The notes beneath the pieces are model-generated. The model did no database searches. It was given only the letters and a program-made list of their open reading frames with translations, and was not told the DNA's origin. 64,000 bases of DNA from an uncultured Legionellales bacterium (GTDB taxonomy: Bacteria; Pseudomonadota; Gammaproteobacteria; Eutrophobiales; Eutrophobiaceae), in the NCBI GenBank assembly GCA_913046215.1, contig CAJWRJ010000002.1, positions 5,950 to 69,949 on the forward strand, given 5' to 3'. A program made the translations under genes and the position numbers. Shown here piece by piece: positions 1 through 64,000 of the stretch (positions are counted from its first letter, which is position 1; the number at the start of each line of letters is the position of its first letter).

Positions 1-1881
1 TTAGGTGCAACCGGCCGTGGCGAAAATATGGAGATTGGAACATATATAGAGAAGAGTGTGACGTCAGAGCTGTCTGGCAATGTTATCGATCTTTGTCCGG
101 TTGGAGCTCTCACATCAAAACCATTTCGTTATTCAGCAAGAACATGGGAGCTTGTTCAACGCAATACAGTCGCCCCACATGATTCGGTTGGATCAAATAT
201 TCATCTTCATGTTAAAGGAGATACTGTAAAGCGCGTTGTGCCCGCTGAAAACGAGGCAATTAATGAAACATGGATTTCTGATCGAGATAGATTTAGTTAT
301 GAGGCAATCAATTGTGATGATAGATTACATTACCCTATGGTTAAAGTGGACGGTGTTTGGCAGCAGGTTGAGTGGCAAGAAGCATTAGACTTTATTCAAA
401 AGGAGTTAGGCGCAATAATTGATGATGATCCATCTCAATTAGGTGCGCTTGTCTCACCGAGTTTAACATTAGAGGAATTATATTTATCCCAAAAACTACT
501 TCGAGGATTAGGTTCAAATAATATTGATTGCAGATTAAAACAAATCGATTTTTCTGAACAAGTCTCTACACCTCTTTTTCCATGGTTAGGACAATCAATA
601 GTAGATTTTGAAGAAAATCAAGCGGTGTTCCTAATAGGTAGTAATGTCCGTAAGGACCAACCTATAATTAATCATCGTCTTCGAAAAGCTGTAGTTAATG
701 GTGCTTCAGTGATGGTATTGAATCCAGTCGATTATGATTTTAATTTTTCATTGCACTGTAAATCTATAGTTGCACCGAATGATATGGTAAGCGAACTTGC
801 TTCAGTCTTGAGAGCAGCTGTTAAATTAAGTAATAAAAATATTGATTCATCAATTAAGAAACTAATAACCGGAGTTTCGATTGGTGAAACACATAAGGAA
901 ATTGCACAGCAACTATTCAATTCTGAAAATACAATTATCCTATTGGGTAACCTATCAACAACACATCCTCAATTTACCCTGTTAAGAACGCTAGCGGGCG
1001 TAATTAGTAAGTTGACGAGATCAAAGTTGGGTTATTTATCTGAATCAGTTAATACCTCAGGTGGTTGGTTAGCCGGCGCGTTACCACACAGACTAGCCGG
1101 CGGTGCTGACTGTTCTAAAATTGGTTTAAATAGTTCAGAAATAATAGCGAAGAAACTCAAAGCTTATTTATTAGTTAGTGTTGAACCTGAGCTAGATTGT
1201 TGGGATACGAATGCAGCACATCAAGCAATGAAAAACGCTGATTTAGTAATTATGTTTAGTGCATTTCAAAGTAAATCAGTTAAAGATTATGCGAATGTTT
1301 TATTACCAATCGCGACTTATGCTGAAAATTCAGGCGCCTATATTAATAATGAGGGTGTTACTCAACGTTTTAGCAATGCAGTTCCACCACAATGTGAGGC
1401 ATTACCTGCATGGAAAGCGCTAAAGAATACTGCAAATTGTTTGGGTGTTGACGGCTTTAATTATGAGAGCTCTGATGTAATCTATGATGAAGTGATTAAT
1501 ATTATAGATGAAATCAAACGTGATAATTATCAAGATTGGTCAACAAATGTTACTAGCCTACCTAAAGTTAGAGGCTTACAGCGAATTACAGAAACACCAA
1601 TGAATATGATTGATCCACTAACAAGGCGAGCGACATCATTACAAAATACACGCGATGTTTCAGATGGTTCAATTCACATTAATACAAGTCTCGCAAATAA
1701 GAATAAATTGTCAGAAGTTGATATGGCATTAGTTTATCAAGCTGAAAAAGAAGTCCAGATGACTGTTGAGATCGATGATAGGGTGCCAGATAATTGTGTT
1801 TTAATTCAATCATCACATCCAAGCCAGATCGAGTTAGGTGGCGCTTTTGGTTCGATTAAAATAAAAAGGTCTAAGGCGTGA
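1..1881 (+). CDS. nuoG: NADH-quinone oxidoreductase subunit G, C-terminal ~2/3 (5' end cut by window edge; the reading frame is open from base 1, so the ATG at 28 is internal)
   Basis: Translation reads [20 protein letters not shown], then a molybdopterin-oxidoreductase-like domain. It lies directly upstream of nuoH with a 4-bp stop/start overlap, in the conserved nuoG-H-I-J-K-L-M-N order. Confidence 0.85.
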
Positions 1882-2993
1882 TTGAAACCATATACAATAT
1901 AATTAGCCAATACATATTGTTGCCATTAACAATTGCTGTCTTTCCTGTTGATTATCAAACTGAGGCGATGTTATTTTTTCAGACAACAATAAAAATATTA
2001 GCAATCGTTGTTCCTGTTATGATTGCCGTTGCTTACTTTACATATGCTGAACGAAAAGTAATTGGTTTTATTCAAGGTAGAATAGGCCCAAATCGAGTTG
2101 GTTTATTTGGTTTTCGTTTATGGGGATTAGGGCAACCCATAGCGGATGCGGTTAAATTGATCGCAAAAGAGATTATAATTCCATTAAATGCAAATCGTTC
2201 ACTATTTATTATAGCACCGATACTTTCACTTGCTCCGGCACTAGCTGCATGGGCGGTTATTCCTTTCGATGACACAAAAGTTTTGGCTAATATAAACGCA
2301 GGTTTATTATATGTTTTAGCGCTAACATCTTTAGCAGTGTATGGTGTAATTATCGCAGGATGGGCATCAAATTCTAAATATGCTTTTTTAGGTGCGATAC
2401 GTTCAGCAGCACAAATAGTTGCTTATGAGATTGCAATGGGTTTTGCATTAGTTGGGGTGTTGATTGCTGCAGGTAGTTTGAATTTAGGAGAGATCGTAAA
2501 TGCACAATCAGGAAGTGTAATTCATTGGTTTTGGTTGCCACTCTTACCTTTATTTGTTATTTATTTTATATCAGGTGTCGCCGAAACTAATCGTGCACCA
2601 TTTGATGTTGCTGAAGGTGAGTCTGAGCTTGTTGCTGGGTTTCATGTAGAGTATAGCGGCATGGCTTTTTCAGTATTTTTTATGGCTGAATATGCAAATA
2701 TGATTTTGATTGCTGTGTTATCAGCGTTATTGTTTTTTGGTGGTTGGTTGTCGCCATTTCAAGGTATTATTTTTCTTGAGGATATTTTTAGTTGGGTACC
2801 AGGTATGTTTTGGTTGCTAGCAAAAACTTCTATTTTTATGTTCTTATTTTTATGGTTTCGTGCGACATTTCCACGTTACCGTTACGATCAAATAATGCGT
2901 CTTGGTTGGAAAGTGTTTATTCCAATAACAATTGTTTGGTTAGTAGTTATTTCTAGTTTAGTAGTTATAGATCTTCCACCTTGGTTTAGTTGA
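1878..2993 (+). CDS. nuoH: NADH-quinone oxidoreductase subunit H
   Basis: GTG start overlaps the nuoG stop (GTGA). Polytopic membrane protein with the NuoH/ND1 signature GxIQxRxGPNRVG (here [13 protein letters not shown]) and a conserved C-terminal PRYRYDQ. Confidence 0.9.
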
Positions 2994-3502
2994 GATTTAA
3001 AATGAAAAAAATTATTAATAGAGTTAAATATTACCTAAATAGTCTTTTTTTATTAGAGCTAATGAAAGGATTATATCTTACTGGTAAATATATGTTTAAA
3101 CGCAAATTGACTGTTCAGTATCCAGAAGAGAAAACACCACAGTCAAATAGATTTCGCGGTTTACATGCATTAAGGAGATATCCTAATGGCGAGGAACGCT
3201 GCATTGCTTGTAAATTATGTGAGGCTGTTTGTCCAGCAAATGCAATAACTATTGAATCAGAGCAACGTGAGGATGGAAGCCGTAGAACAACACGTTATGA
3301 TATCGATTTAACGAAATGTATTTTTTGTGGATTTTGTGAAGAGTCATGTCCAGTTGACTCCATCGTTGAAACCAGAATATTTGAATATCATGGTGAAGAG
3401 AGAGGCGATTTATTGATGACTAAATCAAAACTTTTAGAAATAGGTGATAAGTACGAGAAGGAAATCGCAGCTGATCGTCAGGAAGACGCTAAATTTCGTT
3501 AA
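2990..3502 (+). CDS. nuoI: NADH-quinone oxidoreductase subunit I (2x[4Fe-4S] ferredoxin)
   Basis: Two CxxCxxCxxxCP motifs ([12 protein letters not shown] and [12 protein letters not shown]). Position between nuoH and nuoJ. Confidence 0.9.
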
Positions 3503-3504
3503 TT

Positions 3505-4104
3505 ATGACCCAAATAATATTCTATTTTTTTAGCGCGATATTACTTTTTTCGGCAACTATGGTTGTAGCAATAAAAAATCCGATTCATGCAGCATTATTT
3601 CTTGTACTCTCTTTTTTTTCTACCGCAGCTATTTGGCTGCTTCTTAATGCAGAATTTTTAGCTATTGCACTTGTACTAGTTTACGTAGGAGCAGTGATGG
3701 TACTTTTCTTATTCGTTATTATGATGCTAGATATTAACGTTGCAACATTGAGACAGGGATTTGCACGTTATTTTCCACTAGGGATTATAATCGCATTCTT
3801 TATGGTAGTTGCAATGGGTTTGATTGTCAGCTCAGATTATTTTCTTTCAGATATATATTCTCAGGGAAGTATCTCAACAATACAAAGTAATACTAAACTA
3901 CTTGGATTAGCAATATATCAAGATTATTTATATCACTTCGAAATTGCTGGCGCAATTCTACTTGTTGCTATTATAGCTGCAATTTCATTATGTCTAAATA
4001 AATCAAAGATTACTAAATCAACACAACCTGATGTTCAGGTGCTGGCCAAAAAGGATGATAGATTGCGTGTTGTAAAAATGAAGTCAGAAGAGAAGGAAGA
4101 CTAA
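3505..4104 (+). CDS. nuoJ: NADH-quinone oxidoreductase subunit J
   Basis: 199-aa hydrophobic protein with NuoJ/ND6-like TM pattern. Operon position. Confidence 0.8.
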
Positions 4105-4105
4105 A

Positions 4106-4411
4106 ATGATTACTTTACCCGAAGTATTATCACTTGGAACACTTCTTTTTTGTATTAGTGTTGCTGGTATTTTTCTAAACAGAAAAAATATAATCATACT
4201 GTTGATGTGTATTGAATTAATGTTGTTATCAGTTAATATTAATTTTATCGCATTTTCTTATTTTCTTGGCGATATTCACGGCCAAGTTTTTGTTTTTTTT
4301 ATTTTAACTGTAGCCGCGGCAGAGTCTGCAATTGGACTTGCTATTTTAGTCGTAATGTTTCGTAGCCGAGACACTATAAATGTTTCCGAACTTGATAGTA
4401 TGAAGGGGTAG
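4106..4411 (+). CDS. nuoK: NADH-quinone oxidoreductase subunit K
   Basis: 101-aa 3-TM protein (NuoK/ND4L-like) with a conserved Glu in TM2. Operon position. Confidence 0.85.
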
Positions 4412-4414
4412 CAT

Positions 4415-6388
4415 ATGAGTGGTTATATGGAAACCTTCTACCTAATTATTGTTCTAGCACCGCTTTTTGCCTCATTAATCGCAGGGTTATTTGGAAACCT
4501 AGTTGGTAGACATGGCGCACACTGGGTAACAAATATTGGTGTTGGAATATCTACTGTGCTCTCATTATTGGTATATAAGCATCATATTATCGATGGTGCT
4601 GCAGATTATAATCAATCAATTTATGTTTGGCTGACAAGTGGCGGTATTGATTTTCAAATCGGTTTTTTGATTGACAAACTGTCAGCTACGATGATGGTCG
4701 TCGTAAGTTTTGTATCATGGATGATTCATATTTATACCATTGGTTATATGCAAAATGATCCAGGTTACCAGCGTTTTTTTAGTTATATTTCCTTGTTTAC
4801 GTTCGCAATGTTGATGTTAGTAATGTCAAATAATTTCTTACAATTGTTTTTTGGCTGGGAGGCAGTCGGATTAGTCTCATATTTACTTATTGGGTTTTGG
4901 TATAAAAAAGAGAGTGCTATTTTTGCAAATTTAAAGGCATTTTTAGTTAATAGGATAGGAGATTTTGGTTTTCTTTTAGGGATAGCTGCTGTACTCATGT
5001 ATTTCGATACTCTTGATTATGTAGAGGTTTTTAAAAACGTTGAGCAGCATGCTGATACAACGATAACAATTATTAATGGTGAGCCGTGGTCTTTAATGAC
5101 CGTTATTTGTATAAGTTTGTTTATCGGTGCAATGGGTAAATCAGCACAGGTTCCACTACATGTATGGTTGCCAGATTCAATGGAGGGTCCAACCCCAATA
5201 TCAGCACTAATCCATGCAGCAACAATGGTTACAGCAGGAATATTTATGGTATCAAGAATGTCACCATTATTTGAACTCTCTGCTACAGCATTAAATTTTA
5301 TTTTAATAATTGGCGCAATTACTGCTTTATCTATGGGGATTCTTGGACTTGTTCAAAATGATATTAAACGTGTTGTCGCCTATTCAACACTATCACAATT
5401 AGGTTATATGACTGTGGCTCTCGGCGCATCTGCATATGCGGCAGCAATGTTTCATCTTGTAACGCATGCTTTTTTTAAAGCACTTTTATTTTTAGCAGCG
5501 GGATCTGTCATTATTGTTATGCATCATGAGCAGGATATGAGAAAAATGGGAGGACTTTTTAAATATATGCCAATAACTTGTTTCACTTGTTTTATTGGTT
5601 CTCTGGCTTTAATTGGTTTTCCCGGGACATCTGGCTTCTTTTCAAAGGATATTATTATTGAGGCTGTTCACTATTCATCCTTACCAGCATCTAGTTTTGC
5701 CTATTATTCAGTTCTATTAGGTGTTTTTATTACTGCTCTATATAGTTTTCGCCTCTTTTTCATGACTTTTTTCGGAAAAGAAAACATGAGTCGGGAGAAA
5801 TGGGAAAAATTACACGAGGCGCCAGCCGTTGTTACTACGCCACTGTTAGTTCTAGCTATACCATCACTTATACTCGGTTTTTTCTTAATTGATCCAGTAT
5901 TAAGTGGTAATTATTTCGGTAGCGCAATATATGTCTCGTCAGAAAACAATGCTTTATCAATTATTGGAGCAGAATATAAAGGAATATTTTCTTTCATAAC
6001 CCATGCTTTTTTACATCCACCTGTCTATCTTTCTTTTGCAGGATTGTTCGTCGCTTGGTTATGTTACATTAAGTTTCCTAATCTTCCAGGAATGATAGTC
6101 GGACATATAGGTTTCATTTACCGACTGCTTGTTAATAAATATGGATTTGATGATTTTAATCAAGTTTTCTTTGCTGGCGGAGTAAGAAAAATTGGTCATT
6201 TATTATCTCATTATGGTGATGCTAAATTAATTGATGGTCTTTTAGTTAATGGCTCAGCTAAAAGTATTCGCATTTTTTCCAGTTTTATTCGCCATATGCA
6301 ATCAGGTTATCTCTATCACTATGCGTTCTCCATTATTATAGGGTTGCTTCTTCTGATTGCTATTTTTGTGCATGGAGTTTTCTATTAA
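4415..6388 (+). CDS. nuoL: NADH-quinone oxidoreductase subunit L
   Basis: 657-aa antiporter-like subunit with a long C-terminal extension (the lateral helix of NuoL). Motifs WLPDSMEGPTP and TMVTAG. Operon position. Confidence 0.9.
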   Translation: MSGYMETFYLIIVLAPLFASLIAGLFGNLVGRHGAHWVTNIGVGISTVLSLLVYKHHIIDGAADYNQSIYVWLTSGGIDFQIGFLIDKLSATMMVVVSFVSWMIHIYTIGYMQNDPGYQRFFSYISLFTFAMLMLVMSNNFLQLFFGWEAVGLVSYLLIGFWYKKESAIFANLKAFLVNRIGDFGFLLGIAAVLMYFDTLDYVEVFKNVEQHADTTITIINGEPWSLMTVICISLFIGAMGKSAQVPLHVWLPDSMEGPTPISALIHAATMVTAGIFMVSRMSPLFELSATALNFILIIGAITALSMGILGLVQNDIKRVVAYSTLSQLGYMTVALGASAYAAAMFHLVTHAFFKALLFLAAGSVIIVMHHEQDMRKMGGLFKYMPITCFTCFIGSLALIGFPGTSGFFSKDIIIEAVHYSSLPASSFAYYSVLLGVFITALYSFRLFFMTFFGKENMSREKWEKLHEAPAVVTTPLLVLAIPSLILGFFLIDPVLSGNYFGSAIYVSSENNALSIIGAEYKGIFSFITHAFLHPPVYLSFAGLFVAWLCYIKFPNLPGMIVGHIGFIYRLLVNKYGFDDFNQVFFAGGVRKIGHLLSHYGDAKLIDGLLVNGSAKSIRIFSSFIRHMQSGYLYHYAFSIIIGLLLLIAIFVHGVFY

Positions 6389-6393
6389 TTAAA

Positions 6394-7914
6394 ATGATTT
6401 TAGATAACATACCAATATTAAGCATATTAATATGGATGCCAATTTTAGGTGGTATTTGGTCACTTATTATTGGTGATCAGCAAGAGAAGGTAGTAAAACA
6501 TTTTTCTCTTCTAATAAGCTTAGCTACCTTTTTATTTTCAATTATTCTTTATTATCAATTCGATAATAATTTTTTAGGAATGCAATTTATTGAAGAGTTT
6601 TATTGGATTGAATCATTTTCTATAAAATATCATCTTGGTGTTGATGGTATTGCACTGCCATTAATAATGCTCACAAGTTTCACTACGGTCATTGTGGTAT
6701 TAGCAGCCTGGGAAGTTATAGATGAATATATATCTTTTTACATGTGCGCTTTTCTTATTTTGACTGGATTAATGAATGGTGTTTTTGCTGCATTAGATAG
6801 TATTTTATTTTATGTATTCTGGGAGGCCATGCTTATCCCCATGTTTTTGATTATTGGAATTTGGGGTGGACCAAATCGTGTTTATGCCACCATTAAATTT
6901 TTCCTTTATACTTTTTTGGGATCAGTATTTATGTTAGTAGCACTTCTTTATTTATATTCTATTAGTGGAAGTTTCAATATTGAAGATATGCAGCAAACAT
7001 CACTTGGATTAACAGCACAAAAACTCATATTTATTGCTTTTTTCTTAGCGTTTGCAGTCAAGATTCCGATGTGGCCTATTCATACATGGTTGCCAGATGC
7101 ACATGTTGAGGCACCAACTGGAGGATCTGTTGTACTAGCGGCAATAATGTTAAAAATGGGTGGTTACGGCTTTCTTCGATTTAGTCTTCCTATTGCTCCC
7201 GATGCAAGTTTTTTCTTTGCCACTCCAATGATTTTGTTATCTTTGATTGCGATTGTATATATTGGTTTTGTTGCTTTGGTTCAGGAGGATATGAAAAAAT
7301 TAATTGCATATTCATCAATTTCACATATGGGTTTTGTAACACTAGGTTTTTTTATTCCATTTGGTATTTTTGCGTCAACTAATTCATTATCTGGTGCAGT
7401 AATGGGTATAGAGGGCGCATTGATGCAAATGATATCTCACGGATTTATCTCTGCAGCAATGTTTTTATGTGTCGGTATGATGTATGACAGGCTGCATAGC
7501 CGTATGATTAAAGATTATGGTGGCGTTATAAACAGCATGCCTTATTTTGCTGCTTTTATGATGTTATTTGCTATGGCAAATTCAGGCTTACCAGGCACCT
7601 CAGGATTTGTTGGAGAATTCCTAGTAATACTAAGTAGTTTTAAATTAAATTTTTGGATTGCATTTACGGCAGGACTTACACTTATTTTGGGTGCTGCTTA
7701 TACATTATGGATGTATAAGCGAGTTATATTTGGTGAAGCTATTAAGGAAGAGGTTTCTGATTTAAAAGATATTGATGCAAGAGAGAGTTTAATCCTTTTT
7801 TTATTAGCAGTTGTTGTGTTGTTATTTGGTATTTGGCCTGCACCTCTATTTGATCTTATGCATGTATCAATTCAACAGCTTGTAGAGCAAATTACTCAAT
7901 CAAAGATATTATAA
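6394..7914 (+). CDS. nuoM: NADH-quinone oxidoreductase subunit M
   Basis: 506-aa antiporter-like subunit (WLPDAHVEAPTGGS). Operon position. Confidence 0.9.
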   Translation: MILDNIPILSILIWMPILGGIWSLIIGDQQEKVVKHFSLLISLATFLFSIILYYQFDNNFLGMQFIEEFYWIESFSIKYHLGVDGIALPLIMLTSFTTVIVVLAAWEVIDEYISFYMCAFLILTGLMNGVFAALDSILFYVFWEAMLIPMFLIIGIWGGPNRVYATIKFFLYTFLGSVFMLVALLYLYSISGSFNIEDMQQTSLGLTAQKLIFIAFFLAFAVKIPMWPIHTWLPDAHVEAPTGGSVVLAAIMLKMGGYGFLRFSLPIAPDASFFFATPMILLSLIAIVYIGFVALVQEDMKKLIAYSSISHMGFVTLGFFIPFGIFASTNSLSGAVMGIEGALMQMISHGFISAAMFLCVGMMYDRLHSRMIKDYGGVINSMPYFAAFMMLFAMANSGLPGTSGFVGEFLVILSSFKLNFWIAFTAGLTLILGAAYTLWMYKRVIFGEAIKEEVSDLKDIDARESLILFLLAVVVLLFGIWPAPLFDLMHVSIQQLVEQITQSKIL

Positions 7915-7924
7915 ATTATAGACT

Positions 7925-9349
7925 ATGAGAACAGATTTAATAATTTTGATGCCAGAAATTACTTTGCTTGTGATGACTTGTGTTGTGTTGCTCGTCGACG
8001 CATTCAGCGAAGACAAATTTCGTAAAATAACATATTGGATAACGCAATTGAGTTTATTGTTAACTATTTGCATGGTTTTTTATTATAGCCCCGATTATTC
8101 ATATCTTGCGTTTAATGGAGCGTTTATTACAGACACAATGAGCGTGATACTTAAGATCGTTATCTGCGGTATAAGTATTATTGTTTTCTTTTACTCATAT
8201 GAATATCTAAAAGAGAGTGAATTATTAAAGGGTGAGTACTTTGTGCTCGGTTTATTTGCTGTTCTTGGCATGATGATTATGTCTTCAGCATACCACTTAC
8301 TCTCTGTTTATCTTGGTATCGAGCTACTTTCACTTTCACTTTATGCGATGGTTGCAATGCATCGTAAATCAAAATATTCAACTGAGGCTGCAATTAAATA
8401 TTTTGTTTTGGGAGCATTAGCATCTGGTATGTTGTTGTATGGTATATCTATGATTTATGGTGTAACTGGTTCATTGCAATTAACAAATATCGCTGATGCA
8501 ATAAATAATTCAGCTATTGAAAAAATATATCTAGTTTATGGAATGATATTTATTATTGTTGGGATTGCTTTCAAGTTAGGTGCGGCTCCTTTTCATATGT
8601 GGCTTCCTGATGTTTATCAAGGCGCGCCTACTTCAGTTACACTGTTTATCAGTAGTGCTCCTAAAATTGCAGCTTTTGCAATTACTGTTCGTGTGCTTGT
8701 CGATGGACTTTTTCCACTTATTGATGATTGGCAATCTATCTTAAGTTTGTTGGCGATACTATCAATGGCTATTGGTAACATTATTGCAATTGCACAAGAA
8801 AATATAAAACGTATGTTAGCTTACTCTACCATAGCCCATGTTGGTTATTTATTTCTTGGTTTAATCGCAGGCACTCCATCTGGATTTGCAGGTTCTATGT
8901 TTTATGTTATTAGTTATTCATTGATGACAATAGGTGCTTTTGGAATGATAATTTTATTAGGTCGTTTTGATTTAGAAGCAGAGAAAATTGAAGATTTTAA
9001 GGGCTTAATAGTAAGAAACAGTTGGTTCGCCCTTATTATGCTATTCTTAATGTTTTCAATGGCTGGTGTCCCTCCATTTCTTGGCTTCTGGTCAAAATGG
9101 TTTGTAATAAAAGAGCTAGTTGATTCAGGATTTTTTGTATTAGCTGTAGCAGCAGTGTTTTTCTCAATTATAGGCGCTTATTACTATCTCAGGATTGTTA
9201 AGATTATGTGTTTTGATAAACCTGATACCATGCGTGCGATTAAGGCGTCACAACAAATGCGAACAGTTTTAACAATTAATGGTCTTTTAATATTGATTAT
9301 TGGTCTATCACCTAATACATTAATGAATCTTTGTTTATCTGCATTTTAA
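7925..9349 (+). CDS. nuoN: NADH-quinone oxidoreductase subunit N
   Basis: 474-aa antiporter-like subunit (WLPDVYQGAPTS). It is the last gene of the operon, and its stop is 1 bp from the convergent psd stop. Confidence 0.9.
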   Translation: MRTDLIILMPEITLLVMTCVVLLVDAFSEDKFRKITYWITQLSLLLTICMVFYYSPDYSYLAFNGAFITDTMSVILKIVICGISIIVFFYSYEYLKESELLKGEYFVLGLFAVLGMMIMSSAYHLLSVYLGIELLSLSLYAMVAMHRKSKYSTEAAIKYFVLGALASGMLLYGISMIYGVTGSLQLTNIADAINNSAIEKIYLVYGMIFIIVGIAFKLGAAPFHMWLPDVYQGAPTSVTLFISSAPKIAAFAITVRVLVDGLFPLIDDWQSILSLLAILSMAIGNIIAIAQENIKRMLAYSTIAHVGYLFLGLIAGTPSGFAGSMFYVISYSLMTIGAFGMIILLGRFDLEAEKIEDFKGLIVRNSWFALIMLFLMFSMAGVPPFLGFWSKWFVIKELVDSGFFVLAVAAVFFSIIGAYYYLRIVKIMCFDKPDTMRAIKASQQMRTVLTINGLLILIIGLSPNTLMNLCLSAF

Positions 9350-9350
9350 A

Positions 9351-10208
9351 CTAACCGTTCTCTTTATTTCCCAATATTTGTCCTACATTTATTAAAGTAT
9401 CATTTTTTATATCTCTTCCCCATAATACTTTGTCTTTTTGAAATAATAGTATAACAGTTGATCCCATATTAAAGTGACCAAATTCTTCACCTTGATTTAA
9501 TTTGATTGACTCTCTTAGATATTCATTCATTAATATTTTATCTTTATTAGTTGATTTAATTTCACCTGCCCAAACTGTTTCCATGCTACCAACAAATATT
9601 GCTCCAATCATAATTTGAGCCATTAGACCTAATTTTGTCTCAAAAATTGATATAAGACGCTCATTGCGTGAAAATAATCTTTTAACATTTTCAACACTTG
9701 ATTTATTTACAGGATATAAATTACCAGGCACATATATTGATTTAATGAGGCGACCTGTAATTGGCATATGAATGCGATGATAATCACGTGGAGATAGGTA
9801 AAGAGTCACAAAAGACCCATTTTTAAATTCATAAGCTAGATCTTTTTCAGCACCAAGAAGTCCATCTAGGCTATATTTATAATTTTTAGCTTGTATTAAA
9901 TCATTATTATCAATATCACCTATTTGACTAATTTGGCCATCCACAGGAGAAAGTATGAATCTACTATCTAGAGTCCACTTTCGTACATTTTTTTTTAAAT
10001 TTCTTGTGAAGAAATCATTAAAAGATTCATAATCCTGAATATTTTCATATTCAGCCTCATCCATATCAACATTATAGATTTTTATAAAAATATTAATTAT
10101 AAAGTTTTTAAAAAGTTTTAATTTAATACGAGATAGATGATAAATAAGTTTTGATAATCCATGCTTCGGTAGGAAACGAAGAAATGTAAATTTTATATAA
10201 TTCAGCAT
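9351..10208 (-). CDS. psd: phosphatidylserine decarboxylase proenzyme
   Basis: 285 aa. The conserved PSD self-cleavage site G-S-T is present (FNMGSTVILLF), as is a PRDYHRIHMP-type motif. Confidence 0.85.
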   Translation of the reverse strand: MLNYIKFTFLRFLPKHGLSKLIYHLSRIKLKLFKNFIINIFIKIYNVDMDEAEYENIQDYESFNDFFTRNLKKNVRKWTLDSRFILSPVDGQISQIGDIDNNDLIQAKNYKYSLDGLLGAEKDLAYEFKNGSFVTLYLSPRDYHRIHMPITGRLIKSIYVPGNLYPVNKSSVENVKRLFSRNERLISIFETKLGLMAQIMIGAIFVGSMETVWAGEIKSTNKDKILMNEYLRESIKLNQGEEFGHFNMGSTVILLFQKDKVLWGRDIKNDTLINVGQILGNKENG

Positions 10209-10231
10209 ATAACTAAATAGTAAATATAATT

Positions 10232-10696
10232 TTAATGATGGTGAGACTTGTTATTAATATCTCTTTTTTTGATTTTAGCTTCTAAGTAAATTTTACTTCC
10301 ATCCGAAAAGGTAAATAATAATTCAGGAGCACTACCAATTATCATAGGTTTTTTAGGATTGAAAAGCATTAAATGATAATCACCTGGTAAAAATTCTACT
10401 GATGATTTTGGTGGAATTTCTAATGTAGAAAACCTTTCCATGCTGGCAATATCATCTTTAATAATCGTTTTATGAATTTCTATAGAGGAAAATAATAAGC
10501 TTGAAATATTATTTAGCGATATAGGTAATGTCGAATTATTTTTAAATGTAGCATATGCAACCAAGACAGATGCATTTTTGGGTGCTTCACTTATCCATAA
10601 ATTAGTAATTTCAATTTTAGAGTGATCCTCAGCAGAAATATTATTGATATATGAAAAAAAGAATAGAATAAATAGTATGAAGCTAACTTTTTTCAT
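10232..10696 (-). CDS. periplasmic copper chaperone PCu(A)C (DUF461 family)
   Basis: Signal peptide, then an exact H-x10-M-x21-H-x-M copper-binding motif (H KTIIKDDIAS M ...21... HLM) and a C-terminal His-rich tail. Co-transcribed with SCO1 (14-bp overlap). Confidence 0.8.
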   Translation of the reverse strand: MKKVSFILFILFFFSYINNISAEDHSKIEITNLWISEAPKNASVLVAYATFKNNSTLPISLNNISSLLFSSIEIHKTIIKDDIASMERFSTLEIPPKSSVEFLPGDYHLMLFNPKKPMIIGSAPELLFTFSDGSKIYLEAKIKKRDINNKSHHH

Positions 10697-11330
10697 CTAT
10701 AAACCTTTTTATTTTTTTAAATTTTTTTATTATCTCTTCAGAATTATGAGGTGGTGAAAGTTTTGATACGAGACGCATTTTTGGATCTATAACAAAAATT
10801 GATGCAGAGTGATCGACAAGATAATTTCCTTTTTTATCATCATGATAAAATGCAACTCCAATTTGTTTTGTCAGACTATTTTTGATTTGAGGGCTGCCAT
10901 TTAGACCAATAAATTGACTGTCAAAAAATGAAACGTAAGAATTAAGTTTTTCAGTATCATCACGTTCTGGATCGACTGTAACAAATATAACTTGTACGTT
11001 TTTATATTCATTTTTAATTCTTTTGTAAGTGTCTGCCATTACCGACATTGTAATAGGGCATATATCAGGACAGTTTGTGTAACCAAAGAATATAAAAGAC
11101 CATTTTTCCTCTATTTGTTTTAATCCAAATAATTCACCATTATTATCTGTAGTGTTGAATTCTAATAATTGTTTCGGATTTGGCCAAAATAATCCCTCAG
11201 CTATATTATTTTGCTCAAGTTTTGTCTGTGATTGTTTCAATGAGATATAGAAGCCAGCGGAAGTTGCCAAAATAGCAAGAACTACCATTGATGGTATCAT
11301 GAAATTACTATGACTAAGTTTCTTAAGCAT
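10683..11330 (-). CDS. SCO1/SenC family thiol-disulfide copper chaperone
   Basis: N-terminal TM anchor and a thioredoxin-like domain with the CxxxCP motif (FFGYTNCPDICPITM). Confidence 0.85.
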   Translation of the reverse strand: MLKKLSHSNFMIPSMVVLAILATSAGFYISLKQSQTKLEQNNIAEGLFWPNPKQLLEFNTTDNNGELFGLKQIEEKWSFIFFGYTNCPDICPITMSVMADTYKRIKNEYKNVQVIFVTVDPERDDTEKLNSYVSFFDSQFIGLNGSPQIKNSLTKQIGVAFYHDDKKGNYLVDHSASIFVIDPKMRLVSKLSPPHNSEEIIKKFKKIKRFIDEKS

Positions 11331-11473
11331 TTTTTTATTATACTGGAGAATCCAACTATTGCCGACGAACCTATTTTTTTTCTATATAATAGCCATTTTT
11401 GACTAATTTTTGGTTATTCTAAAGCTATTAAATCAATAATGATAATTTTTACGAGGTTATTATAAATTAAAAA

Positions 11474-11821
11474 ATGTCTTTTTTAAGCTCGTTCAATTAT
11501 TGGGCGGTTATTATACTAATGATGATTGGATTTTACATCATAATTGCAAATAATAATCTCTTAAAAAAAATAATTGGTATCAATATTTTTCAGACATCAA
11601 TTTTTATAATGTTTATTTCTATGGGCAAGGTAGTAGATGGAACAGCCCCAATATTAAATGAAATAAATACATTATATTCGAGTCCACTTCCCCATGTGTT
11701 GATACTAACCGCTATTGTGGTCGGTATATCTACTACAGCTCTTGGTCTTGCTATAATTATTAGAATTCATTCAGCTTTTGGCACTATTGATGACGACGTA
11801 TTAAAGAAGGAAATGGAGTGA
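11474..11821 (+). CDS. mrpC: Mrp/Mnh-type cation:proton antiporter subunit C-like (NuoK-like) membrane protein
   Basis: 115-aa 3-TM protein collinear with Bacillus MrpC (PLPHVLILTAIVVGISTTALGLAIIIR vs PLPQALILTAIVISFGVTSFLLVLAYR). Its stop overlaps the next gene's GTG start (GTGA). Confidence 0.75.
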   Translation: MSFLSSFNYWAVIILMMIGFYIIIANNNLLKKIIGINIFQTSIFIMFISMGKVVDGTAPILNEINTLYSSPLPHVLILTAIVVGISTTALGLAIIIRIHSAFGTIDDDVLKKEME

Positions 11822-13302
11822 TTAGCTCAAATTTACCCGCATTACAAGTAGTATTACCACTTCTTGCTGCACCACTTTGTATTATTTTACATAACCGTAA
11901 ATTAACATGGATTTTAACTATAACAACTTGTATTACGTGTTTTGTTATTTCCTGTTCATTGCTGAATAGAGTATTAATTGAAAACACCATTACATACTCA
12001 ATGGGCGGATGGCTTGCTCCTTGGGGAATTGAATATTACATTGATAAGCTAACAGCCTATATGCTTTTAATTATTAGCGCTGTTGCTACTCTTGTTTCAA
12101 TTGGTGCTAAAGAGAGCATCGAAAACGAAATAGCTTCGGATCGGATATATTTATTTTATACTACTTTTTTACTTAATCTTACAGGTTTACTGGGAGTTAT
12201 TATTACTGGTGATGCATTTAATCTTTTTGTATTCATTGAAATCGCATCATTGTCTTCATATGCAATAATTAGTTTAGGAAAAGACAAGCGAAGCCTTTAT
12301 TCTGCTTTTAAATACTTAATTTTTGGAACTATTGGTGCAAGTTTCATATTAATTTCTGTTGGCTTGCTTTACGCTGTAACAGGCACGCTTAATATATCTG
12401 ATTTATCTCAGCAATTAGCGCATACAGAAAATAGTGCTACGATAACAACTGCATTTGTATTTTTCATAATTGGCATTGGAATAAAAGCAGCAATTTTTCC
12501 TCTACATTTATGGTTACCAGATGCCTATACTCACTCACCATCAATCGTTTCAACATTTCTAGCTGGAACAACAACAAAAGTTTTTATATATGTACTAATA
12601 AGATTTATCTATTCTTTATATGGCTATGAATATAGTTTTTATTTAGAGTCATTTAATTACTTATTAATGATTGTTGCATGTGGAGCAATAGTCTATGGCT
12701 CAATTTTAGCTATAAAGCAAGATAGTATTAAAAGATTATTAGCCTATTCAAGTATTTCTCAAATTGGGTATATGATTTTGGGGCTTGCATTAATAACCGA
12801 GCTTGGACTTGCTGCATGCTTAACGAATATGTTTAATCATGCTTTTATAAAAACTGGTTTGTTTTTAGCAGTGGCAGTGATTATTTACTACTATCAATCT
12901 GATTCAATTAAACAGCTTTCAGGCATGGCTAAGACTTCGCCACTTATCTTTATATTATTTTTAATTTCTGGATTAAGCATTATTGGCGTCCCTCTTACAT
13001 CTGGCTTTATCAGTAAATGGTATTTAATAAAGGCTTCCATTGATGCTGGTTACTGGTTTTTTGTTCTTGTAATTGTTTTTTCATCTGTATTAGCAATAAT
13101 TTATATTGGACGAATTATTGAATCAGCTTATTTTAAATCAGAGGAAAATAGAATTTTAATTTATGATGAAAATAGAAAAACACCATATCTGCTATTTTTC
13201 TCATTATTAATCTTCACATTCATAAATATTTATTTTGGTATAGAGACAACACTTAATGTTGATATAGCAATGCAAATTTCAAGTGATCTAATTAATAAAT
13301 GA
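11818..13302 (+). CDS. Mrp subunit D-like / complex-I NuoM-N-type antiporter-like membrane subunit (paralog 1)
   Basis: 494 aa, ~14 TM. Proton-pump family motifs WLPDAYTHSPS and TFLAGTTTK. GTG start coupled to mrpC. Confidence 0.75.
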   Translation: MISSNLPALQVVLPLLAAPLCIILHNRKLTWILTITTCITCFVISCSLLNRVLIENTITYSMGGWLAPWGIEYYIDKLTAYMLLIISAVATLVSIGAKESIENEIASDRIYLFYTTFLLNLTGLLGVIITGDAFNLFVFIEIASLSSYAIISLGKDKRSLYSAFKYLIFGTIGASFILISVGLLYAVTGTLNISDLSQQLAHTENSATITTAFVFFIIGIGIKAAIFPLHLWLPDAYTHSPSIVSTFLAGTTTKVFIYVLIRFIYSLYGYEYSFYLESFNYLLMIVACGAIVYGSILAIKQDSIKRLLAYSSISQIGYMILGLALITELGLAACLTNMFNHAFIKTGLFLAVAVIIYYYQSDSIKQLSGMAKTSPLIFILFLISGLSIIGVPLTSGFISKWYLIKASIDAGYWFFVLVIVFSSVLAIIYIGRIIESAYFKSEENRILIYDENRKTPYLLFFSLLIFTFINIYFGIETTLNVDIAMQISSDLINK

Positions 13303-13303
13303 T

Positions 13304-14770
13304 ATGAATAATCAATTACTTATTATTTCTTCATTATTTATACCAATATTTGGCATCATTTTTATTTTATTTTTTAAGAAGCATAGCAATTTGAGAGAAG
13401 TGTCTACATTAATTACCTCAGTTGCATTAATTTATTGTATTTATTCACTTCTACCTCAAGTTTTAGATGGGTTACGTCCTGAATTAGAATTATTAAGGAT
13501 AACTAATAATCTGATACTTCATTTTCATGTTGAACCACTGGGGATGTTGTTTGCATGTATTGCCTCATTTCTATGGTTAATAAATTCTATTTATTCGATA
13601 GGTTATATGCGTGCAAATAACGAGAAAAATCAAACTCGTTTTTATGTATTTTTTGCTCTAGCAATAGCAAGTACTATAGGTATAGCTTTTTCAGCTAATT
13701 TATTTACATTATTTATTTTTTATGAATTTCTCACATTATCCACTTACCCACTAGTAACTCACAAAGGTAGCGAGAAGGTTAAGCGCGCAGGTCGTGTGTA
13801 TCTTGGTGTTTTGCTTACAACATCAATATGTTTGTTTCTCCCTGCAATTATTTGGACCTATAGCTTAACTGGATCAATTGAATTTACTAATAATGGAATT
13901 TTCAATAGGAGTCATCAACCCCTAATAATCGTATCGTTATTATTAATATTTGCATATGGGATTGGAAAAGCAGCGCTTATGCCAATTCACTACTGGCTGC
14001 CATCTGCAATGGTCGCACCAACTCCAGTTAGCGCATTACTACATGCAGTTGCAGTTGTTAAGGCGGGCGTATTTAGTATTGTCAAGATTGTGATATATAT
14101 TTTTAGCCCAACGCTATTATCCGAGGTTACTAGTGTTAATTTTTTACTTTATTTATCTGGCATAACAATTATTTTTGCGTCAATAATTGCATTACGCTCA
14201 GATAACTTAAAAAGGCGATTAGCGTATTCAACAATAAGTCAATTATCCTATGTTATATTAGCAACTGCATTACTAGCATCTATTTCTATTATGGGTGCTA
14301 TCCTACACATACTTGCCCATGCATTTGGTAAAATTACATTATTTTTTGCAGCTGGCTCTATATATACTGCTACAAAGAAAACGGAGGTAAGTCAATTGAA
14401 TGGAATTGGCAGAGCAATGCCATGGACCATGTTGGCATTTGCTGTGGGTAGCCTGTCTATGATTGGCATTCCTCCAACTGCTGGTTTTTTGAGTAAGTGG
14501 TTTATCTTGCAAGGCGCGATTGATATACAATCATGGTTTGCAATTTCTGTTATTGTTATAAGCACATTATTAAATGCTGCCTATTTCCTACCAATTATCT
14601 ATGTTGCATTTTTTCGTGATCCAGATACTAAAGATGGGTATTTATATAATGAGGCACCAATTTTGATCGTTTTAACAGTATTATCTACAGCTCTGGTATC
14701 AATTATTTTGTTTTTCTTCCCTCAAATTCCAATCGAGCTTATAAGTCTATTAATAGGGGAGGGGTTATGA
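13304..14770 (+). CDS. Mrp subunit D-like / complex-I antiporter-like membrane subunit (paralog 2)
   Basis: 488 aa. Motifs WLPSAMVAPTPVSALLHA and KAGVF. Starts 2 bp after the previous stop. Confidence 0.75.
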   Translation: MNNQLLIISSLFIPIFGIIFILFFKKHSNLREVSTLITSVALIYCIYSLLPQVLDGLRPELELLRITNNLILHFHVEPLGMLFACIASFLWLINSIYSIGYMRANNEKNQTRFYVFFALAIASTIGIAFSANLFTLFIFYEFLTLSTYPLVTHKGSEKVKRAGRVYLGVLLTTSICLFLPAIIWTYSLTGSIEFTNNGIFNRSHQPLIIVSLLLIFAYGIGKAALMPIHYWLPSAMVAPTPVSALLHAVAVVKAGVFSIVKIVIYIFSPTLLSEVTSVNFLLYLSGITIIFASIIALRSDNLKRRLAYSTISQLSYVILATALLASISIMGAILHILAHAFGKITLFFAAGSIYTATKKTEVSQLNGIGRAMPWTMLAFAVGSLSMIGIPPTAGFLSKWFILQGAIDIQSWFAISVIVISTLLNAAYFLPIIYVAFFRDPDTKDGYLYNEAPILIVLTVLSTALVSIILFFFPQIPIELISLLIGEGL

Positions 14771-15006
14771 AGAAAAACTGGTTTTATAGAAAATCATCTA
14801 TTAAAAAGCTGTATATTTATTCAGCAGTTTTTTTAGGCATAGTGATTATCACTGAATATTTTATTACTATGCATCCACATTTTAAAATTGAAAGTATTTT
14901 TTCTTTTTATGCAATTTTTGGTTTTTTATCTTGTGTTGTTCTAATTTTTATTGCAAAAATACTTGGTTTTTTTATAAAACGTAAGGATGATTATTATGAT
15001 ATGTAG
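14767..15006 (+). CDS. small 2-TM membrane protein of unknown function (Mrp-cluster associated)
   Basis: 79 aa with two hydrophobic helices. ATGA overlap with the upstream gene and a 20-bp overlap with the downstream gene suggest translational coupling. No recognisable family by eye. Confidence 0.4.
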   Translation: MKKNWFYRKSSIKKLYIYSAVFLGIVIITEYFITMHPHFKIESIFSFYAIFGFLSCVVLIFIAKILGFFIKRKDDYYDM

Positions 15007-16660
15007 TTTTCTTCATCCTGGTTTGTTACTTATTTTTTCTGGATTATTGATTCCTTTTTTTTCTGGATTTAGACGAACTTTATTTATTTGTATTATCCCG
15101 CTTATATCGTTATTTATTGTCTGGAATTTATCATTTGGAAGTAGTTGTACTGTCAGTTATCTAGGCTATGAATTAATTTTAATAAATTTCGATTCATTGA
15201 GTAGACTTTTTGCCACTGTATTTTGTATTACAGTTCTAGTAGCAGGATTTTTTTGCTGTAAACAAGCTAAATCTACTGAACTTGCTACTGCTTTTGTTTA
15301 TGCTGGTGCTGCTACATCAGTTATTTTAGCTGGTGATTTAATAAGTCTTTTTCTGTTTTGGGAATTAATGGCCCTTGCATCTACCTTATTAATATGGTCT
15401 TCACAAAATAATAATTCATATCAGGCAGGGATGCGCTATATTTCTATTCATTTACTCGGTGGAGTTATATTGATGTGTGGCATTGTTGGCCATGCTCATG
15501 AAACAAATTCTATTGCATTTACACAAATGCAATTAAATAGTATTTCAACTTGGTTGATTCTTTTCGGTTTCTTATTAAATGCTGGAGCACCTCCACTGTC
15601 AGCTTGGCTTGCTGATGCTTATCCTGAAACCTCGTTTAGCGGCATGGTATTTTTAAGCGCTTTCACTACTAAAACAGCAGTCTATGTTTTGATGAGAGGA
15701 TTTCCTGGTACAGATTTACTAATTTATATTGGCTTATTTATGATTTTTTATGGGATTATTTATGCATTACTTGAAAATGATATGCGTCGAATTCTTGCTT
15801 ACAGTATTATTAATCAGGTTGGTTTTATGGTTTGTGGTATTGGTATTGGCACTGAGATGGCACTAAATGGAACTGCAGCTCATGCATTTACACATATCGT
15901 TTATAAAGCCTTGTTGTTGATGTCAGCCGGTTCAGTTTTATACATGACAGGAAAAAGAAAATGTAGTGAACTGGGCGGGCTAATACAGTCAATGCCAATT
16001 ACGGCAGTTTGTGGAATTATTGGTGCGCTTTCTATATCTGCGTTTCCACTTACCTCAGGTTTTGTAAGTAAATCAATGATTTCTCAAGCTTCTGTAGATG
16101 AGCACTTATTGTGGGTATGGTTGTTATTACAGGCAGCTTCAGCAGGTGTTTTTTTACATGCGGGCATAAAATTCCCATGGTTTGTTTTTTTTCAAAAGGA
16201 CAGTGGATTAAGACCATCTGATCCACCAAAAAATATGCAAGTTAGCATGATATTTTTTGCCATGATTTGTATTTTAATTGGTATTTTTCCTAACATTCTT
16301 TATAGCATGTTGCCATACCCAGTTTTTTATCAGCCTTTTACATCTGCACATATTATTAGCCAACTACAATTACTTTTATTTTCTGGTTTAGCTTTTTTTG
16401 TGATGCTTCCACTAATGAAAAGAACATTGACTATAAGCTTGGATTTCGACTGGTTTTACCGGTGCTTAATACCTAAATTATCCTCGATAATTTTTAATTA
16501 CTTATCTAAAGTTGATATAGCTATAAAGGAAGCACTCCGTAATAAAATAGTTTTTATATTTTATAGAATAAAAATTAATTATCATTTAAGTTTAAGCAAT
16601 AGTATTTTAATAGTAATGATATTATTTTCTGTATTATTATTTTATTATTTTATAAACTAA
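14987..16660 (+). CDS. MrpA/NuoL-type antiporter-like membrane subunit lacking the MrpB-like C-terminal domain (paralog 3)
   Basis: 557 aa. Motifs WLADAYPETSFSG and AHAFTHIVYKALLLMSAGSV. It is longer than the two D-like paralogs but much shorter than canonical MrpA (~770 aa). Confidence 0.7.
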   Translation: MIIMICSFLHPGLLLIFSGLLIPFFSGFRRTLFICIIPLISLFIVWNLSFGSSCTVSYLGYELILINFDSLSRLFATVFCITVLVAGFFCCKQAKSTELATAFVYAGAATSVILAGDLISLFLFWELMALASTLLIWSSQNNNSYQAGMRYISIHLLGGVILMCGIVGHAHETNSIAFTQMQLNSISTWLILFGFLLNAGAPPLSAWLADAYPETSFSGMVFLSAFTTKTAVYVLMRGFPGTDLLIYIGLFMIFYGIIYALLENDMRRILAYSIINQVGFMVCGIGIGTEMALNGTAAHAFTHIVYKALLLMSAGSVLYMTGKRKCSELGGLIQSMPITAVCGIIGALSISAFPLTSGFVSKSMISQASVDEHLLWVWLLLQAASAGVFLHAGIKFPWFVFFQKDSGLRPSDPPKNMQVSMIFFAMICILIGIFPNILYSMLPYPVFYQPFTSAHIISQLQLLLFSGLAFFVMLPLMKRTLTISLDFDWFYRCLIPKLSSIIFNYLSKVDIAIKEALRNKIVFIFYRIKINYHLSLSNSILIVMILFSVLLFYYFIN

Positions 16661-16664
16661 AATA

Positions 16665-17651
16665 TTACTCATATCCCTCTTTATTAAACCAACTTACGGC
16701 ATCATCTAATGCCTCAGATGCTGGTCTTGCATTGTAACCTAACTCTCTTTTTGCTTTATCACTAGAAAAATACATTATTTTTTTTGACATTTTTACGCCA
16801 TCAGTTGTTACAAGAGGTTCACTATGAGTAAATTTCGAGATACACTCCATAATCCATGCAATAGGTAAGATAAAATTGTGCGGCAATTTTATTTTTGGAG
16901 GATTTATTTTTTCAATAGAGCATAAATAATTAATTATTGATTCAAGAGACATGTTGTCCCCACCTAGAATATAACGTTCCCCAATTTTTCCTCTCTGCAT
17001 TGCGAGTAGGTGTCCATGAGCTACATCATCAACATGTGCAATATTCAATCCAGTTTCAACATAAGCTGGCATTCGGTTTCTAATCGTATCAAGAATAATT
17101 TTTCCAGTTGGGGTAGGTTTTATATCTCCCGGTCCGACAGGTGTAGAGGGGTTCACTATTGTAACGGGACATGCTTCGTTTTTTATTAGATCCATTACAG
17201 CTTCTTCTGCCAAAAATTTTGATTTTTTGTAAGTCCCCACCATGTTTTCAAGTGTTGAAAAAGTTGTTTCATTTGCAGAGGTGCCATCTTGATTGGTGCC
17301 GAGAGTTGCTACGCTACTAGTGTATACAATTTTTTTCACTCCCGCTTTTTTCGCTACCTTTATTAGATTTCTAGTTCCATCAATGTTAGTTTTAAACATA
17401 TCTTTAGAATCTGGAACCCATAATCTATAGTCTGCTGCAACATGAAAAACTTGTTCACAGGAATCAACAGCAGATTCCAATGATTCGATATTTTGTAAAT
17501 CACCTTCAATTACCTTAATATCAAAATCGAAAAGATTATGTGTATTGGCACCGGGTCTTTTCAATACCTGTAAGTCATAATCCTGCTTAACGAGCAGTCT
17601 TAATAAAGCAGAACCTACAAATCCAGTCGCACCTGTAATTAATGCTTTCAT
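16665..17651 (-). CDS. hpnA: hopanoid-associated NAD-dependent sugar epimerase/dehydratase
   Basis: N-terminal Rossmann motif GATGFVGS and an SDR extended-family YxxxK. It is the last gene of the shc-hpnG-hpnN operon. Confidence 0.7.
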   Translation of the reverse strand: MKALITGATGFVGSALLRLLVKQDYDLQVLKRPGANTHNLFDFDIKVIEGDLQNIESLESAVDSCEQVFHVAADYRLWVPDSKDMFKTNIDGTRNLIKVAKKAGVKKIVYTSSVATLGTNQDGTSANETTFSTLENMVGTYKKSKFLAEEAVMDLIKNEACPVTIVNPSTPVGPGDIKPTPTGKIILDTIRNRMPAYVETGLNIAHVDDVAHGHLLAMQRGKIGERYILGGDNMSLESIINYLCSIEKINPPKIKLPHNFILPIAWIMECISKFTHSEPLVTTDGVKMSKKIMYFSSDKAKRELGYNARPASEALDDAVSWFNKEGYE

Positions 17652-17655
17652 AAAA

Positions 17656-18264
17656 TTATTTTTTAAGTATTAGATAACTTCTTATTACGAAAAAATAGAA
17701 TATTGGCGCACCAATGGCTGCCGCAGTTATGAAGTAATATTCTAATTTATAATATGTAATGATTGGGAGAATATACAATGAATCCTCTGCTTCGAAACCA
17801 CTTTTGAATGGTTGACGGGCCTTATTTTTACCAATCTCTTTTTCGATTTTATTTCTTGTATAGAATATTGCTGCAACTGAAACACCAGCAACGATTCCTA
17901 TTGGTAGCGCATAAAAACCTAGACTGCTATGAATAAGGCCAATACTAATACCAATAAATAAAAATATATTAACAAGAGCATCAGAGATAAGGTCGTACGT
18001 ATGTCCTTTAATACTAGTTTCATTTTTTAATCTCGCTAACTCTCCATCAGCATGATCTAAAAAATTTGAAAACACAAAACAACACGCACCAGCATTACTG
18101 TATAAATATTCACCAATTGAAAAGAAAAACCCAGCTAAAAGTCCAAAAAATAATCTTAATGTTGTTAAATAATTGGGTGTAACGAAAGTATTACGAAGTG
18201 GATATATCAATCTATATGCGATTTGAGCATCCCATGGTCTACTATCTGATGGATCAATTAGCAT
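17656..18264 (-). CDS. CDP-alcohol phosphatidyltransferase family protein (paralog 1, between hpnN and hpnA)
   Basis: 202-aa polytopic protein with the complete catalytic motif D-x2-D-G-x2-A-R-x8-G-x3-D-x3-D (DHADGELARLKNETSIKGHTYDLISD). 6-bp gap to hpnN and 4-bp gap to hpnA. Confidence 0.8.
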   Translation of the reverse strand: MLIDPSDSRPWDAQIAYRLIYPLRNTFVTPNYLTTLRLFFGLLAGFFFSIGEYLYSNAGACCFVFSNFLDHADGELARLKNETSIKGHTYDLISDALVNIFLFIGISIGLIHSSLGFYALPIGIVAGVSVAAIFYTRNKIEKEIGKNKARQPFKSGFEAEDSLYILPIITYYKLEYYFITAAAIGAPIFYFFVIRSYLILKK

Positions 18265-18270
18265 TTTGCT

Positions 18271-20868
18271 TTATTTGTATGAAGAATCTCGCCATATCAA
18301 AAACGAGGGTAATACTATCATAGTTGCGAACATCATGGATATTAATCCCACTGATAAAAGTAATCCCATGCTTGCAGTGCCTTGATGTGATGAAAACGCA
18401 AGATTTCCGATACTAAATATTGTTGTTAGGCTACTTATAATGACACCCTTCATTGAGCTAGTTATATAAATATTAGTTTGTGTATTTTTTTCCTCATAGA
18501 ATCGCTCCGTAATATGAATACCACTATCAACGCCAATTCCAAGTAGTAACGGAAGACCGATGATATTCGCAAAATTCAGGGGAATATTAAAGAAAAGCAT
18601 GAATCCCAATGTGAAAATACTACCTATTAATACGGAAATAAGAATAATAAGCGCATCATATTTTATTTTTATTAGAAGCATCAATAGTATTGCTATTGCA
18701 ATAAAAGCACATAAAAACGCGAATTTGAATGCACTTTTTACAGCATTTCCAGCTTCAATACTTATAATTGGAGAACCAATAACATCTTTATTGAAATCTT
18801 GAAGTTGATAAACAAAATTTCTCATTGATATATTATTATTTAAATCTTCCTTAGGTAAAATTTTTATTAAATATTTTTCATCACTTACCCATCTTTTATA
18901 AATTTCATCTGGAATATTATTAATCGTAACTTCTTCAGCATTTAATGCATCTGATAATGCTTTTATCCGTCCTGGAAAATTTTCTAAAAATTGATTTTCA
19001 ATAGCTTTAATTTTTTTATCATCATCATCATTTAAATTAGATAATAGATTATTCAAGTTGCTATTTAGTAAAATCATCTGATTATCAGAATTATGCACCA
19101 GATAGTTATCTAATATAGTTTTTAGTTTTTTTATAGCAGCTATTCTATGATTTTTACTTATCTCTAATTCAGACGATCTGTTTTCTAAATTACCCATCAA
19201 TAAGCTCATTTCATCAATAATAATGAGTTTATCATTTTGTTCTTCAGGAATAAGATTATGTATAGATATTGCATTATCAACTAGAGGTAATAATTTAATT
19301 TCATTCTTTTTCAGATTGGTTTGATCAGCAGATTCAACTATTAGTATCCCTTCCCAAGGTGATGTAGAGCTATCTTTAAGTAGTTCCTGATACGTTTTTA
19401 CTGATTCATTTTTAGGATCTTGCAGATTTAATCTATTTTCATCGAAATCTATTTTATTTATGAATAATAAAATAAAAGAAACTATTAAAAATATAAATAT
19501 GAGAATAATTTTTGAATATTTATACGGTAACCAGCATAAAAAATTTATAATATTATTATTTTTTATAATATTAGCAGATCTTAGTGTTTTAATTGATGTA
19601 TAGCTTAGTAATGCAGGTAACAATGTTATGGTTAGGATAAAGCTAATTATCATTCCAGATCCTGCTATCCATCCAAGTTCAGCGACACCTGTATAGCTTG
19701 TTGGTATAAATGCATAAAATCCAATAGCCGTTGTTAAAGCACATAAGACTAGAGGTTTCATTATAAATTTTAATGTGTTTTTAATAATCTTAGTGCGATT
19801 TAACTCGGAAATAGATTCTTCTCTATATCTAAGGGCCATGTGTATTGCAAAATCAATTCCCAATCCGATATATAATACAGCGAATGCTATAGATATTAGA
19901 TTTAAAGTTCCAACTGTAATTGAAGCGAAGGCAGTTGTTATTATTAACCCAACTATAAGTGTCGTAAGGCAAGCTACTACAATACGAAAGGAACCAAGAC
20001 CAATGGTTAAAATAGTTGCGACGAGAATAATCGATAGAAAAATTGCTTTTATATTTGCGTTAGACACACTTTTTAGTTCTTCATAAGCTAAAACCTCGCC
20101 TCCTGTTAATTTGATATTAACTTTCGAATTTTTATATGGTTCTATAGCTTTTCGTATATATTCAATAGTATTTTCATTAGGTAATAGACTGTCATCAATT
20201 GTATTTATTTGTAGTTCAATAAATTCCCTATATGTATTCTTTTTTTCATATTTTGGATCCATTAATCTTTGCCATGAAACTGAATAATTTATATCACCGA
20301 ACGCAAGATTTATTTCAGATAGTATTGGATTTAATTGAATAGATTTATCATCTTGTTTAGCTTCAATAGCATCTCCGAGCATATCAAATAATCCACGTAA
20401 ATTTCTATCTTCAAGTAATGATCCTAAAAAAGGTTGAATTTTAGCGAGATTATCAGATAAGTCTTGTAATTCATCGTGTTCAAGAAATAGAAATGAAGAT
20501 TCCTTGAAGTAGGAAAAATCACTTTGATAGTAGATATTTTTTATGAAATTATTATTTTTTAATGAGGTAGAAATTTTTTGAGCAGTATCACTTGCTAAAT
20601 CTGGTGTTTGAGCTTCAATAACAATGATAATGTTATCTAAAAATTGTGGAAATAATTTTTCATACTGGATATCAAGCTGCCTCCAGTGTAACTTTTCCGA
20701 CAACATCTCACTGGTGTCTGTACTAAAACTTAAATTATTCTTAATAGTACTTAATGATAATATTGTAATTAGAGTGACAGAGAATATTATTAGAATTCTT
20801 CTTTTATCTAGAAACCTGCTCCAGAATGAAACAAGCCTTTCATTACGATATGTATTTTTTTTATTCAC
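18271..20868 (-). CDS. hpnN: hopanoid-associated RND/MMPL-family transporter
   Basis: 865 aa with two 6-TM bundles and large periplasmic loops (MMPL/RND topology). Embedded in the hopanoid operon. Confidence 0.75.
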   Translation of the reverse strand: MNKKNTYRNERLVSFWSRFLDKRRILIIFSVTLITILSLSTIKNNLSFSTDTSEMLSEKLHWRQLDIQYEKLFPQFLDNIIIVIEAQTPDLASDTAQKISTSLKNNNFIKNIYYQSDFSYFKESSFLFLEHDELQDLSDNLAKIQPFLGSLLEDRNLRGLFDMLGDAIEAKQDDKSIQLNPILSEINLAFGDINYSVSWQRLMDPKYEKKNTYREFIELQINTIDDSLLPNENTIEYIRKAIEPYKNSKVNIKLTGGEVLAYEELKSVSNANIKAIFLSIILVATILTIGLGSFRIVVACLTTLIVGLIITTAFASITVGTLNLISIAFAVLYIGLGIDFAIHMALRYREESISELNRTKIIKNTLKFIMKPLVLCALTTAIGFYAFIPTSYTGVAELGWIAGSGMIISFILTITLLPALLSYTSIKTLRSANIIKNNNIINFLCWLPYKYSKIILIFIFLIVSFILLFINKIDFDENRLNLQDPKNESVKTYQELLKDSSTSPWEGILIVESADQTNLKKNEIKLLPLVDNAISIHNLIPEEQNDKLIIIDEMSLLMGNLENRSSELEISKNHRIAAIKKLKTILDNYLVHNSDNQMILLNSNLNNLLSNLNDDDDKKIKAIENQFLENFPGRIKALSDALNAEEVTINNIPDEIYKRWVSDEKYLIKILPKEDLNNNISMRNFVYQLQDFNKDVIGSPIISIEAGNAVKSAFKFAFLCAFIAIAILLMLLIKIKYDALIILISVLIGSIFTLGFMLFFNIPLNFANIIGLPLLLGIGVDSGIHITERFYEEKNTQTNIYITSSMKGVIISSLTTIFSIGNLAFSSHQGTASMGLLLSVGLISMMFATMIVLPSFLIWRDSSYK

Positions 20869-20909
20869 TTCAAATCAATTAGTTTATTTTGTAGGAATTT
20901 ATTCTAGAT

Positions 20910-21659
20910 TTAAACTTTAAAAATATATTCTTTATTAGGGTTACGTTCAATATCAGGAGGATAGCTAAGACGTTTATCAGAATAGTACTTTTCGCGACTA
21001 TCGCCTTCCGACATTGCATTATATGTTACATAGAGCACTCTTCTTTTAACATGAGTTAGATTTGGCCCAGAGCGATGCGGTGCGTATGAATCAAAAAATA
21101 TAGCATCACCGGGTTCTGTTTGTACGGGTTTGTAATCAAGCGCATTTTCCTCAAGGGGCGCCCATTGCTCTCCAATTAAACCTTTATCATGATGATTGGC
21201 AGCTATTTCAAGACATCCATTTTCAGTATTTGAGGCATCAATAGTTACTAATGCTGTAATATGTAGCTTTGCATACTTGTCCCATCCTGCCTGAACATCC
21301 TGATGAGCCTTAAATCCATCACCACCTGGCATTTTAAAATTTATTTTATCCTTGAATAGAATTGCATTTTCTCCAAATAGTTCAGATGTTATGTTTTGAA
21401 TTTTTCCAGATATGAAAAGCTCACTAAAACCTTTATGAAAGGGTTCTAAATTTTCCATACGCGATAGTATTCGTTTTTTTTCATTAATCTTACTTTGTTC
21501 AAAATACATCATATATTTATTTTTAATCTCAGGATAATTTGCAACCTCATCAACCCATTGTGTGATCTCATTCAGTTCTTCTCCGTAGTACAATTTACGT
21601 ACTATTAAAAAACCAGTATTTTTGAAGTTTTGAATTTGTTTATTAGATAATCTCATCAT
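20910..21659 (-). CDS. phytanoyl-CoA dioxygenase (PhyH)-like Fe(II)/2-oxoglutarate-dependent oxygenase
   Basis: 249 aa with a PhyH-like layout. Candidate H-x-D...H facial triad (HQD ... APHRSG). Lies between hpnG and hpnN in the same operon. Confidence 0.55.
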   Translation of the reverse strand: MMRLSNKQIQNFKNTGFLIVRKLYYGEELNEITQWVDEVANYPEIKNKYMMYFEQSKINEKKRILSRMENLEPFHKGFSELFISGKIQNITSELFGENAILFKDKINFKMPGGDGFKAHQDVQAGWDKYAKLHITALVTIDASNTENGCLEIAANHHDKGLIGEQWAPLEENALDYKPVQTEPGDAIFFDSYAPHRSGPNLTHVKRRVLYVTYNAMSEGDSREKYYSDKRLSYPPDIERNPNKEYIFKV

Positions 21660-21674
21660 AAAATTTTAATAAAT

Positions 21675-22397
21675 TTATAATTTATTATATATAAAAAAAT
21701 CTCTTTTCTTAAATTCATCATACATATTATTTAATGATGATAATGACTTAATATAGCTCTTTATTAGGGAGATTAATTGAAATAATTGAAATGGATTTTG
21801 TAATGATGATTTTAAAAAACTTTTTATTTTAATTTTTCCGAAGTTATCAATATTTTCTAAAAATATAGATGGTATATTTGAATATGCATCATCTATTATC
21901 ACACGCGCTGATACAAATTTTATTTTTTTTTCAAGAGAAATTTTAGCTATAGCTGCACTTTCCATATCAACTGCTAATGCTTTTGTTTGGTTTGATAATT
22001 CCCTTTTTTTAATTGATGAATCAAGAATTTTATTAGTTGTCACAATTTTGCCATTTAATACTTTGTATGGTGTAGTCTGAAGATGGGAACTGATAGAGTT
22101 TCTCCATTCATTCGAAGTATAAAATATTTCTTTATCATTTTGTATAGTATCAGCTAGAACGATATCACCTGTTTTTAGTGATTGATCTATACCTCCTGCC
22201 ATTCCCCAACTTATCAATCCATCTATATTTTTTTTAACTAACTCCTTCGCTGCTGATGTTGCAGCATCAAATCCAATTCCGGATATGTATAAAAAAATAT
22301 TCTTTTCAATTTGTATTGATTCTTTCAGAGCTAATTTTTTTAACCGAAAGCATTTTGCTTCAGATGGTATAGCTATAATAATTCCAATTCTTTTCAA
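21675..22397 (-). CDS. hpnG: hopanoid-associated nucleoside phosphorylase/nucleosidase (PNP/UDP family)
   Basis: 240-aa PNP_UDP_1-like fold (GIIIAIPSEA ... GMAGGI). Immediately downstream of shc with a 1-bp gap. Confidence 0.7.
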   Translation of the reverse strand: MKRIGIIIAIPSEAKCFRLKKLALKESIQIEKNIFLYISGIGFDAATSAAKELVKKNIDGLISWGMAGGIDQSLKTGDIVLADTIQNDKEIFYTSNEWRNSISSHLQTTPYKVLNGKIVTTNKILDSSIKKRELSNQTKALAVDMESAAIAKISLEKKIKFVSARVIIDDAYSNIPSIFLENIDNFGKIKIKSFLKSSLQNPFQLFQLISLIKSYIKSLSSLNNMYDEFKKRDFFIYNKL

Positions 22398-22398
22398 G

Positions 22399-24342
22399 TT
22401 ACTTTTCTAATATGTTTCGATATCGAGCAAGCGCCCAAAGAGGAAAATATTTCGAATAGCCATGATATTTTAAATAAAAGACACGGGGAAATCCTGGCGC
22501 TGTAAATGAATTGTCATACCATTGCCCGTTTGATAATTGAGTCGATAGCAGATAATTTACTGCTTTTTTAACAGACGGATTTTTTTCCTCTCTGGATGCT
22601 AATAGCGAGAGCAACACCCATGCAGTCTGAAAAGCGGTACTTTTGAATGGCCTATGTATTTTAGGAGGATAATAACTGTCATTGCTTTCACCCCATCCCC
22701 CATCATCATTCTGAGTAGAAACAAGATATTTGACGGCTTTACGAATATAGTCTTGTTGTGGATCTTGTCCTGCAATCTCAAGAGCGGTCAGTACTGACCA
22801 AGTACCATATATATAATTAGTACCCCAACGACCAAACCAAGAACCATTTTCCTCCTGCTCAGTTTTGAGATATTCAATTGCGCTATTGATTTGTTTTTCA
22901 TACATCTCTACATCAGCTAGACTTAATAGAGCTATTGCTCGTCCGGTTACGTCTGCAGTAGGGGGGTCAAGTAAAGCACCGTGATCTGCAAATGGAATTT
23001 CATTAAGATAATAATGTGTATTATCGGTATCGAACGAACCAAAACCACCATTTCGAGACTGCATACCAGCAACCCAGTTAGCAGCACGATCTATTGATTT
23101 AGAATATATGTTCTTTTTTGTTCTATGCATAGCCCATGCAACGACCGATGTATCATCTAAGTCAGGATAATAATAATTGCTATATTGAAAAGCCCAACCA
23201 CCACCAGCTAATTCTGGTTTTTGTATACGCCAGTCACCGGGTTCATTACTTAACTGACGTTCTTTAAGCCAATCCAGTGCATTTTTAATTTCCGTTGTTG
23301 TATTTTTTTCATTTTCAGTTTCTATTAAGGCATGACTTACTAGCGCGGTATCCCATATAGGCGACATACAAGGCTGGCAATACATTGATGTTCCGTTATC
23401 TTTCAATAATGAATCAATTGCTTGACGAGCTAACTTTCTTTTTGGATCACTTTTTGGGTATCCAAGTACAACTAACGATTCATATACATTAACCATTGCA
23501 GGAAAAATACCACCAATACCGTGTTTTTCATTCATCCTTGCTAAAAACCATTGCTCACATTTTCTTATAGAATATTGTCGTATAAATTTAGGAACTAATT
23601 TTTCAGCTAAACGTCCGAAACGATCAAGAACCAAAAATGCACGTTTTAGAGGTGTTGTTACTTTAAAATAGTTTAATTCATCTTCTGGAGGCGTAATAAA
23701 TAATTCTCTTATATCAATACCTCTTGGATTAGATGCTTTTGGTTTCATTGTGCACAAAACAAATAAAGGCACCATGACAGTACGAGACCAATAGGAGACT
23801 TTGTTAATATGAAATGGAAACCACTTAGGTAAAATTATAACTTCAGCAGGTATAAAAGGTGTTGCTCTCCAAGGCACCTGTCCAAATAGTGCCATCGTGA
23901 TTCTCGTGAATACATTACACATTGCCGCACCACCATGATTTAAAATCATAGTTTTTGCACGAATCATATGTTCTTCATGAGGCTCATCACCTATTAGTTT
24001 TAAAGCAAAATAAACTTTAACAGAGCAACTTAAATCAAAATTACCTCCAGTGTATAAAGACCAGCCACCTTCTTCATTTTGTTGTGAACGTAAATATTCA
24101 GCTATTTTCTCTTCTTTATCGTTATCAATTTCCCCAGTGAAGTGGTTCATTAAAATATATTCAGCAGGAATAGTGCAATCAGCCTCAAGCTCATATACCC
24201 AATGACCATCATTAGATTGTTTTGACAGTAGGTTTTTTTTAGCAGAATTAATTGCTTTATTTAAGCTTAACGTGAAGTCTTTATTGCGTATATTATTAGC
24301 AGACTGGCTGAGCAAGCTCTCGTTTTGATTATCTAATGTCAT
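22399..24342 (-). CDS. shc: squalene-hopene cyclase
   Basis: 647 aa. DxDDTA catalytic motif present as DLDDTS. Multiple QW repeats (QNEEGGW, QSRNGGFGSF, QEENGSWFGRW, QNDDGGWGE, QLSNGQW). Confidence 0.92.
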   Translation of the reverse strand: MTLDNQNESLLSQSANNIRNKDFTLSLNKAINSAKKNLLSKQSNDGHWVYELEADCTIPAEYILMNHFTGEIDNDKEEKIAEYLRSQQNEEGGWSLYTGGNFDLSCSVKVYFALKLIGDEPHEEHMIRAKTMILNHGGAAMCNVFTRITMALFGQVPWRATPFIPAEVIILPKWFPFHINKVSYWSRTVMVPLFVLCTMKPKASNPRGIDIRELFITPPEDELNYFKVTTPLKRAFLVLDRFGRLAEKLVPKFIRQYSIRKCEQWFLARMNEKHGIGGIFPAMVNVYESLVVLGYPKSDPKRKLARQAIDSLLKDNGTSMYCQPCMSPIWDTALVSHALIETENEKNTTTEIKNALDWLKERQLSNEPGDWRIQKPELAGGGWAFQYSNYYYPDLDDTSVVAWAMHRTKKNIYSKSIDRAANWVAGMQSRNGGFGSFDTDNTHYYLNEIPFADHGALLDPPTADVTGRAIALLSLADVEMYEKQINSAIEYLKTEQEENGSWFGRWGTNYIYGTWSVLTALEIAGQDPQQDYIRKAVKYLVSTQNDDGGWGESNDSYYPPKIHRPFKSTAFQTAWVLLSLLASREEKNPSVKKAVNYLLSTQLSNGQWYDNSFTAPGFPRVFYLKYHGYSKYFPLWALARYRNILEK

Positions 24343-24398
24343 TTTTATTATTTATTATAGGTTTTTATTTGTTCACAAACCTTTTTCGAGAGATATTC

Positions 24399-25454
24399 TT
24401 AAAGTTTCTCATGAATATTAACTCTAGGCAAATGTCGCCCAGTAAGTTTAATAAGAAATCTCAATATAGCATCATTTTTTACGAAAATGCTTGTAATTAG
24501 AATGGTTAATTTTACACTAAGATGACTAATTTTTACTTCTTTTCCATTGGTAAAATTTGGGTTTTTTCTAATTTTTTCCAGCGTTAACACGGCCATTCCA
24601 ATAGCCCATAAGCAGAATTTACGCAAACCTATTTCATTTTTTGGGATCAATAAAGTATAAGTCAATGCATTTTCAAGGTGAGCATATGCAACTCCCAATA
24701 ATTCAATTAATGCATTATTAAATTCATTTATATTCTGATTAGGTTTTTTAGTGCTTATGTCAATACCATATTTTTTAAAATGATCTTTTGGTAGCCAACA
24801 TGCTCCCCTACTATGATCTTCCCAAATATCCTTCAGGATATTTGTCATTTGTAATCCTTGCCCAAACGAAACAGCTAGCTCCATTAATTTTTTTTGATTT
24901 TTATCAATATCAGTTGAATAATCACAAAATAACTCAGTTAACATTTCACCCACAACCCCAGCTACATGGTAGCAATAATCATTCATGTCTTTTATATTCT
25001 TTAATCCATTTAATGATTCCTCGATTTGATATTTAGCCATACCCTTACACATAATTGAAACGCAACGATTTAAGGCACTTAATTGTCGCTTGTTAAAACT
25101 ATGTGTTACACGGATAACTTTTTCTGTATTAGCAATTAAGTTATGTTCTGCATCAGTTGCATTTGGTGAGAGTATATCGAATAGTTTTTTAGAAAAAATA
25201 TTAACATTTTTATTATTTCTTACTACATCAATAAACATATCAGCGTACTCTTTCTTTTGTTCAATAGACATTGATTTATCATCTTCAATTGAATCTGCTA
25301 TTCGACAAAGAAGGTATGCATTAGATACAACCAGTCTTAATTTCTCTGGTAATTGGGGTATTGTAAGAGCAAATGTACGGGAAACATGTTGTAATATCAT
25401 ATGTTGGTAAGCAACATCATCCGGAACTGTGTTAAACTCTTGCGTGGATTTCAT
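24399..25454 (-). CDS. sqs: squalene synthase (single-enzyme, eukaryote-type farnesyl-diphosphate farnesyltransferase)
   Basis: 351-aa isoprenoid_synt_type2 enzyme with VSRTFALTIPQLP (the SQS SRSF-type motif) and Asp-rich ADSIEDD. First gene of the operon ending in hpnA. Confidence 0.8.
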   Translation of the reverse strand: MKSTQEFNTVPDDVAYQHMILQHVSRTFALTIPQLPEKLRLVVSNAYLLCRIADSIEDDKSMSIEQKKEYADMFIDVVRNNKNVNIFSKKLFDILSPNATDAEHNLIANTEKVIRVTHSFNKRQLSALNRCVSIMCKGMAKYQIEESLNGLKNIKDMNDYCYHVAGVVGEMLTELFCDYSTDIDKNQKKLMELAVSFGQGLQMTNILKDIWEDHSRGACWLPKDHFKKYGIDISTKKPNQNINEFNNALIELLGVAYAHLENALTYTLLIPKNEIGLRKFCLWAIGMAVLTLEKIRKNPNFTNGKEVKISHLSVKLTILITSIFVKNDAILRFLIKLTGRHLPRVNIHEKL

Positions 25455-25565
25455 ATTTACAAGTTTTAATTTTTAATAAGAAACATGCACACATTAATAT
25501 AAGTATAGAAATTAGGCAAAGAGTATTTTGATAAAGCTAGTGATTTCAGTATAAAAAATTAATAA

Positions 25566-26300
25566 ATGAATATATATAATTTAAATAATAATGAAATTGA
25601 TCTCTCCACAAAGAATATTTATGTTCTATTATTAAATTTTTCCATGTTAAATTATCAAGATTACATGACATATTTATCTGATGATGAAATACAAAGAGTT
25701 GATAACATAAATAATAAAATTAAAAAAAATCAATTTGTTATTTCTAGAGCCATTGTAAAGAAGCTATTATCGAAATATTTGAGTAAAATACCAAATCAAA
25801 TTGAATTCTCATACAACAAACATGGAAAACCATTTGTACCTGAAAAATATAATAATCATAGTTTAGAGTTTAATATTTCACATTCAGATATATATGGATT
25901 AATAGCAATTACATTAGACAATAAGATAGGTGTTGATATACAAAGGGTTAATCATGACATTAATATAGATTCATTATCTGAACGTTTCTTTAGTGAAGAT
26001 GAAAAAGAACAATTAATGAAATTTGATAAAAATAAAAGAGCAGATGTTTTCCATAATTGCTGGGTTAAAAAGGAATCATTTATTAAAGCAATTGGATCAG
26101 GTGTAGCATATGGTCTTGATAATTTTAGTGTCTCATTAGAGGAAAACCATCGTAATTATGTCTTAGATTTAAAAAATAAAAAATGGTACTGTTATAAATT
26201 AATTGAATTTGAAAATTACAAAACTGCTTTAACAATGGAAACAAAATCTAATATTTTTCTATCATATAAAGAAAATTATATCAGTAATATTCTGCACTAA
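25566..26300 (+). CDS. Sfp/EntD-type 4'-phosphopantetheinyl transferase
   Basis: Motifs GKPFV, IGVDIQ and W-x-x-KES-x-x-KA-x-G (WVKKESFIKAIGSG). Confidence 0.75.
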   Translation: MNIYNLNNNEIDLSTKNIYVLLLNFSMLNYQDYMTYLSDDEIQRVDNINNKIKKNQFVISRAIVKKLLSKYLSKIPNQIEFSYNKHGKPFVPEKYNNHSLEFNISHSDIYGLIAITLDNKIGVDIQRVNHDINIDSLSERFFSEDEKEQLMKFDKNKRADVFHNCWVKKESFIKAIGSGVAYGLDNFSVSLEENHRNYVLDLKNKKWYCYKLIEFENYKTALTMETKSNIFLSYKENYISNILH

Positions 26301-26306
26301 AAATAA

Positions 26307-27101
26307 TTGAGTATATCTAGTATGAAAAATACTACGCATAATTGGTATGACCTTCCAACATATTATGACGTTTCATTTTCATATGATATGAAAGATGAAT
26401 TGTCCTTTATTAGTAACGTATTTAGAAAATATTTAATATTGAATTCACCAAAATTGCTCGAGCCAGCATGTGGAACAGGACGTTTAATTGTCCCATTGGT
26501 AAAAAAAGGATTTAATTGTTCTGGATTTGATTTAAATGAAAATGCATTATTATATTTAAAAGAAAAACTTAATCGTAATAATTTGTATGCAAATATAAAG
26601 AAAGCTGATATGTCTACTTTTGAAGTAGAGAATAAATATGATGGAATTTATTGTACAGTCGATACATTTCGACATCTTCTTACGGAAAAAAAAGCAATAC
26701 AACACTTAGAAAATGTTTCGTTCGCACTAAAGAAAAATGGCATATATATATTAGGATTACATATAATTCCTAGACATAAAAAAATTGAAAAAATAGTCAA
26801 GTGGACTGCAAGAAGAGGTTCTTTAACAGTTAAAACAATCATGTCAATGATAAAGCTTGATATGAAAAGAAGAAGAGAGACATTGAGGGTAGTCTTAAAA
26901 ATTAAAAAAAATACTACTAGAGAATCCTATGTATCTATATATCAGTTAAGGACATATACATTGCCTCAGATATTAAACATAATAAATAAAGTAGAGGATT
27001 TAGAAATTATCAATACCTACAATGAGTACTATGATTTATCTAGTCCAATAATTTTAAATTCTGACTCAGATTATGCTGTATTCTTACTTCGTAAAAAGTA
27101 A
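26307..27101 (+). CDS. class I SAM-dependent methyltransferase
   Basis: Motif I LEPACGTGRL and an acidic motif II (GFD). 264 aa. Confidence 0.7.
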   Translation: MSISSMKNTTHNWYDLPTYYDVSFSYDMKDELSFISNVFRKYLILNSPKLLEPACGTGRLIVPLVKKGFNCSGFDLNENALLYLKEKLNRNNLYANIKKADMSTFEVENKYDGIYCTVDTFRHLLTEKKAIQHLENVSFALKKNGIYILGLHIIPRHKKIEKIVKWTARRGSLTVKTIMSMIKLDMKRRRETLRVVLKIKKNTTRESYVSIYQLRTYTLPQILNIINKVEDLEIINTYNEYYDLSSPIILNSDSDYAVFLLRKK

Positions 27102-27111
27102 CTCTCGCAAG

Positions 27112-27699
27112 CTAATTAGTTATTTTTTTTAATAAATAATATGTAAATATTGCAAATATAGGAGCACCTACCGATGCACCGATGAGAAAAGGAAGATGCC
27201 AGTTTAACCAAACTATCGGGGCAAAAAGATATATGATATCGTCGAAATCAAAACCAGCTATTCCTGTGTATGCTTTTTCTCCTGTGGCTCTCTTTTTTTG
27301 ATCTATTTTTTCAGCAAAAATCTCAGAAAAAATTACGCCAATACACGCAGACAAACCCATCATTATTGTCAGATAGTTAGGTAATTTATCTTGTAGGCCT
27401 ATCCCGATTGCTAGAAAAAAAAGTGCCGTAATAAAAGTGTCAGTGTAATAGTCAAATTTATGACCTAAAGAACTAATATTTCCAGAGATTCTAGCAAGCT
27501 CTCCATCAGCTCTATCAAGAAAAGTTGATATTATCCACATTACACCACCCAAAATATTCATTTTTAATGCAAAAGCAACACATGCTGCCAATCCTATTAT
27601 TAGCCTTAAAAGTGTGACGTGATTTGGAGTGATAGGCGTATTGACTAACGGTTTAATACATACTCGAGCAATCTTATGAGTCCAAGAGTCACCAATCAT
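27112..27699 (-). CDS. CDP-alcohol phosphatidyltransferase family protein (paralog 2, last gene of hpnI-J-K operon)
   Basis: 195 aa. Full catalytic motif DRADGELARISGNISSLGHKFDYYTD. Shares N-terminal ITPNxxTLLRL and C-terminal GAPIF segments with paralog 1. 2-bp gap after hpnK. Confidence 0.8.
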   Translation of the reverse strand: MIGDSWTHKIARVCIKPLVNTPITPNHVTLLRLIIGLAACVAFALKMNILGGVMWIISTFLDRADGELARISGNISSLGHKFDYYTDTFITALFFLAIGIGLQDKLPNYLTIMMGLSACIGVIFSEIFAEKIDQKKRATGEKAYTGIAGFDFDDIIYLFAPIVWLNWHLPFLIGASVGAPIFAIFTYYLLKKITN

Positions 27700-27701
27700 T
27701 T

Positions 27702-28433
27702 TTATGAGTTGAAGCCCGAAAGTTCAATATTAAATTTTTCGATAGTTCTTTTTATTCGAGCGTGTATAAGGGCTTTGTATTCTTCAACAAACTCGTAGTT
27801 ATAAAGTGTATTATCATTTTCTGTTGAGGGGTGAGTATAAATTTCAGTTATACCATCTTTTATATGCGGAATAATACGCACAAGTTTATCAATATTCATA
27901 TGCCCACTATCATGTAGACCATAAATATAATTGTTAAAAATAATCTTATTGTTTTTACATTTTTTCTCCATTTGATATGTAAATATCGAAAAAAATAACC
28001 ATCTAATATATCTCATAAAAAATTCTTTTTTATTATAAATAATTGAATTAAGAGGAGGTTCATTTGGAATACGGATGGCTGTTAAATTATACTCCCTTCC
28101 AATTTCTATAATTAAATTAAATATAGTTGGGTGAAGGTGCATATGATTATGTGCATTTACATGATCTAGTTTTAAACCTGTTTTTTTAAATGCTTTAAAT
28201 TGCGCCCGTATTTCTTTTTTTAGTTCAGATCTCGCTTTGTTATTGAAAAAATAATTTACTCCACACCAAAATTTATTATTACTAAACTCACATTTACTAT
28301 TTACCAAATTTGGTATTTCGACAATTGGTAATGAAGATTTCCCATTAGATAGTACAATATGCAAACCTACGTTTAATTCAGGATTTTTTTTTGCAATTTT
28401 TACTGCATGGCTGGCTTCTGGTGCAGCAATCAT
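27702..28433 (-). CDS. hpnK: hopanoid-associated YdjC-family deacetylase HpnK (annotated from first ATG; the true N-terminus very probably extends ~35 codons upstream to a CTG at 28538, see findings)
   Basis: YdjC-like core. The in-frame upstream sequence encodes the family's catalytic N-terminus KKVIVTGDDFGLSVPVNNAILKSFTNGILTTTSL, which aligns to ChbG LLIVNADDFGLS...GIVTSTT. Confidence 0.7.
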   Translation of the reverse strand: MIAAPEASHAVKIAKKNPELNVGLHIVLSNGKSSLPIVEIPNLVNSKCEFSNNKFWCGVNYFFNNKARSELKKEIRAQFKAFKKTGLKLDHVNAHNHMHLHPTIFNLIIEIGREYNLTAIRIPNEPPLNSIIYNKKEFFMRYIRWLFFSIFTYQMEKKCKNNKIIFNNYIYGLHDSGHMNIDKLVRIIPHIKDGITEIYTHPSTENDNTLYNYEFVEEYKALIHARIKRTIEKFNIELSGFNS

Positions 28434-28534
28434 TAGGCTTGTTGTTGTTAATATCCCATTCGTGAAGGATTTTAATATGGCATTGTTTACAGGAACTGAA
28501 AGACCAAAATCATCACCCGTAACAATTACTTTTT

Positions 28535-29956
28535 TCAGACTGTATTCTCCCGTCCAAACAAGAATTTGAAAAATTCAACACCTTCTCTTAGTCTGCGTTT
28601 CATAATTTCCCAATCTTTGCACATTTCAAAAAATAGTATAACCATTTTTTTTGGCCTAAAATAAAAACGTTTATAGAAATTATCAACTGCTTCAAAAATT
28701 TCTTTACTTGAAAGATGTGGATAATTGAGTATTGAGTGTTGAACTCCATCACTACCAACTAAATCATCATCCGCAACTAACCAACCATTTTCAACTGCCT
28801 GATTATATAAGTAAGTTCCTGGATAGGCGGCAGGGAGTGATACCTGTATTGTTTGTGGGTTTAACTCTTGTGCATATTTTATCGTCTCTTCTATAGTTTC
28901 ATTTGTTTCGCCTGGCAAACCCACAATAAATGTTCCATGAATAAGAATTCCCAGTTTATGACAATCTCTTGTGAATTGTCTTGCTATATCAAGCCTTATG
29001 CCTTTTTTTATATTTACTAATATATCTTGATTTCCAGATTCATATCCAACTAGCAGCAAACGCAAACCATTATCTTTCATAATTTTTAGTGTTTCATATG
29101 GGACATTTGCTTTCGCATTACAAGACCATGTAATACCAAGTTTTCCAATTTCTTTTGCAAGAGCTTCAACATGAGAAATATTGTCGGTCAATGTGTCATC
29201 ATCAAAAAAGAATTCTTTAATTTCAGGAAAGTTATCACGCGCCCATAATACTTCTGCAGCAATATTTTCCACAGAACGTGTCCGGTAATTATGTCCAGAG
29301 ATTGTTTGAGGCCATAAACAAAAAGAGCAACGAGATTTACAACCTCGACCCGTATAAAAGGACATATAAGGGTGAAGCATATAGCCATTAAAATAATCAG
29401 TAGTAGTAAGATGTTTTTTATAAACTTTAGTAACCCATGGAAGACTATCCATATTTTCAATCATTGCACGAGGTTTATTATGTATAACAACTCCATTTTT
29501 TTTATAGGTTAATCCATCTATATTTTCTATTATTTTCCCTTCTGCTACTTCTTTAATCGTAAAATCAAATTCATTTCCAGCAACAAAGTCAATTGCATCT
29601 GAAGCAAGAATTGAGTGATCTGGATTAACTGCTACATGCGCACCACAAAAACCAATAATAAGATTTTTGTTTTCATGTTTTAGTGCTTCAGCAATGCGTA
29701 CATCATTAGGAAATGAGGGAGTGCTTGTGTAGAGAACTATTAATTCATAATCTTTAGCTAGAGGTAGAATATCTTCAAGTGAAGTACCTCTTGCTGGCGC
29801 ATCTATTAATTTACTTCCTTCAATTAATGCAGCTAATTGTGCAAGCCATGTTGGATACCAAAAAGATTTAACTTCACGCGTACATTGATAACGTGAACCT
29901 GCACCTCCATCAAAGCCGTTATAGGATGGCGGATTTAAAAAAAGTGTTTTTAACAT
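28535..29956 (-). CDS. hpnJ: hopanoid-associated B12-binding radical SAM protein HpnJ
   Basis: 473 aa. N-terminal cobalamin-binding-like domain followed by a radical-SAM CxxxCxxC (GCKSRCSFC). Its size and domain order fit HpnJ rather than the shorter HpnH. Confidence 0.75.
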   Translation of the reverse strand: MLKTLFLNPPSYNGFDGGAGSRYQCTREVKSFWYPTWLAQLAALIEGSKLIDAPARGTSLEDILPLAKDYELIVLYTSTPSFPNDVRIAEALKHENKNLIIGFCGAHVAVNPDHSILASDAIDFVAGNEFDFTIKEVAEGKIIENIDGLTYKKNGVVIHNKPRAMIENMDSLPWVTKVYKKHLTTTDYFNGYMLHPYMSFYTGRGCKSRCSFCLWPQTISGHNYRTRSVENIAAEVLWARDNFPEIKEFFFDDDTLTDNISHVEALAKEIGKLGITWSCNAKANVPYETLKIMKDNGLRLLLVGYESGNQDILVNIKKGIRLDIARQFTRDCHKLGILIHGTFIVGLPGETNETIEETIKYAQELNPQTIQVSLPAAYPGTYLYNQAVENGWLVADDDLVGSDGVQHSILNYPHLSSKEIFEAVDNFYKRFYFRPKKMVILFFEMCKDWEIMKRRLREGVEFFKFLFGRENTV

Positions 29957-29978
29957 ATTATCATTAATTCAGTTTGTG

Positions 29979-31208
29979 TTATGTATCTTGAGGTGAAATA
30001 GTGTCAGTTGTTTTATTTTCACGGTTTTTCTCTGATGAAATTATTTTTTCATCATGCATTAAACCTAGATGATCAACAGCGAATTTATTTTTACGCCACT
30101 CCACGGAATTTCCAGCATAACTCAATATTCTTATAAAAAAGGTTAGTGTATCTCGTAGCGGAATTAACCATATTTTTCCAACTCTCCCCGAATCTGTAAC
30201 TTCATTAGTTTTAGAATACATATATACTCTTATAATAAGGGTTATAAATATAGGAAATAAAAATAATACAAAACTATTACCTATCACATAAAGTGAAGTC
30301 CCAGCAAAAATGCTCAAAATTAAACTATCCGTTAAAAAAGTGAGAGCATAACCATAAGGCTCTACTCGTCTAAGTGTTCTTGCCCAACGTAGTTCATGTA
30401 AAATTAAATTTTTAAACGAGGATTCCTCAACTACATTCTTCACGATACAGTTCGATAAATGAATTTTATAGCCAATATTAGATATTAGTTTTCCTAACAT
30501 GTAGTCATCAGCTAGATGATTTGATAATGCTTCAAATCCACCAATTTTATGAAGAATACTTCGTCTTACTATCATTGTAGCACCTAGACAATACTCTATA
30601 GGTTTTATCATTTTTGATATTAATACCGATGGTAGAAACCAGTTATTTATGAACATTGTATTTAACATAGATGTTATTTTTTTTGTAGCTGATCCAAAAT
30701 AAAGACAAGTAATAGCACCAGTATTAGGATCGTCAAATGGTTTTATCACTTGAGATAGATAGTTTTCGTTAACCTGCATGTCACTATCAGCGATAAGCAT
30801 AAATTCATACTTTATTGAAGGACACATGTTTATCAAATTTGATACTTTATGATTTGTTCCATGTCGTTCCGTATTTATTATGAAACTTATATCAACATCA
30901 TTCAGCTCTTTTATAATCTTTTTTACTATAGGTAACGCTTCATCATTAACATCTTGCAATCCAAAAATAATTTGGTATTTCGGGTAATTTTGTTGACAAA
31001 AGCTCTTTAGATTTATGTACATTTCCGGATCAAGCCCATAAATCGGTTTTAATATACTAATTGGAGGCTGGAATTTCTTATCGTCTGAAAATGTATTTTT
31101 GTTCTTAAAAATTGAAATAGCTACTAAACCAGCGAATAGATATCCTAAGGAGAAGATCCAAAGTGATATTGATGCCATTAACAATATGTTGAGAAAATCA
31201 ATTTGCAT
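29979..31208 (-). CDS. hpnI: hopanoid-associated family-2 glycosyltransferase
   Basis: 409 aa with an N-terminal TM, GT2 fold, DxD (ADSDMQ) and a C-terminal TM region. First gene of the hpnI-J-K operon. Confidence 0.65.
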   Translation of the reverse strand: MQIDFLNILLMASISLWIFSLGYLFAGLVAISIFKNKNTFSDDKKFQPPISILKPIYGLDPEMYINLKSFCQQNYPKYQIIFGLQDVNDEALPIVKKIIKELNDVDISFIINTERHGTNHKVSNLINMCPSIKYEFMLIADSDMQVNENYLSQVIKPFDDPNTGAITCLYFGSATKKITSMLNTMFINNWFLPSVLISKMIKPIEYCLGATMIVRRSILHKIGGFEALSNHLADDYMLGKLISNIGYKIHLSNCIVKNVVEESSFKNLILHELRWARTLRRVEPYGYALTFLTDSLILSIFAGTSLYVIGNSFVLFLFPIFITLIIRVYMYSKTNEVTDSGRVGKIWLIPLRDTLTFFIRILSYAGNSVEWRKNKFAVDHLGLMHDEKIISSEKNRENKTTDTISPQDT

Positions 31209-31379
31209 ACGTCAATTTTACTCTTTTAGCACCATTTGAAAAATGAGATGTGTTTGTATTTGCACCAATAACTATTAGTAAGTTATTACATGTATAAGAT
31301 ACTATAATATATTGATTTTAACTAATTTATGCAAATTCCTGTTAATTATACCAATTATCTCAATTTAAGAAACAGCAAA

Positions 31380-32354
31380 TTATTCGCTTTTTCGTAGGTA
31401 ATTCATTTCTATGTATTGCCAATAAAGCAATCCAGGAAGATCTATTATTATTTCTCTTATTCGGGTTGCTAAAGACAGGGCAAGAGAAAATTCTGGTGTT
31501 AAACCAATTAAAACTCCCAGCATAAGATAACCACCTTCTTGGACACCGTAACCATTAGGTATTATAAATGCTAGGTCGGTTATGATAGAAGTTAAGCTTT
31601 TAAGCATCAAAGCTTCAAACAAACTAATTGGGTGGCCAAGTAGATAACAAGCCAACCAGACCTCCGATGTCTGCAAAATCAATCCTAGAGTTCGCCACAG
31701 AATAGATACAAAAAATCTTTTTTTATCATTATAAATGTCTTTAACAAGCAGATCTATATCGGTTGCTTTAAGTGTTATTTCACCCCAATCTGTCGTGTTA
31801 TTGTACTTACCAATAATGTTTGCGAAAAAACTAAATATTCCTGCCCGTTGGACAAATATAAAGCCAGCTAAACCTAATCCTAGTAAAAAAGTACCCAACA
31901 TTATGTACATTGCTAATTCATTATCAATTGCAAGAAAAATTAATAAGGCAGTACCAATAATCGCCCATGGTATTAGTGCTAATGCTTGTACGGTTTTATC
32001 TACAAGTACAGACGCACATACATTTTTTGCTGGTCTTCCCCATAAAATTAATAGACGTGCTTTCGCGATTTCCCCGCCTATCGTTGCAACAGGTAAAATA
32101 GTATTTATGGCTCTTCCTATCCACAATGACAAAAATAATTCTTTAAAGGGAGGGATTGTCTTTTTTGGAAATAAGTAATACCACGATATTACAGCAACAA
32201 CAAAACTAGGTAGCCAAACTATCGGCAGAGAGAGCAATAACAAACCAGATTTAGATAATAAATCTAGAATTTCATCAAATCCTTGCCAAAAAATAAGCAA
32301 GGTAAGTACGAAAAGACCAAGTACTAAACCAATGAATGATAGTGTTCTAATCAT
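31380..32354 (-). CDS. hpnL: HpnL-like polytopic membrane protein (UPF0104 / lysyl-PG-synthase TM-region-like)
   Basis: 324 aa with ~8 TM. Located between the hpnIJK operon and CDP-alcohol phosphatidyltransferase paralog 3. Confidence 0.5.
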   Translation of the reverse strand: MIRTLSFIGLVLGLFVLTLLIFWQGFDEILDLLSKSGLLLLSLPIVWLPSFVVAVISWYYLFPKKTIPPFKELFLSLWIGRAINTILPVATIGGEIAKARLLILWGRPAKNVCASVLVDKTVQALALIPWAIIGTALLIFLAIDNELAMYIMLGTFLLGLGLAGFIFVQRAGIFSFFANIIGKYNNTTDWGEITLKATDIDLLVKDIYNDKKRFFVSILWRTLGLILQTSEVWLACYLLGHPISLFEALMLKSLTSIITDLAFIIPNGYGVQEGGYLMLGVLIGLTPEFSLALSLATRIREIIIDLPGLLYWQYIEMNYLRKSE

Positions 32355-32471
32355 GTTTTATATAATAGGAAAGATGCTTGTAAATTACCGTTTTATTTTT
32401 ATCAACTAACACTTAGAATAGCAAGCGAGACAAAATGATACTATATAATTGATAAAACATAGTTAATTATC

Positions 32472-33149
32472 ATGAACACTAAAATAAAAAAATATCCTAC
32501 CCAGATATTCCCTTTAGTTAGGCACTTATCTTATCGACTAACCCCTTTTTTGTTAAAAACCTCCATCACACCCAACCAAATAACACTCTTATCACTAATA
32601 TTTGGTTTGTTATGTGGATTCTGTTTTATCATTGGCTCATATTATCTTCAAATAGTTGGAGCTTTATTCTTCATCATTAGTTATGTGCTAGATAACTGTG
32701 ACGGTGAAATTGCTCGAATAAAAGACATGTCATCTGAGTTTGGTGCAAAATTTGATGACATTGTTGATTGGGTTGTCGATGCATTTTTCTTTATATCACT
32801 CGGGTATGGCGTTAGTGAAGTGAGCGGTCATAGTTTTTGGTTTTTTTTGGGTATTATTGCGGCATCCGGAGCATTTATTGATTACATTATAGATTTACGT
32901 TACCACGCTAGAAACGAATCAAATTCAGTCACTAGAGAGCAACAAGCCAAACAAAAAAAGATACCTGAAAATAAAATTGATTGGCTGATATATATATTCC
33001 ATAAATTGAGTCGTGCTGATTTTTGCTTTATTGTTTTTATACTAACGTTGTTCAATTTAATATATATATTACTCCCATTCGCTGCAATAGGCGCACAGGT
33101 TTATTGGATAACAGATCTATTTGAAAGAGCAAGAGGTTATAAGACCTAG
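32472..33149 (+). CDS. CDP-alcohol phosphatidyltransferase family protein (paralog 3, divergent from hpnL)
   Basis: 225 aa. Full catalytic motif DNCDGEIARIKDMSSEFGAKFDDIVD. N-terminal ITPNQITLLSL as in paralogs 1 and 2. Confidence 0.8.
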   Translation: MNTKIKKYPTQIFPLVRHLSYRLTPFLLKTSITPNQITLLSLIFGLLCGFCFIIGSYYLQIVGALFFIISYVLDNCDGEIARIKDMSSEFGAKFDDIVDWVVDAFFFISLGYGVSEVSGHSFWFFLGIIAASGAFIDYIIDLRYHARNESNSVTREQQAKQKKIPENKIDWLIYIFHKLSRADFCFIVFILTLFNLIYILLPFAAIGAQVYWITDLFERARGYKT

Positions 33150-33154
33150 CTTTA

Positions 33155-34186
33155 CTAGTTTTGTCTATCGACTGAAAATTTAGCTAACATATACAACGCA
33201 TCTAAATATTCCGACTGCGGAAGTTTATCTAACGCATTGATAGCTAATTCTGATTCCCGTTTAGCAATCTCAATAGTGTATGAAATTGCCCCTGTTGAGT
33301 TTATTGTATCTTTTATTAATTCTATATTTTCCAGACTTCCATTTGATATTGAGTTACGTATTATTTTTTCTTCATCTTTCGTGCTATTCCACATAGCGTA
33401 TAGCAATGGTAATGTTGGATTACCTTGAGACAAATCATCACCTATACTTTTTCCTAATTCAATTTCAGAAGAACTATAATCAAGCACATCATCTATTAAT
33501 TGAAATGCAGTTCCCAAGTGTCGCCCATAATTAGCCATTGCATTTTCATCATCTTTTGTTTTTTTTGATATTATTGATCCTAGTCTTGCAGCAGCCTCAA
33601 ATAGTTTTGCTGTTTTGTTACGAATGACATCTAGATAATTTTCTTCACTTGTTTCCGGTCTATGACGATAAATTAATTGTTGAACTTCACCTTCAGCAAT
33701 AGTATTCGTAGCTTCAGATAAAACTCGCATGATACTAAGAGAATTAATATCAACCATCATTTGAAAAGCACGCGAGTAAACAAAATCACCGACAAGAACA
33801 CTCGCTTCATTTCCCCAACGTTGATTAGCAGTTTGATGACCTCGCCTCAATAATGAAGCATCCACTACATCATCATGTAAGAGAGTTGCTGTGTGAATCA
33901 GCTCAATAATTGCTGCAAGATTGATATGTTTATCCCCCTCATAACCTAGAACTTTAGAGCTTAATATAACTAGAGCTGGTCTGAGGCGTTTACCTCCGCT
34001 ATTTACAATATATTGACCAAGTTGGTTAATTAGAGATACGTCAGATGCCAGATTTTCCTCAATAAAGGTATTAACTCGTGCCATTTCATCAGCAATTAGT
34101 CTTTGAATTGGAGAAATATCTACAATTATTGAATTAACGTCTTTTTGAAAGACATTTTTATCTTCGCTGATTTGTTCTTTATACAT
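33155..34186 (-). CDS. ispB: octaprenyl-diphosphate synthase (the long ORF runs to 34309, but the start is most likely the internal ATG at 34186)
   Basis: Near-identity to E. coli IspB around both Asp-rich motifs (IHTATLLHDDVVD; FQLIDDVLD), with small residues at -4/-5 indicating a long-chain product. It is divergent from rplU as in E. coli, and starting at 34186 leaves a 158-bp divergent promoter region. Confidence 0.85.
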   Translation of the reverse strand: MYKEQISEDKNVFQKDVNSIIVDISPIQRLIADEMARVNTFIEENLASDVSLINQLGQYIVNSGGKRLRPALVILSSKVLGYEGDKHINLAAIIELIHTATLLHDDVVDASLLRRGHQTANQRWGNEASVLVGDFVYSRAFQMMVDINSLSIMRVLSEATNTIAEGEVQQLIYRHRPETSEENYLDVIRNKTAKLFEAAARLGSIISKKTKDDENAMANYGRHLGTAFQLIDDVLDYSSSEIELGKSIGDDLSQGNPTLPLLYAMWNSTKDEEKIIRNSISNGSLENIELIKDTINSTGAISYTIEIAKRESELAINALDKLPQSEYLDALYMLAKFSVDRQN

Positions 34187-34344
34187 TGGAATTTTATTTA
34201 AATAATTAGGTAATATAGCTAAATTCACCTTTTTTTTGTCAAATATACATGATTTTAGCATTCTTGCCTTGTCACCACCTGATGAATTTCTTAGAATCTG
34301 CCTCCTCATAAATTAAAGTTTTTATAGAAGTTGGAGAAATTTAG

Positions 34345-34659
34345 ATGCATGCGGTGATTAGGTCCGGTGGCAAGCAGTACAAGGTAGAGAAGGGCGATAA
34401 GCTTAAGGTTGAAAAACTTGATAAAGAAGCCGGTAAAAGCATAAAAATAAGTGATGTACTTATGATTATTGATGGCGATAAAGTTACAGTAGGCACGCCT
34501 ACAGTAAAGGATGCTCATGTAAATGCTAAGATTGAAAGCCATGGCAGAGGTCCTAAAATAAAAATTATCAAATTCCGTCGTCGCAAGCACCATCGAAAAC
34601 AAATGGGGCACCGTCAGGCTTATACAGAAATTAAAATAACGAATATTGCTGCAAATTAA
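34345..34659 (+). CDS. rplU: 50S ribosomal protein L21
   Basis: MHAVIRSGGKQYKVEKGD N-terminus. GGAG Shine-Dalgarno 8 nt upstream. Confidence 0.95.
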   Translation: MHAVIRSGGKQYKVEKGDKLKVEKLDKEAGKSIKISDVLMIIDGDKVTVGTPTVKDAHVNAKIESHGRGPKIKIIKFRRRKHHRKQMGHRQAYTEIKITNIAAN

Positions 34660-34674
34660 GGCTGGAGTTTAGAA

Positions 34675-34932
34675 ATGGCACACAAAAAAGCAGGTGGAAG
34701 CACAAGAAATGGTAGAGACTCACAATCAAAGCGTCTTGGCGTGAAGAAGTATGGCGGTGAAATAGTCAAGGCAGGTAATATCATTATTCGGCAAAGAGGA
34801 ACGAGATGGCATGCCGGAGTTAATGTGGGTTTAGGACATGATCATACACTTTTCGCAACTTCCGCAGGAAAAGTTGAATTTAATAGAAGAGGACCTAAAA
34901 ATCGGACGTTTGTCGATGTTATAGCGGGCTGA
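34675..34932 (+). CDS. rpmA: 50S ribosomal protein L27
   Basis: [17 protein letters not shown]-terminus. 85 aa. Confidence 0.95.
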
Positions 34933-34956
34933 ACATCCAAATGCAATTTAAAATTC

Positions 34957-34984
34957 AAACCCCGCCTTTGGCGGGGTTTTTTTA
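34957..34984 (+). terminator. Rho-independent terminator after rplU-rpmA
   Basis: GC-rich hairpin CCCCGCC-TTT-GGCGGGG followed by a run of 7 T. Confidence 0.8.
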
Positions 34985-35047
34985 TGTTTGTATTAAATTT
35001 TCTATTAGATTATTTTTATTGGTTTAAGATGTTTATATATGTATTAA

Positions 35048-37202
<2,155 letters not shown>

Positions 37203-37223
37203 GTTTTTATTTGCGTGTAAAAT

Positions 37224-37484
37224 TTAAAGAGATTTTACATGACTATTTAGACGGGATTTATGCCTAGCTGCTTTATTTTTATGAATAATGCCTTTTGAGA
37301 CCATTGAGTCGATTACAGGTACAGCAGCATCAAAGGCGCTTTGAGCAGCCTTTTTATCCTTAGCCTCAATAGCGTTGGTAACATTTTTAATGTGAGTACG
37401 CAACATTGAACGTTGGCTCGCATTATGAAGACGTAATTTGATTGACTGCCGTGCTCGTTTTTTTGCTGATGCAATATTCGCCAC
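37224..37484 (-). CDS. rpsT: 30S ribosomal protein S20
   Basis: [15 protein letters not shown]-terminus. 86 aa. Confidence 0.93.
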
Positions 37485-37617
37485 TTAATTCTCCTTATTT
37501 GTTTTTCAAGGCGCGACATCATGCTGATATTAGAGCAATTTGTCAATCCTTTACTATGGGTTATGTTATGCTACTTATTGTATTCAGCTGTACAAAGTTT
37601 TCTAAAGGTTAGTCTAA

Positions 37618-39171
37618 ATGAGTTTTAAATTATTAAAATCAACATTTGTTATTGGTTTTATGACGTCAATATCTCGTGTTTTTGGCCTCATACGTGATGT
37701 TGTCATTGGCAGTCTTTTTGGTCCCGGTTTAGGGGTCGACGTATTTATTGTTTCTTTTAGAATCCCTAATTTTCTACGAAGACTATTTGCCGAGGGTGGA
37801 TTTTCACAGGCTTTTGTACCTGTACTCTCCGAGTATAAAGAAAAACGTGGAGATGAAGATGTCCAAAAATTAATAGATCAGACATCTGCTACATTGGGAT
37901 TAATTTTATTTGTAATTACGATAATTGGTGTTTTAGCAAGTCCAATTTTAATTATGATATTTGCACCTGGTTTTTTGAATGATCCGGACAAAAGTACTTT
38001 AGCAAGTGATTTATTAAGAATTACATTTCCATATATATTTTTTATTTCACTAACAGCTTTTGCTGGAAGCATTTTAAATACTTATAGAAACTTTGCTATA
38101 CCAGCTTTTACTCCAGTTTTATTAAATTTATCGTTAATCATATGTGCAATTTGGTTAGCACCATTATTGGAAACACCGGTTAAGGCACTCGCATGGGCTG
38201 TTTTTTTTGCGGGTATTGTACAATTAATCTTTCAAACACCTTTTTTGTTGAGAATTAAAAAATTTCCACGTCCATCATTAAACAGTGATCGTGATGGCGT
38301 AAGTCGCATCCTTAAACTAATGATGCCAATATTATTCGCTGTATCAATAGTTCAAATAAATTTATTAATAGATACATTGATTGCTTCATTTTTAACTACG
38401 GGTAGTATCTCATGGTTATATTTTTCAGATCGACTTGTTGAGTTTCCTTTAGGTGTATTTGGAATTGCATTAGCGACCGCCGTTCTACCGCATTTGTCAG
38501 AGAAGCATGCTCAAAGGTCTAGTGAAAAATTTTCAAATACTCTTGATTGGTCAATTCGATGTATTTTTCTAATTTCGTTACCAGCAGCTATTGGTTTGGC
38601 TATGCTAGCACCACCTCTGTTAATTACCTTATTTCAATATAAAGAATTTTCAGAATATGATGTATTAATGACCAGTTATAGTCTAATTGCTTATGCTATT
38701 GGCTTGCCTGCATTTGTCTTAATAAAGGTTTTGTCAGCTGGATTTTTTTCAAGACAAGATACGAAAACTCCAGTGAAAATCGGAATAATTGCAGTCATAT
38801 CTAATATTATATTTAACATTATCTTAGTATTTTTATTTAATCGTATAGATTTAGCGCATGTTGGACTTGCATTAGCAACATCCTTGTCGGCTTATTTACA
38901 AGCATTAATGTTATTTTTAAAATTAAAAGAAGTAAAAGTATATAAAACAGAAAGCAGATGGATAGGATTTATAATTAAAATTATATTTTCTCTATTAGCT
39001 ATGATAATTCTAATATTATATGGATTGGATGATAAATCAGTTTGGTTTGGTTGGGATGTTTATCAACGAATATCAAATTTACTTATATGGGTCACAGCAA
39101 GTATTGCATGTTATTTTTGTTTTTTATGGTTAACAGGCTTTCGATTAAGTAATATAAAAATTCCAGACTAA
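37618..39171 (+). CDS. murJ: lipid II flippase MurJ (MviN)
   Basis: 517 aa, 14-TM MOP-superfamily protein (FGPGLGVDVFIVSFRIPNFLRRLFAEGGFSQAFVP). Conserved position before ribF-ileS. Confidence 0.88.
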   Translation: MSFKLLKSTFVIGFMTSISRVFGLIRDVVIGSLFGPGLGVDVFIVSFRIPNFLRRLFAEGGFSQAFVPVLSEYKEKRGDEDVQKLIDQTSATLGLILFVITIIGVLASPILIMIFAPGFLNDPDKSTLASDLLRITFPYIFFISLTAFAGSILNTYRNFAIPAFTPVLLNLSLIICAIWLAPLLETPVKALAWAVFFAGIVQLIFQTPFLLRIKKFPRPSLNSDRDGVSRILKLMMPILFAVSIVQINLLIDTLIASFLTTGSISWLYFSDRLVEFPLGVFGIALATAVLPHLSEKHAQRSSEKFSNTLDWSIRCIFLISLPAAIGLAMLAPPLLITLFQYKEFSEYDVLMTSYSLIAYAIGLPAFVLIKVLSAGFFSRQDTKTPVKIGIIAVISNIIFNIILVFLFNRIDLAHVGLALATSLSAYLQALMLFLKLKEVKVYKTESRWIGFIIKIIFSLLAMIILILYGLDDKSVWFGWDVYQRISNLLIWVTASIACYFCFLWLTGFRLSNIKIPD

Positions 39172-39196
39172 TTATATATAACTTAAATCTTTTCAT

Positions 39197-40141
39197 ATGG
39201 AATTTATATACGGATTATCAAATTTACGAAAAAAACATAAAAATTGTGCAGCAACAATTGGTAATTTTGATGGTGTGCATTTAGGTCATCAAATTGTTCT
39301 AAAGCAGTTAATAGCTATTTCCGAAAGTAATAATTTAGTATCGACAGTTGTAATATTCGAACCTCAGCCGATGGAGTATTTTCATATAGAAAAAGCACCG
39401 CCGAGACTTGCGCGTTTGCGAGAAAAATTAGATCAATTCTCACGTTACAATATTGATCGTGTTGTTTGTTTAAAATTTAATGATGAATTAGCTAATCTAT
39501 CAGCCTCAGAATTTGTAGATGACATACTTATCAATAGTTTAGCTATTAAAAAATTAATAGTCGGAGATGATTTTCATTTTGCAAAAAACCGTGAGGGAAA
39601 TTATGAATATTTATTAGAAACTTCTAAGGAGAAGAATTTTGAGGTTTTTAAAACAAATACATATGAAGAGAATGGGCTTCGAATAAGTAGCACATTAATT
39701 CGTAATTTACTCACCGAAGGCAATATTGAAGTTGCAAACCGTTATCTAGGTAGATTTTTTGTAATTAGTGGCAGGGTAATCCATGGGGATAAGCGCGGTA
39801 AAAGATTAGGATTTCCAACTGTTAATATAAAATTAAATAGATATTTATCGCCTGTAACTGGTATTTTTTCAGGTCGCATTCGTGGAATTGGTAATAAGCA
39901 GCTCGATGCAGTAATTTATGTTGGTACAAAACCTGTTTATAGTGGAATAGAGGTTCTTCTCGAGGCTCATATACTTGATTTTGACGGTGATTTATATGGT
40001 CGTCATATACAAGTCGAATTTCATAATAAGATCCGTGATGATCAGCATATAACTAGCGAACAGGAAATGCTTAAACAAATTAAATTAGATATAAATGAAA
40101 CAAGACAATATTTTAAAAAAATGAGAGTTATTAATAACTAA
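39197..40141 (+). CDS. ribF: bifunctional riboflavin kinase / FMN adenylyltransferase
   Basis: N-terminal nucleotidyltransferase motif IGNFDGVHLGHQ and a C-terminal riboflavin-kinase domain (GDKRGKRLGFPTVN). Confidence 0.9.
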   Translation: MEFIYGLSNLRKKHKNCAATIGNFDGVHLGHQIVLKQLIAISESNNLVSTVVIFEPQPMEYFHIEKAPPRLARLREKLDQFSRYNIDRVVCLKFNDELANLSASEFVDDILINSLAIKKLIVGDDFHFAKNREGNYEYLLETSKEKNFEVFKTNTYEENGLRISSTLIRNLLTEGNIEVANRYLGRFFVISGRVIHGDKRGKRLGFPTVNIKLNRYLSPVTGIFSGRIRGIGNKQLDAVIYVGTKPVYSGIEVLLEAHILDFDGDLYGRHIQVEFHNKIRDDQHITSEQEMLKQIKLDINETRQYFKKMRVINN

Positions 40142-40162
40142 AATATAAAATTATAATAAATA

Positions 40163-42970
40163 ATGACAAACTATAAAGATACATTAAATTTGCCACATAC
40201 AGCTTTCCCCATGAAGGCAAATTTATCTCAGCGTGAACCAGAGATACTCAAATCATGGGAAGAAAATAATCTGTACCAAAAAATACGAACGAAACGTAAA
40301 AAAAATAAAAAATTTATTTTGCATGACGGTCCTCCTTATGCCAATGGAGATATTCATATTGGTCATGCTGTTAATAAGATTCTCAAAGATATTATTATAA
40401 AATCGAAGGGATTTAGCGGTTTTGATACACCATATATTCCTGGCTGGGATTGCCATGGGCTACCAATTGAATTGCAGGTTGAAAAGAAGATAGGAAAAGC
40501 AGGAGTGAAAGTTAATCCCAGAGAATTTCGAGATGCATGTCGTCAATTTGCATCGAAACAAGTTGATAAACAACGAGAGGATTTTAAACGCCTTGGTGTG
40601 CTAGCTGATTGGGGAAAACCTTATCTCACTATGGATCACTTAACAGAGGCAAACATAATAAGATCACTCGGAAAAATAATTTCGTCTGGACATTTAGCAA
40701 AAGGCGTTAAACCTGTACATTGGTGTATTGATTGTTGCTCAGCATTAGCAGAGGCTGAGGTTGAGTACAATGATAAACAATCCCCAGCAATTGATGTTCG
40801 ATTTACTGTTGACGAATCTAGTCAATTTTTTAAAAAATTTAATATTGAAAACAATGTAAATTCAATTTCATTTGTTATTTGGACAACTACTCCATGGACA
40901 TTACCTGCAAATCAGGCAGTAGCAGTTCATCCTGATAACCAATATGTATTTGTACATATTAATGATGAGCTATTGATTATTGCAAGTGAGTTGTGCGAAT
41001 CAGTTTTGTCACGTTTTGGATTTACAGATTGGGAGATTCTGCATGATTGCAATGGCTCTGAGCTTGAAGGTATAAAGCTTAAACACCCTTTTTATGAACG
41101 TATAGTACCCGTTGTATTGGCTAATCATGTAACGCTCGAAGCAGGAACAGGTGTTGTTCACATTGCACCAGGCCATGGTCAGGATGATTATACCGTTGGA
41201 CAAAATTATAATTTACTTGTTGATAATCCTGTTGCTGATAATGGTTGTTTTTTTGAGGACACCGAATTATTTTCTGGTATGTTTGTATTTAAAGCGAATG
41301 ATTCTGTTATTTCAGTTCTTGAAAAAAATGAAAAATTATTAAAACATGAAGTTATTAAGCACAGTTATCCGCATTGCTGGCGTCACAAATCACCAATTAT
41401 TTTTCGTTCGACACCTCAATGGTTTATTAGCATGGATTCTAATCAACTAAGATCTGAATCATTAGCTGCAATTAATGAAGTCCGTTGGGAGCCGTCTTGG
41501 GGGCAGGAGCGCATCTTCAGTATGATTGAAAATCGTCCGGACTGGTGTATATCGCGACAGCGTACCTGGGGAGTTCCTATACCTATTTTTATTCATCGTG
41601 AAACACAGGAACTTCATAAAGACACAGTAAAGATTATGGAGAATGTTGCTAATTTAGTAGAGAAGGAAGGAATTAATGTTTGGTTTGATATAGATAGCGC
41701 AGAGCTGATTGGTTCTGACTCCGAGGATTATATAAAAGTCACAGATACACTCGATGTTTGGTTTGATTCCGGTGTTACGCACGAGACTGTGCTAAATCGT
41801 GATGATCGTTTAAATTATCCAGCAGATCTATATCTCGAGGGTTCTGATCAACACAGAGGGTGGTTTCAATCTTCGCTTCTTACATCTATAGCAATGACCG
41901 GCGATCAAAAACCTTACTATAGTGTGGTGACCCATGGGTTTACTGTGGATGCGGATGGCATGAAAATGTCTAAATCAAAAGGTAATGTTGTTGCTCCACA
42001 AAAAGTTATGAATATGTATGGTGCCGATGTTTTACGTTTATGGGTAGCTGCAACTGATTATCGAACGGAAATGAGTGTGTCTGATGAGATTTTAAAAAGA
42101 ATTGCGGATGCTTACCGAAGAATTCGTAATACTTCAAGGTATTTACTTTCCAATCTTAATGATTTTGAGCCAGAAAAAGATAGTATCCCTTTTTCAGAGA
42201 TGCTGGATTTAGATAAATGGGTGTGTGAGCATGCTTCGCGTGTTCAAAAACAAATTATTAACGCTTATGATAATTATCAGTTCCATCAGATATATCAAAT
42301 ACTTCATCAGTTTTGTGTTATAGAAATGGGTGGATTTTATCTTGATATTATAAAAGATAGACAATATACAACCCAAAAAAATAGCGTGATAAGACGTTCA
42401 GCCCAAACTGCTATGTATCATCTAATTCAAATGTTAATTAGATGGCTTGCCCCTATCATGAGTTACACAGCTGATGAGATATGGAAATATATACCAGGAG
42501 ATCATGGAATTTCAGTATTTCTGGAAGACTGGTATGAGCTAAAAGCAAAAGATGACAATTCGGAATTAAGAAAAATTCGTTGGGAAACTATTATTTCAGT
42601 TCGTGATGAGGTTAATAAACAACTAGAAGCGCTTCGTAGTGATGGCACAATTGGTTCTTCATTAGATGCTGAGGTGAGTGTGTATTGTAACGAAAAAATA
42701 TTGAATGTGCTTAATCATGTTAAAGATGAGTTAAGATTTATTTTCATTACGTCAGGCGCAAAGACTTATTTATTAGATGATTCAATGGATGACGCTGTGA
42801 AATCTGATATCGATGGACTATATATCAGTGTTAAGCCATCTAATTACGAAAAATGTGTCAGATGTTGGCATAGAGATAGTAGTGTTGGAAAAAATGATTC
42901 TCATAATCAATTATGTGCACGTTGTATTAATAATGTTTATGAAAACGGTGAAGTAAGATTACATGCTTAA
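40163..42970 (+). CDS. ileS: isoleucyl-tRNA synthetase
   Basis: 935 aa. HIGH motif (PYANGDIHIGHA), KMSKS present, and a C-terminal zinc-binding CxxC pair. Confidence 0.95.
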   Translation: MTNYKDTLNLPHTAFPMKANLSQREPEILKSWEENNLYQKIRTKRKKNKKFILHDGPPYANGDIHIGHAVNKILKDIIIKSKGFSGFDTPYIPGWDCHGLPIELQVEKKIGKAGVKVNPREFRDACRQFASKQVDKQREDFKRLGVLADWGKPYLTMDHLTEANIIRSLGKIISSGHLAKGVKPVHWCIDCCSALAEAEVEYNDKQSPAIDVRFTVDESSQFFKKFNIENNVNSISFVIWTTTPWTLPANQAVAVHPDNQYVFVHINDELLIIASELCESVLSRFGFTDWEILHDCNGSELEGIKLKHPFYERIVPVVLANHVTLEAGTGVVHIAPGHGQDDYTVGQNYNLLVDNPVADNGCFFEDTELFSGMFVFKANDSVISVLEKNEKLLKHEVIKHSYPHCWRHKSPIIFRSTPQWFISMDSNQLRSESLAAINEVRWEPSWGQERIFSMIENRPDWCISRQRTWGVPIPIFIHRETQELHKDTVKIMENVANLVEKEGINVWFDIDSAELIGSDSEDYIKVTDTLDVWFDSGVTHETVLNRDDRLNYPADLYLEGSDQHRGWFQSSLLTSIAMTGDQKPYYSVVTHGFTVDADGMKMSKSKGNVVAPQKVMNMYGADVLRLWVAATDYRTEMSVSDEILKRIADAYRRIRNTSRYLLSNLNDFEPEKDSIPFSEMLDLDKWVCEHASRVQKQIINAYDNYQFHQIYQILHQFCVIEMGGFYLDIIKDRQYTTQKNSVIRRSAQTAMYHLIQMLIRWLAPIMSYTADEIWKYIPGDHGISVFLEDWYELKAKDDNSELRKIRWETIISVRDEVNKQLEALRSDGTIGSSLDAEVSVYCNEKILNVLNHVKDELRFIFITSGAKTYLLDDSMDDAVKSDIDGLYISVKPSNYEKCVRCWHRDSSVGKNDSHNQLCARCINNVYENGEVRLHA

Positions 42971-42984
42971 TATAAGGTTTTATT

Positions 42985-43458
42985 ATGCTTAGATGGTACA
43001 TGCTATCGTTTACTGTAATCATAATTGATCAAATTACAAAATATTTTGCTGTAGAAAAATTAGCGCTACATGAAGTGAAAAGTATCTATGAAGGCTTTAA
43101 TTTAATATTGATTTACAATGAAGGAGCCGCTTTTAGTTTTCTAAGTGATGCAGGAGGTTGGCAACGTTGGTTTCTAATAGGTGTTTCATGCGTTGTTTGT
43201 GTATTTATAGTAGTTTGGATGTATCAATCGATATCAAAAAGTAAATGCTTGTTGGCCGGTCTGTCATTAATTCTTGGTGGTGCATTAGGAAATTTATGGG
43301 ATAGATTATCTCTTGGATATGTCGTAGATTTTATTGAGGTTTATTATAAGGATCTGTATTGGCCTGCATTTAATATCGCTGATTCAGCGATTACAATTGG
43401 TGCAATTTTGCTAATTCTCGATATTTTTCTAAAAGAACCGTCAAAGACACCATCATAG
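42985..43458 (+). CDS. lspA: lipoprotein signal peptidase II
   Basis: 157-aa 4-TM protein with the conserved FNIAD motif ([10 protein letters not shown]). Position after ileS. Confidence 0.9.
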
Positions 43459-43523
43459 CTTATTTTGTATATCTCAATTCCCTGTATAATATATTCTAGC
43501 TTACTTTTTTTGGATAAAGTCTT

Positions 43524-44495
43524 ATGCAAATATTATTAGCAAATCCACGTGGATTTTGTGCTGGAGTCGACCGAGCAATCGAAATTGTTGAGAGAGCACT
43601 CGATTTGTTTGGAGCCCCTGTTTATGTGCGTCATGAGGTTGTCCACAATAAGTATGTTGTAAATTCACTTCGTGACAAAGGCGCAATATTTGTTGAGGAG
43701 CTTGATGAAGTTCCTGATGAAGCGACAGTTATATTCAGTGCTCATGGTGTGTCAAAAGCAGTTCGTGATGTTGCAGCTCGGAGAGGGCTTAGGGTGTTTG
43801 ATGCTATCTGTCCTCTTGTAACTAAAGTACATATGGAAGTTGGTAAATATCAGGACGAGGAAAGAGAATGTATTTTGATTGGTCATGAAGGACATCCTGA
43901 GGTTGAGGGAACTGTTGGGCAGTACCAGCCTAAAAGTGGGAAGGGTGGAATGTACATTGTTGAATCAGTTGAAGATGTAATGAAGTTGAAAGTTAAAAAC
44001 CCAGATTTTTTGGCTTTTGTTACACAAACAACATTATCAATGGATGATACATCAGAAGTTATTGATGCATTAAAAACACGTTTTCCAAATATCGATGGAC
44101 CAAAAAAGAAAGATATATGTTACGCGACACAAAATCGACAGGATGCTGTAAAAAAACTTGTAAAGGAGTGTGATTTAATTTTAGTTGTTGGATCACCAAA
44201 TAGTTCAAATTCATCACGACTGATGGAAATATCACAAAAAGCAGGAGTGCCTGCATATCTTATCGATGATGCCAAGGAAATCCAAGATCACTGGTTGGAT
44301 AGTAAAAAGAATATTGGCTTAACAGCGGGCGCATCCGCTCCGGAAATACTTGTTGAAGAGGTGATAACAAAATTAAAAAAATTTGGTGCTAATATTGTTA
44401 AAGAGTCTCCAGGAATTAAGGAGAGTGTTGTTTTCTCTCTACCAAGAGAATTAACTGAAAAAAGTAAAAGAAATAGTGTAAAAATCAATTTTTAA
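43524..44495 (+). CDS. ispH: 4-hydroxy-3-methylbut-2-enyl diphosphate reductase
   Basis: LytB N-terminus ([16 protein letters not shown]) and the conserved Cys and His residues. Position after lspA, as in E. coli. Confidence 0.92.
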
Positions 44496-44552
44496 AATCT
44501 AATTTGTATTTAGTTTTTTTATCTCACCTTATAGCTATAGTTTAATGCTTCT

Positions 44553-45638
44553 ATGAAATACGATTATATTGTTATCGGTGGCGGTGTCATTGGAATGACA
44601 ACATCACGGGAAATTGCAGCTCGCGGTGCGTCTATCGCAATTATAGATCGTCAAAATTTTGGTAATGGAGCATCAAAAGTTGCCGGTGGTATTTTGTCAT
44701 CTATGCGACCTTGGGATGAGAATATTGATTCCCATAAACTTTCCGAGGAATCAAAAAAAAATTATTCAGAATTTATTTTTAAACTTCAAGAAGAATCAGG
44801 GATAAATGTTGAATTCATTAAATCTGGGCTAATTATAATGAATGAAGAGCATTCTGAAAAAACAAAAAAATGGGCAATTAATAATGACATTAAATTAACA
44901 CAAGAAATTGATAATAATTACCCTGAGATCAATATTCCCTCATACTCGATTTTACTTCCAGAAATCTATCAGATTCGTCCGCCACTTCTATTAAATGCGT
45001 TACATAAAAGTTTACAAAAAAAATCGGTAGATATGTTTGAAAATTCTAATATTTCCAATATAGAAATTATAGATAATAAATTTCGATGCATCACACTTGA
45101 CAGCGGAGAGAAAATTTATGCTGATAATCTGATAATTACAGCTGGTGCTTGGACTGATCTATTATTAAAGAAAATTAAAACTTCAGCGAATATAAAACCA
45201 ATTAGAGGGCAGATGCTCTGTGTCAAATTAAAAAATTTGACAATCAATAGTATAATTTTAGATGAAGGAAATTATTTAATTCCAAGGTTGGATGGGCATG
45301 TATTGGTAGGCAGCACAATGGAAGATGTGGGTTTCATGAACAAAACAACACAAATAGCAAAAGATGAACTATTAAATTGGATGTATTCCATAATAGCTGA
45401 TAAGAAGAAGATAGATGTTTTAGATCATTGGAGTGGATTACGCCCAGCTGTCGATATTGGAAAGCCTGTTATTGGAAATATTCCTGATTTTGAAAATATA
45501 TTCATCAATACCGGTCACTTTAGAAAGGGAATACTTCAAGCGCCAGCCTCTGCTCAATTACTAGCAGACTATCTATTTAAAAATACATCTTTTATGGATA
45601 TTGATAGATTTAGCCTTGGAACAATAGAAAAAATATAA
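44553..45638 (+). CDS. thiO: FAD-dependent glycine oxidase-like enzyme (ThiO/DAO family)
   Basis: GxGxxG dinucleotide fold (VIGGGVIGMTTS). C-terminus collinear with B. subtilis ThiO (GHFRKGILQAPASAQLLADYL vs GHFRNGILLAPATGALISDLI). Confidence 0.55.
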   Translation: MKYDYIVIGGGVIGMTTSREIAARGASIAIIDRQNFGNGASKVAGGILSSMRPWDENIDSHKLSEESKKNYSEFIFKLQEESGINVEFIKSGLIIMNEEHSEKTKKWAINNDIKLTQEIDNNYPEINIPSYSILLPEIYQIRPPLLLNALHKSLQKKSVDMFENSNISNIEIIDNKFRCITLDSGEKIYADNLIITAGAWTDLLLKKIKTSANIKPIRGQMLCVKLKNLTINSIILDEGNYLIPRLDGHVLVGSTMEDVGFMNKTTQIAKDELLNWMYSIIADKKKIDVLDHWSGLRPAVDIGKPVIGNIPDFENIFINTGHFRKGILQAPASAQLLADYLFKNTSFMDIDRFSLGTIEKI

Positions 45639-45711
45639 AAAATAGCGTAATAGATGATAATCACTCTTATTTCGACTCCACATTTTTAAATGCATCTAAT
45701 ATAATAACTTC

Positions 45712-46143
45712 ATGAAAAGTATCTTAAATGACACAAATATGAGTAAAGAATCAGCCCGAAGGGTTCTGAGCCAATATCATATTAAGCCAACAGCCCAACG
45801 ATTAGATATCGCAAGAATCACTTTATATAAAGACCAACATCTTTCAGCAGAAGATGTAATTATGCGGCTGAATAGCAATACAGATGGTATTTCAAGAGCA
45901 ACTGTTTACAACACTTTGAATTTGTTTGTTGATAAAGGGCTTTTGAGGCGCGTTATAATTGATTCGTCAAAGATCTATTATGATTCAAAAACAAAACCAC
46001 ACTCTCATTATTTTAATGTAGACACCGGTGAAATATTAGATTTTGAATTTGATGATATAAAGATAGAACCTTCACTTGATTTACCTAAAAACACTCTTAA
46101 AGAAGGTGTTGACGTGGTAATTCGAATTAAAAATTCAAAATAG
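45712..46143 (+). CDS. Fur-family transcriptional regulator (atypical, lacks the Cys pairs and most His of the metal sites)
   Basis: Winged-helix region aligns to Fur (HLSAEDVIMRL / ISRATVYNTLNLFVDKGLLRRV vs HVSAEDLYKRL / IGLATVYRVLNQFDDAGIVTR). HHDH is replaced by HSHY, and there is no CxxC. Confidence 0.55.
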   Translation: MKSILNDTNMSKESARRVLSQYHIKPTAQRLDIARITLYKDQHLSAEDVIMRLNSNTDGISRATVYNTLNLFVDKGLLRRVIIDSSKIYYDSKTKPHSHYFNVDTGEILDFEFDDIKIEPSLDLPKNTLKEGVDVVIRIKNSK

Positions 46144-46183
46144 TATTTGTCAGAAAAATAAATTATAAAAATATGAGGTTATA

Positions 46184-47455
46184 ATGAAATTAGAAACAAT
46201 AGCTGTCCACGGTGGTTATACGCCAGAACCTACAACTAAATCAGTTGCTGTTCCAATTTATCAAACTACATCATATGCTTTTGATGATACTCAGCACGGT
46301 GCTGATTTGTTTGATTTAAAAGTAGCTGGAAATATTTACACACGCATTATGAACCCGACAACGGCGGTTCTTGAACAACGTGTTGCAGAAATGGAAGGCG
46401 GTATAGCTTCATTAGGATTATCTTCTGGCATGGCTGCAATTAATTATGCAATTCAAACAATTGCTGAATCTGGCGATAATATTATTTCAACGAGTAGTTT
46501 GTATGGGGGAACCTATAATTTATTTGCTCATACTTTTCCGCAAATGGGTATAGAGGTACGTTTTATTGATGCGCCAAATTATGAAGATATCGCAAAACTA
46601 GCAGACGAAAAAACAAAGGCTGTTTTTTGTGAGTCTATAGGTAATCCCGCAGGTAATGTTGCTGATCTTAGTAAAATTTCTGAGATAGCCCATGAACAAG
46701 GATTTCCTGTTATTGTTGATAATACAGTACCAACTCCATACCTATGTCGACCATTTGAATATGGGTGCGATATTGTTGTTCATTCATTAACAAAGTATAT
46801 GGGTGGTCACGGAAGCAATATTGGCGGAGTTCTTGTTGATTCAGGTAAATTTCCATGGGCAGAACATGCAAGTCGTTTTAAGAGATTAAACGAACCTGAC
46901 CCTTCTTATCATGGAGTTGTTTACACTGAAGCCTTGGGTGAGGCAGCATATATCGGTCGAGCTCGTGTTGTGCCACTAAGAAATACTGGTTCTGCAATAT
47001 CTCCAATGAATAGTTTCATGATACTTCAGGGTATTGAAACACTACCTGTAAGAATGGATCGTCATTGCGAGAACGCAGTTAAAGTAGCTGACTATCTAAC
47101 AAAACATAAAAAAGTAGATTGGGTAAGATACGCCGGATTATCTGATCATCAAGATTATAAATTACTTGAAAAATATTGTGATGGTAAGGCCGCTGGTATA
47201 TTAAGTTTCGGAATTAAAGGTGGTAGCGAGGCTGGTACAAAATTTATAGATGCCTTGGAGCTAGTTACACGTCTTGTGAATATAGGTGATGCAAAGTCGC
47301 TCGCATGTCACCCAGCTACAACAACACATCGACAGTTATCACCAGAGGAGTTAGTGAAAGCGGGAGTTTCTGATGATCTAGTTAGGTTATCTATAGGTAT
47401 CGAGCATATAGATGATTTATTGAGTGATATTGAACAGGCTTTATCAAAAGCGTAA
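46184..47455 (+). CDS. metY: O-acetylhomoserine (thiol)-lyase / O-acetylhomoserine sulfhydrylase
   Basis: PLP-dependent Cys/Met-metabolism fold with the Schiff-base lysine in SLTKYMGGHG. 423 aa. Confidence 0.85.
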   Translation: MKLETIAVHGGYTPEPTTKSVAVPIYQTTSYAFDDTQHGADLFDLKVAGNIYTRIMNPTTAVLEQRVAEMEGGIASLGLSSGMAAINYAIQTIAESGDNIISTSSLYGGTYNLFAHTFPQMGIEVRFIDAPNYEDIAKLADEKTKAVFCESIGNPAGNVADLSKISEIAHEQGFPVIVDNTVPTPYLCRPFEYGCDIVVHSLTKYMGGHGSNIGGVLVDSGKFPWAEHASRFKRLNEPDPSYHGVVYTEALGEAAYIGRARVVPLRNTGSAISPMNSFMILQGIETLPVRMDRHCENAVKVADYLTKHKKVDWVRYAGLSDHQDYKLLEKYCDGKAAGILSFGIKGGSEAGTKFIDALELVTRLVNIGDAKSLACHPATTTHRQLSPEELVKAGVSDDLVRLSIGIEHIDDLLSDIEQALSKA

Positions 47456-47493
47456 TAATTGGAACTCTCTGGTTAAGTCGCACTCATAGATGC

Positions 47494-47958
47494 ATGCGAC
47501 TGTTTTTCTTATTTCTTTTGATACTTACATTAGTATCTTGCTCTCAGTATGAGAATCCAAAATCCTTTTTTGACAAAGGTAATTACAAAAAAGCTTTTTC
47601 TTTGTGGTTGCCGCTTGCAAATGATGGTGATTCATTCGCTCAAAATTACATTGGTATACAATACTATCTTGGTTTAGGTATAGATCGAAATTTGGGTTTG
47701 GCAAAAAAATGGTTCGAAAAAGCATCGATAGGTGGTTCCGCGGATGCTCAACATAATCTTGGCCTCATGTATGAAAATGGCGATTACCTTGAACAGGATT
47801 TGATTGTTGCCTCAATGTGGTTTTACGTTGCATCTCAAAATGGTAGTACTAATGCAAAAAAAAGAATTCAAAGATTATTAAATGACGATAAAATTTTTCC
47901 TAATCAATATAATCATGCTAAAGAGTTAGCAAAACAATATTTGTCTGTAGAAAACTAA
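47494..47958 (+). CDS. Sel1-repeat (TPR-like) lipoprotein
   Basis: Lipobox signal peptide (LTLVSC). Repeated xGxxYxxGxGxxxNxxxAxxWFxKAA-type Sel1 units. Confidence 0.7.
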   Translation: MRLFFLFLLILTLVSCSQYENPKSFFDKGNYKKAFSLWLPLANDGDSFAQNYIGIQYYLGLGIDRNLGLAKKWFEKASIGGSADAQHNLGLMYENGDYLEQDLIVASMWFYVASQNGSTNAKKRIQRLLNDDKIFPNQYNHAKELAKQYLSVEN

Positions 47959-47960
47959 AA

Positions 47961-49385
47961 TTAGTTATTTTTTTTTATTGAGGCAAATGCTGCTAATGCA
48001 ATTTCCCTTGATTCTGAAACAATAACAATAGGTTTTGGGTAATCAACACCAAGTTCGATTCCGGCAGTCGATAATATTTCCTTTGGCGCTTCCCAGGGGC
48101 AGAAAAGATACTTATCTGGTATTTTTTCAAGCTCAGGCAAATACTGACGAGTGTAAGTGCCAGCAGCATCAAACTTATTACCCTGTGTAATGGGATTAAA
48201 TATTCTAAAGTAGGGTGCTGCATCAGCTCCACAACCTGCAACCCACTGCCAACTTGCACTATTATTTGCAAGATCGGCATCAACCAAGCAATCCCAAAAC
48301 CATCTTTCACCGTAGCGCCAGTCAATAAGAAGATTTTTTACTAAAAAGGATCCAACTACCATTCTAATACGATTATGAATATAACCTGTTTGCCAAAGCT
48401 CTCTCATCCCAGCATCAACAATTGGAAAACCAGTTTTTCCTTGTTTCCATGCTTCTAGTTTTATTTTATCTTGTTTCCATGGAAAGGAATCAAATTTATT
48501 TTGTAAATTTTTATGAGGTAGATTGGGAAAATGATATAGAAGACTATATGAAAATTCTCTCCAACCAAGTTCACTTAGAAAATGATCTTTATCATTTACA
48601 TCACAGTCACTACTAACTTTCGCTGCGTACCAGATTTGATTAGGCGATACTTCACCAAAATGCATGTGTGGAGAAAGGCGAGATACATTATGTTTTGCAG
48701 GAAAATTTCTGCCATTCTTGTATCCATTTAATCCTTTATTAATAAATTTTTTAAGTTTATTTTGTGCTGCATCCTCACCAATCTGCCAATGATTTAGAAT
48801 TTTTTCACCCCATGATATTTTCGGCAAAAGATCTAATTCTTTTAGAGTTTTCGAGTATTTACTATCAGCAACTACATTTAATTTATTGGGTGTTGGTAGA
48901 GGTTCTCTTGGTGGGTTTGCTTTTGTACAACCCTTACGGAAGAAGGGCGTGAAGACTTTATATGGTGTGCCATCATCTTTTAGTGTTTCCCATGGCTCCC
49001 AAAGCAAGGATCCATTGAATGTATTAACTGTTATATTTTTTCCTTTTAATATTTCTTTAATATTTTTATCTCGATCTATTCTCCATTTTTCATAACAACG
49101 ATTCCAATAAATTTGGTTTATATTATATTCATCTATTAGTTCTAGAATTATTTTTAATGGATTACCAATATAAAAAGAAAGTTTATTTTTTAAACTCTCA
49201 TCAAGTGAATCAAGCGAATAGTGCAGCCAACATTTACTTGCTGATCCCATAGCGTGATCTTTTGAATTTTCAATATCGTGGATATATATAGGAAGTATAT
49301 TACCGGCTTTTGAGGCTTCTGTGAGTGCTGGATTATCTGATATTCGCAGATCCTTTCTAAACCAAAATATTTTTGTATTATTCAT
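47961..49385 (-). CDS. phrB: deoxyribodipyrimidine photolyase (class I CPD photolyase/cryptochrome family)
   Basis: N-terminal photolyase domain (IFWFRKDLRISDNPAL) and a C-terminal FAD-binding domain with the W-rich electron-transfer region. Confidence 0.85.
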   Translation of the reverse strand: MNNTKIFWFRKDLRISDNPALTEASKAGNILPIYIHDIENSKDHAMGSASKCWLHYSLDSLDESLKNKLSFYIGNPLKIILELIDEYNINQIYWNRCYEKWRIDRDKNIKEILKGKNITVNTFNGSLLWEPWETLKDDGTPYKVFTPFFRKGCTKANPPREPLPTPNKLNVVADSKYSKTLKELDLLPKISWGEKILNHWQIGEDAAQNKLKKFINKGLNGYKNGRNFPAKHNVSRLSPHMHFGEVSPNQIWYAAKVSSDCDVNDKDHFLSELGWREFSYSLLYHFPNLPHKNLQNKFDSFPWKQDKIKLEAWKQGKTGFPIVDAGMRELWQTGYIHNRIRMVVGSFLVKNLLIDWRYGERWFWDCLVDADLANNSASWQWVAGCGADAAPYFRIFNPITQGNKFDAAGTYTRQYLPELEKIPDKYLFCPWEAPKEILSTAGIELGVDYPKPIVIVSESREIALAAFASIKKNN

Positions 49386-49450
49386 AACGTATTTTTTATA
49401 CTACTCACAAAAAATACTCAATAATAATTATTATTACCGAATAAGACGTC

Positions 49451-50740
49451 TTATAGAGATGCTGCTTCTGCTACTAATGTATTTTCAGAGCCAGATACCT
49501 GATCCCAGAAGTTTTTCATGTAATTGTCATCAAATCTAGAGATTGAAAACTCATCTATCTCATCAATAAAGACACCATCTCCTGTAATTGCATCTGCAAT
49601 TAATTCACCAAATACCGGGGCATATTTAAAGCCCTGTCCTGAGCCTAAACAATGAAATAGATTACCTACCTTGTCATCCTTACCAAGGATAAATTTAAGA
49701 TCTGGTGTGATATCAAAATAAGAACGATACCCAGAGCTATAAATTGAGTTTTCAAGTTCAGCGAACCTTTTTCTTGCGATATCTTCATAAATTCTTATTT
49801 GCCCATACCCAAGAGATTGGTTAGTTGGGTCATTTACTAAATCACCGCCGGTAATATGGAGCGGGTTTTCACTGAAGGTTCGTGCTATTTCCCTTGTGTT
49901 TCGATGTCTGGGTTGGTGCATGTGGATTTCACCGTTACGCCACAGTCTAAAGTATGCCAAATTCTTGTAGTCAGCAATGATTGGCATTTTGTAATCAATA
50001 TCAAATTGACTAGTTAGCCAATTGACTACGTTAACAGTTTCGATACTGACTGGTATGTTAATTCCTAAGCTATCAAAAATTGATGGACTCCAAGCTCCTG
50101 CTGCATTTACAACATTCTCACAACTTATATCACCATTATCAGTAAGAACTTTCGTAATCTTGCCATCATTACCAGTAACAAAACCCTTAACATTCGTTTT
50201 TTCTTTAATATCTATTTTATTTATTTTAATTGCTTCGTATAAGGCTCTTCTTACTTTTGTAGGATCAAATTGAATTGCCCCTGGCTCAAAATAAAATACC
50301 TCATCATCCTGCAAATTAACATTCTTCGTACATATTTCTTGAGCTTGATGTTTATCAATTTGACCAAATTGGATATCTAAATCCGATAACGATTCAGCAA
50401 GTTTAGTCCAGTCTTCATTTTTTCCGCTTCCTGTGTCACGCGCAATCCATATTGCGCCATTTGATTCGTATTCACACTGTACTCCCCAGATTGAAACAAG
50501 ATTTTTCCAATAGTCAGTTGCATTCTTTGCTAATTTTGCCGCTTTTTTTACTGCGTTTGCAGAGCGGACAATTCCTGAATGTCTTGCTGAAATACCTGAG
50601 CTAAGAACGGTTTTTTCAATCAAACATACTTTTTCGTTACTGTTGCCGTTCAGCTTTCGTAGGCGTTTTTGGGTGGATATCGCGCTGGCACAACCGAGGA
50701 TTCCTCCCCCGATGATTACCGTATTTACCGTATTTGTCAT
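49451..50740 (-). CDS. FAD-dependent oxidoreductase (DAO family; sarcosine/dimethylglycine-oxidase-like)
   Basis: N-terminal GxGxxG (VIIGGGILGCASA). 429 aa. Specific substrate not assignable by eye. Confidence 0.55.
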   Translation of the reverse strand: MTNTVNTVIIGGGILGCASAISTQKRLRKLNGNSNEKVCLIEKTVLSSGISARHSGIVRSANAVKKAAKLAKNATDYWKNLVSIWGVQCEYESNGAIWIARDTGSGKNEDWTKLAESLSDLDIQFGQIDKHQAQEICTKNVNLQDDEVFYFEPGAIQFDPTKVRRALYEAIKINKIDIKEKTNVKGFVTGNDGKITKVLTDNGDISCENVVNAAGAWSPSIFDSLGINIPVSIETVNVVNWLTSQFDIDYKMPIIADYKNLAYFRLWRNGEIHMHQPRHRNTREIARTFSENPLHITGGDLVNDPTNQSLGYGQIRIYEDIARKRFAELENSIYSSGYRSYFDITPDLKFILGKDDKVGNLFHCLGSGQGFKYAPVFGELIADAITGDGVFIDEIDEFSISRFDDNYMKNFWDQVSGSENTLVAEAASL

Positions 50741-50975
50741 AGAATAACTGCTGTTTTCGTATTGCCTGTGTCGTTGGCCCGTATTCTACGACATAAAATG
50801 ATTAGTACACAAATAATTTGTTCACTTAGTAATTTTAGAAAAACTAGTATTTTTGATATAAATATAATAAATTAATAAAATATTTATAAAATTCATATAG
50901 ATAGTGTAAATTCACATGAAAGGTTAGTTAAAAAAATAATAATTATTAGAGAATAGAAAAGGGAGAGGTGAGAGT

Positions 50976-52349
50976 ATGTCGAAGTCGACCGTCAGTGCTA
51001 CAAAAACTAAAGAGTATTTCAGTCGCTATATGGAAGGCGTTAAAAAACGTAATCCCGGTGAGTCGGAGTTTGTTCAAGCAGTTCATGAGGTTGCCTCAAC
51101 AGTATTCCCGTATATTTCTGACAAACCAATTTATCATGAAATGCAGATATTAGAGCGAATGGCTGAGCCAGAACGTGTCGTCTCATTTCGTGTACCGTGG
51201 ACCGATGATGATGGAAACATCAGAACGAATCGTGGTTGGCGTGTGCAATTCAATAGTGCGATCGGGCCCTACAAGGGTGGTTTACGTTTTCACCCCTCCG
51301 TTAATCAGAGCATTCTAAAATTTCTAGGATTCGAGCAGACTTTTAAAAATAGCTTAACAGGTCTTCCAATGGGTGGCGGTAAAGGGGGTGCGAACTTTAA
51401 CCCAAAGGGTAAATCTGAATTAGAGGTAATGCGTTTTTGTCAGAGTTTTATAACTGAACTTTTTCGACATATCGGACAAGATACTGATGTTCCAGCTGGA
51501 GATATTGGAGTTGGCGCCCGTGAGATAGGTTTTATGTTTGGTCAATACAAGCGAATCACCAATCAATTTGTTGGGATCCTAACAGGTAAGGGGCTTTCAT
51601 TTGGCGGTTCAAAAATGCGTACCGAAGCAACTGGCTATGGCGCAATATTTTTTGCACAAAATATGTTGCAGCAAATAAAAGAGGATGTTGATGGTAAGAG
51701 AGTTTTAATATCTGGTTCAGGTAATGTCGCAACACATGCAGCGGAGAAGGTGCTTCAGTTAGGCGGCAAACCTATTACATTGTCCGACTCCGGCGGATTT
51801 ATTGAATGTTCAGATGGATTAACGCAAGAACAGATCGACTGGATAAAAGAATTAAAAGATGTGAGAAGAGGGCGTATATCAGAAGCTGCTGATGAGTTTG
51901 CAAATATTAACTTTCATGCAGATAAAAGACCATGGGGTGTTGGCGCTGATTTGGCGGTACCCTCGGCAACACAAAATGAAATTAATGGAGATGATGCCGC
52001 AGCAATGATCAAGAATGGTATTCAGCTTGTTGCAGAAGCAGCTAATATGCCATGTGAACAGAAAGCGGTTGATGCATTTATTGATGCAGGCGTTAATTTT
52101 GGTCCAGCCAAAGCAGTTAATGCTGGCGGTGTTGGTGTATCTGGTCTCGAGATGAGCCAGAATAGCGCTCGAATTGCGTGGGATGAGAAACAGCTGGCAG
52201 ATATGTTGCAATCAATGATGAAAAATATACATGATAGCTGTGTTGAGTATGGCGAAGAATCCGGAGGTAAAGTGAATTATTTAAGAGGCGCTAATATTGC
52301 AGGATTTGTAAAAGTGGCCGAGGCTATGCTGTCATACGGGCATGTTTAA
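50976..52349 (+). CDS. gdhA: NADP-specific glutamate dehydrogenase
   Basis: Catalytic GGGKGG lysine box (PMGGGKGGANF), Rossmann motif GSGNVA and hexameric GDH layout. 457 aa. GGAG Shine-Dalgarno. Confidence 0.9.
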   Translation: MSKSTVSATKTKEYFSRYMEGVKKRNPGESEFVQAVHEVASTVFPYISDKPIYHEMQILERMAEPERVVSFRVPWTDDDGNIRTNRGWRVQFNSAIGPYKGGLRFHPSVNQSILKFLGFEQTFKNSLTGLPMGGGKGGANFNPKGKSELEVMRFCQSFITELFRHIGQDTDVPAGDIGVGAREIGFMFGQYKRITNQFVGILTGKGLSFGGSKMRTEATGYGAIFFAQNMLQQIKEDVDGKRVLISGSGNVATHAAEKVLQLGGKPITLSDSGGFIECSDGLTQEQIDWIKELKDVRRGRISEAADEFANINFHADKRPWGVGADLAVPSATQNEINGDDAAAMIKNGIQLVAEAANMPCEQKAVDAFIDAGVNFGPAKAVNAGGVGVSGLEMSQNSARIAWDEKQLADMLQSMMKNIHDSCVEYGEESGGKVNYLRGANIAGFVKVAEAMLSYGHV

Positions 52350-52410
52350 TTTTTGTAATTAACAAATAATTATTAATTGAGAATAAAAAAAACATCATGG
52401 AGGTGAAGTT

Positions 52411-54072
52411 TTGAAAGCATCTGATTTATTTGTCCGTTGTTTAGAAGCAGAGGGTGTAGAAAAAATTTTTGGGGTACCTGGAGAAGAGAATGCTGACTTC
52501 ATGATTTCTCTGATTGATAGTCCGATAGAATTTGTACTATGTCGTCATGAGCAGGCGGCTGCATTTATGGCTGACGGGTACGGACGCTTAACAGGGAAGG
52601 CAGGGGTTTGTCTCTCAACATTAGGTCCAGGCGTTACTAATCTAGTCACTGGATTAGCCGATGCTAATATGGATAGAGCACCAACCGTTGCTATTATTGG
52701 TCAGGCAAGTACAAGCCGACTTCATAAAGAAAGTCATCAGAATATGGATTCAATAAGAATGTTAAGACCTATAAGTAAATGGGCTCATAGCATATATAAA
52801 CCCGATACAATCCCTGAAATGGTTAGAAAAGCTTTTAAAATTGCCGAGCAAGAAAAACCGGGAGTAACTGTACTCGAGTTACCAGAAGACATCGCAAAAA
52901 AGGAAGCCGAATCTCCGACATTAATTGAGCCACGTAAAACAAGACGTGCTGCTGCCGATCACAAAGCAGTGAAAGCAGCTGTTGATGCAATCATGAATGC
53001 AAAGAACCCTATTATATTGTCGGGTAATGGCGCTATTAGAAAACGTGCATCAAATCAATTAAGAAGGATGGCTGAAAAAACAGGCATTAGAGTTGTTAAT
53101 ACATTTATGGGGAAGGGCGCGGTATCAAGGAGTGATCCACATTGTTTATATACAATTGGTCTACAAGGGCAAGATCATGTTAATGCAGCTTTGTACGAGG
53201 CAGATGTGGTCGTTGCTATCGGATATGACCTTGTTGAATATGCCCCCAAACTTTGGAATAAACAGACAAAGAAAACAATAGTACACATTGATTTTTGGGC
53301 TGCTGAAATTGATGAGGATTATATCGTCGATGTGGAGGTGGTTTCTGATGTCGCTGATGCATTGTGGCAGATTAATGAATTACTTGATGCGGAATATAAA
53401 GACAAACTACCGCTATTTAAAATAGAAGATCATCAAACTTTAAGAAAAACAATCACTGACGATTTTGAAATGGAAAAGGATGACAAAACATTTCCAATGA
53501 AACCACAGAAGGTCCTCTGGGATATTCGTGAGGCATTAGAGCCATCAGATATATTATTGTCCGATGTTGGTGCTCATAAAATGTGGATTGCACGTTACTA
53601 CCAATGCGACGAACCCAATACCTGTCTTATTTCTAATGGTTTTTGCACGATGGGTTTCGCGTTTCCAGCTGGAATGGGCGCAAAATTTGCATTTCCTGAC
53701 ACACGTGTTGTTGCTGTTTGTGGCGATGCTGGTTTTTTAATGAATGTCCAAGATATTGAAACTGCCGTCAGACATAAACTCAATATAGTTACAGTAATTT
53801 TAATGGATGGTGAGTACGGTTTAATTAAATGGAAACAACAAAATCAATTTGAGGGGAAGCATTCCGAACTTAAATTTGATAACCCCGATTTTGCGATGTT
53901 GGCGCAATCATTTGGTGCATGGGGTAAAGTGATTTCATCTGCTGATGAATTTAAACCAGCACTTGAAGAAGCATTCAAACAAAATGGTCCAGCATTAATT
54001 GGAGTGCCGATTGATTATTCAGAGAATATGAAACTTACAAAGCGTCTAGGTGAATTACAGTTTACTATATAA
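52411..54072 (+). CDS. alsS: thiamine-diphosphate enzyme, catabolic acetolactate synthase (AlsS)-like
   Basis: TTG start 5 nt after GGAGGTG. Pyr and PP domains collinear with B. subtilis AlsS (IGYDLVEYAPKLWN vs IGYDPIEYDPKFWN). TPP-binding GDAGFLMN. Confidence 0.6.
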   Translation: MKASDLFVRCLEAEGVEKIFGVPGEENADFMISLIDSPIEFVLCRHEQAAAFMADGYGRLTGKAGVCLSTLGPGVTNLVTGLADANMDRAPTVAIIGQASTSRLHKESHQNMDSIRMLRPISKWAHSIYKPDTIPEMVRKAFKIAEQEKPGVTVLELPEDIAKKEAESPTLIEPRKTRRAAADHKAVKAAVDAIMNAKNPIILSGNGAIRKRASNQLRRMAEKTGIRVVNTFMGKGAVSRSDPHCLYTIGLQGQDHVNAALYEADVVVAIGYDLVEYAPKLWNKQTKKTIVHIDFWAAEIDEDYIVDVEVVSDVADALWQINELLDAEYKDKLPLFKIEDHQTLRKTITDDFEMEKDDKTFPMKPQKVLWDIREALEPSDILLSDVGAHKMWIARYYQCDEPNTCLISNGFCTMGFAFPAGMGAKFAFPDTRVVAVCGDAGFLMNVQDIETAVRHKLNIVTVILMDGEYGLIKWKQQNQFEGKHSELKFDNPDFAMLAQSFGAWGKVISSADEFKPALEEAFKQNGPALIGVPIDYSENMKLTKRLGELQFTI

Positions 54073-54123
54073 AGCATAAGTAGATAATTTAATTACCTCT
54101 TATGAAGTATAGTAACAATAACA

Positions 54124-54702
54124 ATGAAAAATTTTAATGATCCTTTAGAAATTCATAATCAGATATGGTCCTTTATGGAGAAGGGTGTTAAGGACAGAAA
54201 TAGCGCATTTCATACACCCACATTAATCACATTAGAGGATGATAATAATGCTGCTGCTAGGACACTAGTTTTAAGAGAAGTTAATAAAAACTCAAGAACA
54301 TTCAGATTTCATAGCGATCAGCGCTCAAAAAAAATTGAACAAGTACACAGCAATCCAAATGCATTAATTCATGTATATAGCCAAGAAGATAAATTACAGC
54401 TTCGTTTTAAATCAAAATTAAGCTTACATATTAATGAGGTGTTGGTTGATGAAGCATGGGAGAAAAGCTATGGCATGAGTAAGATTTGCTATCAAGTTGA
54501 TGAGTCACCAGGCTCTCAAATTAATATTCCTGACGGATATCAATTTACCCCTGAGAAAAATCATGAGGGAAAAGATAACTTTATTGTAATCATCGCAAAA
54601 ATTATTGAAACTGAATGGCTTTATTTATCTTGTGACGGGCATAGACGCGCTAAATTCACGTATGATAATGAAGAATTTAAAGTAACTTGGCTCGTTCCTT
54701 GA
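54124..54702 (+). CDS. pyridoxamine 5'-phosphate oxidase-like FMN-binding split-barrel protein
   Basis: PNPOx-like N-terminal pattern (..NSAFHTPTLITL..ARTLVLREV...FRFHSD.RS.K). 192 aa. Confidence 0.5.
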   Translation: MKNFNDPLEIHNQIWSFMEKGVKDRNSAFHTPTLITLEDDNNAAARTLVLREVNKNSRTFRFHSDQRSKKIEQVHSNPNALIHVYSQEDKLQLRFKSKLSLHINEVLVDEAWEKSYGMSKICYQVDESPGSQINIPDGYQFTPEKNHEGKDNFIVIIAKIIETEWLYLSCDGHRRAKFTYDNEEFKVTWLVP

Positions 54703-54798
54703 AAAATATTCTTCACAAATGACCTACGCATTACGAATGATGAAGTTTAATTTAACGATTAATAAAAACAACACAGCGTTGAGGGTAGAATTGTAGGT

Positions 54799-55257
54799 AT
54801 GACTAAAAAGATTCTATATGTTGATATGGATAATGTATTAGTAGATTTTCGGTCTGCTTTTTCAAAGATCTCGCAAGAGACTTTAGATAAATATAAAGAT
54901 AACGAAGACGAGATTCCCGGTATTTTTCGTTTAATGGATCCTATAGAGGGTGCTATTGAATCTTTTCAAACACTATCTCAATATTTCGATACCTACATTC
55001 TTTCAACATCTCCATGGGAAAATCCAACAGCAAGTTCAGATAAGGTAGACTGGGTTAAAAAACATATAGGAAAAACAGCTCATAAGCGTTTAATTCTATC
55101 TCATCATAAAAATCTTAATAGAGGTGATTATATTATTGACGATAGAACTGCTAGAGGAGTTGATCAATTTGAAGGAGAGCATATTCACTTTGGTCAAGGT
55201 AATTTCAGAACCTGGGATGACGTAATGAGATATTTGATAGGTAAAATTGAAACATGA
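54799..55257 (+). CDS. HAD-superfamily 5'(3')-deoxyribonucleotidase
   Basis: N-terminal DxDxV catalytic motif (VDMDNVLVDF) and the conserved C-terminal D of the 5'-nucleotidase (deoxy) family. 152 aa. Confidence 0.65.
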   Translation: MTKKILYVDMDNVLVDFRSAFSKISQETLDKYKDNEDEIPGIFRLMDPIEGAIESFQTLSQYFDTYILSTSPWENPTASSDKVDWVKKHIGKTAHKRLILSHHKNLNRGDYIIDDRTARGVDQFEGEHIHFGQGNFRTWDDVMRYLIGKIET

Positions 55258-56375
55258 AAAACATTCTTTACACAATCATTCTCTCTTTCTCGTTTTCATT
55301 CAGTGTGTTTGCTGAAGAATCTATTGCATGGAAGATAGATAATAAATATTTAACTCCGAAATGTTTTATATACGAATGGATGTCTAGTGATAATTTTAAA
55401 GAATTCTATAATAGATACGTTCAAGACAATAAAGAATGGGAGAATTGGTGGAATAATATTGGGTTATATTTTGGTAATGAAATTCCTCTAGAAGATAACT
55501 TCGAGGCTTCATGGGGTGATGATACCTTATCATTAACTCGATATTTAAAAGATTGCACAAGTTCAAAACCAATAACAGAAGATGAAGAAGAACAGTTGTC
55601 TTATGCAGTAAATGAAATAAAACCCAAAGATTCATGTAAAATTTTAGCTCCAAATGTTAACGCTAAATGCTTAGATATAAAAATTATAAACGTTCTTCAA
55701 AGTTTTCCCGCGATGAGCTCCGTAATAACTTCAAATATTTATGGTATTTTTGAATTAACTAATAAAAATAAAATAATTTTACCACTAAAGATGGATTATA
55801 TTATTGAAGAAACAAAGGAAGTAAAAACAAGCGAAGAACAAGCAGAAATTTCCACAATAAATTTTGAGTGGATTAAAAAGCAAAAAGAAATCACAAATAC
55901 AAACCAATTAGTTTGGGAAGATAAATTTATACAATTACTTGAATATAATATTCCCTCAATATCTCTATATTTAGGAATGAGTAAACGTAATAAAGTACCT
56001 TTACTGGATAATATTCAGGCAGTATTAGGCGGACCACCAGATGCAATAAAATATTTTAATAATAGAAGATACGTTGTTGCTAGCGCCTGTAGGGCACACT
56101 CATGCCCTGAAAAAGGTCTTGTTTTTATTGATACAAAAGACAAAAAGATTATTGGGATAATACGTCATTTCTTCCTTAATGATTTGGATAGTTATTCAGA
56201 AGATGGGAATTTTTTAATTTTTTCTAAAAATCATAAAACATTTAATGATATTCCAAAAATGTTTTTTGAGGTTGTAAAAGAATGGGGTAAAGAGAGAGAA
56301 TTAAGTCCAAAAAAAGTAAGATTTGTTGGTGCTGATAATAAAATAATAGATGTAACTAAAGGATATGGTGATTAG
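55254..56375 (+). CDS. secreted protein of unknown function
   Basis: Cleavable signal peptide (SFSFSVFAEE). 373 aa with no recognisable motif. ATGA overlap with the upstream nucleotidase gene. Confidence 0.4.
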   Translation: MKNILYTIILSFSFSFSVFAEESIAWKIDNKYLTPKCFIYEWMSSDNFKEFYNRYVQDNKEWENWWNNIGLYFGNEIPLEDNFEASWGDDTLSLTRYLKDCTSSKPITEDEEEQLSYAVNEIKPKDSCKILAPNVNAKCLDIKIINVLQSFPAMSSVITSNIYGIFELTNKNKIILPLKMDYIIEETKEVKTSEEQAEISTINFEWIKKQKEITNTNQLVWEDKFIQLLEYNIPSISLYLGMSKRNKVPLLDNIQAVLGGPPDAIKYFNNRRYVVASACRAHSCPEKGLVFIDTKDKKIIGIIRHFFLNDLDSYSEDGNFLIFSKNHKTFNDIPKMFFEVVKEWGKERELSPKKVRFVGADNKIIDVTKGYGD

Positions 56376-56482
56376 GATTTAAATCTATTCCTATCCAAAA
56401 GTTCTTACTAACTTATATTTGAACAACTCCGCAACATACAAAAACTCTGATAGTGTTGTTATACTTTGCGTTTTCAGACATT

Positions 56483-56558
<76 letters not shown>

Positions 56559-56582
56559 AATATGATTTAAAGAGCGAATAAA

Positions 56583-57854
56583 GTGAAAAAAATATATTCA
56601 CATAAAATATTTTTGCTATCACTGCTATTATATTTTACTACTGCATATAGTGAAATTTATAAGTCTGTCGATGAAGATGGCAATATTATTTTTACCGATA
56701 AGAAACCATTAACCTACTCTGAGGAGATCGAACTCGAAGAAGATCAAACAATTGAAAGTAATAAATCGTTAAACCCATCTGAAATAAATCATAACCAAGA
56801 GAAAAATGAAAATCCTGGTTTGGATATAGATATTTCATTACTCAATCATTATAAAAAGATGAGACCATCACTAAATAAAGATGATTGGCATATACACGAC
56901 CCATCACGTGTAATCATGACTTCTTCAGGACAATTAATTTCTGTTACTGGGAAGGCACAGGAAGATGGTTACAATTGTGGCCTTGAAACTTGGTATAGAG
57001 CTAGCCCTAAAGATAATTGGGAACCCCGTGAATGTTTGTTTATTGATAAACCCGACTGGATTTCTAAATTTGTACCGACAAATGATGGAGCTTTTTGGGC
57101 GCCTGAATTCATAGATAATGAAAGAATATTATATAGTGTTGCATCAAATTTTGATGATGGTGGTCCTTCTTGCACAGCGCTAGCTATTGCTGAGAAAGAG
57201 GAAGGAAAAATAATTTGGAAAGATAGCGGTATACCACTTACCTGTACTACAGGCACCCCAACAAAAACCAAAAATGGTGAAATCGAAGTGGAAGCAATTG
57301 ACCCCGCTTTTATTTTTTCACCAAACGGAAGAGCATACTTAATAACGGGAGGAGGGTTAATTCACGGTACAGAAGTTAATCCAGAAAATTTTCAACCATT
57401 ATCAGGAAATTGGTTTTCATTAGATGATTCAAGTTGGAAAACCTTAGCTAGGGGCCCGATGAGTAAAGAAGATGAGGAGGGGATTGGTGATGGTCATGAG
57501 TGGGTGGAAGCTCCTTACGTTTATTACCGTGAAGGCTTCTATTACTTATTTGTCAATTGGGGATCATGTTGTCGGGGAGCCGATTCTGATTACAATATAA
57601 GAGTTGGGCGTTCTAAAAATCCAATAGGTCCTTTTTTAGACAAAAAAGGAATTGATATGGTTGATGGAGGAGGTTCTTTAGTTCTCGAATCGAAAGGAAC
57701 TAAACGTGGACCTGGGCATGCTGGGATATGGAAAAATGAAAAGGCACAAGATATTTTAAGCTTTCATTACTACGATGCAAAACGTGATGGAATTCCCTTA
57801 TACGGTGAACGAAAAATAGTTTGGAAAAATAATTGGCCAACAATAATGAATTAA
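56583..57854 (+). CDS. secreted glycoside hydrolase family 43-like five-bladed beta-propeller protein
   Basis: GTG start. Signal peptide. Putative catalytic base region WHIHDPSRVI and acid region EAPYVYYREGFYYLFVNW, resembling the GH43 HDPS.../EGP..YYL.. pattern. Sits between tRNA-Thr and its 3' direct repeat. Confidence 0.5.
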   Translation: MKKIYSHKIFLLSLLLYFTTAYSEIYKSVDEDGNIIFTDKKPLTYSEEIELEEDQTIESNKSLNPSEINHNQEKNENPGLDIDISLLNHYKKMRPSLNKDDWHIHDPSRVIMTSSGQLISVTGKAQEDGYNCGLETWYRASPKDNWEPRECLFIDKPDWISKFVPTNDGAFWAPEFIDNERILYSVASNFDDGGPSCTALAIAEKEEGKIIWKDSGIPLTCTTGTPTKTKNGEIEVEAIDPAFIFSPNGRAYLITGGGLIHGTEVNPENFQPLSGNWFSLDDSSWKTLARGPMSKEDEEGIGDGHEWVEAPYVYYREGFYYLFVNWGSCCRGADSDYNIRVGRSKNPIGPFLDKKGIDMVDGGGSLVLESKGTKRGPGHAGIWKNEKAQDILSFHYYDAKRDGIPLYGERKIVWKNNWPTIMN

Positions 57855-57865
57855 ACTTTACCATT

Positions 57866-57909
57866 CGTAATGCGTAGATCGGTGGTTCGAATCCACTTTC
57901 CGGCAAATT
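57866..57909 (+). repeat. 44-bp direct repeat of the 3' half of tRNA-Thr (att-like integration scar)
   Basis: CATTCGTAATGCGTAGaTCGGTGGTTCGAATCCACTTTCCGGCA matches tRNA positions 30-73 with one mismatch. Confidence 0.8.
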
Positions 57910-57931
57910 CTAAACTAAGCTTTGTAACATT

Positions 57932-58135
57932 TTAGCAGGGTAGTGCCGTTTCCAAGTTTTTATTAACGACTTGATCCCTGATTTCACAAACTTGCTGTTC
58001 GCACATGCCACATTGGTTAATACAACCAAGTTTTTCCCGGAGACTTTGAGTTGTGTTCGCACCTTCTTCAATAGCAAGGCGCAACTCTTTATCTGTTATT
58101 GCTTTACATACACAAACATACATCGCATTCACCAA
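57932..58135 (-). CDS. bfd: bacterioferritin-associated ferredoxin
   Basis: 67 aa with a BFD-like [2Fe-2S] Cys pattern (CVCKAIT...C..CGMC). Confidence 0.85.
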   Translation of the reverse strand: MVNAMYVCVCKAITDKELRLAIEEGANTTQSLREKLGCINQCGMCEQQVCEIRDQVVNKNLETALPC

Positions 58136-58211
58136 TTAAAATCGATAACTTTATGATAAATAGTTAAACGTAAATACGAATCATTGTCAATTGTATTAAA
58201 TAAGTAAATAT

Positions 58212-58226
58212 TAATCATAATGATTA
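58212..58226. promoter_or_regulatory. putative Fur box in the bfd-bfr divergent intergenic region
   Basis: Perfect 7-1-7 palindrome TAATCATAATGATTA inside AATATTAATCATAATGATTACTAT, resembling the Fur consensus GATAATGATAATCATTATC. Confidence 0.4.
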
Positions 58227-58332
58227 CTATTTAAAAAAATCTATATTTTACAATCACTTATGTGTTGATGTAGTTAAAAGATTAGCTATACTTTAAAGAA
58301 TTGTTTTTAAATTTAGCTTCAGGAGAAACGTT

Positions 58333-58797
58333 ATGAAAGGAGATAGTAAATCTATTGAATTTTTAAATGGTGTTTTGAAAAATGAACTGACAGCAATTAA
58401 CCAATACTTTTTACATGCCAGAATATACAAGAATCAGGGGCTTAATAAGCTGAATGAGCATGAATATAAAGAGTCACTTGATGAAATGAAGCATGCAGAT
58501 GAATTAATCGAACGTATATTATTTCTTGAGGGGTTACCAAATCTTCAGGATATAGGTAAGTTATTTATCGGTGAAAATGTTCCTGAGATGCTGAAGAATG
58601 ATCTTATGATTGAGCAAAAGGCGCACTCATATTTGCTTGAGGGCGTTAAGTATTGCGAATCAAGTAGTGATTTTGTTACGCGTGAGCTATTCGATAAAAT
58701 CCTTGAAGATGAAGAAAGTCATATTGATTGGTTAGAAACTCAACTTGATTTAATTGATAACGTAGGCTTACAAAATTACTCTCAATCAATGATGTAA
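58333..58797 (+). CDS. bfr: bacterioferritin
   Basis: 154 aa. Ferritin-like four-helix bundle with ferroxidase ligands (E..H pairs) and the heme-ligand Met region. LNxxLxxELxAINQY N-terminus. Confidence 0.88.
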
Positions 58798-58880
58798 AGC
58801 CACGATTACCTTGACTTTTTTCCATAGGATTAATTAAATTTTCATACCCCTGCAAGTGATATATACGCTATTATCACAAA

Positions 58881-60326
58881 ATGAAATTAACTCCTATTTT
58901 TTTGGCAGGCGGCGGCGGTACGCGCTTATGGCCATTATCAAGAGAACACTATCCAAAACAATTTTTACAATTATTTGAAAATAATACGTTATTTCAAAAT
59001 ACACTTTTGCGTCTAGATGATATAGAAACCTCAATTGAGGTTTCATCTCCTGTAATTATTTGTAATGAAGCACATCGCTTTCTTGTTGTTGATCAGGCAG
59101 CACAAATTTCAAAAAAAATTGATCTTATTATTCTTGAACCTGAGGGTAGAAATACTGCACCTGCATTAACTGTTGCGGCATTAAATCAATATCAAAATTA
59201 TGGAGACTCAATCATTATTATGATGCCATCTGACCATGTTGTAAAAGAAACAAAGCTATTTCATAAAGCGGTAGCAGCAGGAATTGAAATGGCTAATGAT
59301 GATTATCTGGTTACTTTTGGGATCAAACCAACGCAGGCAGAAACGGGTTATGGTTATATTCAAACTGCAAAAAAAATACCAGCACAAAACAAGCAGGATA
59401 TTTTTTCAATTGGTGGATTTACAGAAAAACCAGATAAAGCTCTAGCTGAAAAATACTTAAGTTCCGGTAGTTATTTATGGAATAGCGGAATATATATGAT
59501 GAAGGCATCAGTGTGGTTAAAAAAAATCCAACAGCATCAAAAATCAATTTATGAGGCATCTAACAAAGCTTTTGAAAATGGAAAAGCAGATGGAGTATTT
59601 TTCAGATTAGATGAAAAATCTTTTTGTCAAAATCCAAATGATTCTATCGATTATGCGGTAATGGAGAAGTTATCAATTAGTGATAATGAAAAACTCGCAG
59701 TTCTGCCTGTTGATATTGGTTGGTCTGATGTTGGTGCTTGGTCATCTGTCATGAAAATTAAGAATAAAGACAAAAATAAAAATTACATAGAAGGAGATGT
59801 GGTTGTTGAGGAGACAAATAATAGTTTTATTAGAAGCGAACGCGGATTGATTGCAACAATTGGATGTGAAAATATGATTATAATCGATAGTGATGATGCG
59901 ATTTTAATTGCTGATAAAAATAAAACACAAGATATTAAAAAAATTGTAAATCAATTAAAAAATAATGATAGAAAAGAATGTATAGCACATAGAAAAAACT
60001 ATCGACCATGGGGTCACTATGACACAATTGATTCAGGTAAGAATTTTCAGGTTAAACGTCTAACTATCTATCCTGGTAAAAGACTCTCGTTACAACTACA
60101 TCATAAACGCTCTGAACATTGGGTTGTTGTAAAGGGTGTGGCTACTGTAACAAAAGGCGAGGATAAGTTTGTATTAAATGAAAATGAATCTACGTATATT
60201 CCTCCCGAAACAATGCATCGTCTCGAAAATGCTAGTGATAATATTTTAGAAATTATTGAGGTACAATCTGGGTCCTACTTAGGTGAAGATGATATTGTTA
60301 GACATGATGACGATTTTGGGAGATAG
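58881..60326 (+). CDS. manC: mannose-1-phosphate guanylyltransferase / mannose-6-phosphate isomerase (type II PMI)
   Basis: N-terminal nucleotidyltransferase motif GGGGTRLWPLSR. C-terminal cupin PMI domain. 481 aa. Confidence 0.85.
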   Translation: MKLTPIFLAGGGGTRLWPLSREHYPKQFLQLFENNTLFQNTLLRLDDIETSIEVSSPVIICNEAHRFLVVDQAAQISKKIDLIILEPEGRNTAPALTVAALNQYQNYGDSIIIMMPSDHVVKETKLFHKAVAAGIEMANDDYLVTFGIKPTQAETGYGYIQTAKKIPAQNKQDIFSIGGFTEKPDKALAEKYLSSGSYLWNSGIYMMKASVWLKKIQQHQKSIYEASNKAFENGKADGVFFRLDEKSFCQNPNDSIDYAVMEKLSISDNEKLAVLPVDIGWSDVGAWSSVMKIKNKDKNKNYIEGDVVVEETNNSFIRSERGLIATIGCENMIIIDSDDAILIADKNKTQDIKKIVNQLKNNDRKECIAHRKNYRPWGHYDTIDSGKNFQVKRLTIYPGKRLSLQLHHKRSEHWVVVKGVATVTKGEDKFVLNENESTYIPPETMHRLENASDNILEIIEVQSGSYLGEDDIVRHDDDFGR

Positions 60327-60359
60327 TAAAAAGATGTTTATCTCAGGGATGTTTGAATA

Positions 60360-60755
60360 GTGAGTATTAAAATAGAGTTATCAGTTGGTGAGTTATTAGA
60401 CAAAATTTCTATTCTCCAAATCAAGATTGAAAGAATCGATGATCCTTCAAAGTTGGTGAATATTAAAAAGGAGCTTGATGTATTGCTGACACTATGGGGA
60501 GATTCTGATTATTCAAACCACGATCTCGAATCAGAAAAAAATAAGTTAAAAGTAATTAATGAAGAACTCTGGGATATTGAAGATAAAATAAGAGATAAAG
60601 AGAGAAATCAGCTATTCGATAAGGACTTCATTGAATTGGCTAGAGCTGTTTACATCACAAATGATAAACGCGCAGATATTAAAAGAATAATTAATAGTAA
60701 AACTGGATCTGAGTTAATAGAAGAAAAATCTTATAGCGATTATTCTACGGAATAA
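60360..60755 (+). CDS. hypothetical coiled-coil protein
   Basis: 131 aa, charged and predicted helical. Probable GTG start. No recognisable motif. Confidence 0.35.
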   Translation: MSIKIELSVGELLDKISILQIKIERIDDPSKLVNIKKELDVLLTLWGDSDYSNHDLESEKNKLKVINEELWDIEDKIRDKERNQLFDKDFIELARAVYITNDKRADIKRIINSKTGSELIEEKSYSDYSTE

Positions 60756-60763
60756 CAAATCTT

Positions 60764-61684
60764 ATGAGTATCAATAAAATTCTCTTTATTGGTCTGAGTT
60801 CTGTGGGCGATGTAGTTATGACAACGCCCGTCTTAACATCTCTACAGAATGAATATCCCAAAGCTTTATTTGATATCGTTGTTGATAAGCGAGGAATTGA
60901 ACTATATAAAAATTTTCCAAAGCTCAATAAGCTATATATAAAAGATAAAGACAAACCCCTAAGAGGAGCACCGGACTTACTATTACGATTATGGAAAAAT
61001 CGTTATGACATCATTGTCGATGTAAGATCAGACGGACTTGCTTATTTACTACGAGCAAAAAAAAGATACACGAAGTGGTTCTCAAGAAGTTATGGCCCAC
61101 ATGCAATCGAAGATTTGATGGGAATTATAGCAACATTACATAAAGATAAGCCGATCCCACATACAAGTGTTTGGCCGGCTGAGCGTGATCGAAAATATGC
61201 AAAAAAGGAAATAGCAGTTTTTGATAATACGGATTTGTTGTTAGCTATTTCTACTGGCGATAGTCGTAAACCGGAAAAAACCTGGACAACAAATAAATTT
61301 GTTAATTTGTTAAATAAACACAGAGATAGCTTTACTGGCGTCATTTTTTTAGGCAATAGTTTTGAAGCAGAGGGAACCGAAGAGGTCGCAAGTAAAATTG
61401 ATATGCCATATATTAGTACAATCGATAACAGTTTGTTGGAGGCAGCATCCTTACTTGAGAAATCCTGCTTATATATCGGACCTGATTCGGGTTTGGGGCA
61501 TATAGCTAGTGCTGTTATGACACCTACTATTAGTTTTTTTAGTTTAATGAAGCCAGAGCGATATCGCCCGTGGGGTGATAGGGCTATTTGTATTTGCGGC
61601 TCTGATAATGATGCAAGAAATATTACGGTTGATGAAGTGAGTGCAGCAGTGCTTTCAAATCAAAAAAAAGGAGGAGTAACGTAA
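60764..61684 (+). CDS. glycosyltransferase family 9 (ADP-heptose:LPS heptosyltransferase-like)
   Basis: N-terminal GT9 signature ILFIGLSSVGDVVMTTPVLTSL (compare ILVIRLSALGDVVLTTP). 306 aa. Confidence 0.65.
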   Translation: MSINKILFIGLSSVGDVVMTTPVLTSLQNEYPKALFDIVVDKRGIELYKNFPKLNKLYIKDKDKPLRGAPDLLLRLWKNRYDIIVDVRSDGLAYLLRAKKRYTKWFSRSYGPHAIEDLMGIIATLHKDKPIPHTSVWPAERDRKYAKKEIAVFDNTDLLLAISTGDSRKPEKTWTTNKFVNLLNKHRDSFTGVIFLGNSFEAEGTEEVASKIDMPYISTIDNSLLEAASLLEKSCLYIGPDSGLGHIASAVMTPTISFFSLMKPERYRPWGDRAICICGSDNDARNITVDEVSAAVLSNQKKGGVT

Positions 61685-62824
61685 ATGTGTCGTAATTTTA
61701 TTTTTTTATTATTTTTATTTTCAACGCAAGTAGTCGCTGAATATAAAAATTTAGATGAAAAATCAAAGGATGTTTATGAATCTACCAGGCAATATACTTT
61801 CTCTTGGTTGTTCCAAAACGAAAGCGATATGAGACCTAGAGGAGGAACAACAAAGGGCAAGGAAGTAGATCTAAGTATAACTCCAAGTGATGCATGGAAT
61901 CGTTTACAAGAATCCGACGTATCAAAATTCGAGCGCGATCGACGCGCAATACTTGCAATGATTGGAGGATATAGAACAAGTTTTGATTTTATTGAAACTG
62001 TTGGATTTAATCCAACATACAAACCTGCAGCACCTTATCAATCCTGGGGAACAGAATATGTGTACCTAGTTGAGGATCAAGGAGATTTTATCAGTCTGCA
62101 ACATGTCATTGTGATGTTTATTAAAATGCCAGATAAATCAATATCAGATGCAGTGGTCATAAAACACTGGCGACAAGACTGGCAATATGAGGATATTAAT
62201 CTTAATGTATATGTAGGAAATAATACTTGGAAAAAAAAAGAATTTGCTAAAGAAGATATTGCAGGAACTTGGTCGCAATCTGTCTATCAGGTCGATGATT
62301 CACCGCGTTATCAATCCACAGGCCATTGGCAACATAAAAACAATTACTCTAGTTGGTTAAGTCAAGAAACATGGCGTCCATTACCAAGAAGAGAATTTAG
62401 TGTAAGAGATGATTATGATGTTTTAATTGGAACAAATCGACATACAATTACCCCATTTGGTTGGGTACAGGAAGAGGAAAATTTAAAAGTAAAACTTCTA
62501 CAAAATAATAGTAATGAGATAGATAAGATTTTGGCTAAGGAGATTGGTTTAGCTAGATATGAACATATTGTGAATCATGACTGGAAAGCTGGTGATGAAT
62601 ATTGGACTAAAACAACTCCATTTTGGAAGGAGGTTAGAGATATCTGGAATACTATTCTTGAAGATACTAAAGTTTTAGTAGTTAAAAAAACTATAGAAAA
62701 TAAGTCTCTTTATGAATCAATGTTCAAAATGGCAGATAATTCTACTAATAATGAATCACAACCATTGAATAGAAAAGAAATAGAATCAATACTTAATCGT
62801 TATATAGATATTGTTGAGAAATAA
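61685..62824 (+). CDS. secreted protein of unknown function
   Basis: Signal peptide (LFLFSTQVVAEY). 379 aa, Trp-rich, no recognisable motif. Starts 1 bp after the GT9 gene. Confidence 0.4.
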   Translation: MCRNFIFLLFLFSTQVVAEYKNLDEKSKDVYESTRQYTFSWLFQNESDMRPRGGTTKGKEVDLSITPSDAWNRLQESDVSKFERDRRAILAMIGGYRTSFDFIETVGFNPTYKPAAPYQSWGTEYVYLVEDQGDFISLQHVIVMFIKMPDKSISDAVVIKHWRQDWQYEDINLNVYVGNNTWKKKEFAKEDIAGTWSQSVYQVDDSPRYQSTGHWQHKNNYSSWLSQETWRPLPRREFSVRDDYDVLIGTNRHTITPFGWVQEEENLKVKLLQNNSNEIDKILAKEIGLARYEHIVNHDWKAGDEYWTKTTPFWKEVRDIWNTILEDTKVLVVKKTIENKSLYESMFKMADNSTNNESQPLNRKEIESILNRYIDIVEK

Positions 62825-62844
62825 AGATTTTTATTTAGGAATTA

Positions 62845-63711
62845 TTGTTAAATTCGTTAACAGGAGAGGCTTTGATTATGTCTAATTTTGAAAAATTTGA
62901 CCTTAGAGATGGGACTCATATCCGTTTTACTAAAACAGGAAAAGGTGAACCACTAGTACTACTACACACCATAAGGAATCGTCTGGAATATTTTGATCTC
63001 GTTATACCTTATCTAAAAGACAATTATACTGTTTATGCAATTGATCTTCCTGGTTTTGGCGATTCACCTGTCAATAAAAATACTAATTATGATCAATCAT
63101 TTATGACGGATGTAGTTATTGATTTTATAGAGCAGAATGACTTATCTAATGTAACTCTAGCAGGGGAATCAATAGGTGGTGTCCTCCCATTGACAGTTGC
63201 TAATAAAATTTCAAATAGGATTAATAAAATTTTCTCTTTCAATCCTTATGATTACGATAAAAAATTTGGTGATGGCGTCAGACGCGGTAATTTAATAGCA
63301 CGTTTTATTATTTGGAGTATGAGTTTACCTATGCTTGGTAATTTTTTCTCAATGTTAGAAAGTAAAATAGTACTATGGCTTATTTTTATGGGTGGAGTGC
63401 ATAATAAATCTGCTATTACGAATAAATATTTGTCAATTTTGACCTCTTCAATTTTGAAATCAGGAAATTTATATCATTTAAGAAATGTATTTCTAAATTT
63501 TCACTCTTGGACTGAAGCAAAGAAAGTTTATAAAAACATTAAGGTGCCAATAAAATTAATTTATGGAAAATATGACTGGTCAAACGATATAGAAAGAAAT
63601 GAAACTATGCATTTATTAGGATTAAACCAGTATATTACATTGGATAATGTTGGGCACTTTTCATTTCTTGAGGCACCAGAAAAGATAGCTGAAATAATTA
63701 ATAAAGTATGA
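62845..63711 (+). CDS. alpha/beta-hydrolase fold protein
   Basis: HG oxyanion region (LVLLHT), nucleophile elbow GxSxG (AGESIGG) and a C-terminal GH catalytic His. 288 aa. Confidence 0.7.
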   Translation: MLNSLTGEALIMSNFEKFDLRDGTHIRFTKTGKGEPLVLLHTIRNRLEYFDLVIPYLKDNYTVYAIDLPGFGDSPVNKNTNYDQSFMTDVVIDFIEQNDLSNVTLAGESIGGVLPLTVANKISNRINKIFSFNPYDYDKKFGDGVRRGNLIARFIIWSMSLPMLGNFFSMLESKIVLWLIFMGGVHNKSAITNKYLSILTSSILKSGNLYHLRNVFLNFHSWTEAKKVYKNIKVPIKLIYGKYDWSNDIERNETMHLLGLNQYITLDNVGHFSFLEAPEKIAEIINKV

Positions 63712-63742
63712 TGCGAATAAAAAATTGTTACAACCTGTCTAT

Positions 63743-63868
63743 GACAAATAAATCATAAAAGTTTTTTTTATAAATTTGTCCAAGTTTTTTCTAGGAGTTT
63801 TTTTTATCGTCTTAGACAACTAAATCATAAATTTTTTTTCTAGAAATTTGTCCTAGTTTTTTCTAGGA
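63743..63868. repeat. two tandem copies of a ~54-bp AT-rich element with 72-bp period
   Basis: GACAAATAAATCATAAAAG...AAATTTGTCCAAGTTTTTTCTAGGA vs GACAACTAAATCATAAATT...AAATTTGTCCTAGTTTTTTCTAGGAA. Each copy contains CTAG-centred short palindromes. Confidence 0.6.
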
Positions 63869-64000
63869 AAAATTTTAATAGATAGTAAGTTAATGATTGA
63901 CAATAATTAATCGAACACTATTATCGTTCTGTACTTTCTTAATTTAAAAAAAGTTTTAAAATTATTTTTTTGTGGAAGGAAAAATTTTGTGAGGCATTTT

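Follow-up and report, generated by a model that had tools for sequence, protein, structure and literature searches.

The five-gene cluster considered here raises the question whether a set of Mrp-like membrane proteins encoded without MrpB, MrpE, MrpF, and MrpG is a system of its own or a part of a known one. It lies within a 64-kb stretch of DNA, which was analysed as a whole and is designated the window in the following. In a preliminary description, it was said to encode an MrpC-like protein (C), three antiporter-type subunits (D1, D2, and D3), and a 79-aa protein, a gene content that is correct according to the family matches given below. The five open reading frames were found where they had been placed, all on the plus strand: C (11474-11821, 115 aa), D1 (11818-13302, 494 aa, GTG start), D2 (13304-14770, 488 aa), the 79-aa gene (14767-15006), and D3 (14987-16660, 557 aa). 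Their tight coupling is borne out by the junctions as read from the sequence: C and D1 overlap in GTGA, the TGA stop codon of D1 is separated by 1 nt from the ATG of D2 (instead of the 2-bp gap reported at 13304), and D2 overlaps the 79-aa gene in an ATGA preceded by GGAGG. The latter gene overlaps D3 by 20 nt if D3 begins at 14987 and by 11 nt if it begins at ATG 14996, the start chosen in public gene calls, which gives 554 aa. The window annotation confirms divergent transcription relative to the SCO1/PCuAC/psd genes, and the 143-bp AT-rich intergenic region between the SCO1 gene and mrpC (11331-11473, plus strand) is presumed to be the promoter region of the five-gene operon. A promoter scan of this region performed no better than on shuffled sequence, and no specific promoter is claimed.

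The family assignment of the large subunits had been proposed as a check, and HMM and PDB matches together with a structural model answered it. C is an MrpC/NuoK-like subunit with three transmembrane (TM) helices, which matches PF00420 (1.3e-20, Pfam search) and reaches 138 bits with NF005621, the MrpC model of NCBIfam, above the cutoff of 126; in a PDB sequence search, MbsG and MrpC were the best matches, the closest solved relative being MbsG (6u8y_G, 1.9e-20). D1 is an MrpD-like subunit of the MrpD/MbsH/NuoN type, as judged from its matches to PF00361 (E 9e-70), MbsH (6u8y_H, 6e-65), and MrpD (6z16_D, 3e-60). D2 is an extra antiporter-like subunit of NuoL/NdhF/MrpA-N flavour and is NuoL-like; it matches PF00361 (E 7e-58) and, weakly, Proton_antipo_N, has its best PDB matches in MbhH, NdhF, NuoL, and MrpD, and possesses no C-terminal extension. 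Both D1 and D2 carry the TM5 Glu, TM7 Lys, TM8 Lys, and TM12 Lys residues. In D1, Glu141, Lys223, Lys254, and Lys400, which occupy these positions in that order, are invariant in 77 genomes, and in D2, Glu141, Lys222, His247, Lys253, and Lys398 are invariant in 17 of 17 genomes of the clade lacking the remaining mrp genes and in 59-60 of 60 genomes with a complete operon.

D3 (PF00361, E 8e-47) passes the model NF009310, 'Na+/H+ antiporter subunit D', with 690 bits (cutoff 564), and its best PDB sequence match is MbsH' (6u8y_X). Its AlphaFold model (pLDDT 73.5) contains helices at residues 453-476, 488-527, and 536-556 and retrieved MrpA (7qru_A/6z16_A), NdhF, and NuoL as top matches in Foldseek. 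The model thus presents D3 as an MrpA-N/NuoL-type distal subunit, i.e. a predicted MrpA N-terminal module with TM15, a lateral helix of 40 residues (488-527), and TM16. It is not the oddly short paralog for which it had been taken, the C-terminal domain of MrpA being a separate gene of MbhD/E type in the relatives. The W-L-P-D-A-type motif, which had been ascribed to all three large subunits, is present in D1 (WLPDAYTHSP) and D2 (WLPSAMVAPTP), whereas D3 has WLADAYPETS. The underlying Pro-to-Ala exchange in the TM7 motif is confined to the clade of the window, whereas Asn198, which replaces the TM7 Lys in D3, is a hallmark of the family that the window shares (79 of 80 genomes). The 79-aa protein is predicted to span the membrane twice (residues of about 15-35 and 41-72); it has no family match in Pfam or NCBIfam, and no homology to other small subunits could be detected. 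Its gene separates those of D2 and D3 in some 80 loci. The open reading frame is regarded as a real gene because about 80 genomes keep it, with motifs that are invariant, and because it shows a dN/dS of 0.09-0.24; the C-terminal KR.D.YYD is among the conserved motifs. The subunit is specific to the three-pump Mrp subfamily defined below. In one locus (L026), its gene and D3 occur alone, without the other subunits.

The origin of the module becomes apparent from its relatives. In 57 proteobacterial genome loci, genes for E, F, G, an MbhD/E-type protein, and MnhB directly precede C on the same strand, giving the order mrpE-F-G-B'(MbhD/E)-B(MnhB)-C-D1-D2-small-D3; the identities of these upstream genes were confirmed by Pfam (MrpB PF04039, MrpE PF01899, MrpF PF04066, MrpG PF03334, MbhD/MbhE PF13244/PF20501). 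Complete operons are also present on metagenome or low-GC contigs (L091-L093, L097, L099, L102, and L109), and the order C-D1-D2-small-D3, whose conservation had been proposed for inspection, is kept in virtually every one of the 80 genome loci as well as in the metagenome loci. The window proteins share 47-66% (C), 39-50% (D1), 48-62% (D2), 33-56% (79-aa protein), and 58-71% (D3) identity with those of complete-operon genomes. By these comparisons, the five genes correspond to the distal (3') half of a widespread nine-to-ten-gene Mrp operon. The previous view that they do not fit classical Mrp and may form a new minimal unit is therefore not supported, and the module does not represent a new system standing on its own. 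The family belongs to the "group 3" Mrp antiporters, with an Mbh/Mbs-like gene order and three pump subunits. Public databases already label the operon as Na+/H+ antiporter, and it is mentioned in the genome literature as MrpEFGBBCDD (PMC4287430), group 3 Mrp being treated elsewhere (PMC5703873, PMC7784846). No antiport measurement was found in the literature for any member of the three-pump subfamily.

The absence of MrpB, MrpE, MrpF, and MrpG from the window is established, as three independent checks agree: tblastn with about 250 sequences of relatives found none of the four Mrp subunits in the 64 kb, a filter-free HMM search gave a best E of 0.08 (positive controls 1e-18 to 1e-147), and none appeared in the Pfam annotation of essentially every open reading frame of the window. 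Nor does the window encode a soluble partner. The MrpA C-terminal domain (MbhD/MbhE, PF13244/PF20501) is likewise missing from the 64 kb. The orphan status attributed to the module also holds when mrpA-C, B, E, F, and G are sought just outside: in some 20 related loci, one of them on a 2.85-Mb contig (ERZ26962017 ctg11100), the adjoining 10 kb contain no E-F-G-B'-B, and for the clade as a whole, no E, F, G, B', or B gene was found in the window plus about 430 kb of related loci. The clade search covered 20-kb neighbourhoods and is uninformative on the rest of the genomes. The lacking loci belong to a marine gammaproteobacterial clade of 31-50% GC, which is monophyletic in all partitions, so that one event suffices. 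The ancestral operon would have been cut once in the lineage of the window, between mrpB and mrpC.

Whether the other half was moved or lost is not settled by this analysis, but we favour a split operon, in which the other half is encoded elsewhere in the genome and the two-unit complex works as Na+/H+ antiporter (probability about 0.58); the preliminary description came close to this reading in suggesting a membrane arm with a partner encoded elsewhere. In the principal alternative, which is possible but doubtful, the ancestor of the clade deleted mrpE-F-G-B'-B and the remaining complex became autonomous or re-partnered, possibly conducting or exchanging cations and protons on its own, with nothing but antiporter-like subunits, or serving as a proton arm docked to a non-homologous partner. 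The absence of the genes throughout a clade of such a GC range and around the locus on the 2.85-Mb contig is in line with a deletion, as is the failure to find the complementary E-F-G-B'-B set without C among seven inspected MbhD/E-MnhB representatives of the lowest-GC style (150 of 419 strong ones listed), which comprised four complete operons, one contig-end cluster, and two B'B-C fragments devoid of D genes (L101 and L110). On the other hand, such separated fragments, together with L026 and the split Mrp of Anaplasmataceae, provide precedents for split encoding.

Selection analysis bears on both readings and on a third, according to which the module is a decaying, non-functional remnant of an Mrp operon. 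The latter could appeal to the missing half of the ancestral operon at this locus and to fragmentary states in decaying genomes such as that of L101. However, the five open reading frames are intact in about 20 genomes at saturated synonymous divergence, and with dN/dS values of 0.06-0.11 for C and D1-D3 in the clade of the window (0.06-0.07 for MrpC) and 0.06-0.24 over the whole set, all five genes are under strong purifying selection. Moreover, the canonical channel residues of D1 and D2 are all invariant within the clade, and conservation relative to D3 equals that in complete-operon genomes for C, D1, D2, and the 79-aa protein, being even higher for MrpC. A remnant is thus effectively refuted. 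The stem branch leading to the clade shows a different pattern: MrpC and D1 changed more than D2 and D3 (0.063 versus 0.039), they retained fewer family-invariant residues (0.86 and 0.90 versus 0.97 and 0.96), and their cross-clade identities are 4-7 points below expectation. This excess is confined to MrpC and D1, which would touch the missing module, was followed by renewed strong constraint, and could reflect a changed partner; it is compatible with a deletion, as is the clade-specific change from WLPDA to WLADA in D3.

A deletion would also be easier to accept because lone PF00361 proteins work with unrelated partners elsewhere, as in DAB systems, where a single PF00361 protein acts with such a partner. 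According to one report, a Na+-sensitive E. coli strain can be complemented with single Mrp-type genes of Ehrlichia (PMC8395091). Several observations speak against loss. The family-invariant polar residues Gln40 and His74 of MrpC are retained in the clade, and within it MrpC is better conserved than the other four proteins, although to our knowledge it has no role apart from its Mrp or complex I neighbours, where it contacts MrpA-C/MrpB-type subunits. Nor did the module acquire a constant new neighbour, the upstream genes being SCO1/PCuAC in most loci and chemotaxis genes in L007. Furthermore, in current structural models (PMC8165549), Na+ passes through the E/F/G(+B) module, and the proton path next to it is formed by MbsD, MrpC, and MbsE. 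The five-gene complex would thus have no second ion path, which argues that a partner module is still needed.

The neighbourhood suggests yet another role, namely that of an accessory to complex I, to DAB-type CO2 hydration, or to an Mbh/Hyf/Ehr-type complex. Throughout the low-GC subclade and in L005, L006, L009, and L113, the module is found a short distance downstream of nuoA-N, and D1-D3 are homologous to NuoN/M/L. However, the nuoG-N genes upstream in the window belong to a separate, complete, and canonical complex I operon with its own NuoJ/K/L/M/N, located 2.1 kb away beyond three opposite-strand genes, L007 and L011 lost the nuo adjacency with the five-gene module unchanged, and at least 57 relatives have the same proteins in an Mrp operon without redox genes. 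Apart from the nuoG-N genes of complex I itself, no DabA/DUF2309, hydrogenase, or NuoB/D-type gene occurs in the 64 kb, as had been stated and as the annotation of the open reading frames bears out. No gene for DabA/DUF2309, a NuoB/C/D/H/I-like protein, or a hydrogenase adjoins the module in the window or related loci, and an accessory role is thus most unlikely. A DAB system was also dismissed because three PF00361 genes plus MrpC are present instead of a single PF00361 gene, and complex I, Mbh, Mbs, Hyf, and Ehr because the module, in the window as in its relatives, is flanked neither by a NuoH-like anchor nor by NuoB/C/D/I-like subunits.

Comparison with known systems places the module more precisely. 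Canonical seven-subunit Mrp complexes (Bacillus, Anoxybacillus, Dietzia; 7QRU, 6Z16, 7D3U) share with it MrpC, MrpD, and MrpA-N of the same fold, the charged axis, and a distal subunit with a lateral helix, whereas the window adds D2 and the small subunit and does not encode MrpA-C, MrpB, MrpE, MrpF, or MrpG. Group 3 Mrp systems (CPA3) resemble it in their irregular order, with MrpC followed by several MrpD/NuoL-like subunits (several mrpD copies), in the splitting of MrpA into antiporter-like and MrpB-like genes, and in the Pfam families. Among group 3 systems, Na+/H+ antiport has been demonstrated for mrpCD1D2EFGAB of the cyanobacterium Aphanothece halophytica, and the Nitrospira Mrp cluster contains two extra NuoM/L-like genes (PMC5703873, PMC7784846). 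Differences are the three pump subunits plus the 79-aa subunit, the order E-F-G-B'-B-C-D-D-x-D in the relatives, and the lack of E-F-G-B'-B at the locus of the window. The MBS (MbsA-E, G, H, H'; 6U8Y) and MBH (6CFW) complexes of Pyrococcus furiosus share with the relatives the order E, F, G, MbhD/E, MnhB, C, D and with the module a distal extra antiporter subunit bearing a lateral helix, the best solved-structure matches being MbsG-MrpC, MbsH-D1, and MbsH'-D3. However, the module has three antiporter-like subunits instead of two and no redox module (NuoB/C/D/H/I-like genes), and it has Gln, family-wide in MrpC, in place of the TM2 Glu37 of MbsG and Asn in D3 in place of Lys217 of MbsH'. Complex I NuoK-N-M-L agrees in count and arrangement, with one NuoK-like and three antiporter-like subunits, the last with a lateral helix. 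In contrast, identity to the NuoL/M/N proteins of the window is only 25-33%, the module has no NuoA/H/J partners of its own, and the lateral helix of D3 measures 40 residues compared with about 75 in complex I. In Ehrlichia chaffeensis and other Anaplasmataceae, F-G-DUF4040-B-C form one locus, three D genes are located singly, and E lies elsewhere, the set in Ehrlichia being scattered over six loci (PMC8395091). In these small genomes the subunit inventory is the same, with E, F, G, DUF4040, B, C, and three proteins of D type that measure about 490-520 aa, but the break points differ: MrpC remains with F-G-B'-B there and with all three D genes here, and the 79-aa subunit is not listed there.

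The analysis shows which subunits are present and in what order, that they are orthologous to the distal half of complete operons, that their channel residues are intact, that selection on them is purifying, and that one event in the ancestor of the clade separated them from the other genes. With respect to the favoured split operon, we infer the location of the E-F-G-B'-B half elsewhere in the genome, the assembly of the complex from two transcription units, and its stoichiometry. In the complete system, C, D1, D2, the small subunit, and D3 would form a row in the membrane strapped by the lateral helix of D3, a chain of buried Glu and Lys residues would connect the proton channels, and MrpC, together with the MrpA-C/MrpB-like subunits, would couple the flow of protons to the movement of Na+ (or K+) through the MrpE/F/G/B module. 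Such a complex, with its presumptive ion specificity, may serve to expel sodium and to maintain pH homeostasis in seawater. If the other half was truly lost, the module would be a natural 'dissected' complex I/Mrp proton arm working without its sodium module.

Five tightly coupled genes on the plus strand at 11474-16660 had been named in the preliminary description, and five open reading frames were recovered at exactly these positions, their close coupling being visible in the sequence. The first gene (C, 11474-11821, +) encodes a 115-aa protein of the MrpC/NuoK type, which matches PF00420 and scores above the cutoff of the NCBIfam model NF005621. It is followed by the genes for two antiporter-type subunits, D1 (11818-13302, +; 494 aa, GTG start) and D2 (13304-14770, +; 488 aa), by a small gene (14767-15006, +) for a 79-aa protein that matches no family, and by the gene for a third antiporter-type subunit, D3 (14987-16660, +; 557 aa). 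D1, D2, and D3 all match PF00361, and D3 additionally matches the equivalog model NF009310 ('Na+/H+ antiporter subunit D') with 690 bits at a cutoff of 564. Three of the junctions described previously, namely the GTGA overlap, the ATGA overlap between D2 and the small gene, which is preceded by GGAGG, and the 20-nt overlap of the small gene with D3, were found again; the spacer between D1 and D2 measures 1 nt and not 2 bp. The WLPDA motif that had been ascribed to all three antiporter-type subunits is WLADAY in D3. The start of D3 is ambiguous (14987 or 14996; ATGATTATTATG): in public gene calls the second ATG is taken as the start, which reduces the overlap to 11 nt and yields a protein of 554 aa, and for this reason the 554-aa form is on record and the exact 557-aa form is not.

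Upstream of the module and on the opposite strand are located genes for SCO1, PCuAC, and phosphatidylserine decarboxylase, beyond which lies a complete nuoG-N block. Essentially all open reading frames of the 64 kb were annotated, and as initially noted, none of them encodes MrpB, MrpE, MrpF, MrpG, DabA, a hydrogenase, or another redox partner. The idea that the module serves as an accessory of complex I, of DAB, or of hydrogenase-type complexes was rejected on gene content and synteny and is considered very improbable. A scan of the locus for promoters and terminators gave a signal no better than that of shuffled sequence. The population to which the window belongs also occurs in a public ocean metagenome assembly, since the marine metagenome contig MDSY01026256.1 (locus L087) encodes a small protein with 99% identity and four further proteins with 100% identity to those of the window; its prefix MDSY01 presumably denotes Tara Oceans.

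When one genome per species was scanned, over 569 relatives of D3 emerged. The 80 best loci derive from Alpha-, Beta-, and Gammaproteobacteria and one Longimicrobiales MAG, and they keep the order C-D1-D2-small gene-D3 almost without exception; at 57 of these loci, C is immediately preceded, in the same orientation, by four conserved gene clusters. According to PFAM, these clusters comprise MrpE (PF01899), MrpF (PF04066), MrpG (PF03334), a protein with MbhD and MbhE (DUF4040), designated B', which is the equivalent of the C-terminal domain of MrpA, and MnhB (PF04039), designated B, to which B' is sometimes fused. The operon of the family is thus mrpE-F-G-B'-B-C-D1-D2-x-D3, where x is the small gene, and this gene order is the same as in the membrane arms of Mbh and Mbs. 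Metagenome contigs and low-GC genomes of about 1 Mb also contain complete operons, and the subfamily is widespread in Proteobacteria and small-genome endosymbionts. Its proteins are publicly annotated as Na+/H+ antiporter subunits B and D, an 'MrpEFGBBCDD complex' has been recorded in the genome of the Solemya velum symbiont (PMC4287430), and 'group 3' Mrp clusters are characterized by an irregular gene order and several mrpD genes (PMC5703873, PMC7784846); a biochemical or structural study of the three-pump subfamily was not found in the literature. The proposal of a new free-standing minimal system is therefore unsupported: the five genes make up the distal half of the operon of a known, widely annotated, and biochemically uncharacterised three-pump Mrp subfamily. 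A sister subfamily with the order E-F-G-B'B-C-D-D-D, in which the small gene between D2 and D3 is absent, is present in L103/L104, in L106 (a 1.1-Mb contig with 24% GC), and in L107/L108 (one protein found on contigs that reach about 200 kb, with 24-25% GC); in L106 and L107, its operon adjoins a phage- or GTA-like head/capsid gene cluster.

The identities and the order of the subunits, the channel residues, and the lateral helix are established by the analysis. MrpC is closest to MbsG, D1 to MbsH and MrpD, i.e., the NuoN position, and D2 to MbhH, NdhF, and NuoL, of which it has the NuoL-type TM8 histidine plus lysine. The best sequence match of D3 is MbsH', and its AlphaFold model (pLDDT 73.5) displays an antiporter core, a transmembrane helix (residues 453-476), a 40-residue helix (488-527), and a terminal transmembrane helix (536-556), with MrpA, NdhF, and NuoL, all distal subunits with a lateral helix, as best structural matches. 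Judged from this model, D3 is the N-terminal two-thirds of MrpA, the rest of which is the separate B' gene. The charged axis of D1 (TM5 Glu, TM7 Lys, TM8 Lys, TM12 Lys) is full and invariant in 77 of 77 genomes; that of D2 is also full, and at three of its positions all but one of the complete-operon genomes keep the residue. Departures from canonical Mrp and complex I concern D3, where Asn198 replaces the TM7 lysine in 79 of 80 genomes, and MrpC, where residue 40 is glutamine throughout the family in place of the conserved TM2 glutamate of the MbsG/NuoK type. Two transmembrane helices are predicted for the 79-aa protein, whose conserved motifs include KR.D.YYD at the C-terminus; comparison with MrpE/F/G/B/C and NuoJ/K by hhalign, for which the controls showed low power, gave no significant match. 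In a complete MAG chromosome (CP070738.1, locus L026, 9699-11665), the small gene and D3 stand alone, the upstream genes being on the opposite strand, which hints that the 79-aa protein is a partner of D3. This two-gene unit represents a further break point within the same operon family.

By analogy with the solved Mrp, MBH, and MBS structures, from which assembly, coupling, ion specificity, and stoichiometry are deduced, MrpC, D1, D2, and D3 of the complete complex would form one row in the membrane, with the 79-aa subunit probably adjacent to D3 and the lateral helix of D3 running back along the row as a clamp. A buried Glu/Lys axis would join three pairs of proton half-channels, and MrpC and the MrpA-C/MrpB-like subunits would couple the arm to the route taken by Na+ (or K+) through the E/F/G/B module. 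Such a complex would act as an electrogenic antiporter in which each sodium module is served by more proton channels than in canonical Mrp, an arrangement that may be suited to Na+ extrusion at the pH and sodium concentration of seawater.

The absence of E-F-G-B'-B from the locus is shared by the closest relatives of the window. This clade (L001-L011, L081-L090, L094, L095, and L113; 31-50% GC) consists of marine 'Legionellales'/Gammaproteobacteria MAGs and Tara or JGI marine contigs, and the same layout is found on a contig of 2.85 Mb. Searches of the window and of about 430 kb of related loci by tblastn and with locally built HMMs, filters off, detected no E, F, G, or B (best E value 0.08; positive controls of the HMMs 1e-18 to 1e-147). 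Whether the tree is built from C+D1, from D2+D3, or from the four proteins together, the loci without the proximal half are monophyletic, and one ancestral event is thus sufficient. The nuo/SCO1 neighborhood upstream is retained in part of the clade only. A non-homologous replacement upstream of mrpC was discarded, as the neighbors vary, being SCO1/PCuAC at most loci and chemotaxis and signaling genes at L007.

Downstream, the module faces tail-to-tail a large hopanoid biosynthesis island (16665-34309, mostly on the minus strand) with hpnA, hpnN, PhyH-like, hpnG-like, squalene-hopene cyclase, squalene synthase, and YdjC/hpnK-like genes and with genes for B12 radical-SAM, GT21, LPG_synthase_TM, and polyprenyl synthetase proteins. 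This arrangement occurs at every locus of the clade (L001-L011, L081-L089, L113; 31-50% GC), even where the upstream neighborhood differs; it was not seen in the relatives with complete operons, and no paper linking Mrp and hopanoid genes was found in the literature. Three paralogous genes for CDP-alcohol phosphatidyltransferases (17656-18264, 27112-27699, and 32472-33149) lie within or beside the island, and one of the proteins is weakly similar to models of archaetidylinositol-phosphate synthase. Elsewhere in the window, a 373-aa open reading frame (55254-56375) has no Pfam match, and genes for DUF6165 (60360-60755) and DUF6607 (61685-62824) proteins adjoin LPS and sugar-nucleotide genes.

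By every sequence-based test available, the five genes appear to be still working. Measured against five relatives, with synonymous sites close to saturated, C and D1-D3 have dN/dS values of 0.06-0.11, and the small gene has values of 0.09-0.24; the pseudogene reading was rejected on these grounds, and decay of the module is scarcely credible. At matched D3 divergence, D1, D2, and the small protein are as conserved within the clade as in genomes with complete operons, and MrpC is more conserved; all channel residues are kept. The signal of change sits at the proximal end of the module: family-invariant residues are retained at fractions of 0.97 (D2), 0.96 (D3), 0.90 (D1), and 0.86 (C), C and D1 fall short of the expected cross-clade identity by 4-7 points, with D2 unaffected, and the stem branch for C+D1 has 1.6 times the length of that for D2+D3. 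The TM7 motif of D3 carries a clade-specific change from proline to alanine.

The E-F-G-B'-B half may have been relocated elsewhere in the genome, a reading to which we assign a probability of nearly 60%. It is favored by the strong conservation of MrpC, whose sole known role is at the interface with the missing subunits, and by structural models in which Na+ passes through E/F/G(+B) and the adjoining proton route runs through MbsD+MrpC+MbsE (PMC8165549). Moreover, Ehrlichia chaffeensis and other Anaplasmataceae provide a clear precedent: they retain the whole set, with F-G-DUF4040-B-C, three D genes, and E scattered across several loci (PMC8395091). A profile search of a collection of 5.8 billion proteins was dominated by Colwellia-like relatives, with at least 8000 matches, the top 120 of which were all 72-91% identical to the first query sequence, and a search of 50%-identity representatives gave 419 strong matches, the best 150 of which were screened by amino-acid composition and similarity. 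The 10 neighborhoods inspected from these 150, seven of them low-GC-style, contained complete or contig-truncated E-F-G-B'B-C(-D) clusters or else B'B-C fragments; a set of E-F-G-B'-B without C that would complement the window was not among them, which is a weak negative result. In L101 (3574-5235) and L110 (127-1426), the fragments end after MrpC, as (G-)B'B-C with no D genes downstream, an arrangement resembling that of Ehrlichia. The L101 contig (26% GC) also contains a THF dehydrogenase gene that is broken into three parts, and it may therefore stem from a decaying genome of the endosymbiont type. A true truncation, after which the module would function autonomously or with new partners, is consistent with the negative searches and with the burst of change in MrpC and D1, and we regard it as possible, though clearly the less probable course next to relocation.

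It is unusual that throughout the clade the proximal half is either separated from the module or lost, and the family also shows several hallmarks that are seemingly unstudied. If the missing half is encoded elsewhere, the window harbors an ordinary Mrp antiporter that is already annotated and whose operon is split, and a 'minimal Mrp module' in a window or in a fragment of a MAG can be an artefact that arises when a single locus is viewed. As its subunit count equals that of the complex I membrane arm, the subfamily could offer a natural comparison for the number of proton channels driven per sodium module. If the clade truly lacks the sodium module, it would constitute a natural experiment on a chain of antiporter-like subunits acting alone, a situation so far addressed only with engineered fragments (e.g., PMC11496545).

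Follow-up and report, generated by a model that had tools for sequence, protein, structure and literature searches.

Hopanoids are the sterol-like lipids of bacteria. Formation of the hopanoid BHT cyclitol ether reportedly requires hpnI, hpnK and hpnJ (PMC5462960), and the function of hpnL, a further hopanoid-associated gene, is given as unknown (PMC12583986; 10.1101/2025.07.29.667474). The Burkholderiales CDP-OH clusters have been predicted to produce 1-hydroxy-AEP phosphonolipids, but these lipids were never characterised, and Nitrosococcus was speculated to make a "phosphonoterpene" (PMC8942020). For Roseomonas, a "terpene-phosphonate" has been put forward (PMC8776678). The literature searched mentions no bacteriohopanepolyol that bears phosphate or phosphonate.

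We analysed a 64,000-nucleotide stretch of DNA (the window) and assigned the genes of positions 16665-33149 to families by comparing NCBIfam/TIGRFAM profile scores with curated cut-offs (Table 1). The original prediction described a large hopanoid locus in an AT-rich, gammaproteobacterium-like genome. This description was borne out by a GC content of about 33%, by the gammaproteobacterial relatives and by the hopanoid families, and the hopanoid genes that it had named were recovered at the coordinates and on the strand stated. The HMM check that it proposed placed seven of nine families above their cut-offs; HpnG and Sqs fell below, with motifs and position kept. The region is therefore confirmed as a genuine locus for hopanoid synthesis and export. 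Three CDP-alcohol phosphotransferase genes (CAPT1-3) and, on the plus strand, a phosphopantetheinyl transferase (PPTase) and a SAM methyltransferase were absent from the earlier gene list.

Table 1. Features of the hopanoid locus and its flanks, numbered from the first nucleotide of the window
Feature	Position	Strand	Family or predicted role	Profile score, bits (cut-off)
Mrp-like genes	end at 16660		flank	
hpnA	16665-17651	-	hopanoid-associated NAD-dependent epimerase/reductase; end of core operon	TIGR03466 474.7 (367.7)
CAPT1	17656-18264	-	CDP-alcohol phosphotransferase between hpnN (6 bp gap) and hpnA (4 bp gap)	
hpnN	18271-20868	-	RND/MMPL hopanoid exporter	TIGR03480 785 (751.9)
phyH	20910-21659	-	PhnY-like Fe(II)/2-oxoglutarate dioxygenase, Pfam PhyH; between hpnG and hpnN	
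hpnG-like	21675-22397	-	phosphorylase/nucleosidase, PNP_UDP_1	TIGR03468 166.6 (187.1)
shc	22399-24342	-	squalene-hopene cyclase (SHC)	TIGR01507 802 (431)
sqs	24399-25454	-	single-enzyme squalene synthase, SQS_PSY family; core operon gene 1	
PPTase	25566-26300	+	Sfp/HetI-type phosphopantetheinyl transferase; between operons	HetI model 143 (370)
methyltransferase	26307-27101	+	SAM-dependent, methyltransferase domains; between operons	
CAPT2	27112-27699	-	CDP-alcohol phosphotransferase 2 bp past hpnK	
hpnK	27702-28538	-	YdjC-type deacetylase; corrected CTG start overlaps hpnJ TGA stop	
hpnJ	28535-29956	-	B12-binding radical SAM, ring contraction to cyclitol ether	TIGR03471 762 (577.6)
hpnI	29979-31208	-	GT2 glycosyltransferase, BHT N-acetylglucosamine transfer	TIGR03472 381.5 (310)
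hpnL	31380-32354	-	flippase-like membrane protein, LPG_synthase_TM; operon 2 gene 1	TIGR03476 253.7 (195.7)
CAPT3	32472-33149	+	CDP-alcohol phosphotransferase, divergent from hpnL	
ispB	33155-34309		flank	
rplU	34345-34659		flank	
rpmA	34675-34932		flank	
obg	35069-36085		flank	

The core operon reads sqs-shc-hpnG-PhyH-hpnN-CAPT1-hpnA on the minus strand, with gaps of 1-56 bp. Sqs scored 130 bits against TIGR01559 (cut-off 286.8), and its HpnD and HpnC matches were weaker still. Both Asp-rich motifs are kept (DSIED at residue 54, DIWED at residue 209), the protein is 53-73% identical among relatives, and its gene invariably lies immediately 5' of shc. In SHC, DLDDTS was found at residue 394 as predicted, but the QxxxGxW motifs number six canonical copies plus one GGF variant instead of the five first counted; identity among relatives is 66-80%. 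The hpnG gene starts 1 bp past the end of shc. Its product scores just short of the cut-off and is merely 28-49% identical among relatives, yet its position is constant in all of them. The scores of HpnG and Sqs were counted against the explanation preferred below.

The second minus-strand operon reads hpnL-hpnI-hpnJ-hpnK-CAPT2. The original prediction had set an hpnL-like gene after hpnJ and hpnK, whereas hpnL, on the same strand, precedes hpnI in the direction of transcription and ends 171 bp ahead of it. HpnJ carries CxxxCxxC at residue 206. The start called for hpnK by the ORF tool (28433) drops an in-frame conserved KKVIVTGDDFG segment. With the true N-terminus, the HpnK score rose from 258.6 to 315.2 bits (cut-off 232.6) and the protein spanned profile positions 2-279 of 283. 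Using this corrected start, gaps among hpnI, hpnJ, hpnK and CAPT2 are 2-22 bp.

The sequence shows that Sqs makes squalene, that SHC turns it into C30 hopanoids, and that HpnN is an RND-type hopanoid exporter. HpnG, HpnI, HpnK and HpnJ are the known enzymes for processing adenosylhopane and for converting bacteriohopanetetrol (BHT) to BHT-glucosamine and BHT cyclitol ether; the HpnG-like enzyme is expected to remove adenine from adenosylhopane. The original prediction of these two lipids is matched by the required gene set (PMC5462960), but remains incomplete because it depends on hpnH, which was found neither in the window, nor in the 10 kb past its right end, nor within ±10 kb of the loci of 34 relatives. 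This raises the question of a truncated pathway, in which the lineage would have no hpnH and make no hopanoids beyond the C30 compounds diploptene and diplopterol, while hpnI/J/K, the hpnG-like gene and the transferases would serve other substrates or be decaying. The lack of hpnH at every locus examined and the sub-cut-off, fast-evolving HpnG (when compared with SHC) agree with such a reading. We nevertheless regard it as quite improbable. Indeed, among the closest relatives HpnJ is 84-89% and HpnK 67-72% identical, with motifs intact and scores well over the cut-offs. Such conservation would hardly be expected had a compact genome lost the one substrate known for them. Moreover, hpnH and shc lie apart in other bacteria, as at locus L150, where shc is outside the cluster. 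Adenosylhopane has to be supplied by the radical-SAM enzyme HpnH, whose gene would lie in another part of the genome.

The origin of the locus was investigated with the same 34 related marine Gammaproteobacteria MAG loci (±10 kb). The relatives are MAGs labelled as Gammaproteobacteria, Legionellales or Thiotrichaceae. The window is 99.8% identical to one TARA scaffold across 21.9 kb, and genes identical to its own occur on TARA Oceans scaffolds. Of the assembly collection, 44 blocks index an identical SHC protein; the scaffolds among the matches listed are mainly from TARA Oceans. The host is an abundant, cosmopolitan, uncultured, AT-rich marine gammaproteobacterium.

The original prediction correctly placed the locus between an Mrp-like module and the ispB/rplU block, and took it for an inserted accessory region. 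Hopanoid genes are patchy across bacteria, and the segment holding hpnI-J-K-CAPT2 and the PPTase and methyltransferase genes is confined to the closest relatives, L034 and L038; the PPTase and methyltransferase genes themselves were seen at the inter-operon site only in the four closest (L007, L008, L009 and L040). Horizontal acquisition of the entire locus as an island is, however, highly improbable. Core gene order is conserved across the 34 loci, and sqs-shc-hpnG-PhyH-hpnN-(CAPT1)-hpnA adjoins the Mrp-like antiporter genes in 17 of them, all from species-level relatives. These 17 include all the loci extending beyond hpnA, bar one group in which other genes lie downstream of hpnA and psd is about 3 kb off. 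L023, which is more distantly related, already has obg-ispB...hpnL-sqs-shc in this order. Neither GC nor GC3 differed between locus and flanking genes (Mann-Whitney p ~0.11). Convergent gene ends are separated by 4-10 bp, hpnA ending 4 bp from the convergent Mrp subunit gene, and no tRNA, integrase or repeat scar was found at the locus borders; mobility genes are absent. The hopanoid locus is inherited vertically, not inserted; at most, the inner segment between hpnL and sqs was added later in the history of the lineage.

We then considered the genes foreign to the ordinary pathway, which point to a possible hopanoid head group, so far undescribed, linked through phosphate or phosphonate. The catalytic motif Dx2DGx2ARx8Gx3Dx3D is complete in CAPT1, CAPT2 and CAPT3. 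Assignment of the three proteins as PgsA or PssA was ruled out (20-29 bits against cut-offs of 107-109). CAPT1 and CAPT2 share 35% identity, and the closest solved structures to CAPT1 are AF2299 and di-myo-inositol-phosphate-phosphate synthase (DIPPS). Where relatives carry the same arrangement, the transferases are 64-76% conserved: CAPT2 is 73-76% identical among the closest relatives, and CAPT3 at the same position is 69-70% identical in L008 and L009 and 64% in L034.

CAPT1 and HpnL are homologues of two "phospholipid" genes of uncharacterised Group-1 phosphonolipid (2-aminoethylphosphonate) clusters, whose module comprises CAPT, 2OG-oxygenase, HpnL, cytidylyltransferase, PEP mutase, decarboxylase and aminotransferase. 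Flippase-like genes of such modules also pass TIGR03476 (Burkholderia 372.5, Mycetohabitans 329.8, Roseomonas 259.6 bits), and the Mycetohabitans transferase is 48% identical to CAPT1 and 36% to CAPT2. In Mycetohabitans, Roseomonas and other Gammaproteobacteria, the homologues sit inside hopanoid operons beside phosphonate synthesis genes: the module follows the hopanoid cluster in Mycetohabitans, and an oxygenase-less version lies between hpnH-ispH and hpnN in Roseomonas. Seven more HpnH-bearing places in other Gammaproteobacteria (GC 0.37-0.68) have one common architecture, hpnA-hpnL-oxygenase-cytidylyltransferase-Ppm-Ppd-aminotransferase-dxs-hpnH-hpnB-hpnM-hpnS, with a CDP-alcohol transferase gene ahead of hpnA wherever the sequence extends far enough. 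At L150, genes of the order sqs-hpnG-hpnN-CAPT-hpnA overlap by 4 bp, and the transferase is 45% identical to CAPT1.

Elsewhere (Burkholderia cenocepacia, B. multivorans, Cupriavidus) the module occurs alone, hopanoid genes being absent out to 15-20 kb, so that the lipid acceptor could be diacylglycerol and not a hopanoid. The transferases, HpnL and the PhnY-like oxygenase of the window would then act on ordinary glycerolipids, making for example a diacylglycerol-based phospho- or phosphonolipid of the kind predicted for the Burkholderiales Group-1 clusters, and would be merely co-located and co-regulated with a plain hopanoid locus as a membrane-remodelling set. The presence of psd in the window (9351-10208) is in line with this possibility, which we nonetheless find doubtful. 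CAPT1 is intra-operonic, with the gaps of 6 and 4 bp given in Table 1 here and 4-bp overlaps at L150, and the module turns up repeatedly within hopanoid clusters from Alpha-, Beta- and Gammaproteobacteria. Furthermore, a tblastn search of CAPT1 against all plasmid records matched 15 records from only four genera, Mycetohabitans, Burkholderia, Cupriavidus and Roseomonas, all of which also have SHC matches in that collection.

The original prediction called the product of phyH a PhyH-like oxygenase. The Pfam family is correct, but the label is too generic, as the nearest family is a phosphonate hydroxylase of PhnY type: the best NCBIfam match was methylphosphonate hydroxylase NF052437 (208 bits, 1.8e-61, cut-off 500). 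The HxD motif (H119-Q-D121) lined up with the corresponding H-Q-D in a solved structure of the PhyH family, and the aligned PH segment includes a later His. Of the 29 relative loci reaching that site, 27 have the gene in an unchanged position, at 62-73% identity. Since many relatives with the gene have no CAPT1 at the locus, the role of PhyH may be independent of the transferases. It might be a hopanoid side-chain hydroxylase, for bacteriohopanepentol-type lipids for instance, unrelated to any phosphonate or phosphate head group. In favour of this are its fixed site between hpnG and hpnN, also in many relatives without CAPT1 or hpnL nearby, and the fact that we know of no enzyme identified as introducing the additional hydroxyls in the side chains of penta- and hexafunctionalised hopanoids. 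We consider this role unlikely in view of the nearest characterised family and of homologues of about 37% identity in phosphonate or cytidylyl-transfer contexts, one adjoining an HD-domain protein (PhnZ-type partner) and another between a cytidylyltransferase and LicD. In addition, the phosphonate module of the sister lineage contains another kind of 2OG oxygenase, and the operon there is without PhyH, which fits functional replacement.

Overall, the locus probably combines an ordinary hopanoid pathway with a chemically undescribed phospho(no)-headgroup branch, and we hold with reasonable confidence to the whole reading of an inherited hopanoid locus bearing this second branch. The branch is suggested by the translational packing of each transferase against a hopanoid gene (hpnN-CAPT1-hpnA, hpnK-CAPT2, CAPT3/hpnL). 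At the cytoplasmic face, the transferases would move a CMP-activated polar phosphate or phosphonate onto a hopanoid side-chain hydroxyl, 2-aminoethylphosphonate being the best precedent for the transferred group. The PhnY-like dioxygenase may hydroxylate this group or its precursor. Transfer of the product across the inner membrane to its outer leaflet would fall to the flippase-like HpnL, and subsequent export to HpnN. The identity of the transferred group is the weakest step because donor-forming genes are not in the window; PEP mutase, phosphonopyruvate decarboxylase, AEP aminotransferase and cytidylyltransferase were found neither there nor in the relatives' loci.

Compared with known enzymes, the window dioxygenase has PhnY/PhnY* as best family match and shares their HxD and later aligned His. 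In contrast, its score is far under the equivalog cut-off, it has no PhnZ partner and its gene lies within a lipid operon. The archaeal and bacterial inositol-phosphate-type CDP-alcohol phosphotransferases (AF2299, DIPPS, archaetidylinositol phosphate synthase) provide the best NCBIfam matches and nearest structures for the window transferases and have an identical catalytic motif, but the matches are weak (29-69 bits, well under cut-offs) and the window proteins carry no fused cytidylyltransferase domain. With canonical hpn clusters (Rhodopseudomonas palustris, Zymomonas mobilis, Burkholderia cenocepacia hpnI/J/K), the window has SHC and HpnG/N/A/I/J/K in common, at scores at or near the cut-offs. 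It differs in using a single Sqs-type enzyme instead of HpnC/D/E, in having no hpnH, hpnB, hpnM or hpnS at the locus, and in the additional dioxygenase and three interleaved transferases. The "Burkholderiales_CDP-OH"/Group-1 clusters (Li and Horsman 2022, PMC8942020) possess a transferase 43-49% identical to CAPT1, a flippase-like gene passing TIGR03476 and an Fe/2OG oxygenase, as does the window. However, the oxygenase is HalD-like there and PhyH/PhnY-like here, one transferase stands against three paralogues, and the window misses their phosphonate synthesis genes and PntC cytidylyltransferases. Finally, hopanoid-plus-phosphonate superclusters (Mycetohabitans rhizoxinica pBRH01, Roseomonas marmotae p1318-3, MAGs such as JAVJVZ010000021.1, and the Nitrosococcus speculation) hold hpnH, hpnB, hpnM, hpnS and a complete AEP pathway in cis, have neither a PhyH gene nor hpnI/J/K, and encode SHC and HpnA merely about 50% identical to those of the window. 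They nevertheless share with it the backbone sqs-(shc)-hpnG-hpnN-CAPT-hpnA, with hpnL adjacent.

The gene strings of the hopanoid locus were defined from an ORF listing and NCBIfam scans at curated cut-offs. A core string and a second string, both on the minus strand, flank a plus-strand gene pair. The window encodes three CDP-alcohol phosphotransferases, here called CAPT1, CAPT2 and CAPT3. Within the core string, from sqs to hpnA, the intergenic gaps are 1-56 bp.

Genes of the hopanoid locus, with positions in the window
Gene or product	Position	Strand	Placement and family
sqs, squalene synthase	24399-25454	minus	core string
shc, squalene-hopene cyclase	22399-24342	minus	core string
hpnG-like	21675-22397	minus	core string; PNP_UDP_1
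PhyH-family dioxygenase	20910-21659	minus	core string
hpnN	18271-20868	minus	core string
CAPT1, CDP-alcohol phosphotransferase	17656-18264	minus	core string
hpnA	16665-17651	minus	core string
hpnL	31380-32354	minus	second string
hpnI	29979-31208	minus	second string
hpnJ	28535-29956	minus	second string
hpnK	27702-28538	minus	second string
CAPT2	27112-27699	minus	second string
CAPT3	32472-33149	plus	divergent from hpnL
Sfp/HetI-type phosphopantetheinyl transferase	25566-26300	plus	between both strings
SAM methyltransferase	26307-27101	plus	between both strings

The original prediction had named sqs, shc, hpnG, hpnN, hpnA, hpnI, hpnJ, hpnK and an hpnL-like gene here. Profile models bore this out for SHC, HpnA, HpnN, HpnI, HpnJ, HpnK and HpnL, all above their cut-offs, but not for HpnG and Sqs. 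The whole SHC protein reached 802.3 bits with TIGR01507 (cut-off 431.1). It keeps the DxDD(T/S)(A/S) protonation motif as DLDDTS at residue 394, and has six canonical QxxxGxW motifs plus one GGF variant. From its family score and motifs, SHC is a predicted cyclase converting squalene to hopene or diplopterol. HpnA scored 474.7 bits with TIGR03466 (cut-off 367.65), HpnI 381.5 with TIGR03472 (310), HpnL 253.7 with TIGR03476 (195.65) and HpnJ 762.3 with TIGR03471 (577.6), the radical-SAM cysteine triad of the latter being found as CKSRCSFC at residue 206. HpnN passed TIGR03480 (785 bits, cut-off 751.85) but not the stricter NF052374 (554 bits, cut-off 1100). HpnG fell below TIGR03468 (166.6 bits, cut-off 187.1), whereas its Mycetohabitans orthologue passes the same model with 193.4 bits; the gene lies 1 bp after shc and occupies the same place in all relatives. 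Sqs obtained 130 bits with TIGR01559 (cut-off 286.75), and its scores with HpnD (77.6) and HpnC (49.4) were also below the respective cut-offs. It matches Pfam SQS_PSY, has kept both Asp-rich substrate-binding motifs (DSIED at residue 54, DIWED at residue 209), and its gene, like hpnG, keeps its position in every relative. A link with sterol genes, through matches of HpnA to SdmB and of HpnN to BstA, was dropped, as both proteins score far better with the hopanoid models. Overall, the hopanoid assignment of the locus is secure. A consensus scan for promoters and terminators was uninformative in this AT-rich DNA, in which promoter-like sites were less numerous than after shuffling.

The start of hpnK required correction. 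The ATG retained by the ORF tool (28433) removes a conserved N-terminal segment, KKVIVTGDDFG, encoded in frame upstream (28433-28538, minus strand). The true start is most likely a CTG at 28538, overlapping the TGA stop of hpnJ (C-TGA). With this start, the full-length YdjC-type protein scores 315.2 bits with TIGR03473 (cut-off 232.6) over profile positions 2-279 of 283. The in-frame N-terminus is likewise present in three related loci (L007, L009 and L034). An apparent hpnK pseudogene, split in two ORFs in the TARA-type scaffold L004 (about 5970-6240), proved to be a scaffolding gap with 10 Ns. Synthesis of BHT (bacteriohopanetetrol) cyclitol ether needs hpnI, hpnK and hpnJ (PMC5462960).

HpnH (TIGR03470), the radical-SAM adenosyl-hopene transferase, was not found when the window and the 34 related marine MAG loci (L007-L040) were scanned for the radical-SAM motif; the sole ORF of 250 aa or more with CxxxCxxC encodes HpnJ. 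Using Mycetohabitans HpnH as the tblastn query, no match was obtained in the window or in L007-L040, and NCBIfam and Pfam scans of the window's remaining ORFs gave none. The 10 kb past the window's right end contain neither hpnH nor other hopanoid or phosphonate genes. Since the products of hpnG, hpnI, hpnJ and hpnK act downstream of adenosylhopane, and since HpnJ is 84-89% conserved among the relatives, we infer that hpnH is encoded elsewhere in the genome. An AT-biased HpnH motif scan of metagenome contigs returned 80 loci. The low-GC loci with visible neighbours carry hpnA-ispH-hpnH; their own shc, where reached, is merely 43-48% identical to that of the window, so these loci belong to other lineages. 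Six homologues of the HpnH of L086 were looked up as possible members of the relatives' MAGs; all come from a different gammaproteobacterial group whose HpnA is about 50-55% identical to that of the lineage.

The locus had been proposed to be an accessory region inserted between the Mrp-like genes and the ispB/rplU block. This view does not hold: the relatives show the order sqs-shc-hpnG-PhyH-hpnN-(CAPT1)-hpnA again, and in 17 of the 34 loci the same Mrp-like antiporter genes come next; the order obg-ispB...hpnL-sqs-shc is already present in the relative L023. In GC and GC3, locus genes and flanking genes do not differ (p ~0.11), and convergent gene ends at the locus are 4-10 bp apart. No mobility genes are present, and no flanking integrase or repeats typical of an island were found; the sole tRNA gene, tRNA-Thr (56483-56558), is 23 kb away. 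Variation inside the lineage concerns the inner segment between hpnL and sqs, comprising hpnI-J-K-CAPT2 and the phosphopantetheinyl transferase/methyltransferase pair, which is found in the closest relatives only and partly in L034 and L038. The hopanoid locus is genuine and was inherited. Its gene content departs from that of canonical hpn clusters by a PhnY-like oxygenase, three CDP-alcohol transferases, Sqs replacing HpnCDE, and an hpnH that is either missing or encoded in trans.

The 34 related loci come from a search in which each GTDB species was represented by one genome. All are from uncultured MAGs with an SHC 66-80% identical to that of the window, mostly titled Gammaproteobacteria, the others Legionellales, Thiotrichaceae or Enterobacteriaceae bacterium. 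Because of the identity of these relatives and a window GC of about 0.33, the label of AT-rich gammaproteobacterium was right. In the assembly collection, 44 blocks index an identical SHC, the scaffolds shown being mainly from TARA Oceans, and one TARA scaffold matches the window at 99.8% identity across 21.9 kb. Many TARA Oceans stations have yielded the host, a marine bacterium.

Several side observations were made in and around the locus. The phosphopantetheinyl transferase/methyltransferase pair (25566-27101, plus strand) is kept in the four closest relatives only, and no carrier-protein gene lies near it. In L034, a class-III aminotransferase gene (7210-8643) stands between CAPT2 and sqs. 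This possible HpnO-type gene would point to aminobacteriohopanetriol; among NCBIfam models it matches PigE and ArgD-like ones best, in no case reaching the cut-off. In L013 (1-6671) and L015 (50-6859), two relatives lacking the hpnI-J-K segment, the region upstream of sqs holds, on the other strand, a giant ORF (about 2,220-2,270 aa) together with a second gene (about 560-570 aa). On the left flank, the Mrp-like module (11474-16660) begins with a small subunit resembling MrpC; three large ones of the MrpD/NuoL type come after it (494, 488 and 557 aa), and one of these bears the NADH-dehydrogenase-related domain PF10125. The module directly follows the nuo operon and the three genes psd-PCuAC-SCO1 (9351-11330). 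Outside the locus, the window is made of housekeeping genes (nuo, psd, SCO1/PCuAC, proB, murJ, ribF, ileS, lspA, ispH, thiO, fur, metY, photolyase, gdhA and others). After manC come genes for DUF6165, a heptosyltransferase-like GT9 and DUF6607 (60360-62824), an arrangement kept on TARA scaffolds L154 and L155, and a 373-aa ORF just upstream of tRNA-Thr (55254-56375) has no NCBIfam or Pfam match.

The three CDP-alcohol phosphotransferases, absent from the original prediction, share 31-36% identity, and each has the complete PF01066 catalytic motif Dx2DGx2ARx8Gx3Dx3D (residue 70 in CAPT1, 62 in CAPT2, 74 in CAPT3). They are not the housekeeping PgsA or PssA enzymes, as their scores of 20-29 bits compare with equivalog cut-offs of 109.1 and 107. 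The nearest solved structures are AF2299 and di-myo-inositol-phosphate-phosphate synthase. With transferases of Mycetohabitans, Burkholderia and Cupriavidus, CAPT1 shares 43-49% identity. When it was searched by tblastn against 72,556 plasmid and chromid records, 15 matched, all from Mycetohabitans, Burkholderia, Cupriavidus or Roseomonas.

In Mycetohabitans rhizoxinica, the hopanoid cluster hpnD-shc-hpnG-GT-hpnA-hpnH-ispH-hpnM-hpnN-dxs continues into genes for 2-aminoethylphosphonate (AEP) aminotransferase, phosphonopyruvate decarboxylase (Ppd), PEP mutase (Ppm), a cytidylyltransferase, an HpnL protein, a 2OG oxygenase and a CAPT 48% identical to CAPT1. Roseomonas marmotae has the same module minus the oxygenase, placed between ispH-hpnH and hpnN. 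B. cenocepacia, B. multivorans and Cupriavidus sp. P-10 carry an intact seven-gene module, with no hopanoid genes within 15-20 kb of it. This module has been named "Burkholderiales_CDP-OH", or Group-1 phosphonolipid, and a 1-hydroxy-AEP lipid has been predicted as its product, never isolated (PMC8942020). The flippase-like genes of these phosphonate modules all pass the HpnL model; therefore "HpnL" and the flippase-like gene of the Group-1 cluster are the same family.

Homologue look-ups starting from the L086 HpnH, after the HpnH motif scan, revealed that hopanoid genes joined to the AEP pathway are widespread in other Gammaproteobacteria (GC 0.37-0.68). The order of this supercluster is sqs-hpnG-hpnN-CAPT-hpnA, hpnL, 2OG oxygenase, PntC cytidylyltransferase, Ppm-PntC, Ppd, aminotransferase, dxs, hpnH, hpnB, hpnM, hpnS. 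It was met at seven distinct HpnH-bearing places (L130-L153, L061, L086, L150), with a complete AEP pathway and two cytidylyltransferases. In L150, the CAPT is 45% identical to CAPT1 and its gene overlaps both hpnN and hpnA by 4 bp.

This tight synteny, repeated across three proteobacterial classes, suggests a head-group branch of hopanoid synthesis. A CAPT would transfer a CMP-activated phosphate or phosphonate group to a hopanoid polyol, the oxygenase would tailor the transferred group, HpnL would flip the product and HpnN would export it. A bolder reading, less likely than not, is that the locus, its relatives and the superclusters encode a class of composite hopanoids not described before, in which a CDP-alcohol-type transferase adds a phosphodiester- or phosphonate-linked head group, (1-hydroxy-)2-aminoethylphosphonate being the leading candidate, to the bacteriohopanepolyol side chain, with HpnL as flippase, HpnN as exporter and the three transferases giving several head-group variants. 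The head-group model is weakened in three ways as concerns the window's own genome. The donor-forming genes were found neither in the window nor in L007-L040, where PEP mutase, phosphonopyruvate decarboxylase, AEP aminotransferase and PntC gave no tblastn or Pfam match. Moreover, the stand-alone Burkholderia modules make a glycerolipid acceptor possible.

The role of the oxygenase also bears on this proposal. The best family of the PhyH protein is the methylphosphonate hydroxylase PhnY* (NF052437), with 207.9 bits, below the equivalog cut-off of 500. Its HxD motif and later His align with those of a solved PhyH-family enzyme; neither the PhyH protein nor HpnL has a close structure among PDB sequence matches. 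On a Rhizobium rhizogenes plasmid, a homologue of about 37% identity lies between a cytidylyltransferase and LicD. As the third weak point of the model, the PhyH gene is kept in many relatives without CAPT1 nearby, so that the PhyH protein may instead hydroxylate the hopanoid side chain. In the sister lineage, PhyH is absent and a different oxygenase is found within the phosphonate module, which fits a functional replacement without proving it.

Hopanoids are molecular fossils in wide use and, to our knowledge, their open-ocean producers are poorly known. The present data assign a near-complete hopanoid pathway to an uncultured gammaproteobacterial lineage, identical genes of which recur on TARA Oceans scaffolds. 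If true, the head-group proposal would give the orphan "hopanoid-associated" hpnL a function as flippase and tie hopanoid biomarkers to the marine phosphonate cycle via an abundant open-ocean bacterium. Confirmation would matter since surveys of 2025-26 still list hpnL and hpnA without a function, and since no one has isolated what the very common Group-1 clusters make. Indeed, hpnA, hpnB and hpnL are described without established function in two sources that mention neither CDP-alcohol transferases nor phosphonates (PMC12583986; 10.1101/2025.07.29.667474). A possible "phosphonoterpene" has been evoked for Nitrosococcus (PMC8942020) and a "terpene-phosphonate" for Roseomonas (PMC8776678); bacteriohopane is unmentioned in the top-ranked matches of a literature search combining it with phosphonate. 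If confirmed, hpnN-CAPT-hpnA-hpnL beside AEP genes in Alpha-, Beta- and Gammaproteobacteria would turn this loose "phosphonoterpene" speculation into a specific hypothesis.

Two known systems can be compared with the locus. A Rhodococcus homologue about 37% identical to the PhyH protein adjoins an HD-domain protein, as in the PhnY-PhnZ arrangement, whereas in the window the PhyH gene has hpnG and hpnN as neighbours and no PhnZ-type HD-domain phosphohydrolase partner beside it. As compared to the Group-1 phosphonolipid cluster, the window is without Ppm, Ppd, AEP aminotransferase and PntC, but it has homologues of the core pair formed by the transferase and the flippase-like protein, HpnL.

Follow-up and report, generated by a model that had tools for sequence, protein, structure and literature searches.

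In eukaryotes, CDP-alcohol phosphotransferases (CDP-OH) move 2-aminoethylphosphonate (AEP) from CMP-AEP onto diacylglycerol, and to our knowledge all natural phosphonolipids are glycerol- or sphingosine-based. In bacteria, the phosphonate literature describes the 'Burkholderiales_CDP-OH' cluster family, for which no conventional phosphonolipid product has ever been detected (PMC8942020). Related cluster families dominated by Burkholderia are prevalent and expression of ppm has been detected, with conventional phosphonolipids uncharacterised, and 'phosphonolipids' were predicted for related clusters (Yu 2013; Li & Horsman 2022). The phosphonate literature also contains a one-line 'phosphonoterpene' hint for Nitrosococcus. 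On the hopanoid side, papers from 2025 still give the pathway without a phosphotransferase step and describe HpnL and HpnA as unknown, in agreement with the initial annotation, which had placed such a step outside the established pathway; our literature search found no report of a phosphorus-containing bacteriohopanepolyol or hopanoid. The branch that the initial annotation called undescribed is not entirely without precedent, given the 'Burkholderiales_CDP-OH' family and the 'phosphonoterpene' hint.

The window, the whole 64-kb stretch of DNA analysed, comes from a marine bacterium and contains three CDP-OH genes among hopanoid genes:

16665-17651, minus strand: hpnA, hopanoid-associated SDR/epimerase, 4 bp downstream of CDP1 (TIGR03466, 474.7 bits, cut-off 367.65)
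17656-18264, minus strand: paralog 1 (CDP1), 202-aa CDP-alcohol phosphotransferase, flanked by hpnN and hpnA (PF01066, 52.4 bits)
18271-20868, minus strand: hpnN, RND/MMPL hopanoid exporter, 6 bp upstream of CDP1 (TIGR03480, 785 bits, cut-off 751.85)
20910-21659, minus strand: PhyH-family Fe(II)/2-oxoglutarate oxygenase, PhnY*-like, between hpnG and hpnN (PF05721, 67.7 bits)
21675-22397, minus strand: hpnG-like nucleoside phosphorylase (PF01048 match; TIGR03468, 166.6 bits, slightly below the cut-off of 187.1)
22399-24342, minus strand: shc, squalene-hopene cyclase (TIGR01507, 802.3 bits, cut-off 431.1)
24399-25454, minus strand: single squalene synthase-like gene, SQS_PSY (PF00494, 180.8 bits; TIGR01559, 130 bits, below cut-off)
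25566-26300, plus strand: Sfp/HetI-type phosphopantetheinyl transferase, convergent on paralog 2 (Pfam/NCBIfam matches)
26307-27101, plus strand: SAM methyltransferase, convergent on paralog 2 (Pfam/NCBIfam matches)
27112-27699, minus strand: paralog 2 (CDP2), CDP-alcohol phosphotransferase of 195 aa closing hpnI-hpnJ-hpnK (PF01066, 48.2 bits)
27702-28433, minus strand: hpnK, YdjC deacetylase, 2 bp upstream of CDP2 (TIGR03473, 258.6 bits, cut-off 232.6)
28535-29956, minus strand: hpnJ, B12-binding radical SAM enzyme (TIGR03471, 762.3 bits, cut-off 577.6)
29979-31208, minus strand: hpnI, glycosyltransferase (TIGR03472, 381.5 bits, cut-off 310)
31380-32354, minus strand: hpnL, flippase-like PF03706 membrane protein, divergent from CDP3 (TIGR03476, 253.7 bits, cut-off 195.65)
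32472-33149, plus strand: paralog 3 (CDP3), 225-aa CDP-alcohol phosphotransferase, transcribed divergently from hpnL (PF01066, 56.3 bits)

The gaps of 6, 4 and 2 bp given for these genes in the initial annotation are exact, and the neighbours that define the hpnN/hpnA, hpnI-hpnJ-hpnK and hpnL contexts of the three paralogs were matched by curated models; the divergent spacer between hpnL and paralog 3 measures 117 bp. The gene pair at 25566-27101 adjoins paralog 2 in six further loci (L007, L010, L090-L093) and lies at most 5 kb away in L003, and is an uncertain member of the hopanoid/CDP-OH system. The PhnY*-like character of the 'PhyH' gene had escaped the earlier analysis: its top NCBIfam match is the methylphosphonate hydroxylase PhnY*, with a full-length alignment of 207.9 bits (cut-off 500), and orthologs with 45-53% identity adjoin PEP mutase in Rhodospirillales loci. 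Searches with tblastn (E <= 1e-3) found no PEP mutase (Ppm), phosphonopyruvate decarboxylase (Ppd), AEP transaminase (AEPT) or cytidylyltransferase in the 64-kb window, and these are also absent within 10 kb in the nearest relatives (L007-L012 and L094).

The three genes are intact, specialised, non-housekeeping CDP-alcohol phosphotransferases. The ORF check, PF01066 (Pfam cut-off 22 bits) and the motif scan agree on three open reading frames positioned and oriented as first annotated, none of them degenerate, each with one complete copy of D-x2-D-G-x2-A-R-x8-G-x3-D-x3-D at residues 70-95 (CDP1), 62-87 (CDP2) and 74-99 (CDP3). Their proposed paralogy is borne out by pairwise BLASTP, with mutual identities of 31-36% and E-values of 1e-13 to 5e-25 computed at a database size of 1e9 residues. 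The alignment also contains the GAPIF end reported for paralogs 1 and 2, which is GAQVY in paralog 3. In the AlphaFold model of paralog 1 (pLDDT 89.9), six long helices come after a helix at the N terminus.

The distinction from PgsA and PssA made in the initial annotation is confirmed by the curated pgsA and pssA NCBIfam models, which give 18-29 bits for the three paralogs against cut-offs of 107-109. The top NCBIfam matches are AIP, DIPP and PIP synthases, all far below cut-off. Nearest in sequence and fold among characterised proteins are AF2299 (TM 0.78 for the paralog 1 model) and IPCT-DIPPS (TM 0.70), which takes a soluble CDP-alcohol. AF2299 is also the top PDB sequence match of paralog 3 (E = 3.4e-17). 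PIPS, CHPT1/CEPT1, PSS and PgsA follow in the fold ranking, and the matches to PgsA and PSS are poor (TM 0.40-0.46).

In a neighbor-joining tree of the family with bootstrap, each paralog falls in its own deep, ancient orthogroup that keeps hpn neighbours in Gamma- and Alphaproteobacteria. The order hpnN-CDP1-hpnA is found in 11 of 12 sequences of the CDP1 orthogroup, namely the window itself and 10 of the 11 loci from relatives, and this subclade has a bootstrap of 56%. The sister of CDP1 is the CDP-OH transferase of the 'Burkholderiales_CDP-OH' phosphonolipid clusters, and CDP1 together with this Burkholderiales-type CDP-OH of AEP phosphonolipid clusters forms a clade with 88% bootstrap. The CDP2 orthogroup contains 12 sequences (100% bootstrap), nine of them directly after hpnK in Gamma- and Alphaproteobacteria, and none of its 11 loci shows AEP genes. 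The CDP3 orthogroup contains 19 sequences (100% bootstrap) located beside hpnL, hpnN or hpnM in the same two classes; AEP genes are also present in 6 of 18 loci.

A census of 80 GTDB species loci showed at least one partner (hpn, AEP, HpnL, cytidylyltransferase or oxygenase) in 69. Of these loci, 41 span 15 kb or more; hopanoid genes are present in 20 of the 41, Ppm/Ppd/AEPT in 17 and both in nine, and eight have AEP genes without hpn genes. The placement of the genes seen in the window is not a chance one and is met again in dozens of genomes, which belong to several classes. The hpn linkage is conserved across Gamma-, Alpha- and Betaproteobacteria, and therefore the genes are not the unlinked housekeeping genes that the initial annotation had named as the outcome against its own reading. 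Hopanoid linkage is, however, not the exclusive context of the family, given the AEP-only clusters and a lineage in metal-resistance islands. In this abundant marine lineage (L005, L006, L028 and L095), a Cu/Hg/Czc resistance region keeps orthologs of all three paralogs within ~6 kb, although in L005 and L006 the 10-kb view includes just the paralog 2 and paralog 3 orthologs; hpn genes are absent within 10 kb. In PLSDB, 13 of the 14 replicons carrying a CDP1 homolog also carry shc; the family is absent from 40 shc-bearing replicons and is therefore an accessory branch.

In relatives, a complete AEP pathway directly adjoins the family: PEP mutase fused to a cytidylyltransferase (Ppm::NT), Ppd, AEPT, another cytidylyltransferase, and an oxygenase that is PhnY*-like or HalD-like. 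The PEP mutase of these clusters was confirmed with TIGR02320 (381.6 bits, cut-off 319.55), and for the stand-alone cytidylyltransferase the IPCT half of IPCT-DIPPS is the best match. The CDP-OH gene either directly follows a cytidylyltransferase gene or is fused to one, and the gaps are 11-45 nt from NTP3 to CDP and 3-47 nt from Ppd to CDP. Hopanoid and AEP modules are joined in single co-directional arrays. L035 and L040 show the order of the window, ispB-sqs-(shc)-hpnG-(PhyH, L035 only)-hpnN-CDP1-hpnA, followed by NTP3-Ppm::NT-Ppd-AEPT. L039 shows hpnG, hpnH, ispH, hpnA, NTP3, PhyH, Ppm, Ppd, AEPT, CDP, CDP, hpnN, CDP3, hpnL and hpnM, and pBRH01 of the cultured Mycetohabitans rhizoxinica shows the contiguous array hpnD-shc-...-hpnA-hpnH-ispH-hpnM-hpnN-dxs-AEPT-aepY-aepX-PntC-HpnL-2OG-CDP-OH. 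In AEP clusters, CDP-OH is always accompanied by HpnL, which scores higher there with TIGR03476 (315-339 bits) than HpnL of the window (254 bits). In Burkholderia cenocepacia (L088), an AEP-only cluster lies ~1.9 Mb away from shc. The AEP partner had escaped the initial annotation.

Metagenome gene calls also contain predicted fusion proteins of the family. Seven join CDP-OH to HpnL, in both domain orders and with the majority closest to the CDP2 orthogroup. Two join CDP-OH to a cytidylyltransferase, one of which aligns along the whole IPCT-DIPPS model, and one joins it to a HalD-like oxygenase. P0416 joins CDP-OH to a genuine HpnN (TIGR03480, 805.6 bits, cut-off 751.85), and the CDP domain of P0416 shares 59% identity with the copy following Ppd in L070; P0429 is a family member fused to SCO1/SenC. 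The HpnL and HpnN fusions point to a membrane lipid product.

Clustering with AEP genes, together with clustering and fusion with HpnL and HpnN, thus points to an envelope lipid with a phosphonate or phosphate head group, as yet undescribed and probably a hopanoid. We tentatively favour, at a little under even confidence, the reading that the trio transfers head groups within a conserved accessory module for envelope lipids, built around the hopanoid genes, with an extended hopanoid as likely acceptor. A serious though less probable reading keeps the same soluble CMP- or CDP-activated donor, such as CMP-AEP, and takes diacylglycerol or a similar non-hopanoid alcohol as acceptor, so that glycerophosphonolipids or phospholipids would be co-regulated, co-flipped by HpnL and co-exported with hopanoids, with no covalent hopanoid bond. 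It accords with the backbones of known phosphonolipids and the eukaryotic use of CMP-AEP and diacylglycerol, with the 'phosphonolipids' forecast for related clusters and the lack of reported phosphorus-containing hopanoids, and with the loci that have no hpn genes nearby: the AEP-only clusters (8 of 41 long loci, and B. cenocepacia) and the metal-resistance islands that keep the trio. However, it leaves unexplained the place of paralog 2 after hpnK in two classes, the fusion to a genuine HpnN, and dxs and ispH within the joint cluster, and the Burkholderia-dominated families, prevalent and with ppm expression detected, have yielded no characterised conventional phosphonolipid.

A donor change gives the main reading of the initial annotation, in which CDP-diacylglycerol and a hopanoid polyol or bacteriohopanetetrol (BHT) cyclitol would form a phosphatidyl-hopanoid conjugate; the precedent would be phosphatidylinositol-phosphate synthase. 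CDP-diacylglycerol is always available, whereas AEP genes and a cytidylyltransferase are absent from the window; the top NCBIfam matches include PIP and AIP synthases, BHT cyclitol ether carries an inositol-like cyclitol, and the paralog 2 orthogroup lacks AEP genes in all 11 loci. We nevertheless consider this donor the weaker option and the conjugate improbable, as AF2299 and IPCT-DIPPS are nearer than CDP-diacylglycerol enzymes in sequence and fold, a dedicated upstream or fused cytidylyltransferase would be pointless, and the PhnY*-like oxygenase of the window operon would have no role. Slightly less probable still is a hopanoid-independent product for stress or metal tolerance, such as a polar lipid that has been remodelled or a soluble phosphodiester like that of DIPP synthase, placed in hpn operons through shared envelope-stress regulation only. 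The Cu-oxidase, MerR/MerC, Czc and cation-efflux genes around the marine orthologs, the SCO1/SenC fusion and the joining of two soluble substrates by DIPPS, the nearest characterised enzyme, would fit it, but the HpnL and HpnN fusions indicate a membrane lipid, gaps of 2-6 bp and overlapping stop/start codons put the genes within hpn operons across classes, and no inositol-phosphate synthase or similar solute gene was seen in the conserved neighbourhood. Ordinary PgsA, type II PssA or cardiolipin synthase, near hpn genes by coincidence, would share the Pfam family and have psd 6.5 kb away (9351-10208), but this identity is effectively refuted by the model scores (16-29 bits with pgsA, pssA and ClsA together, against cut-offs of 107-304), the low TM to PgsA and PSS, and three distinct orthogroups that keep hpn or AEP neighbours across classes.

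For the favoured reading, transfer of an activated head group to a hopanoid, we infer the donor, the acceptor and the roles of HpnL and HpnN from gene context. A PntC/IPCT-like cytidylyltransferase would convert a small polar head group into its activated form, a soluble cytidine nucleotide. In relatives the head group would be AEP, probably hydroxylated at C1 by the PhnY*-like or HalD-like oxygenase, and the donor CMP-AEP or CMP-hydroxy-AEP; the genome studied here may make or import AEP. At the cytoplasmic face, each CDP-OH paralog would transfer the phosphonyl (or phosphoryl) head group to a membrane-lipid hydroxyl with release of CMP. An extended hopanoid is the most plausible acceptor: for paralogs 1 and 3 this would be the side chain of BHT, and for paralog 2 what HpnI/J/K make (glucosaminyl-BHT or BHT cyclitol ether). 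The product would then be flipped by HpnL and exported to the outer membrane by HpnN, plus HpnM where present.

The three CDP-alcohol phosphotransferase (CDP-OH) genes of the window, which is AT-rich (GC ~32%), were found at the coordinates and on the strands given in the initial annotation. All three pass the Pfam PF01066 gathering cut-off of 22 bits, in the profile search which that annotation had suggested:

17656-18264, minus strand, paralog 1 (CDP1), PF01066 52.4 bits, motif at residues 70-95
27112-27699, minus strand, paralog 2 (CDP2), PF01066 48.2 bits, motif at residues 62-87
32472-33149, plus strand, paralog 3 (CDP3), PF01066 56.3 bits, motif at residues 74-99

Each contains exactly one copy of the complete motif reported for it, D-x2-D-G-x2-A-R-x8-G-x3-D-x3-D, in which D, G, A and R do not vary among 38 homologs. 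The proposed paralogy was recovered with pairwise identities of 31-36% (E = 1e-13 to 5e-25 in a billion-residue search space), and the GAPIF C-terminus common to paralogs 1 and 2 and the gene spacing (6, 4 and 2 bp, and a divergent spacer of 117 bp) are also as described. For paralog 1, AlphaFold (AF2) predicts with a pLDDT of 89.9 one helix at the N-terminus and six long ones behind it (residues 11-25, 30-50, 53-79, 85-109, 116-144, 159-171 and 175-201), so that in this model the juxtamembrane helix and six transmembrane helices of the CDP-OH fold are present. Foldseek searches with the model gave TM-scores of 0.78 with AF2299, 0.70 with IPCT-DIPPS and 0.57-0.70 with PIPS, and lower values with CHPT1/CEPT1 (~0.57-0.61) and with PSS and PgsA (0.40-0.46). 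AF2299 (PDB 4O6M/4O6N) and the bifunctional IPCT-DIPPS of Archaeoglobus fulgidus (PDB 4MND) are also the solved structures nearest to the paralogs in sequence, with a structural-alignment identity of only 21-23%.

Housekeeping functions were rejected. Curated models of PgsA, PssA and cardiolipin synthase score 16-29 bits against cut-offs of 107-304; the three paralogs obtain 22.9, 21.7 and 24.8 bits with PgsA (TIGR00560 / NF008090, cut-off 109.1) and 18.4, 20.7 and 29.3 bits with type II PssA (TIGR00473, cut-off 107), and the paralog 1 model matches PgsA (PDB 7DRJ) with a TM-score of 0.44. The best models overall are those of archaetidylinositol-phosphate, DIPP and PIP synthases, all far under their own cut-offs. 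AIPS (NF040950) is the top NCBIfam model of all three (55.3, 59.0 and 68.7 bits, cut-off 180), and both PIPS (NF045883, 23-42 bits, cut-off 170) and DIPPS (NF041135, 33-67 bits, cut-off 580) remain below the equivalog threshold. PIPS and AIPS share the signature motif and the six-helix fold with the trio, but differ from it in these low scores and in TM-scores under that of AF2299. In contrast to IPCT-DIPPS, no inositol-phosphate context is found around the trio. The three proteins form a specialised branch, as new variants inside the known CDP-OH superfamily.

HpnA, HpnN, HpnL, HpnI, HpnJ, HpnK and Shc of the window all exceed their NCBIfam cut-offs (for HpnL, TIGR03476 253.7 bits against 195.65), and HpnG is slightly under its own (166.6 bits against 187.1). 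Within the 64-kb window no hpnH, hpnM, hpnE or second SQS_PSY gene (hpnC/hpnD) was found; since hpnG, hpnI, hpnJ and hpnK are present, hpnH is implied elsewhere in the genome. One squalene synthase-like gene is present:

24399-25454, sole squalene synthase-like gene of the window, TIGR01559 130 bits, under the cut-off

Several other features of this region were recorded. The hpnK ORF (27702-28433, minus strand) encodes 243 amino acids and its start falls on position 36 of the HpnK model (283 positions), while orthologs in locus L003, a relative from the scan of GTDB species, are called at 279 residues; the short call is repeated on four independent Tara contigs and is therefore no error peculiar to the window. 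The polyprenyl synthase gene at 33155-34309 (minus strand), convergent on paralog 3 with a gap of 5 bp, is IspB-like (396.5 bits with the octaprenyl-diphosphate synthase model, cut-off 412) and no hopanoid-specific gene; because its orthologs have 335 residues, the ORF carries ~60 excess N-terminal residues. The interval from the squalene synthase gene to paralog 2 encodes, at 25566-27101 (plus strand), a Sfp/HetI-type phosphopantetheinyl transferase and a SAM methyltransferase, the latter weakly matching N-methyltransferases of amines and phospholipids. Both genes are kept at that site in six other loci (L007, L010 and L090-L093) and in L003 they adjoin an SDR and an AMP-binding enzyme; no carrier protein is visible in the window. 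In L094 (1-2757, the contig of the relative P0066), the squalene synthase gene has directly upstream of it genes for a large PUFA-synthase-like polyketide synthase (2263-aa product) and for an enoyl reductase. An Mrp/NADH-dehydrogenase-related antiporter cluster at 11474-16660 (plus strand), with Oxidored_q2, NADHdeh_related and three Proton_antipo_M genes, is kept immediately beside hpnA in L001, L007-L010 and L090-L094, in relatives down to 59% identity. A promoter and terminator scan of 16400-34700 found fewer promoter-like sites than in shuffled sequences and terminator-like sites within noise.

The initial annotation had placed each paralog in a different hopanoid operon, and this linkage proved real and conserved in several classes by a neighbourhood census of the listed GTDB loci. 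Each paralog has hundreds of relatives at 60-78% identity in marine metagenomes, and the identical paralog 1 protein occurs in 169 assembly-collection blocks, with ENA/Tara marine metagenome contigs among the places listed. In relatives at 54-67% identity, the order hpnN-CDP1-hpnA is kept with overlapping stop and start codons, as is the arrangement of CDP3 divergent from hpnL-hpnI-hpnJ-hpnK-CDP2. A scan of one genome per GTDB species gave >600 pattern hits and 416 confirmed relatives, 80 of whose loci were listed; the nearest of these belongs to a 'Legionellales bacterium' MAG with the gene order of the window. Searching the listed loci by tblastn with the hpn proteins of the window revealed hpn neighbours in Gammaproteobacteria, in Betaproteobacteria (Janthinobacterium, and Mycetohabitans among PLSDB replicons) and in Alphaproteobacteria (many Rhodospirillales, Skermanella aerolata and Magnetovibrio). 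In Cupriavidus sp. IDO, in one Chloroflexota MAG and in some 'delta' MAGs, HpnL was the sole hpn gene in view; the other neighbours of the CDP-HpnL pairs in the 'delta' and Chloroflexota MAGs (sulfatase, sulfotransferase, MerR, pirin and GST) were uninformative. The family is absent from many hopanoid producers.

A bootstrapped neighbor-joining tree of 132 family members, generated from a CDP-OH alignment built on tblastn coordinates, shows the paralog 3 orthogroup (100% bootstrap) with 19 sequences adjoining hpnN, hpnL or hpnM, and the paralog 2 orthogroup (100% bootstrap) with 12 sequences from Gamma- and Alphaproteobacteria, nine of them directly after hpnK. Paralog 1 falls with the transferases of Burkholderiales-type clusters in a 27-member clade (88% bootstrap). 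Each paralog is thus an old conserved orthogroup tied to hpn genes.

Clustering of all ORFs of the listed loci highlighted five further recurrent families: a fusion of PEP mutase (Ppm) with an NTP_transf_3 nucleotidyltransferase (TIGR02320 381.6 bits, cut-off 319.55), a TPP enzyme with two domains and of the phosphonopyruvate decarboxylase (Ppd) type, an Aminotran_5 transaminase (AEPT) of 2-aminoethylphosphonate (AEP), a separately encoded cytidylyltransferase, matched best among NCBIfam models by the IPCT half of IPCT-DIPPS, and a Fe/2OG oxygenase of HalD-like or PhyH type. At least one partner is found at 69 of the 80 listed loci. Among the 41 listed loci of at least 15 kb, hopanoid genes are present in 20, AEP genes in 17 and both in nine; 13 contain neither, eight of which still have HpnL, the cytidylyltransferase or the oxygenase. 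The gaps are short, with 3-47 nt from Ppd to CDP-OH and 11-45 nt from cytidylyltransferase to CDP-OH.

Three joint clusters illustrate the association. The gammaproteobacterial relatives L035 and L040 keep the window order ispB-sqs-(shc)-hpnG-(PhyH, L035 only)-hpnN-CDP1-hpnA, followed on the same strand by cytidylyltransferase-Ppm-Ppd-AEPT. The single-cell genome of a marine Rhodospirillales (L039) carries, in this order, hpnG, hpnH, ispH, hpnA, NTP3, PhyH, Ppm, Ppd, AEPT, two CDP-OH genes, hpnN, CDP3, hpnL and hpnM. The megaplasmid of the cultured Mycetohabitans rhizoxinica HKI 454 has one contiguous block, hpnD-shc-...-hpnA-hpnH-ispH-hpnM-hpnN-dxs-AEPT-aepY-aepX-PntC-HpnL-2OG-CDP-OH. The oxygenase is also present in the window:

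20910-21659, PhyH oxygenase gene between hpnG and hpnN, best match the phosphonate hydroxylase PhnY* (208 bits, full-length, below the equivalog cut-off)

Orthologs of this protein at 45-53% identity lie beside PEP mutase in Rhodospirillales, and a PDB search with it returned generic phytanoyl-CoA dioxygenase matches only. The HpnL-type proteins of AEP clusters score 315-339 bits with TIGR03476, above HpnL of the window (254), so 'HpnL' and the membrane protein of phosphonolipid clusters are one family. Four HpnL-matching proteins belong to AEP or CDP-OH clusters that have no hpn gene in the vicinity:

11168-12460 of L017, HpnL-matching protein
11346-12437 of L021, HpnL-matching protein
10698-11732 of L031, HpnL-matching protein
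3063-4103 of L051, HpnL-matching protein

The HpnL family is as much a phosphonate-cluster protein family as a hopanoid one.

In some Gammaproteobacteria, a fourth, divergent CDP-OH paralog lies directly after hpnA (L009 11631-12158; L035 11796-12281). In L035 the cytidylyltransferase and AEP genes come next; in L009 this paralog is kept and the AEP genes are missing, as if the wider lineage of the window had lost or relocated its AEP module step by step. A ~446-aa Omp85-family protein regularly follows AEPT or the cytidylyltransferase in gammaproteobacterial CDP-OH clusters (Steroidobacteraceae and unclassified MAGs; L020, L021, L022, L024, L032, L033 and L066, for example L022 3971-5311), which suggests an outer-membrane destination of the product.

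The family profile was also compared with 1.84 billion representative proteins, giving 267 clusters at E <= 1e-30, of which the best 150 were examined. These 150 include seven CDP-OH::HpnL fusions in both domain orders, three of them above the TIGR03476 cut-off, two CDP-OH::cytidylyltransferase fusions, one of which aligns over the whole IPCT-DIPPS model, one fusion with a HalD-like oxygenase and one tandem CDP-OH protein. Furthermore, the protein P0416 joins a CDP-OH domain, with 59% identity to the copy after Ppd in L070, to a genuine HpnN (TIGR03480 805.6 bits, cut-off 751.85). As metagenome gene calls these fusions are putative; they match what the neighbourhoods show, however, and come in several independent architectures. 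In two high-GC loci, L031 and L051, seemingly long 'fusion' ORFs proved to be over-extended or out-of-frame overlaps and were discarded.

An abundant marine gammaproteobacterial lineage carries a metal-resistance region with orthologs of the paralogs (54-68% identity) within ~6 kb:

9339-10684 of L005/L006, metal-resistance region
3587-10576 of L028, metal-resistance region
3583-10597 of L095, metal-resistance region

All three paralogs have orthologs in L028 and L095; for L005/L006 the part in view shows those of paralogs 2 and 3 only. The region encodes P-II-like, multicopper oxidase, OEP, MerR/MerC, CzcB/ACR_tran, cation-efflux and PEMT proteins (copper/mercury/Czc resistance), and no hpn gene was found within 10 kb in these loci. 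Another family member, P0429, is fused to a SCO1/SenC copper chaperone domain, and in the window PCuAC and SCO1 genes lie at 10232-11330, ~5.3 kb from hpnA. The SCO1 fusion and the metal-island context hint at a copper link.

The AEP genes themselves were not detected in the window: tblastn with 26 Ppm::NT sequences and with the Ppd and AEPT sets gave no match at E <= 1e-3 across the 64 kb, nor did the set of NTP3 cytidylyltransferases. Contigs with the exact paralog 1, up to ~67 kb, show the same neighbourhood, the relatives P0066 and P0086 were uninformative about AEP genes in the lineage, and the nearest relatives have Mrp-type antiporter genes at the site of the AEP module in L035/L040. 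The head-group donor of the window organism could be encoded elsewhere, imported or different.

Among the closest described systems is the 'Burkholderiales_CDP-OH' family of ppm neighbourhoods, which comprises 318 of 882 analysed (36% of RefSeq neighbourhoods), was identified with Group 1 of the phosphonolipid clusters described by Yu et al. 2013, and has a predicted 1-hydroxy-AEP lipid product, none being characterised (Li & Horsman 2022, PMC8942020). The window resembles it in the CDP-OH protein, which shares the clade of paralog 1, in its TIGR03476 HpnL-type membrane protein and Fe/2OG oxygenase, and in the whole AEP core found after hpnA in its relatives L035/L040. However, it has no Ppm, Ppd, AEPT or PntC, its paralogs number three against one there, the oxygenase is of the PhyH/PhnY* kind and not HalD-like, and its genes are interleaved with hpnN/A/I/J/K. 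In Nitrosococcus, squalene synthase and cyclase genes co-located with AEP genes were said, in a single sentence, to 'hint at a possible phosphonoterpene' (PMC8942020), and the 'phosphonate-terpene' hybrid (GCF 731) is an antiSMASH call (Wang et al. 2020, PMC7285500). Compared by description, that cluster is similar in joining AEP genes with squalene synthase and cyclase genes and in its speculated product, but its description does not include the connection of CDP-OH with HpnL and HpnN, the structure of the paralogs or the range of classes. Two hopanoid studies of 2025 leave the function of HpnL and HpnA unassigned, one of them proposing amino-acid transfer for HpnL, and mention neither CDP-OH enzymes nor phosphonates (PMC12324291, PMC12583986). 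A literature search for hopanoids in connection with CDP-alcohol phosphatidyltransferase, phosphonate, AEP or phosphonolipid yielded the 'Burkholderiales_CDP-OH' family and the Nitrosococcus hint but no characterised case, and no hopanoid containing phosphorus was found in it; the window lineage goes unmentioned in a marine phosphonate survey. The hopanoid and phosphonate halves have each been touched, never joined, and the predicted product class would be new.

As the most economical reading we propose a module in which a cytidylyltransferase would activate a small head group, which in relatives would be AEP or hydroxy-AEP, the CDP-OH enzymes would move it onto a lipid alcohol, HpnL would flip the resulting lipid, and HpnN, with HpnM, would export it. 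With lipid flippase-like and lipid-exporter partners, the product is expected to be a lipid and not a solute as for DIPPS. The initial annotation had named CDP-diacylglycerol (CDP-DAG), besides a CDP-alcohol, as donor and a hopanoid polyol or cyclitol head group as acceptor. The absence of AEP genes near any member of the paralog 2 orthogroup fits the CDP-DAG scheme, above all for paralog 2, where a possible cyclitol acceptor would be analogous to those of PIPS/AIPS. Nevertheless, a soluble nucleotide is favoured because the closest relatives include IPCT-DIPPS, a soluble CDP-alcohol user whose bifunctional architecture recurs where an IPCT-like cytidylyltransferase precedes or is fused to CDP-OH; this linkage argues against a lipid donor such as the CDP-DAG or CDP-archaeol of PIPS and AIPS, and makes transfer from CDP-DAG to a hopanoid improbable. 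The earlier interpretation is partly supported. The hopanoid linkage is conserved and the enzymes form a specialised branch, but instead of phosphatidyl transfer they are likely to use a soluble cytidine nucleotide as head-group donor, with a phosphonate link in the relatives. CHPT1/CEPT1/EPT, of the same superfamily, use this mechanism, with a soluble CDP/CMP head group and a lipid alcohol, but CHPT1/CEPT1 are remote in fold and sequence (E = 0.08), have ten helices and accept diacylglycerol. In ciliates, transfer of AEP from CMP-AEP to diacylglycerol is linked to choline/ethanolamine phosphotransferase-type enzymes.

The acceptor is less constrained. Diacylglycerol, giving a lipid co-exported with hopanoids, is the main rival, which we consider rather unlikely. 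A hopanoid is favoured by the operon positions of the genes (2-6 bp spacing), by the specific coupling of paralog 2 to hpnI-J-K in two classes, by dxs and ispH inside the joint cluster, by the family member fused to HpnN, by the lack of characterised conventional phosphonolipids from the Burkholderia-dominated cluster families, and by shc on 13 of the 14 PLSDB replicons bearing the transferase, a count that is phylogenetically confounded. From the conserved operon positions and the CDP-OH::HpnN fusion, the CDP-OH enzymes are predicted to act on a hopanoid substrate. The trio shares its operons with HpnI/HpnK/HpnJ, which elaborate the head group stepwise, and with the exporter HpnN, and differs from them in that the known hopanoid pathway has no phosphotransferase. 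A soluble cytidine donor combined with a hopanoid acceptor is our preferred reading, put forward tentatively and with a little less than even confidence. Against it stand the lack of AEP and cytidylyltransferase genes in the window, the marine lineage whose orthologs lie in a metal-resistance region with no hpn gene within 10 kb, the SCO1 fusion, AEP clusters that lie far from hpn genes, the many hopanoid producers without the family, and the search for phosphorus-containing hopanoids, which found none reported. More specifically, composite hopanoids, that is, bacteriohopanepolyols, including the cyclitol-ether branch, bearing AEP, 1-hydroxy-AEP or a related phospho head group, are a possible but doubtful product.

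Hopanoids rank among the major lipids of bacterial membranes and serve as key biomarkers in geology. To our knowledge, several conserved hpn genes, hpnL and hpnA, still lack an assigned role, as many composite hopanoids lack a known biosynthetic route. The link of CDP-OH enzymes to AEP genes, cytidylyltransferases, HpnL and HpnN merges two problems, the orphan hpn genes and the ppm clusters without product. If the acceptor is diacylglycerol, bacterial phosphonolipid synthases would still be identified, built into hopanoid export systems. If it is a hopanoid, a phosphonate branch would be added to hopanoid tailoring, HpnL would be assigned a role as flippase with HpnN as exporter, and an AEP-hopanoid would be the first terpenoid phosphonolipid. 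The same chemistry would supply the missing product of the commonest ppm cluster family, including those of Burkholderia pseudomallei and B. cenocepacia. Furthermore, hopanoid producers would be tied to the marine phosphonate (C-P) pool, abundant ones being a source of lipid-bound C-P phosphorus, and a new, chemically stable biomarker class would be predicted.
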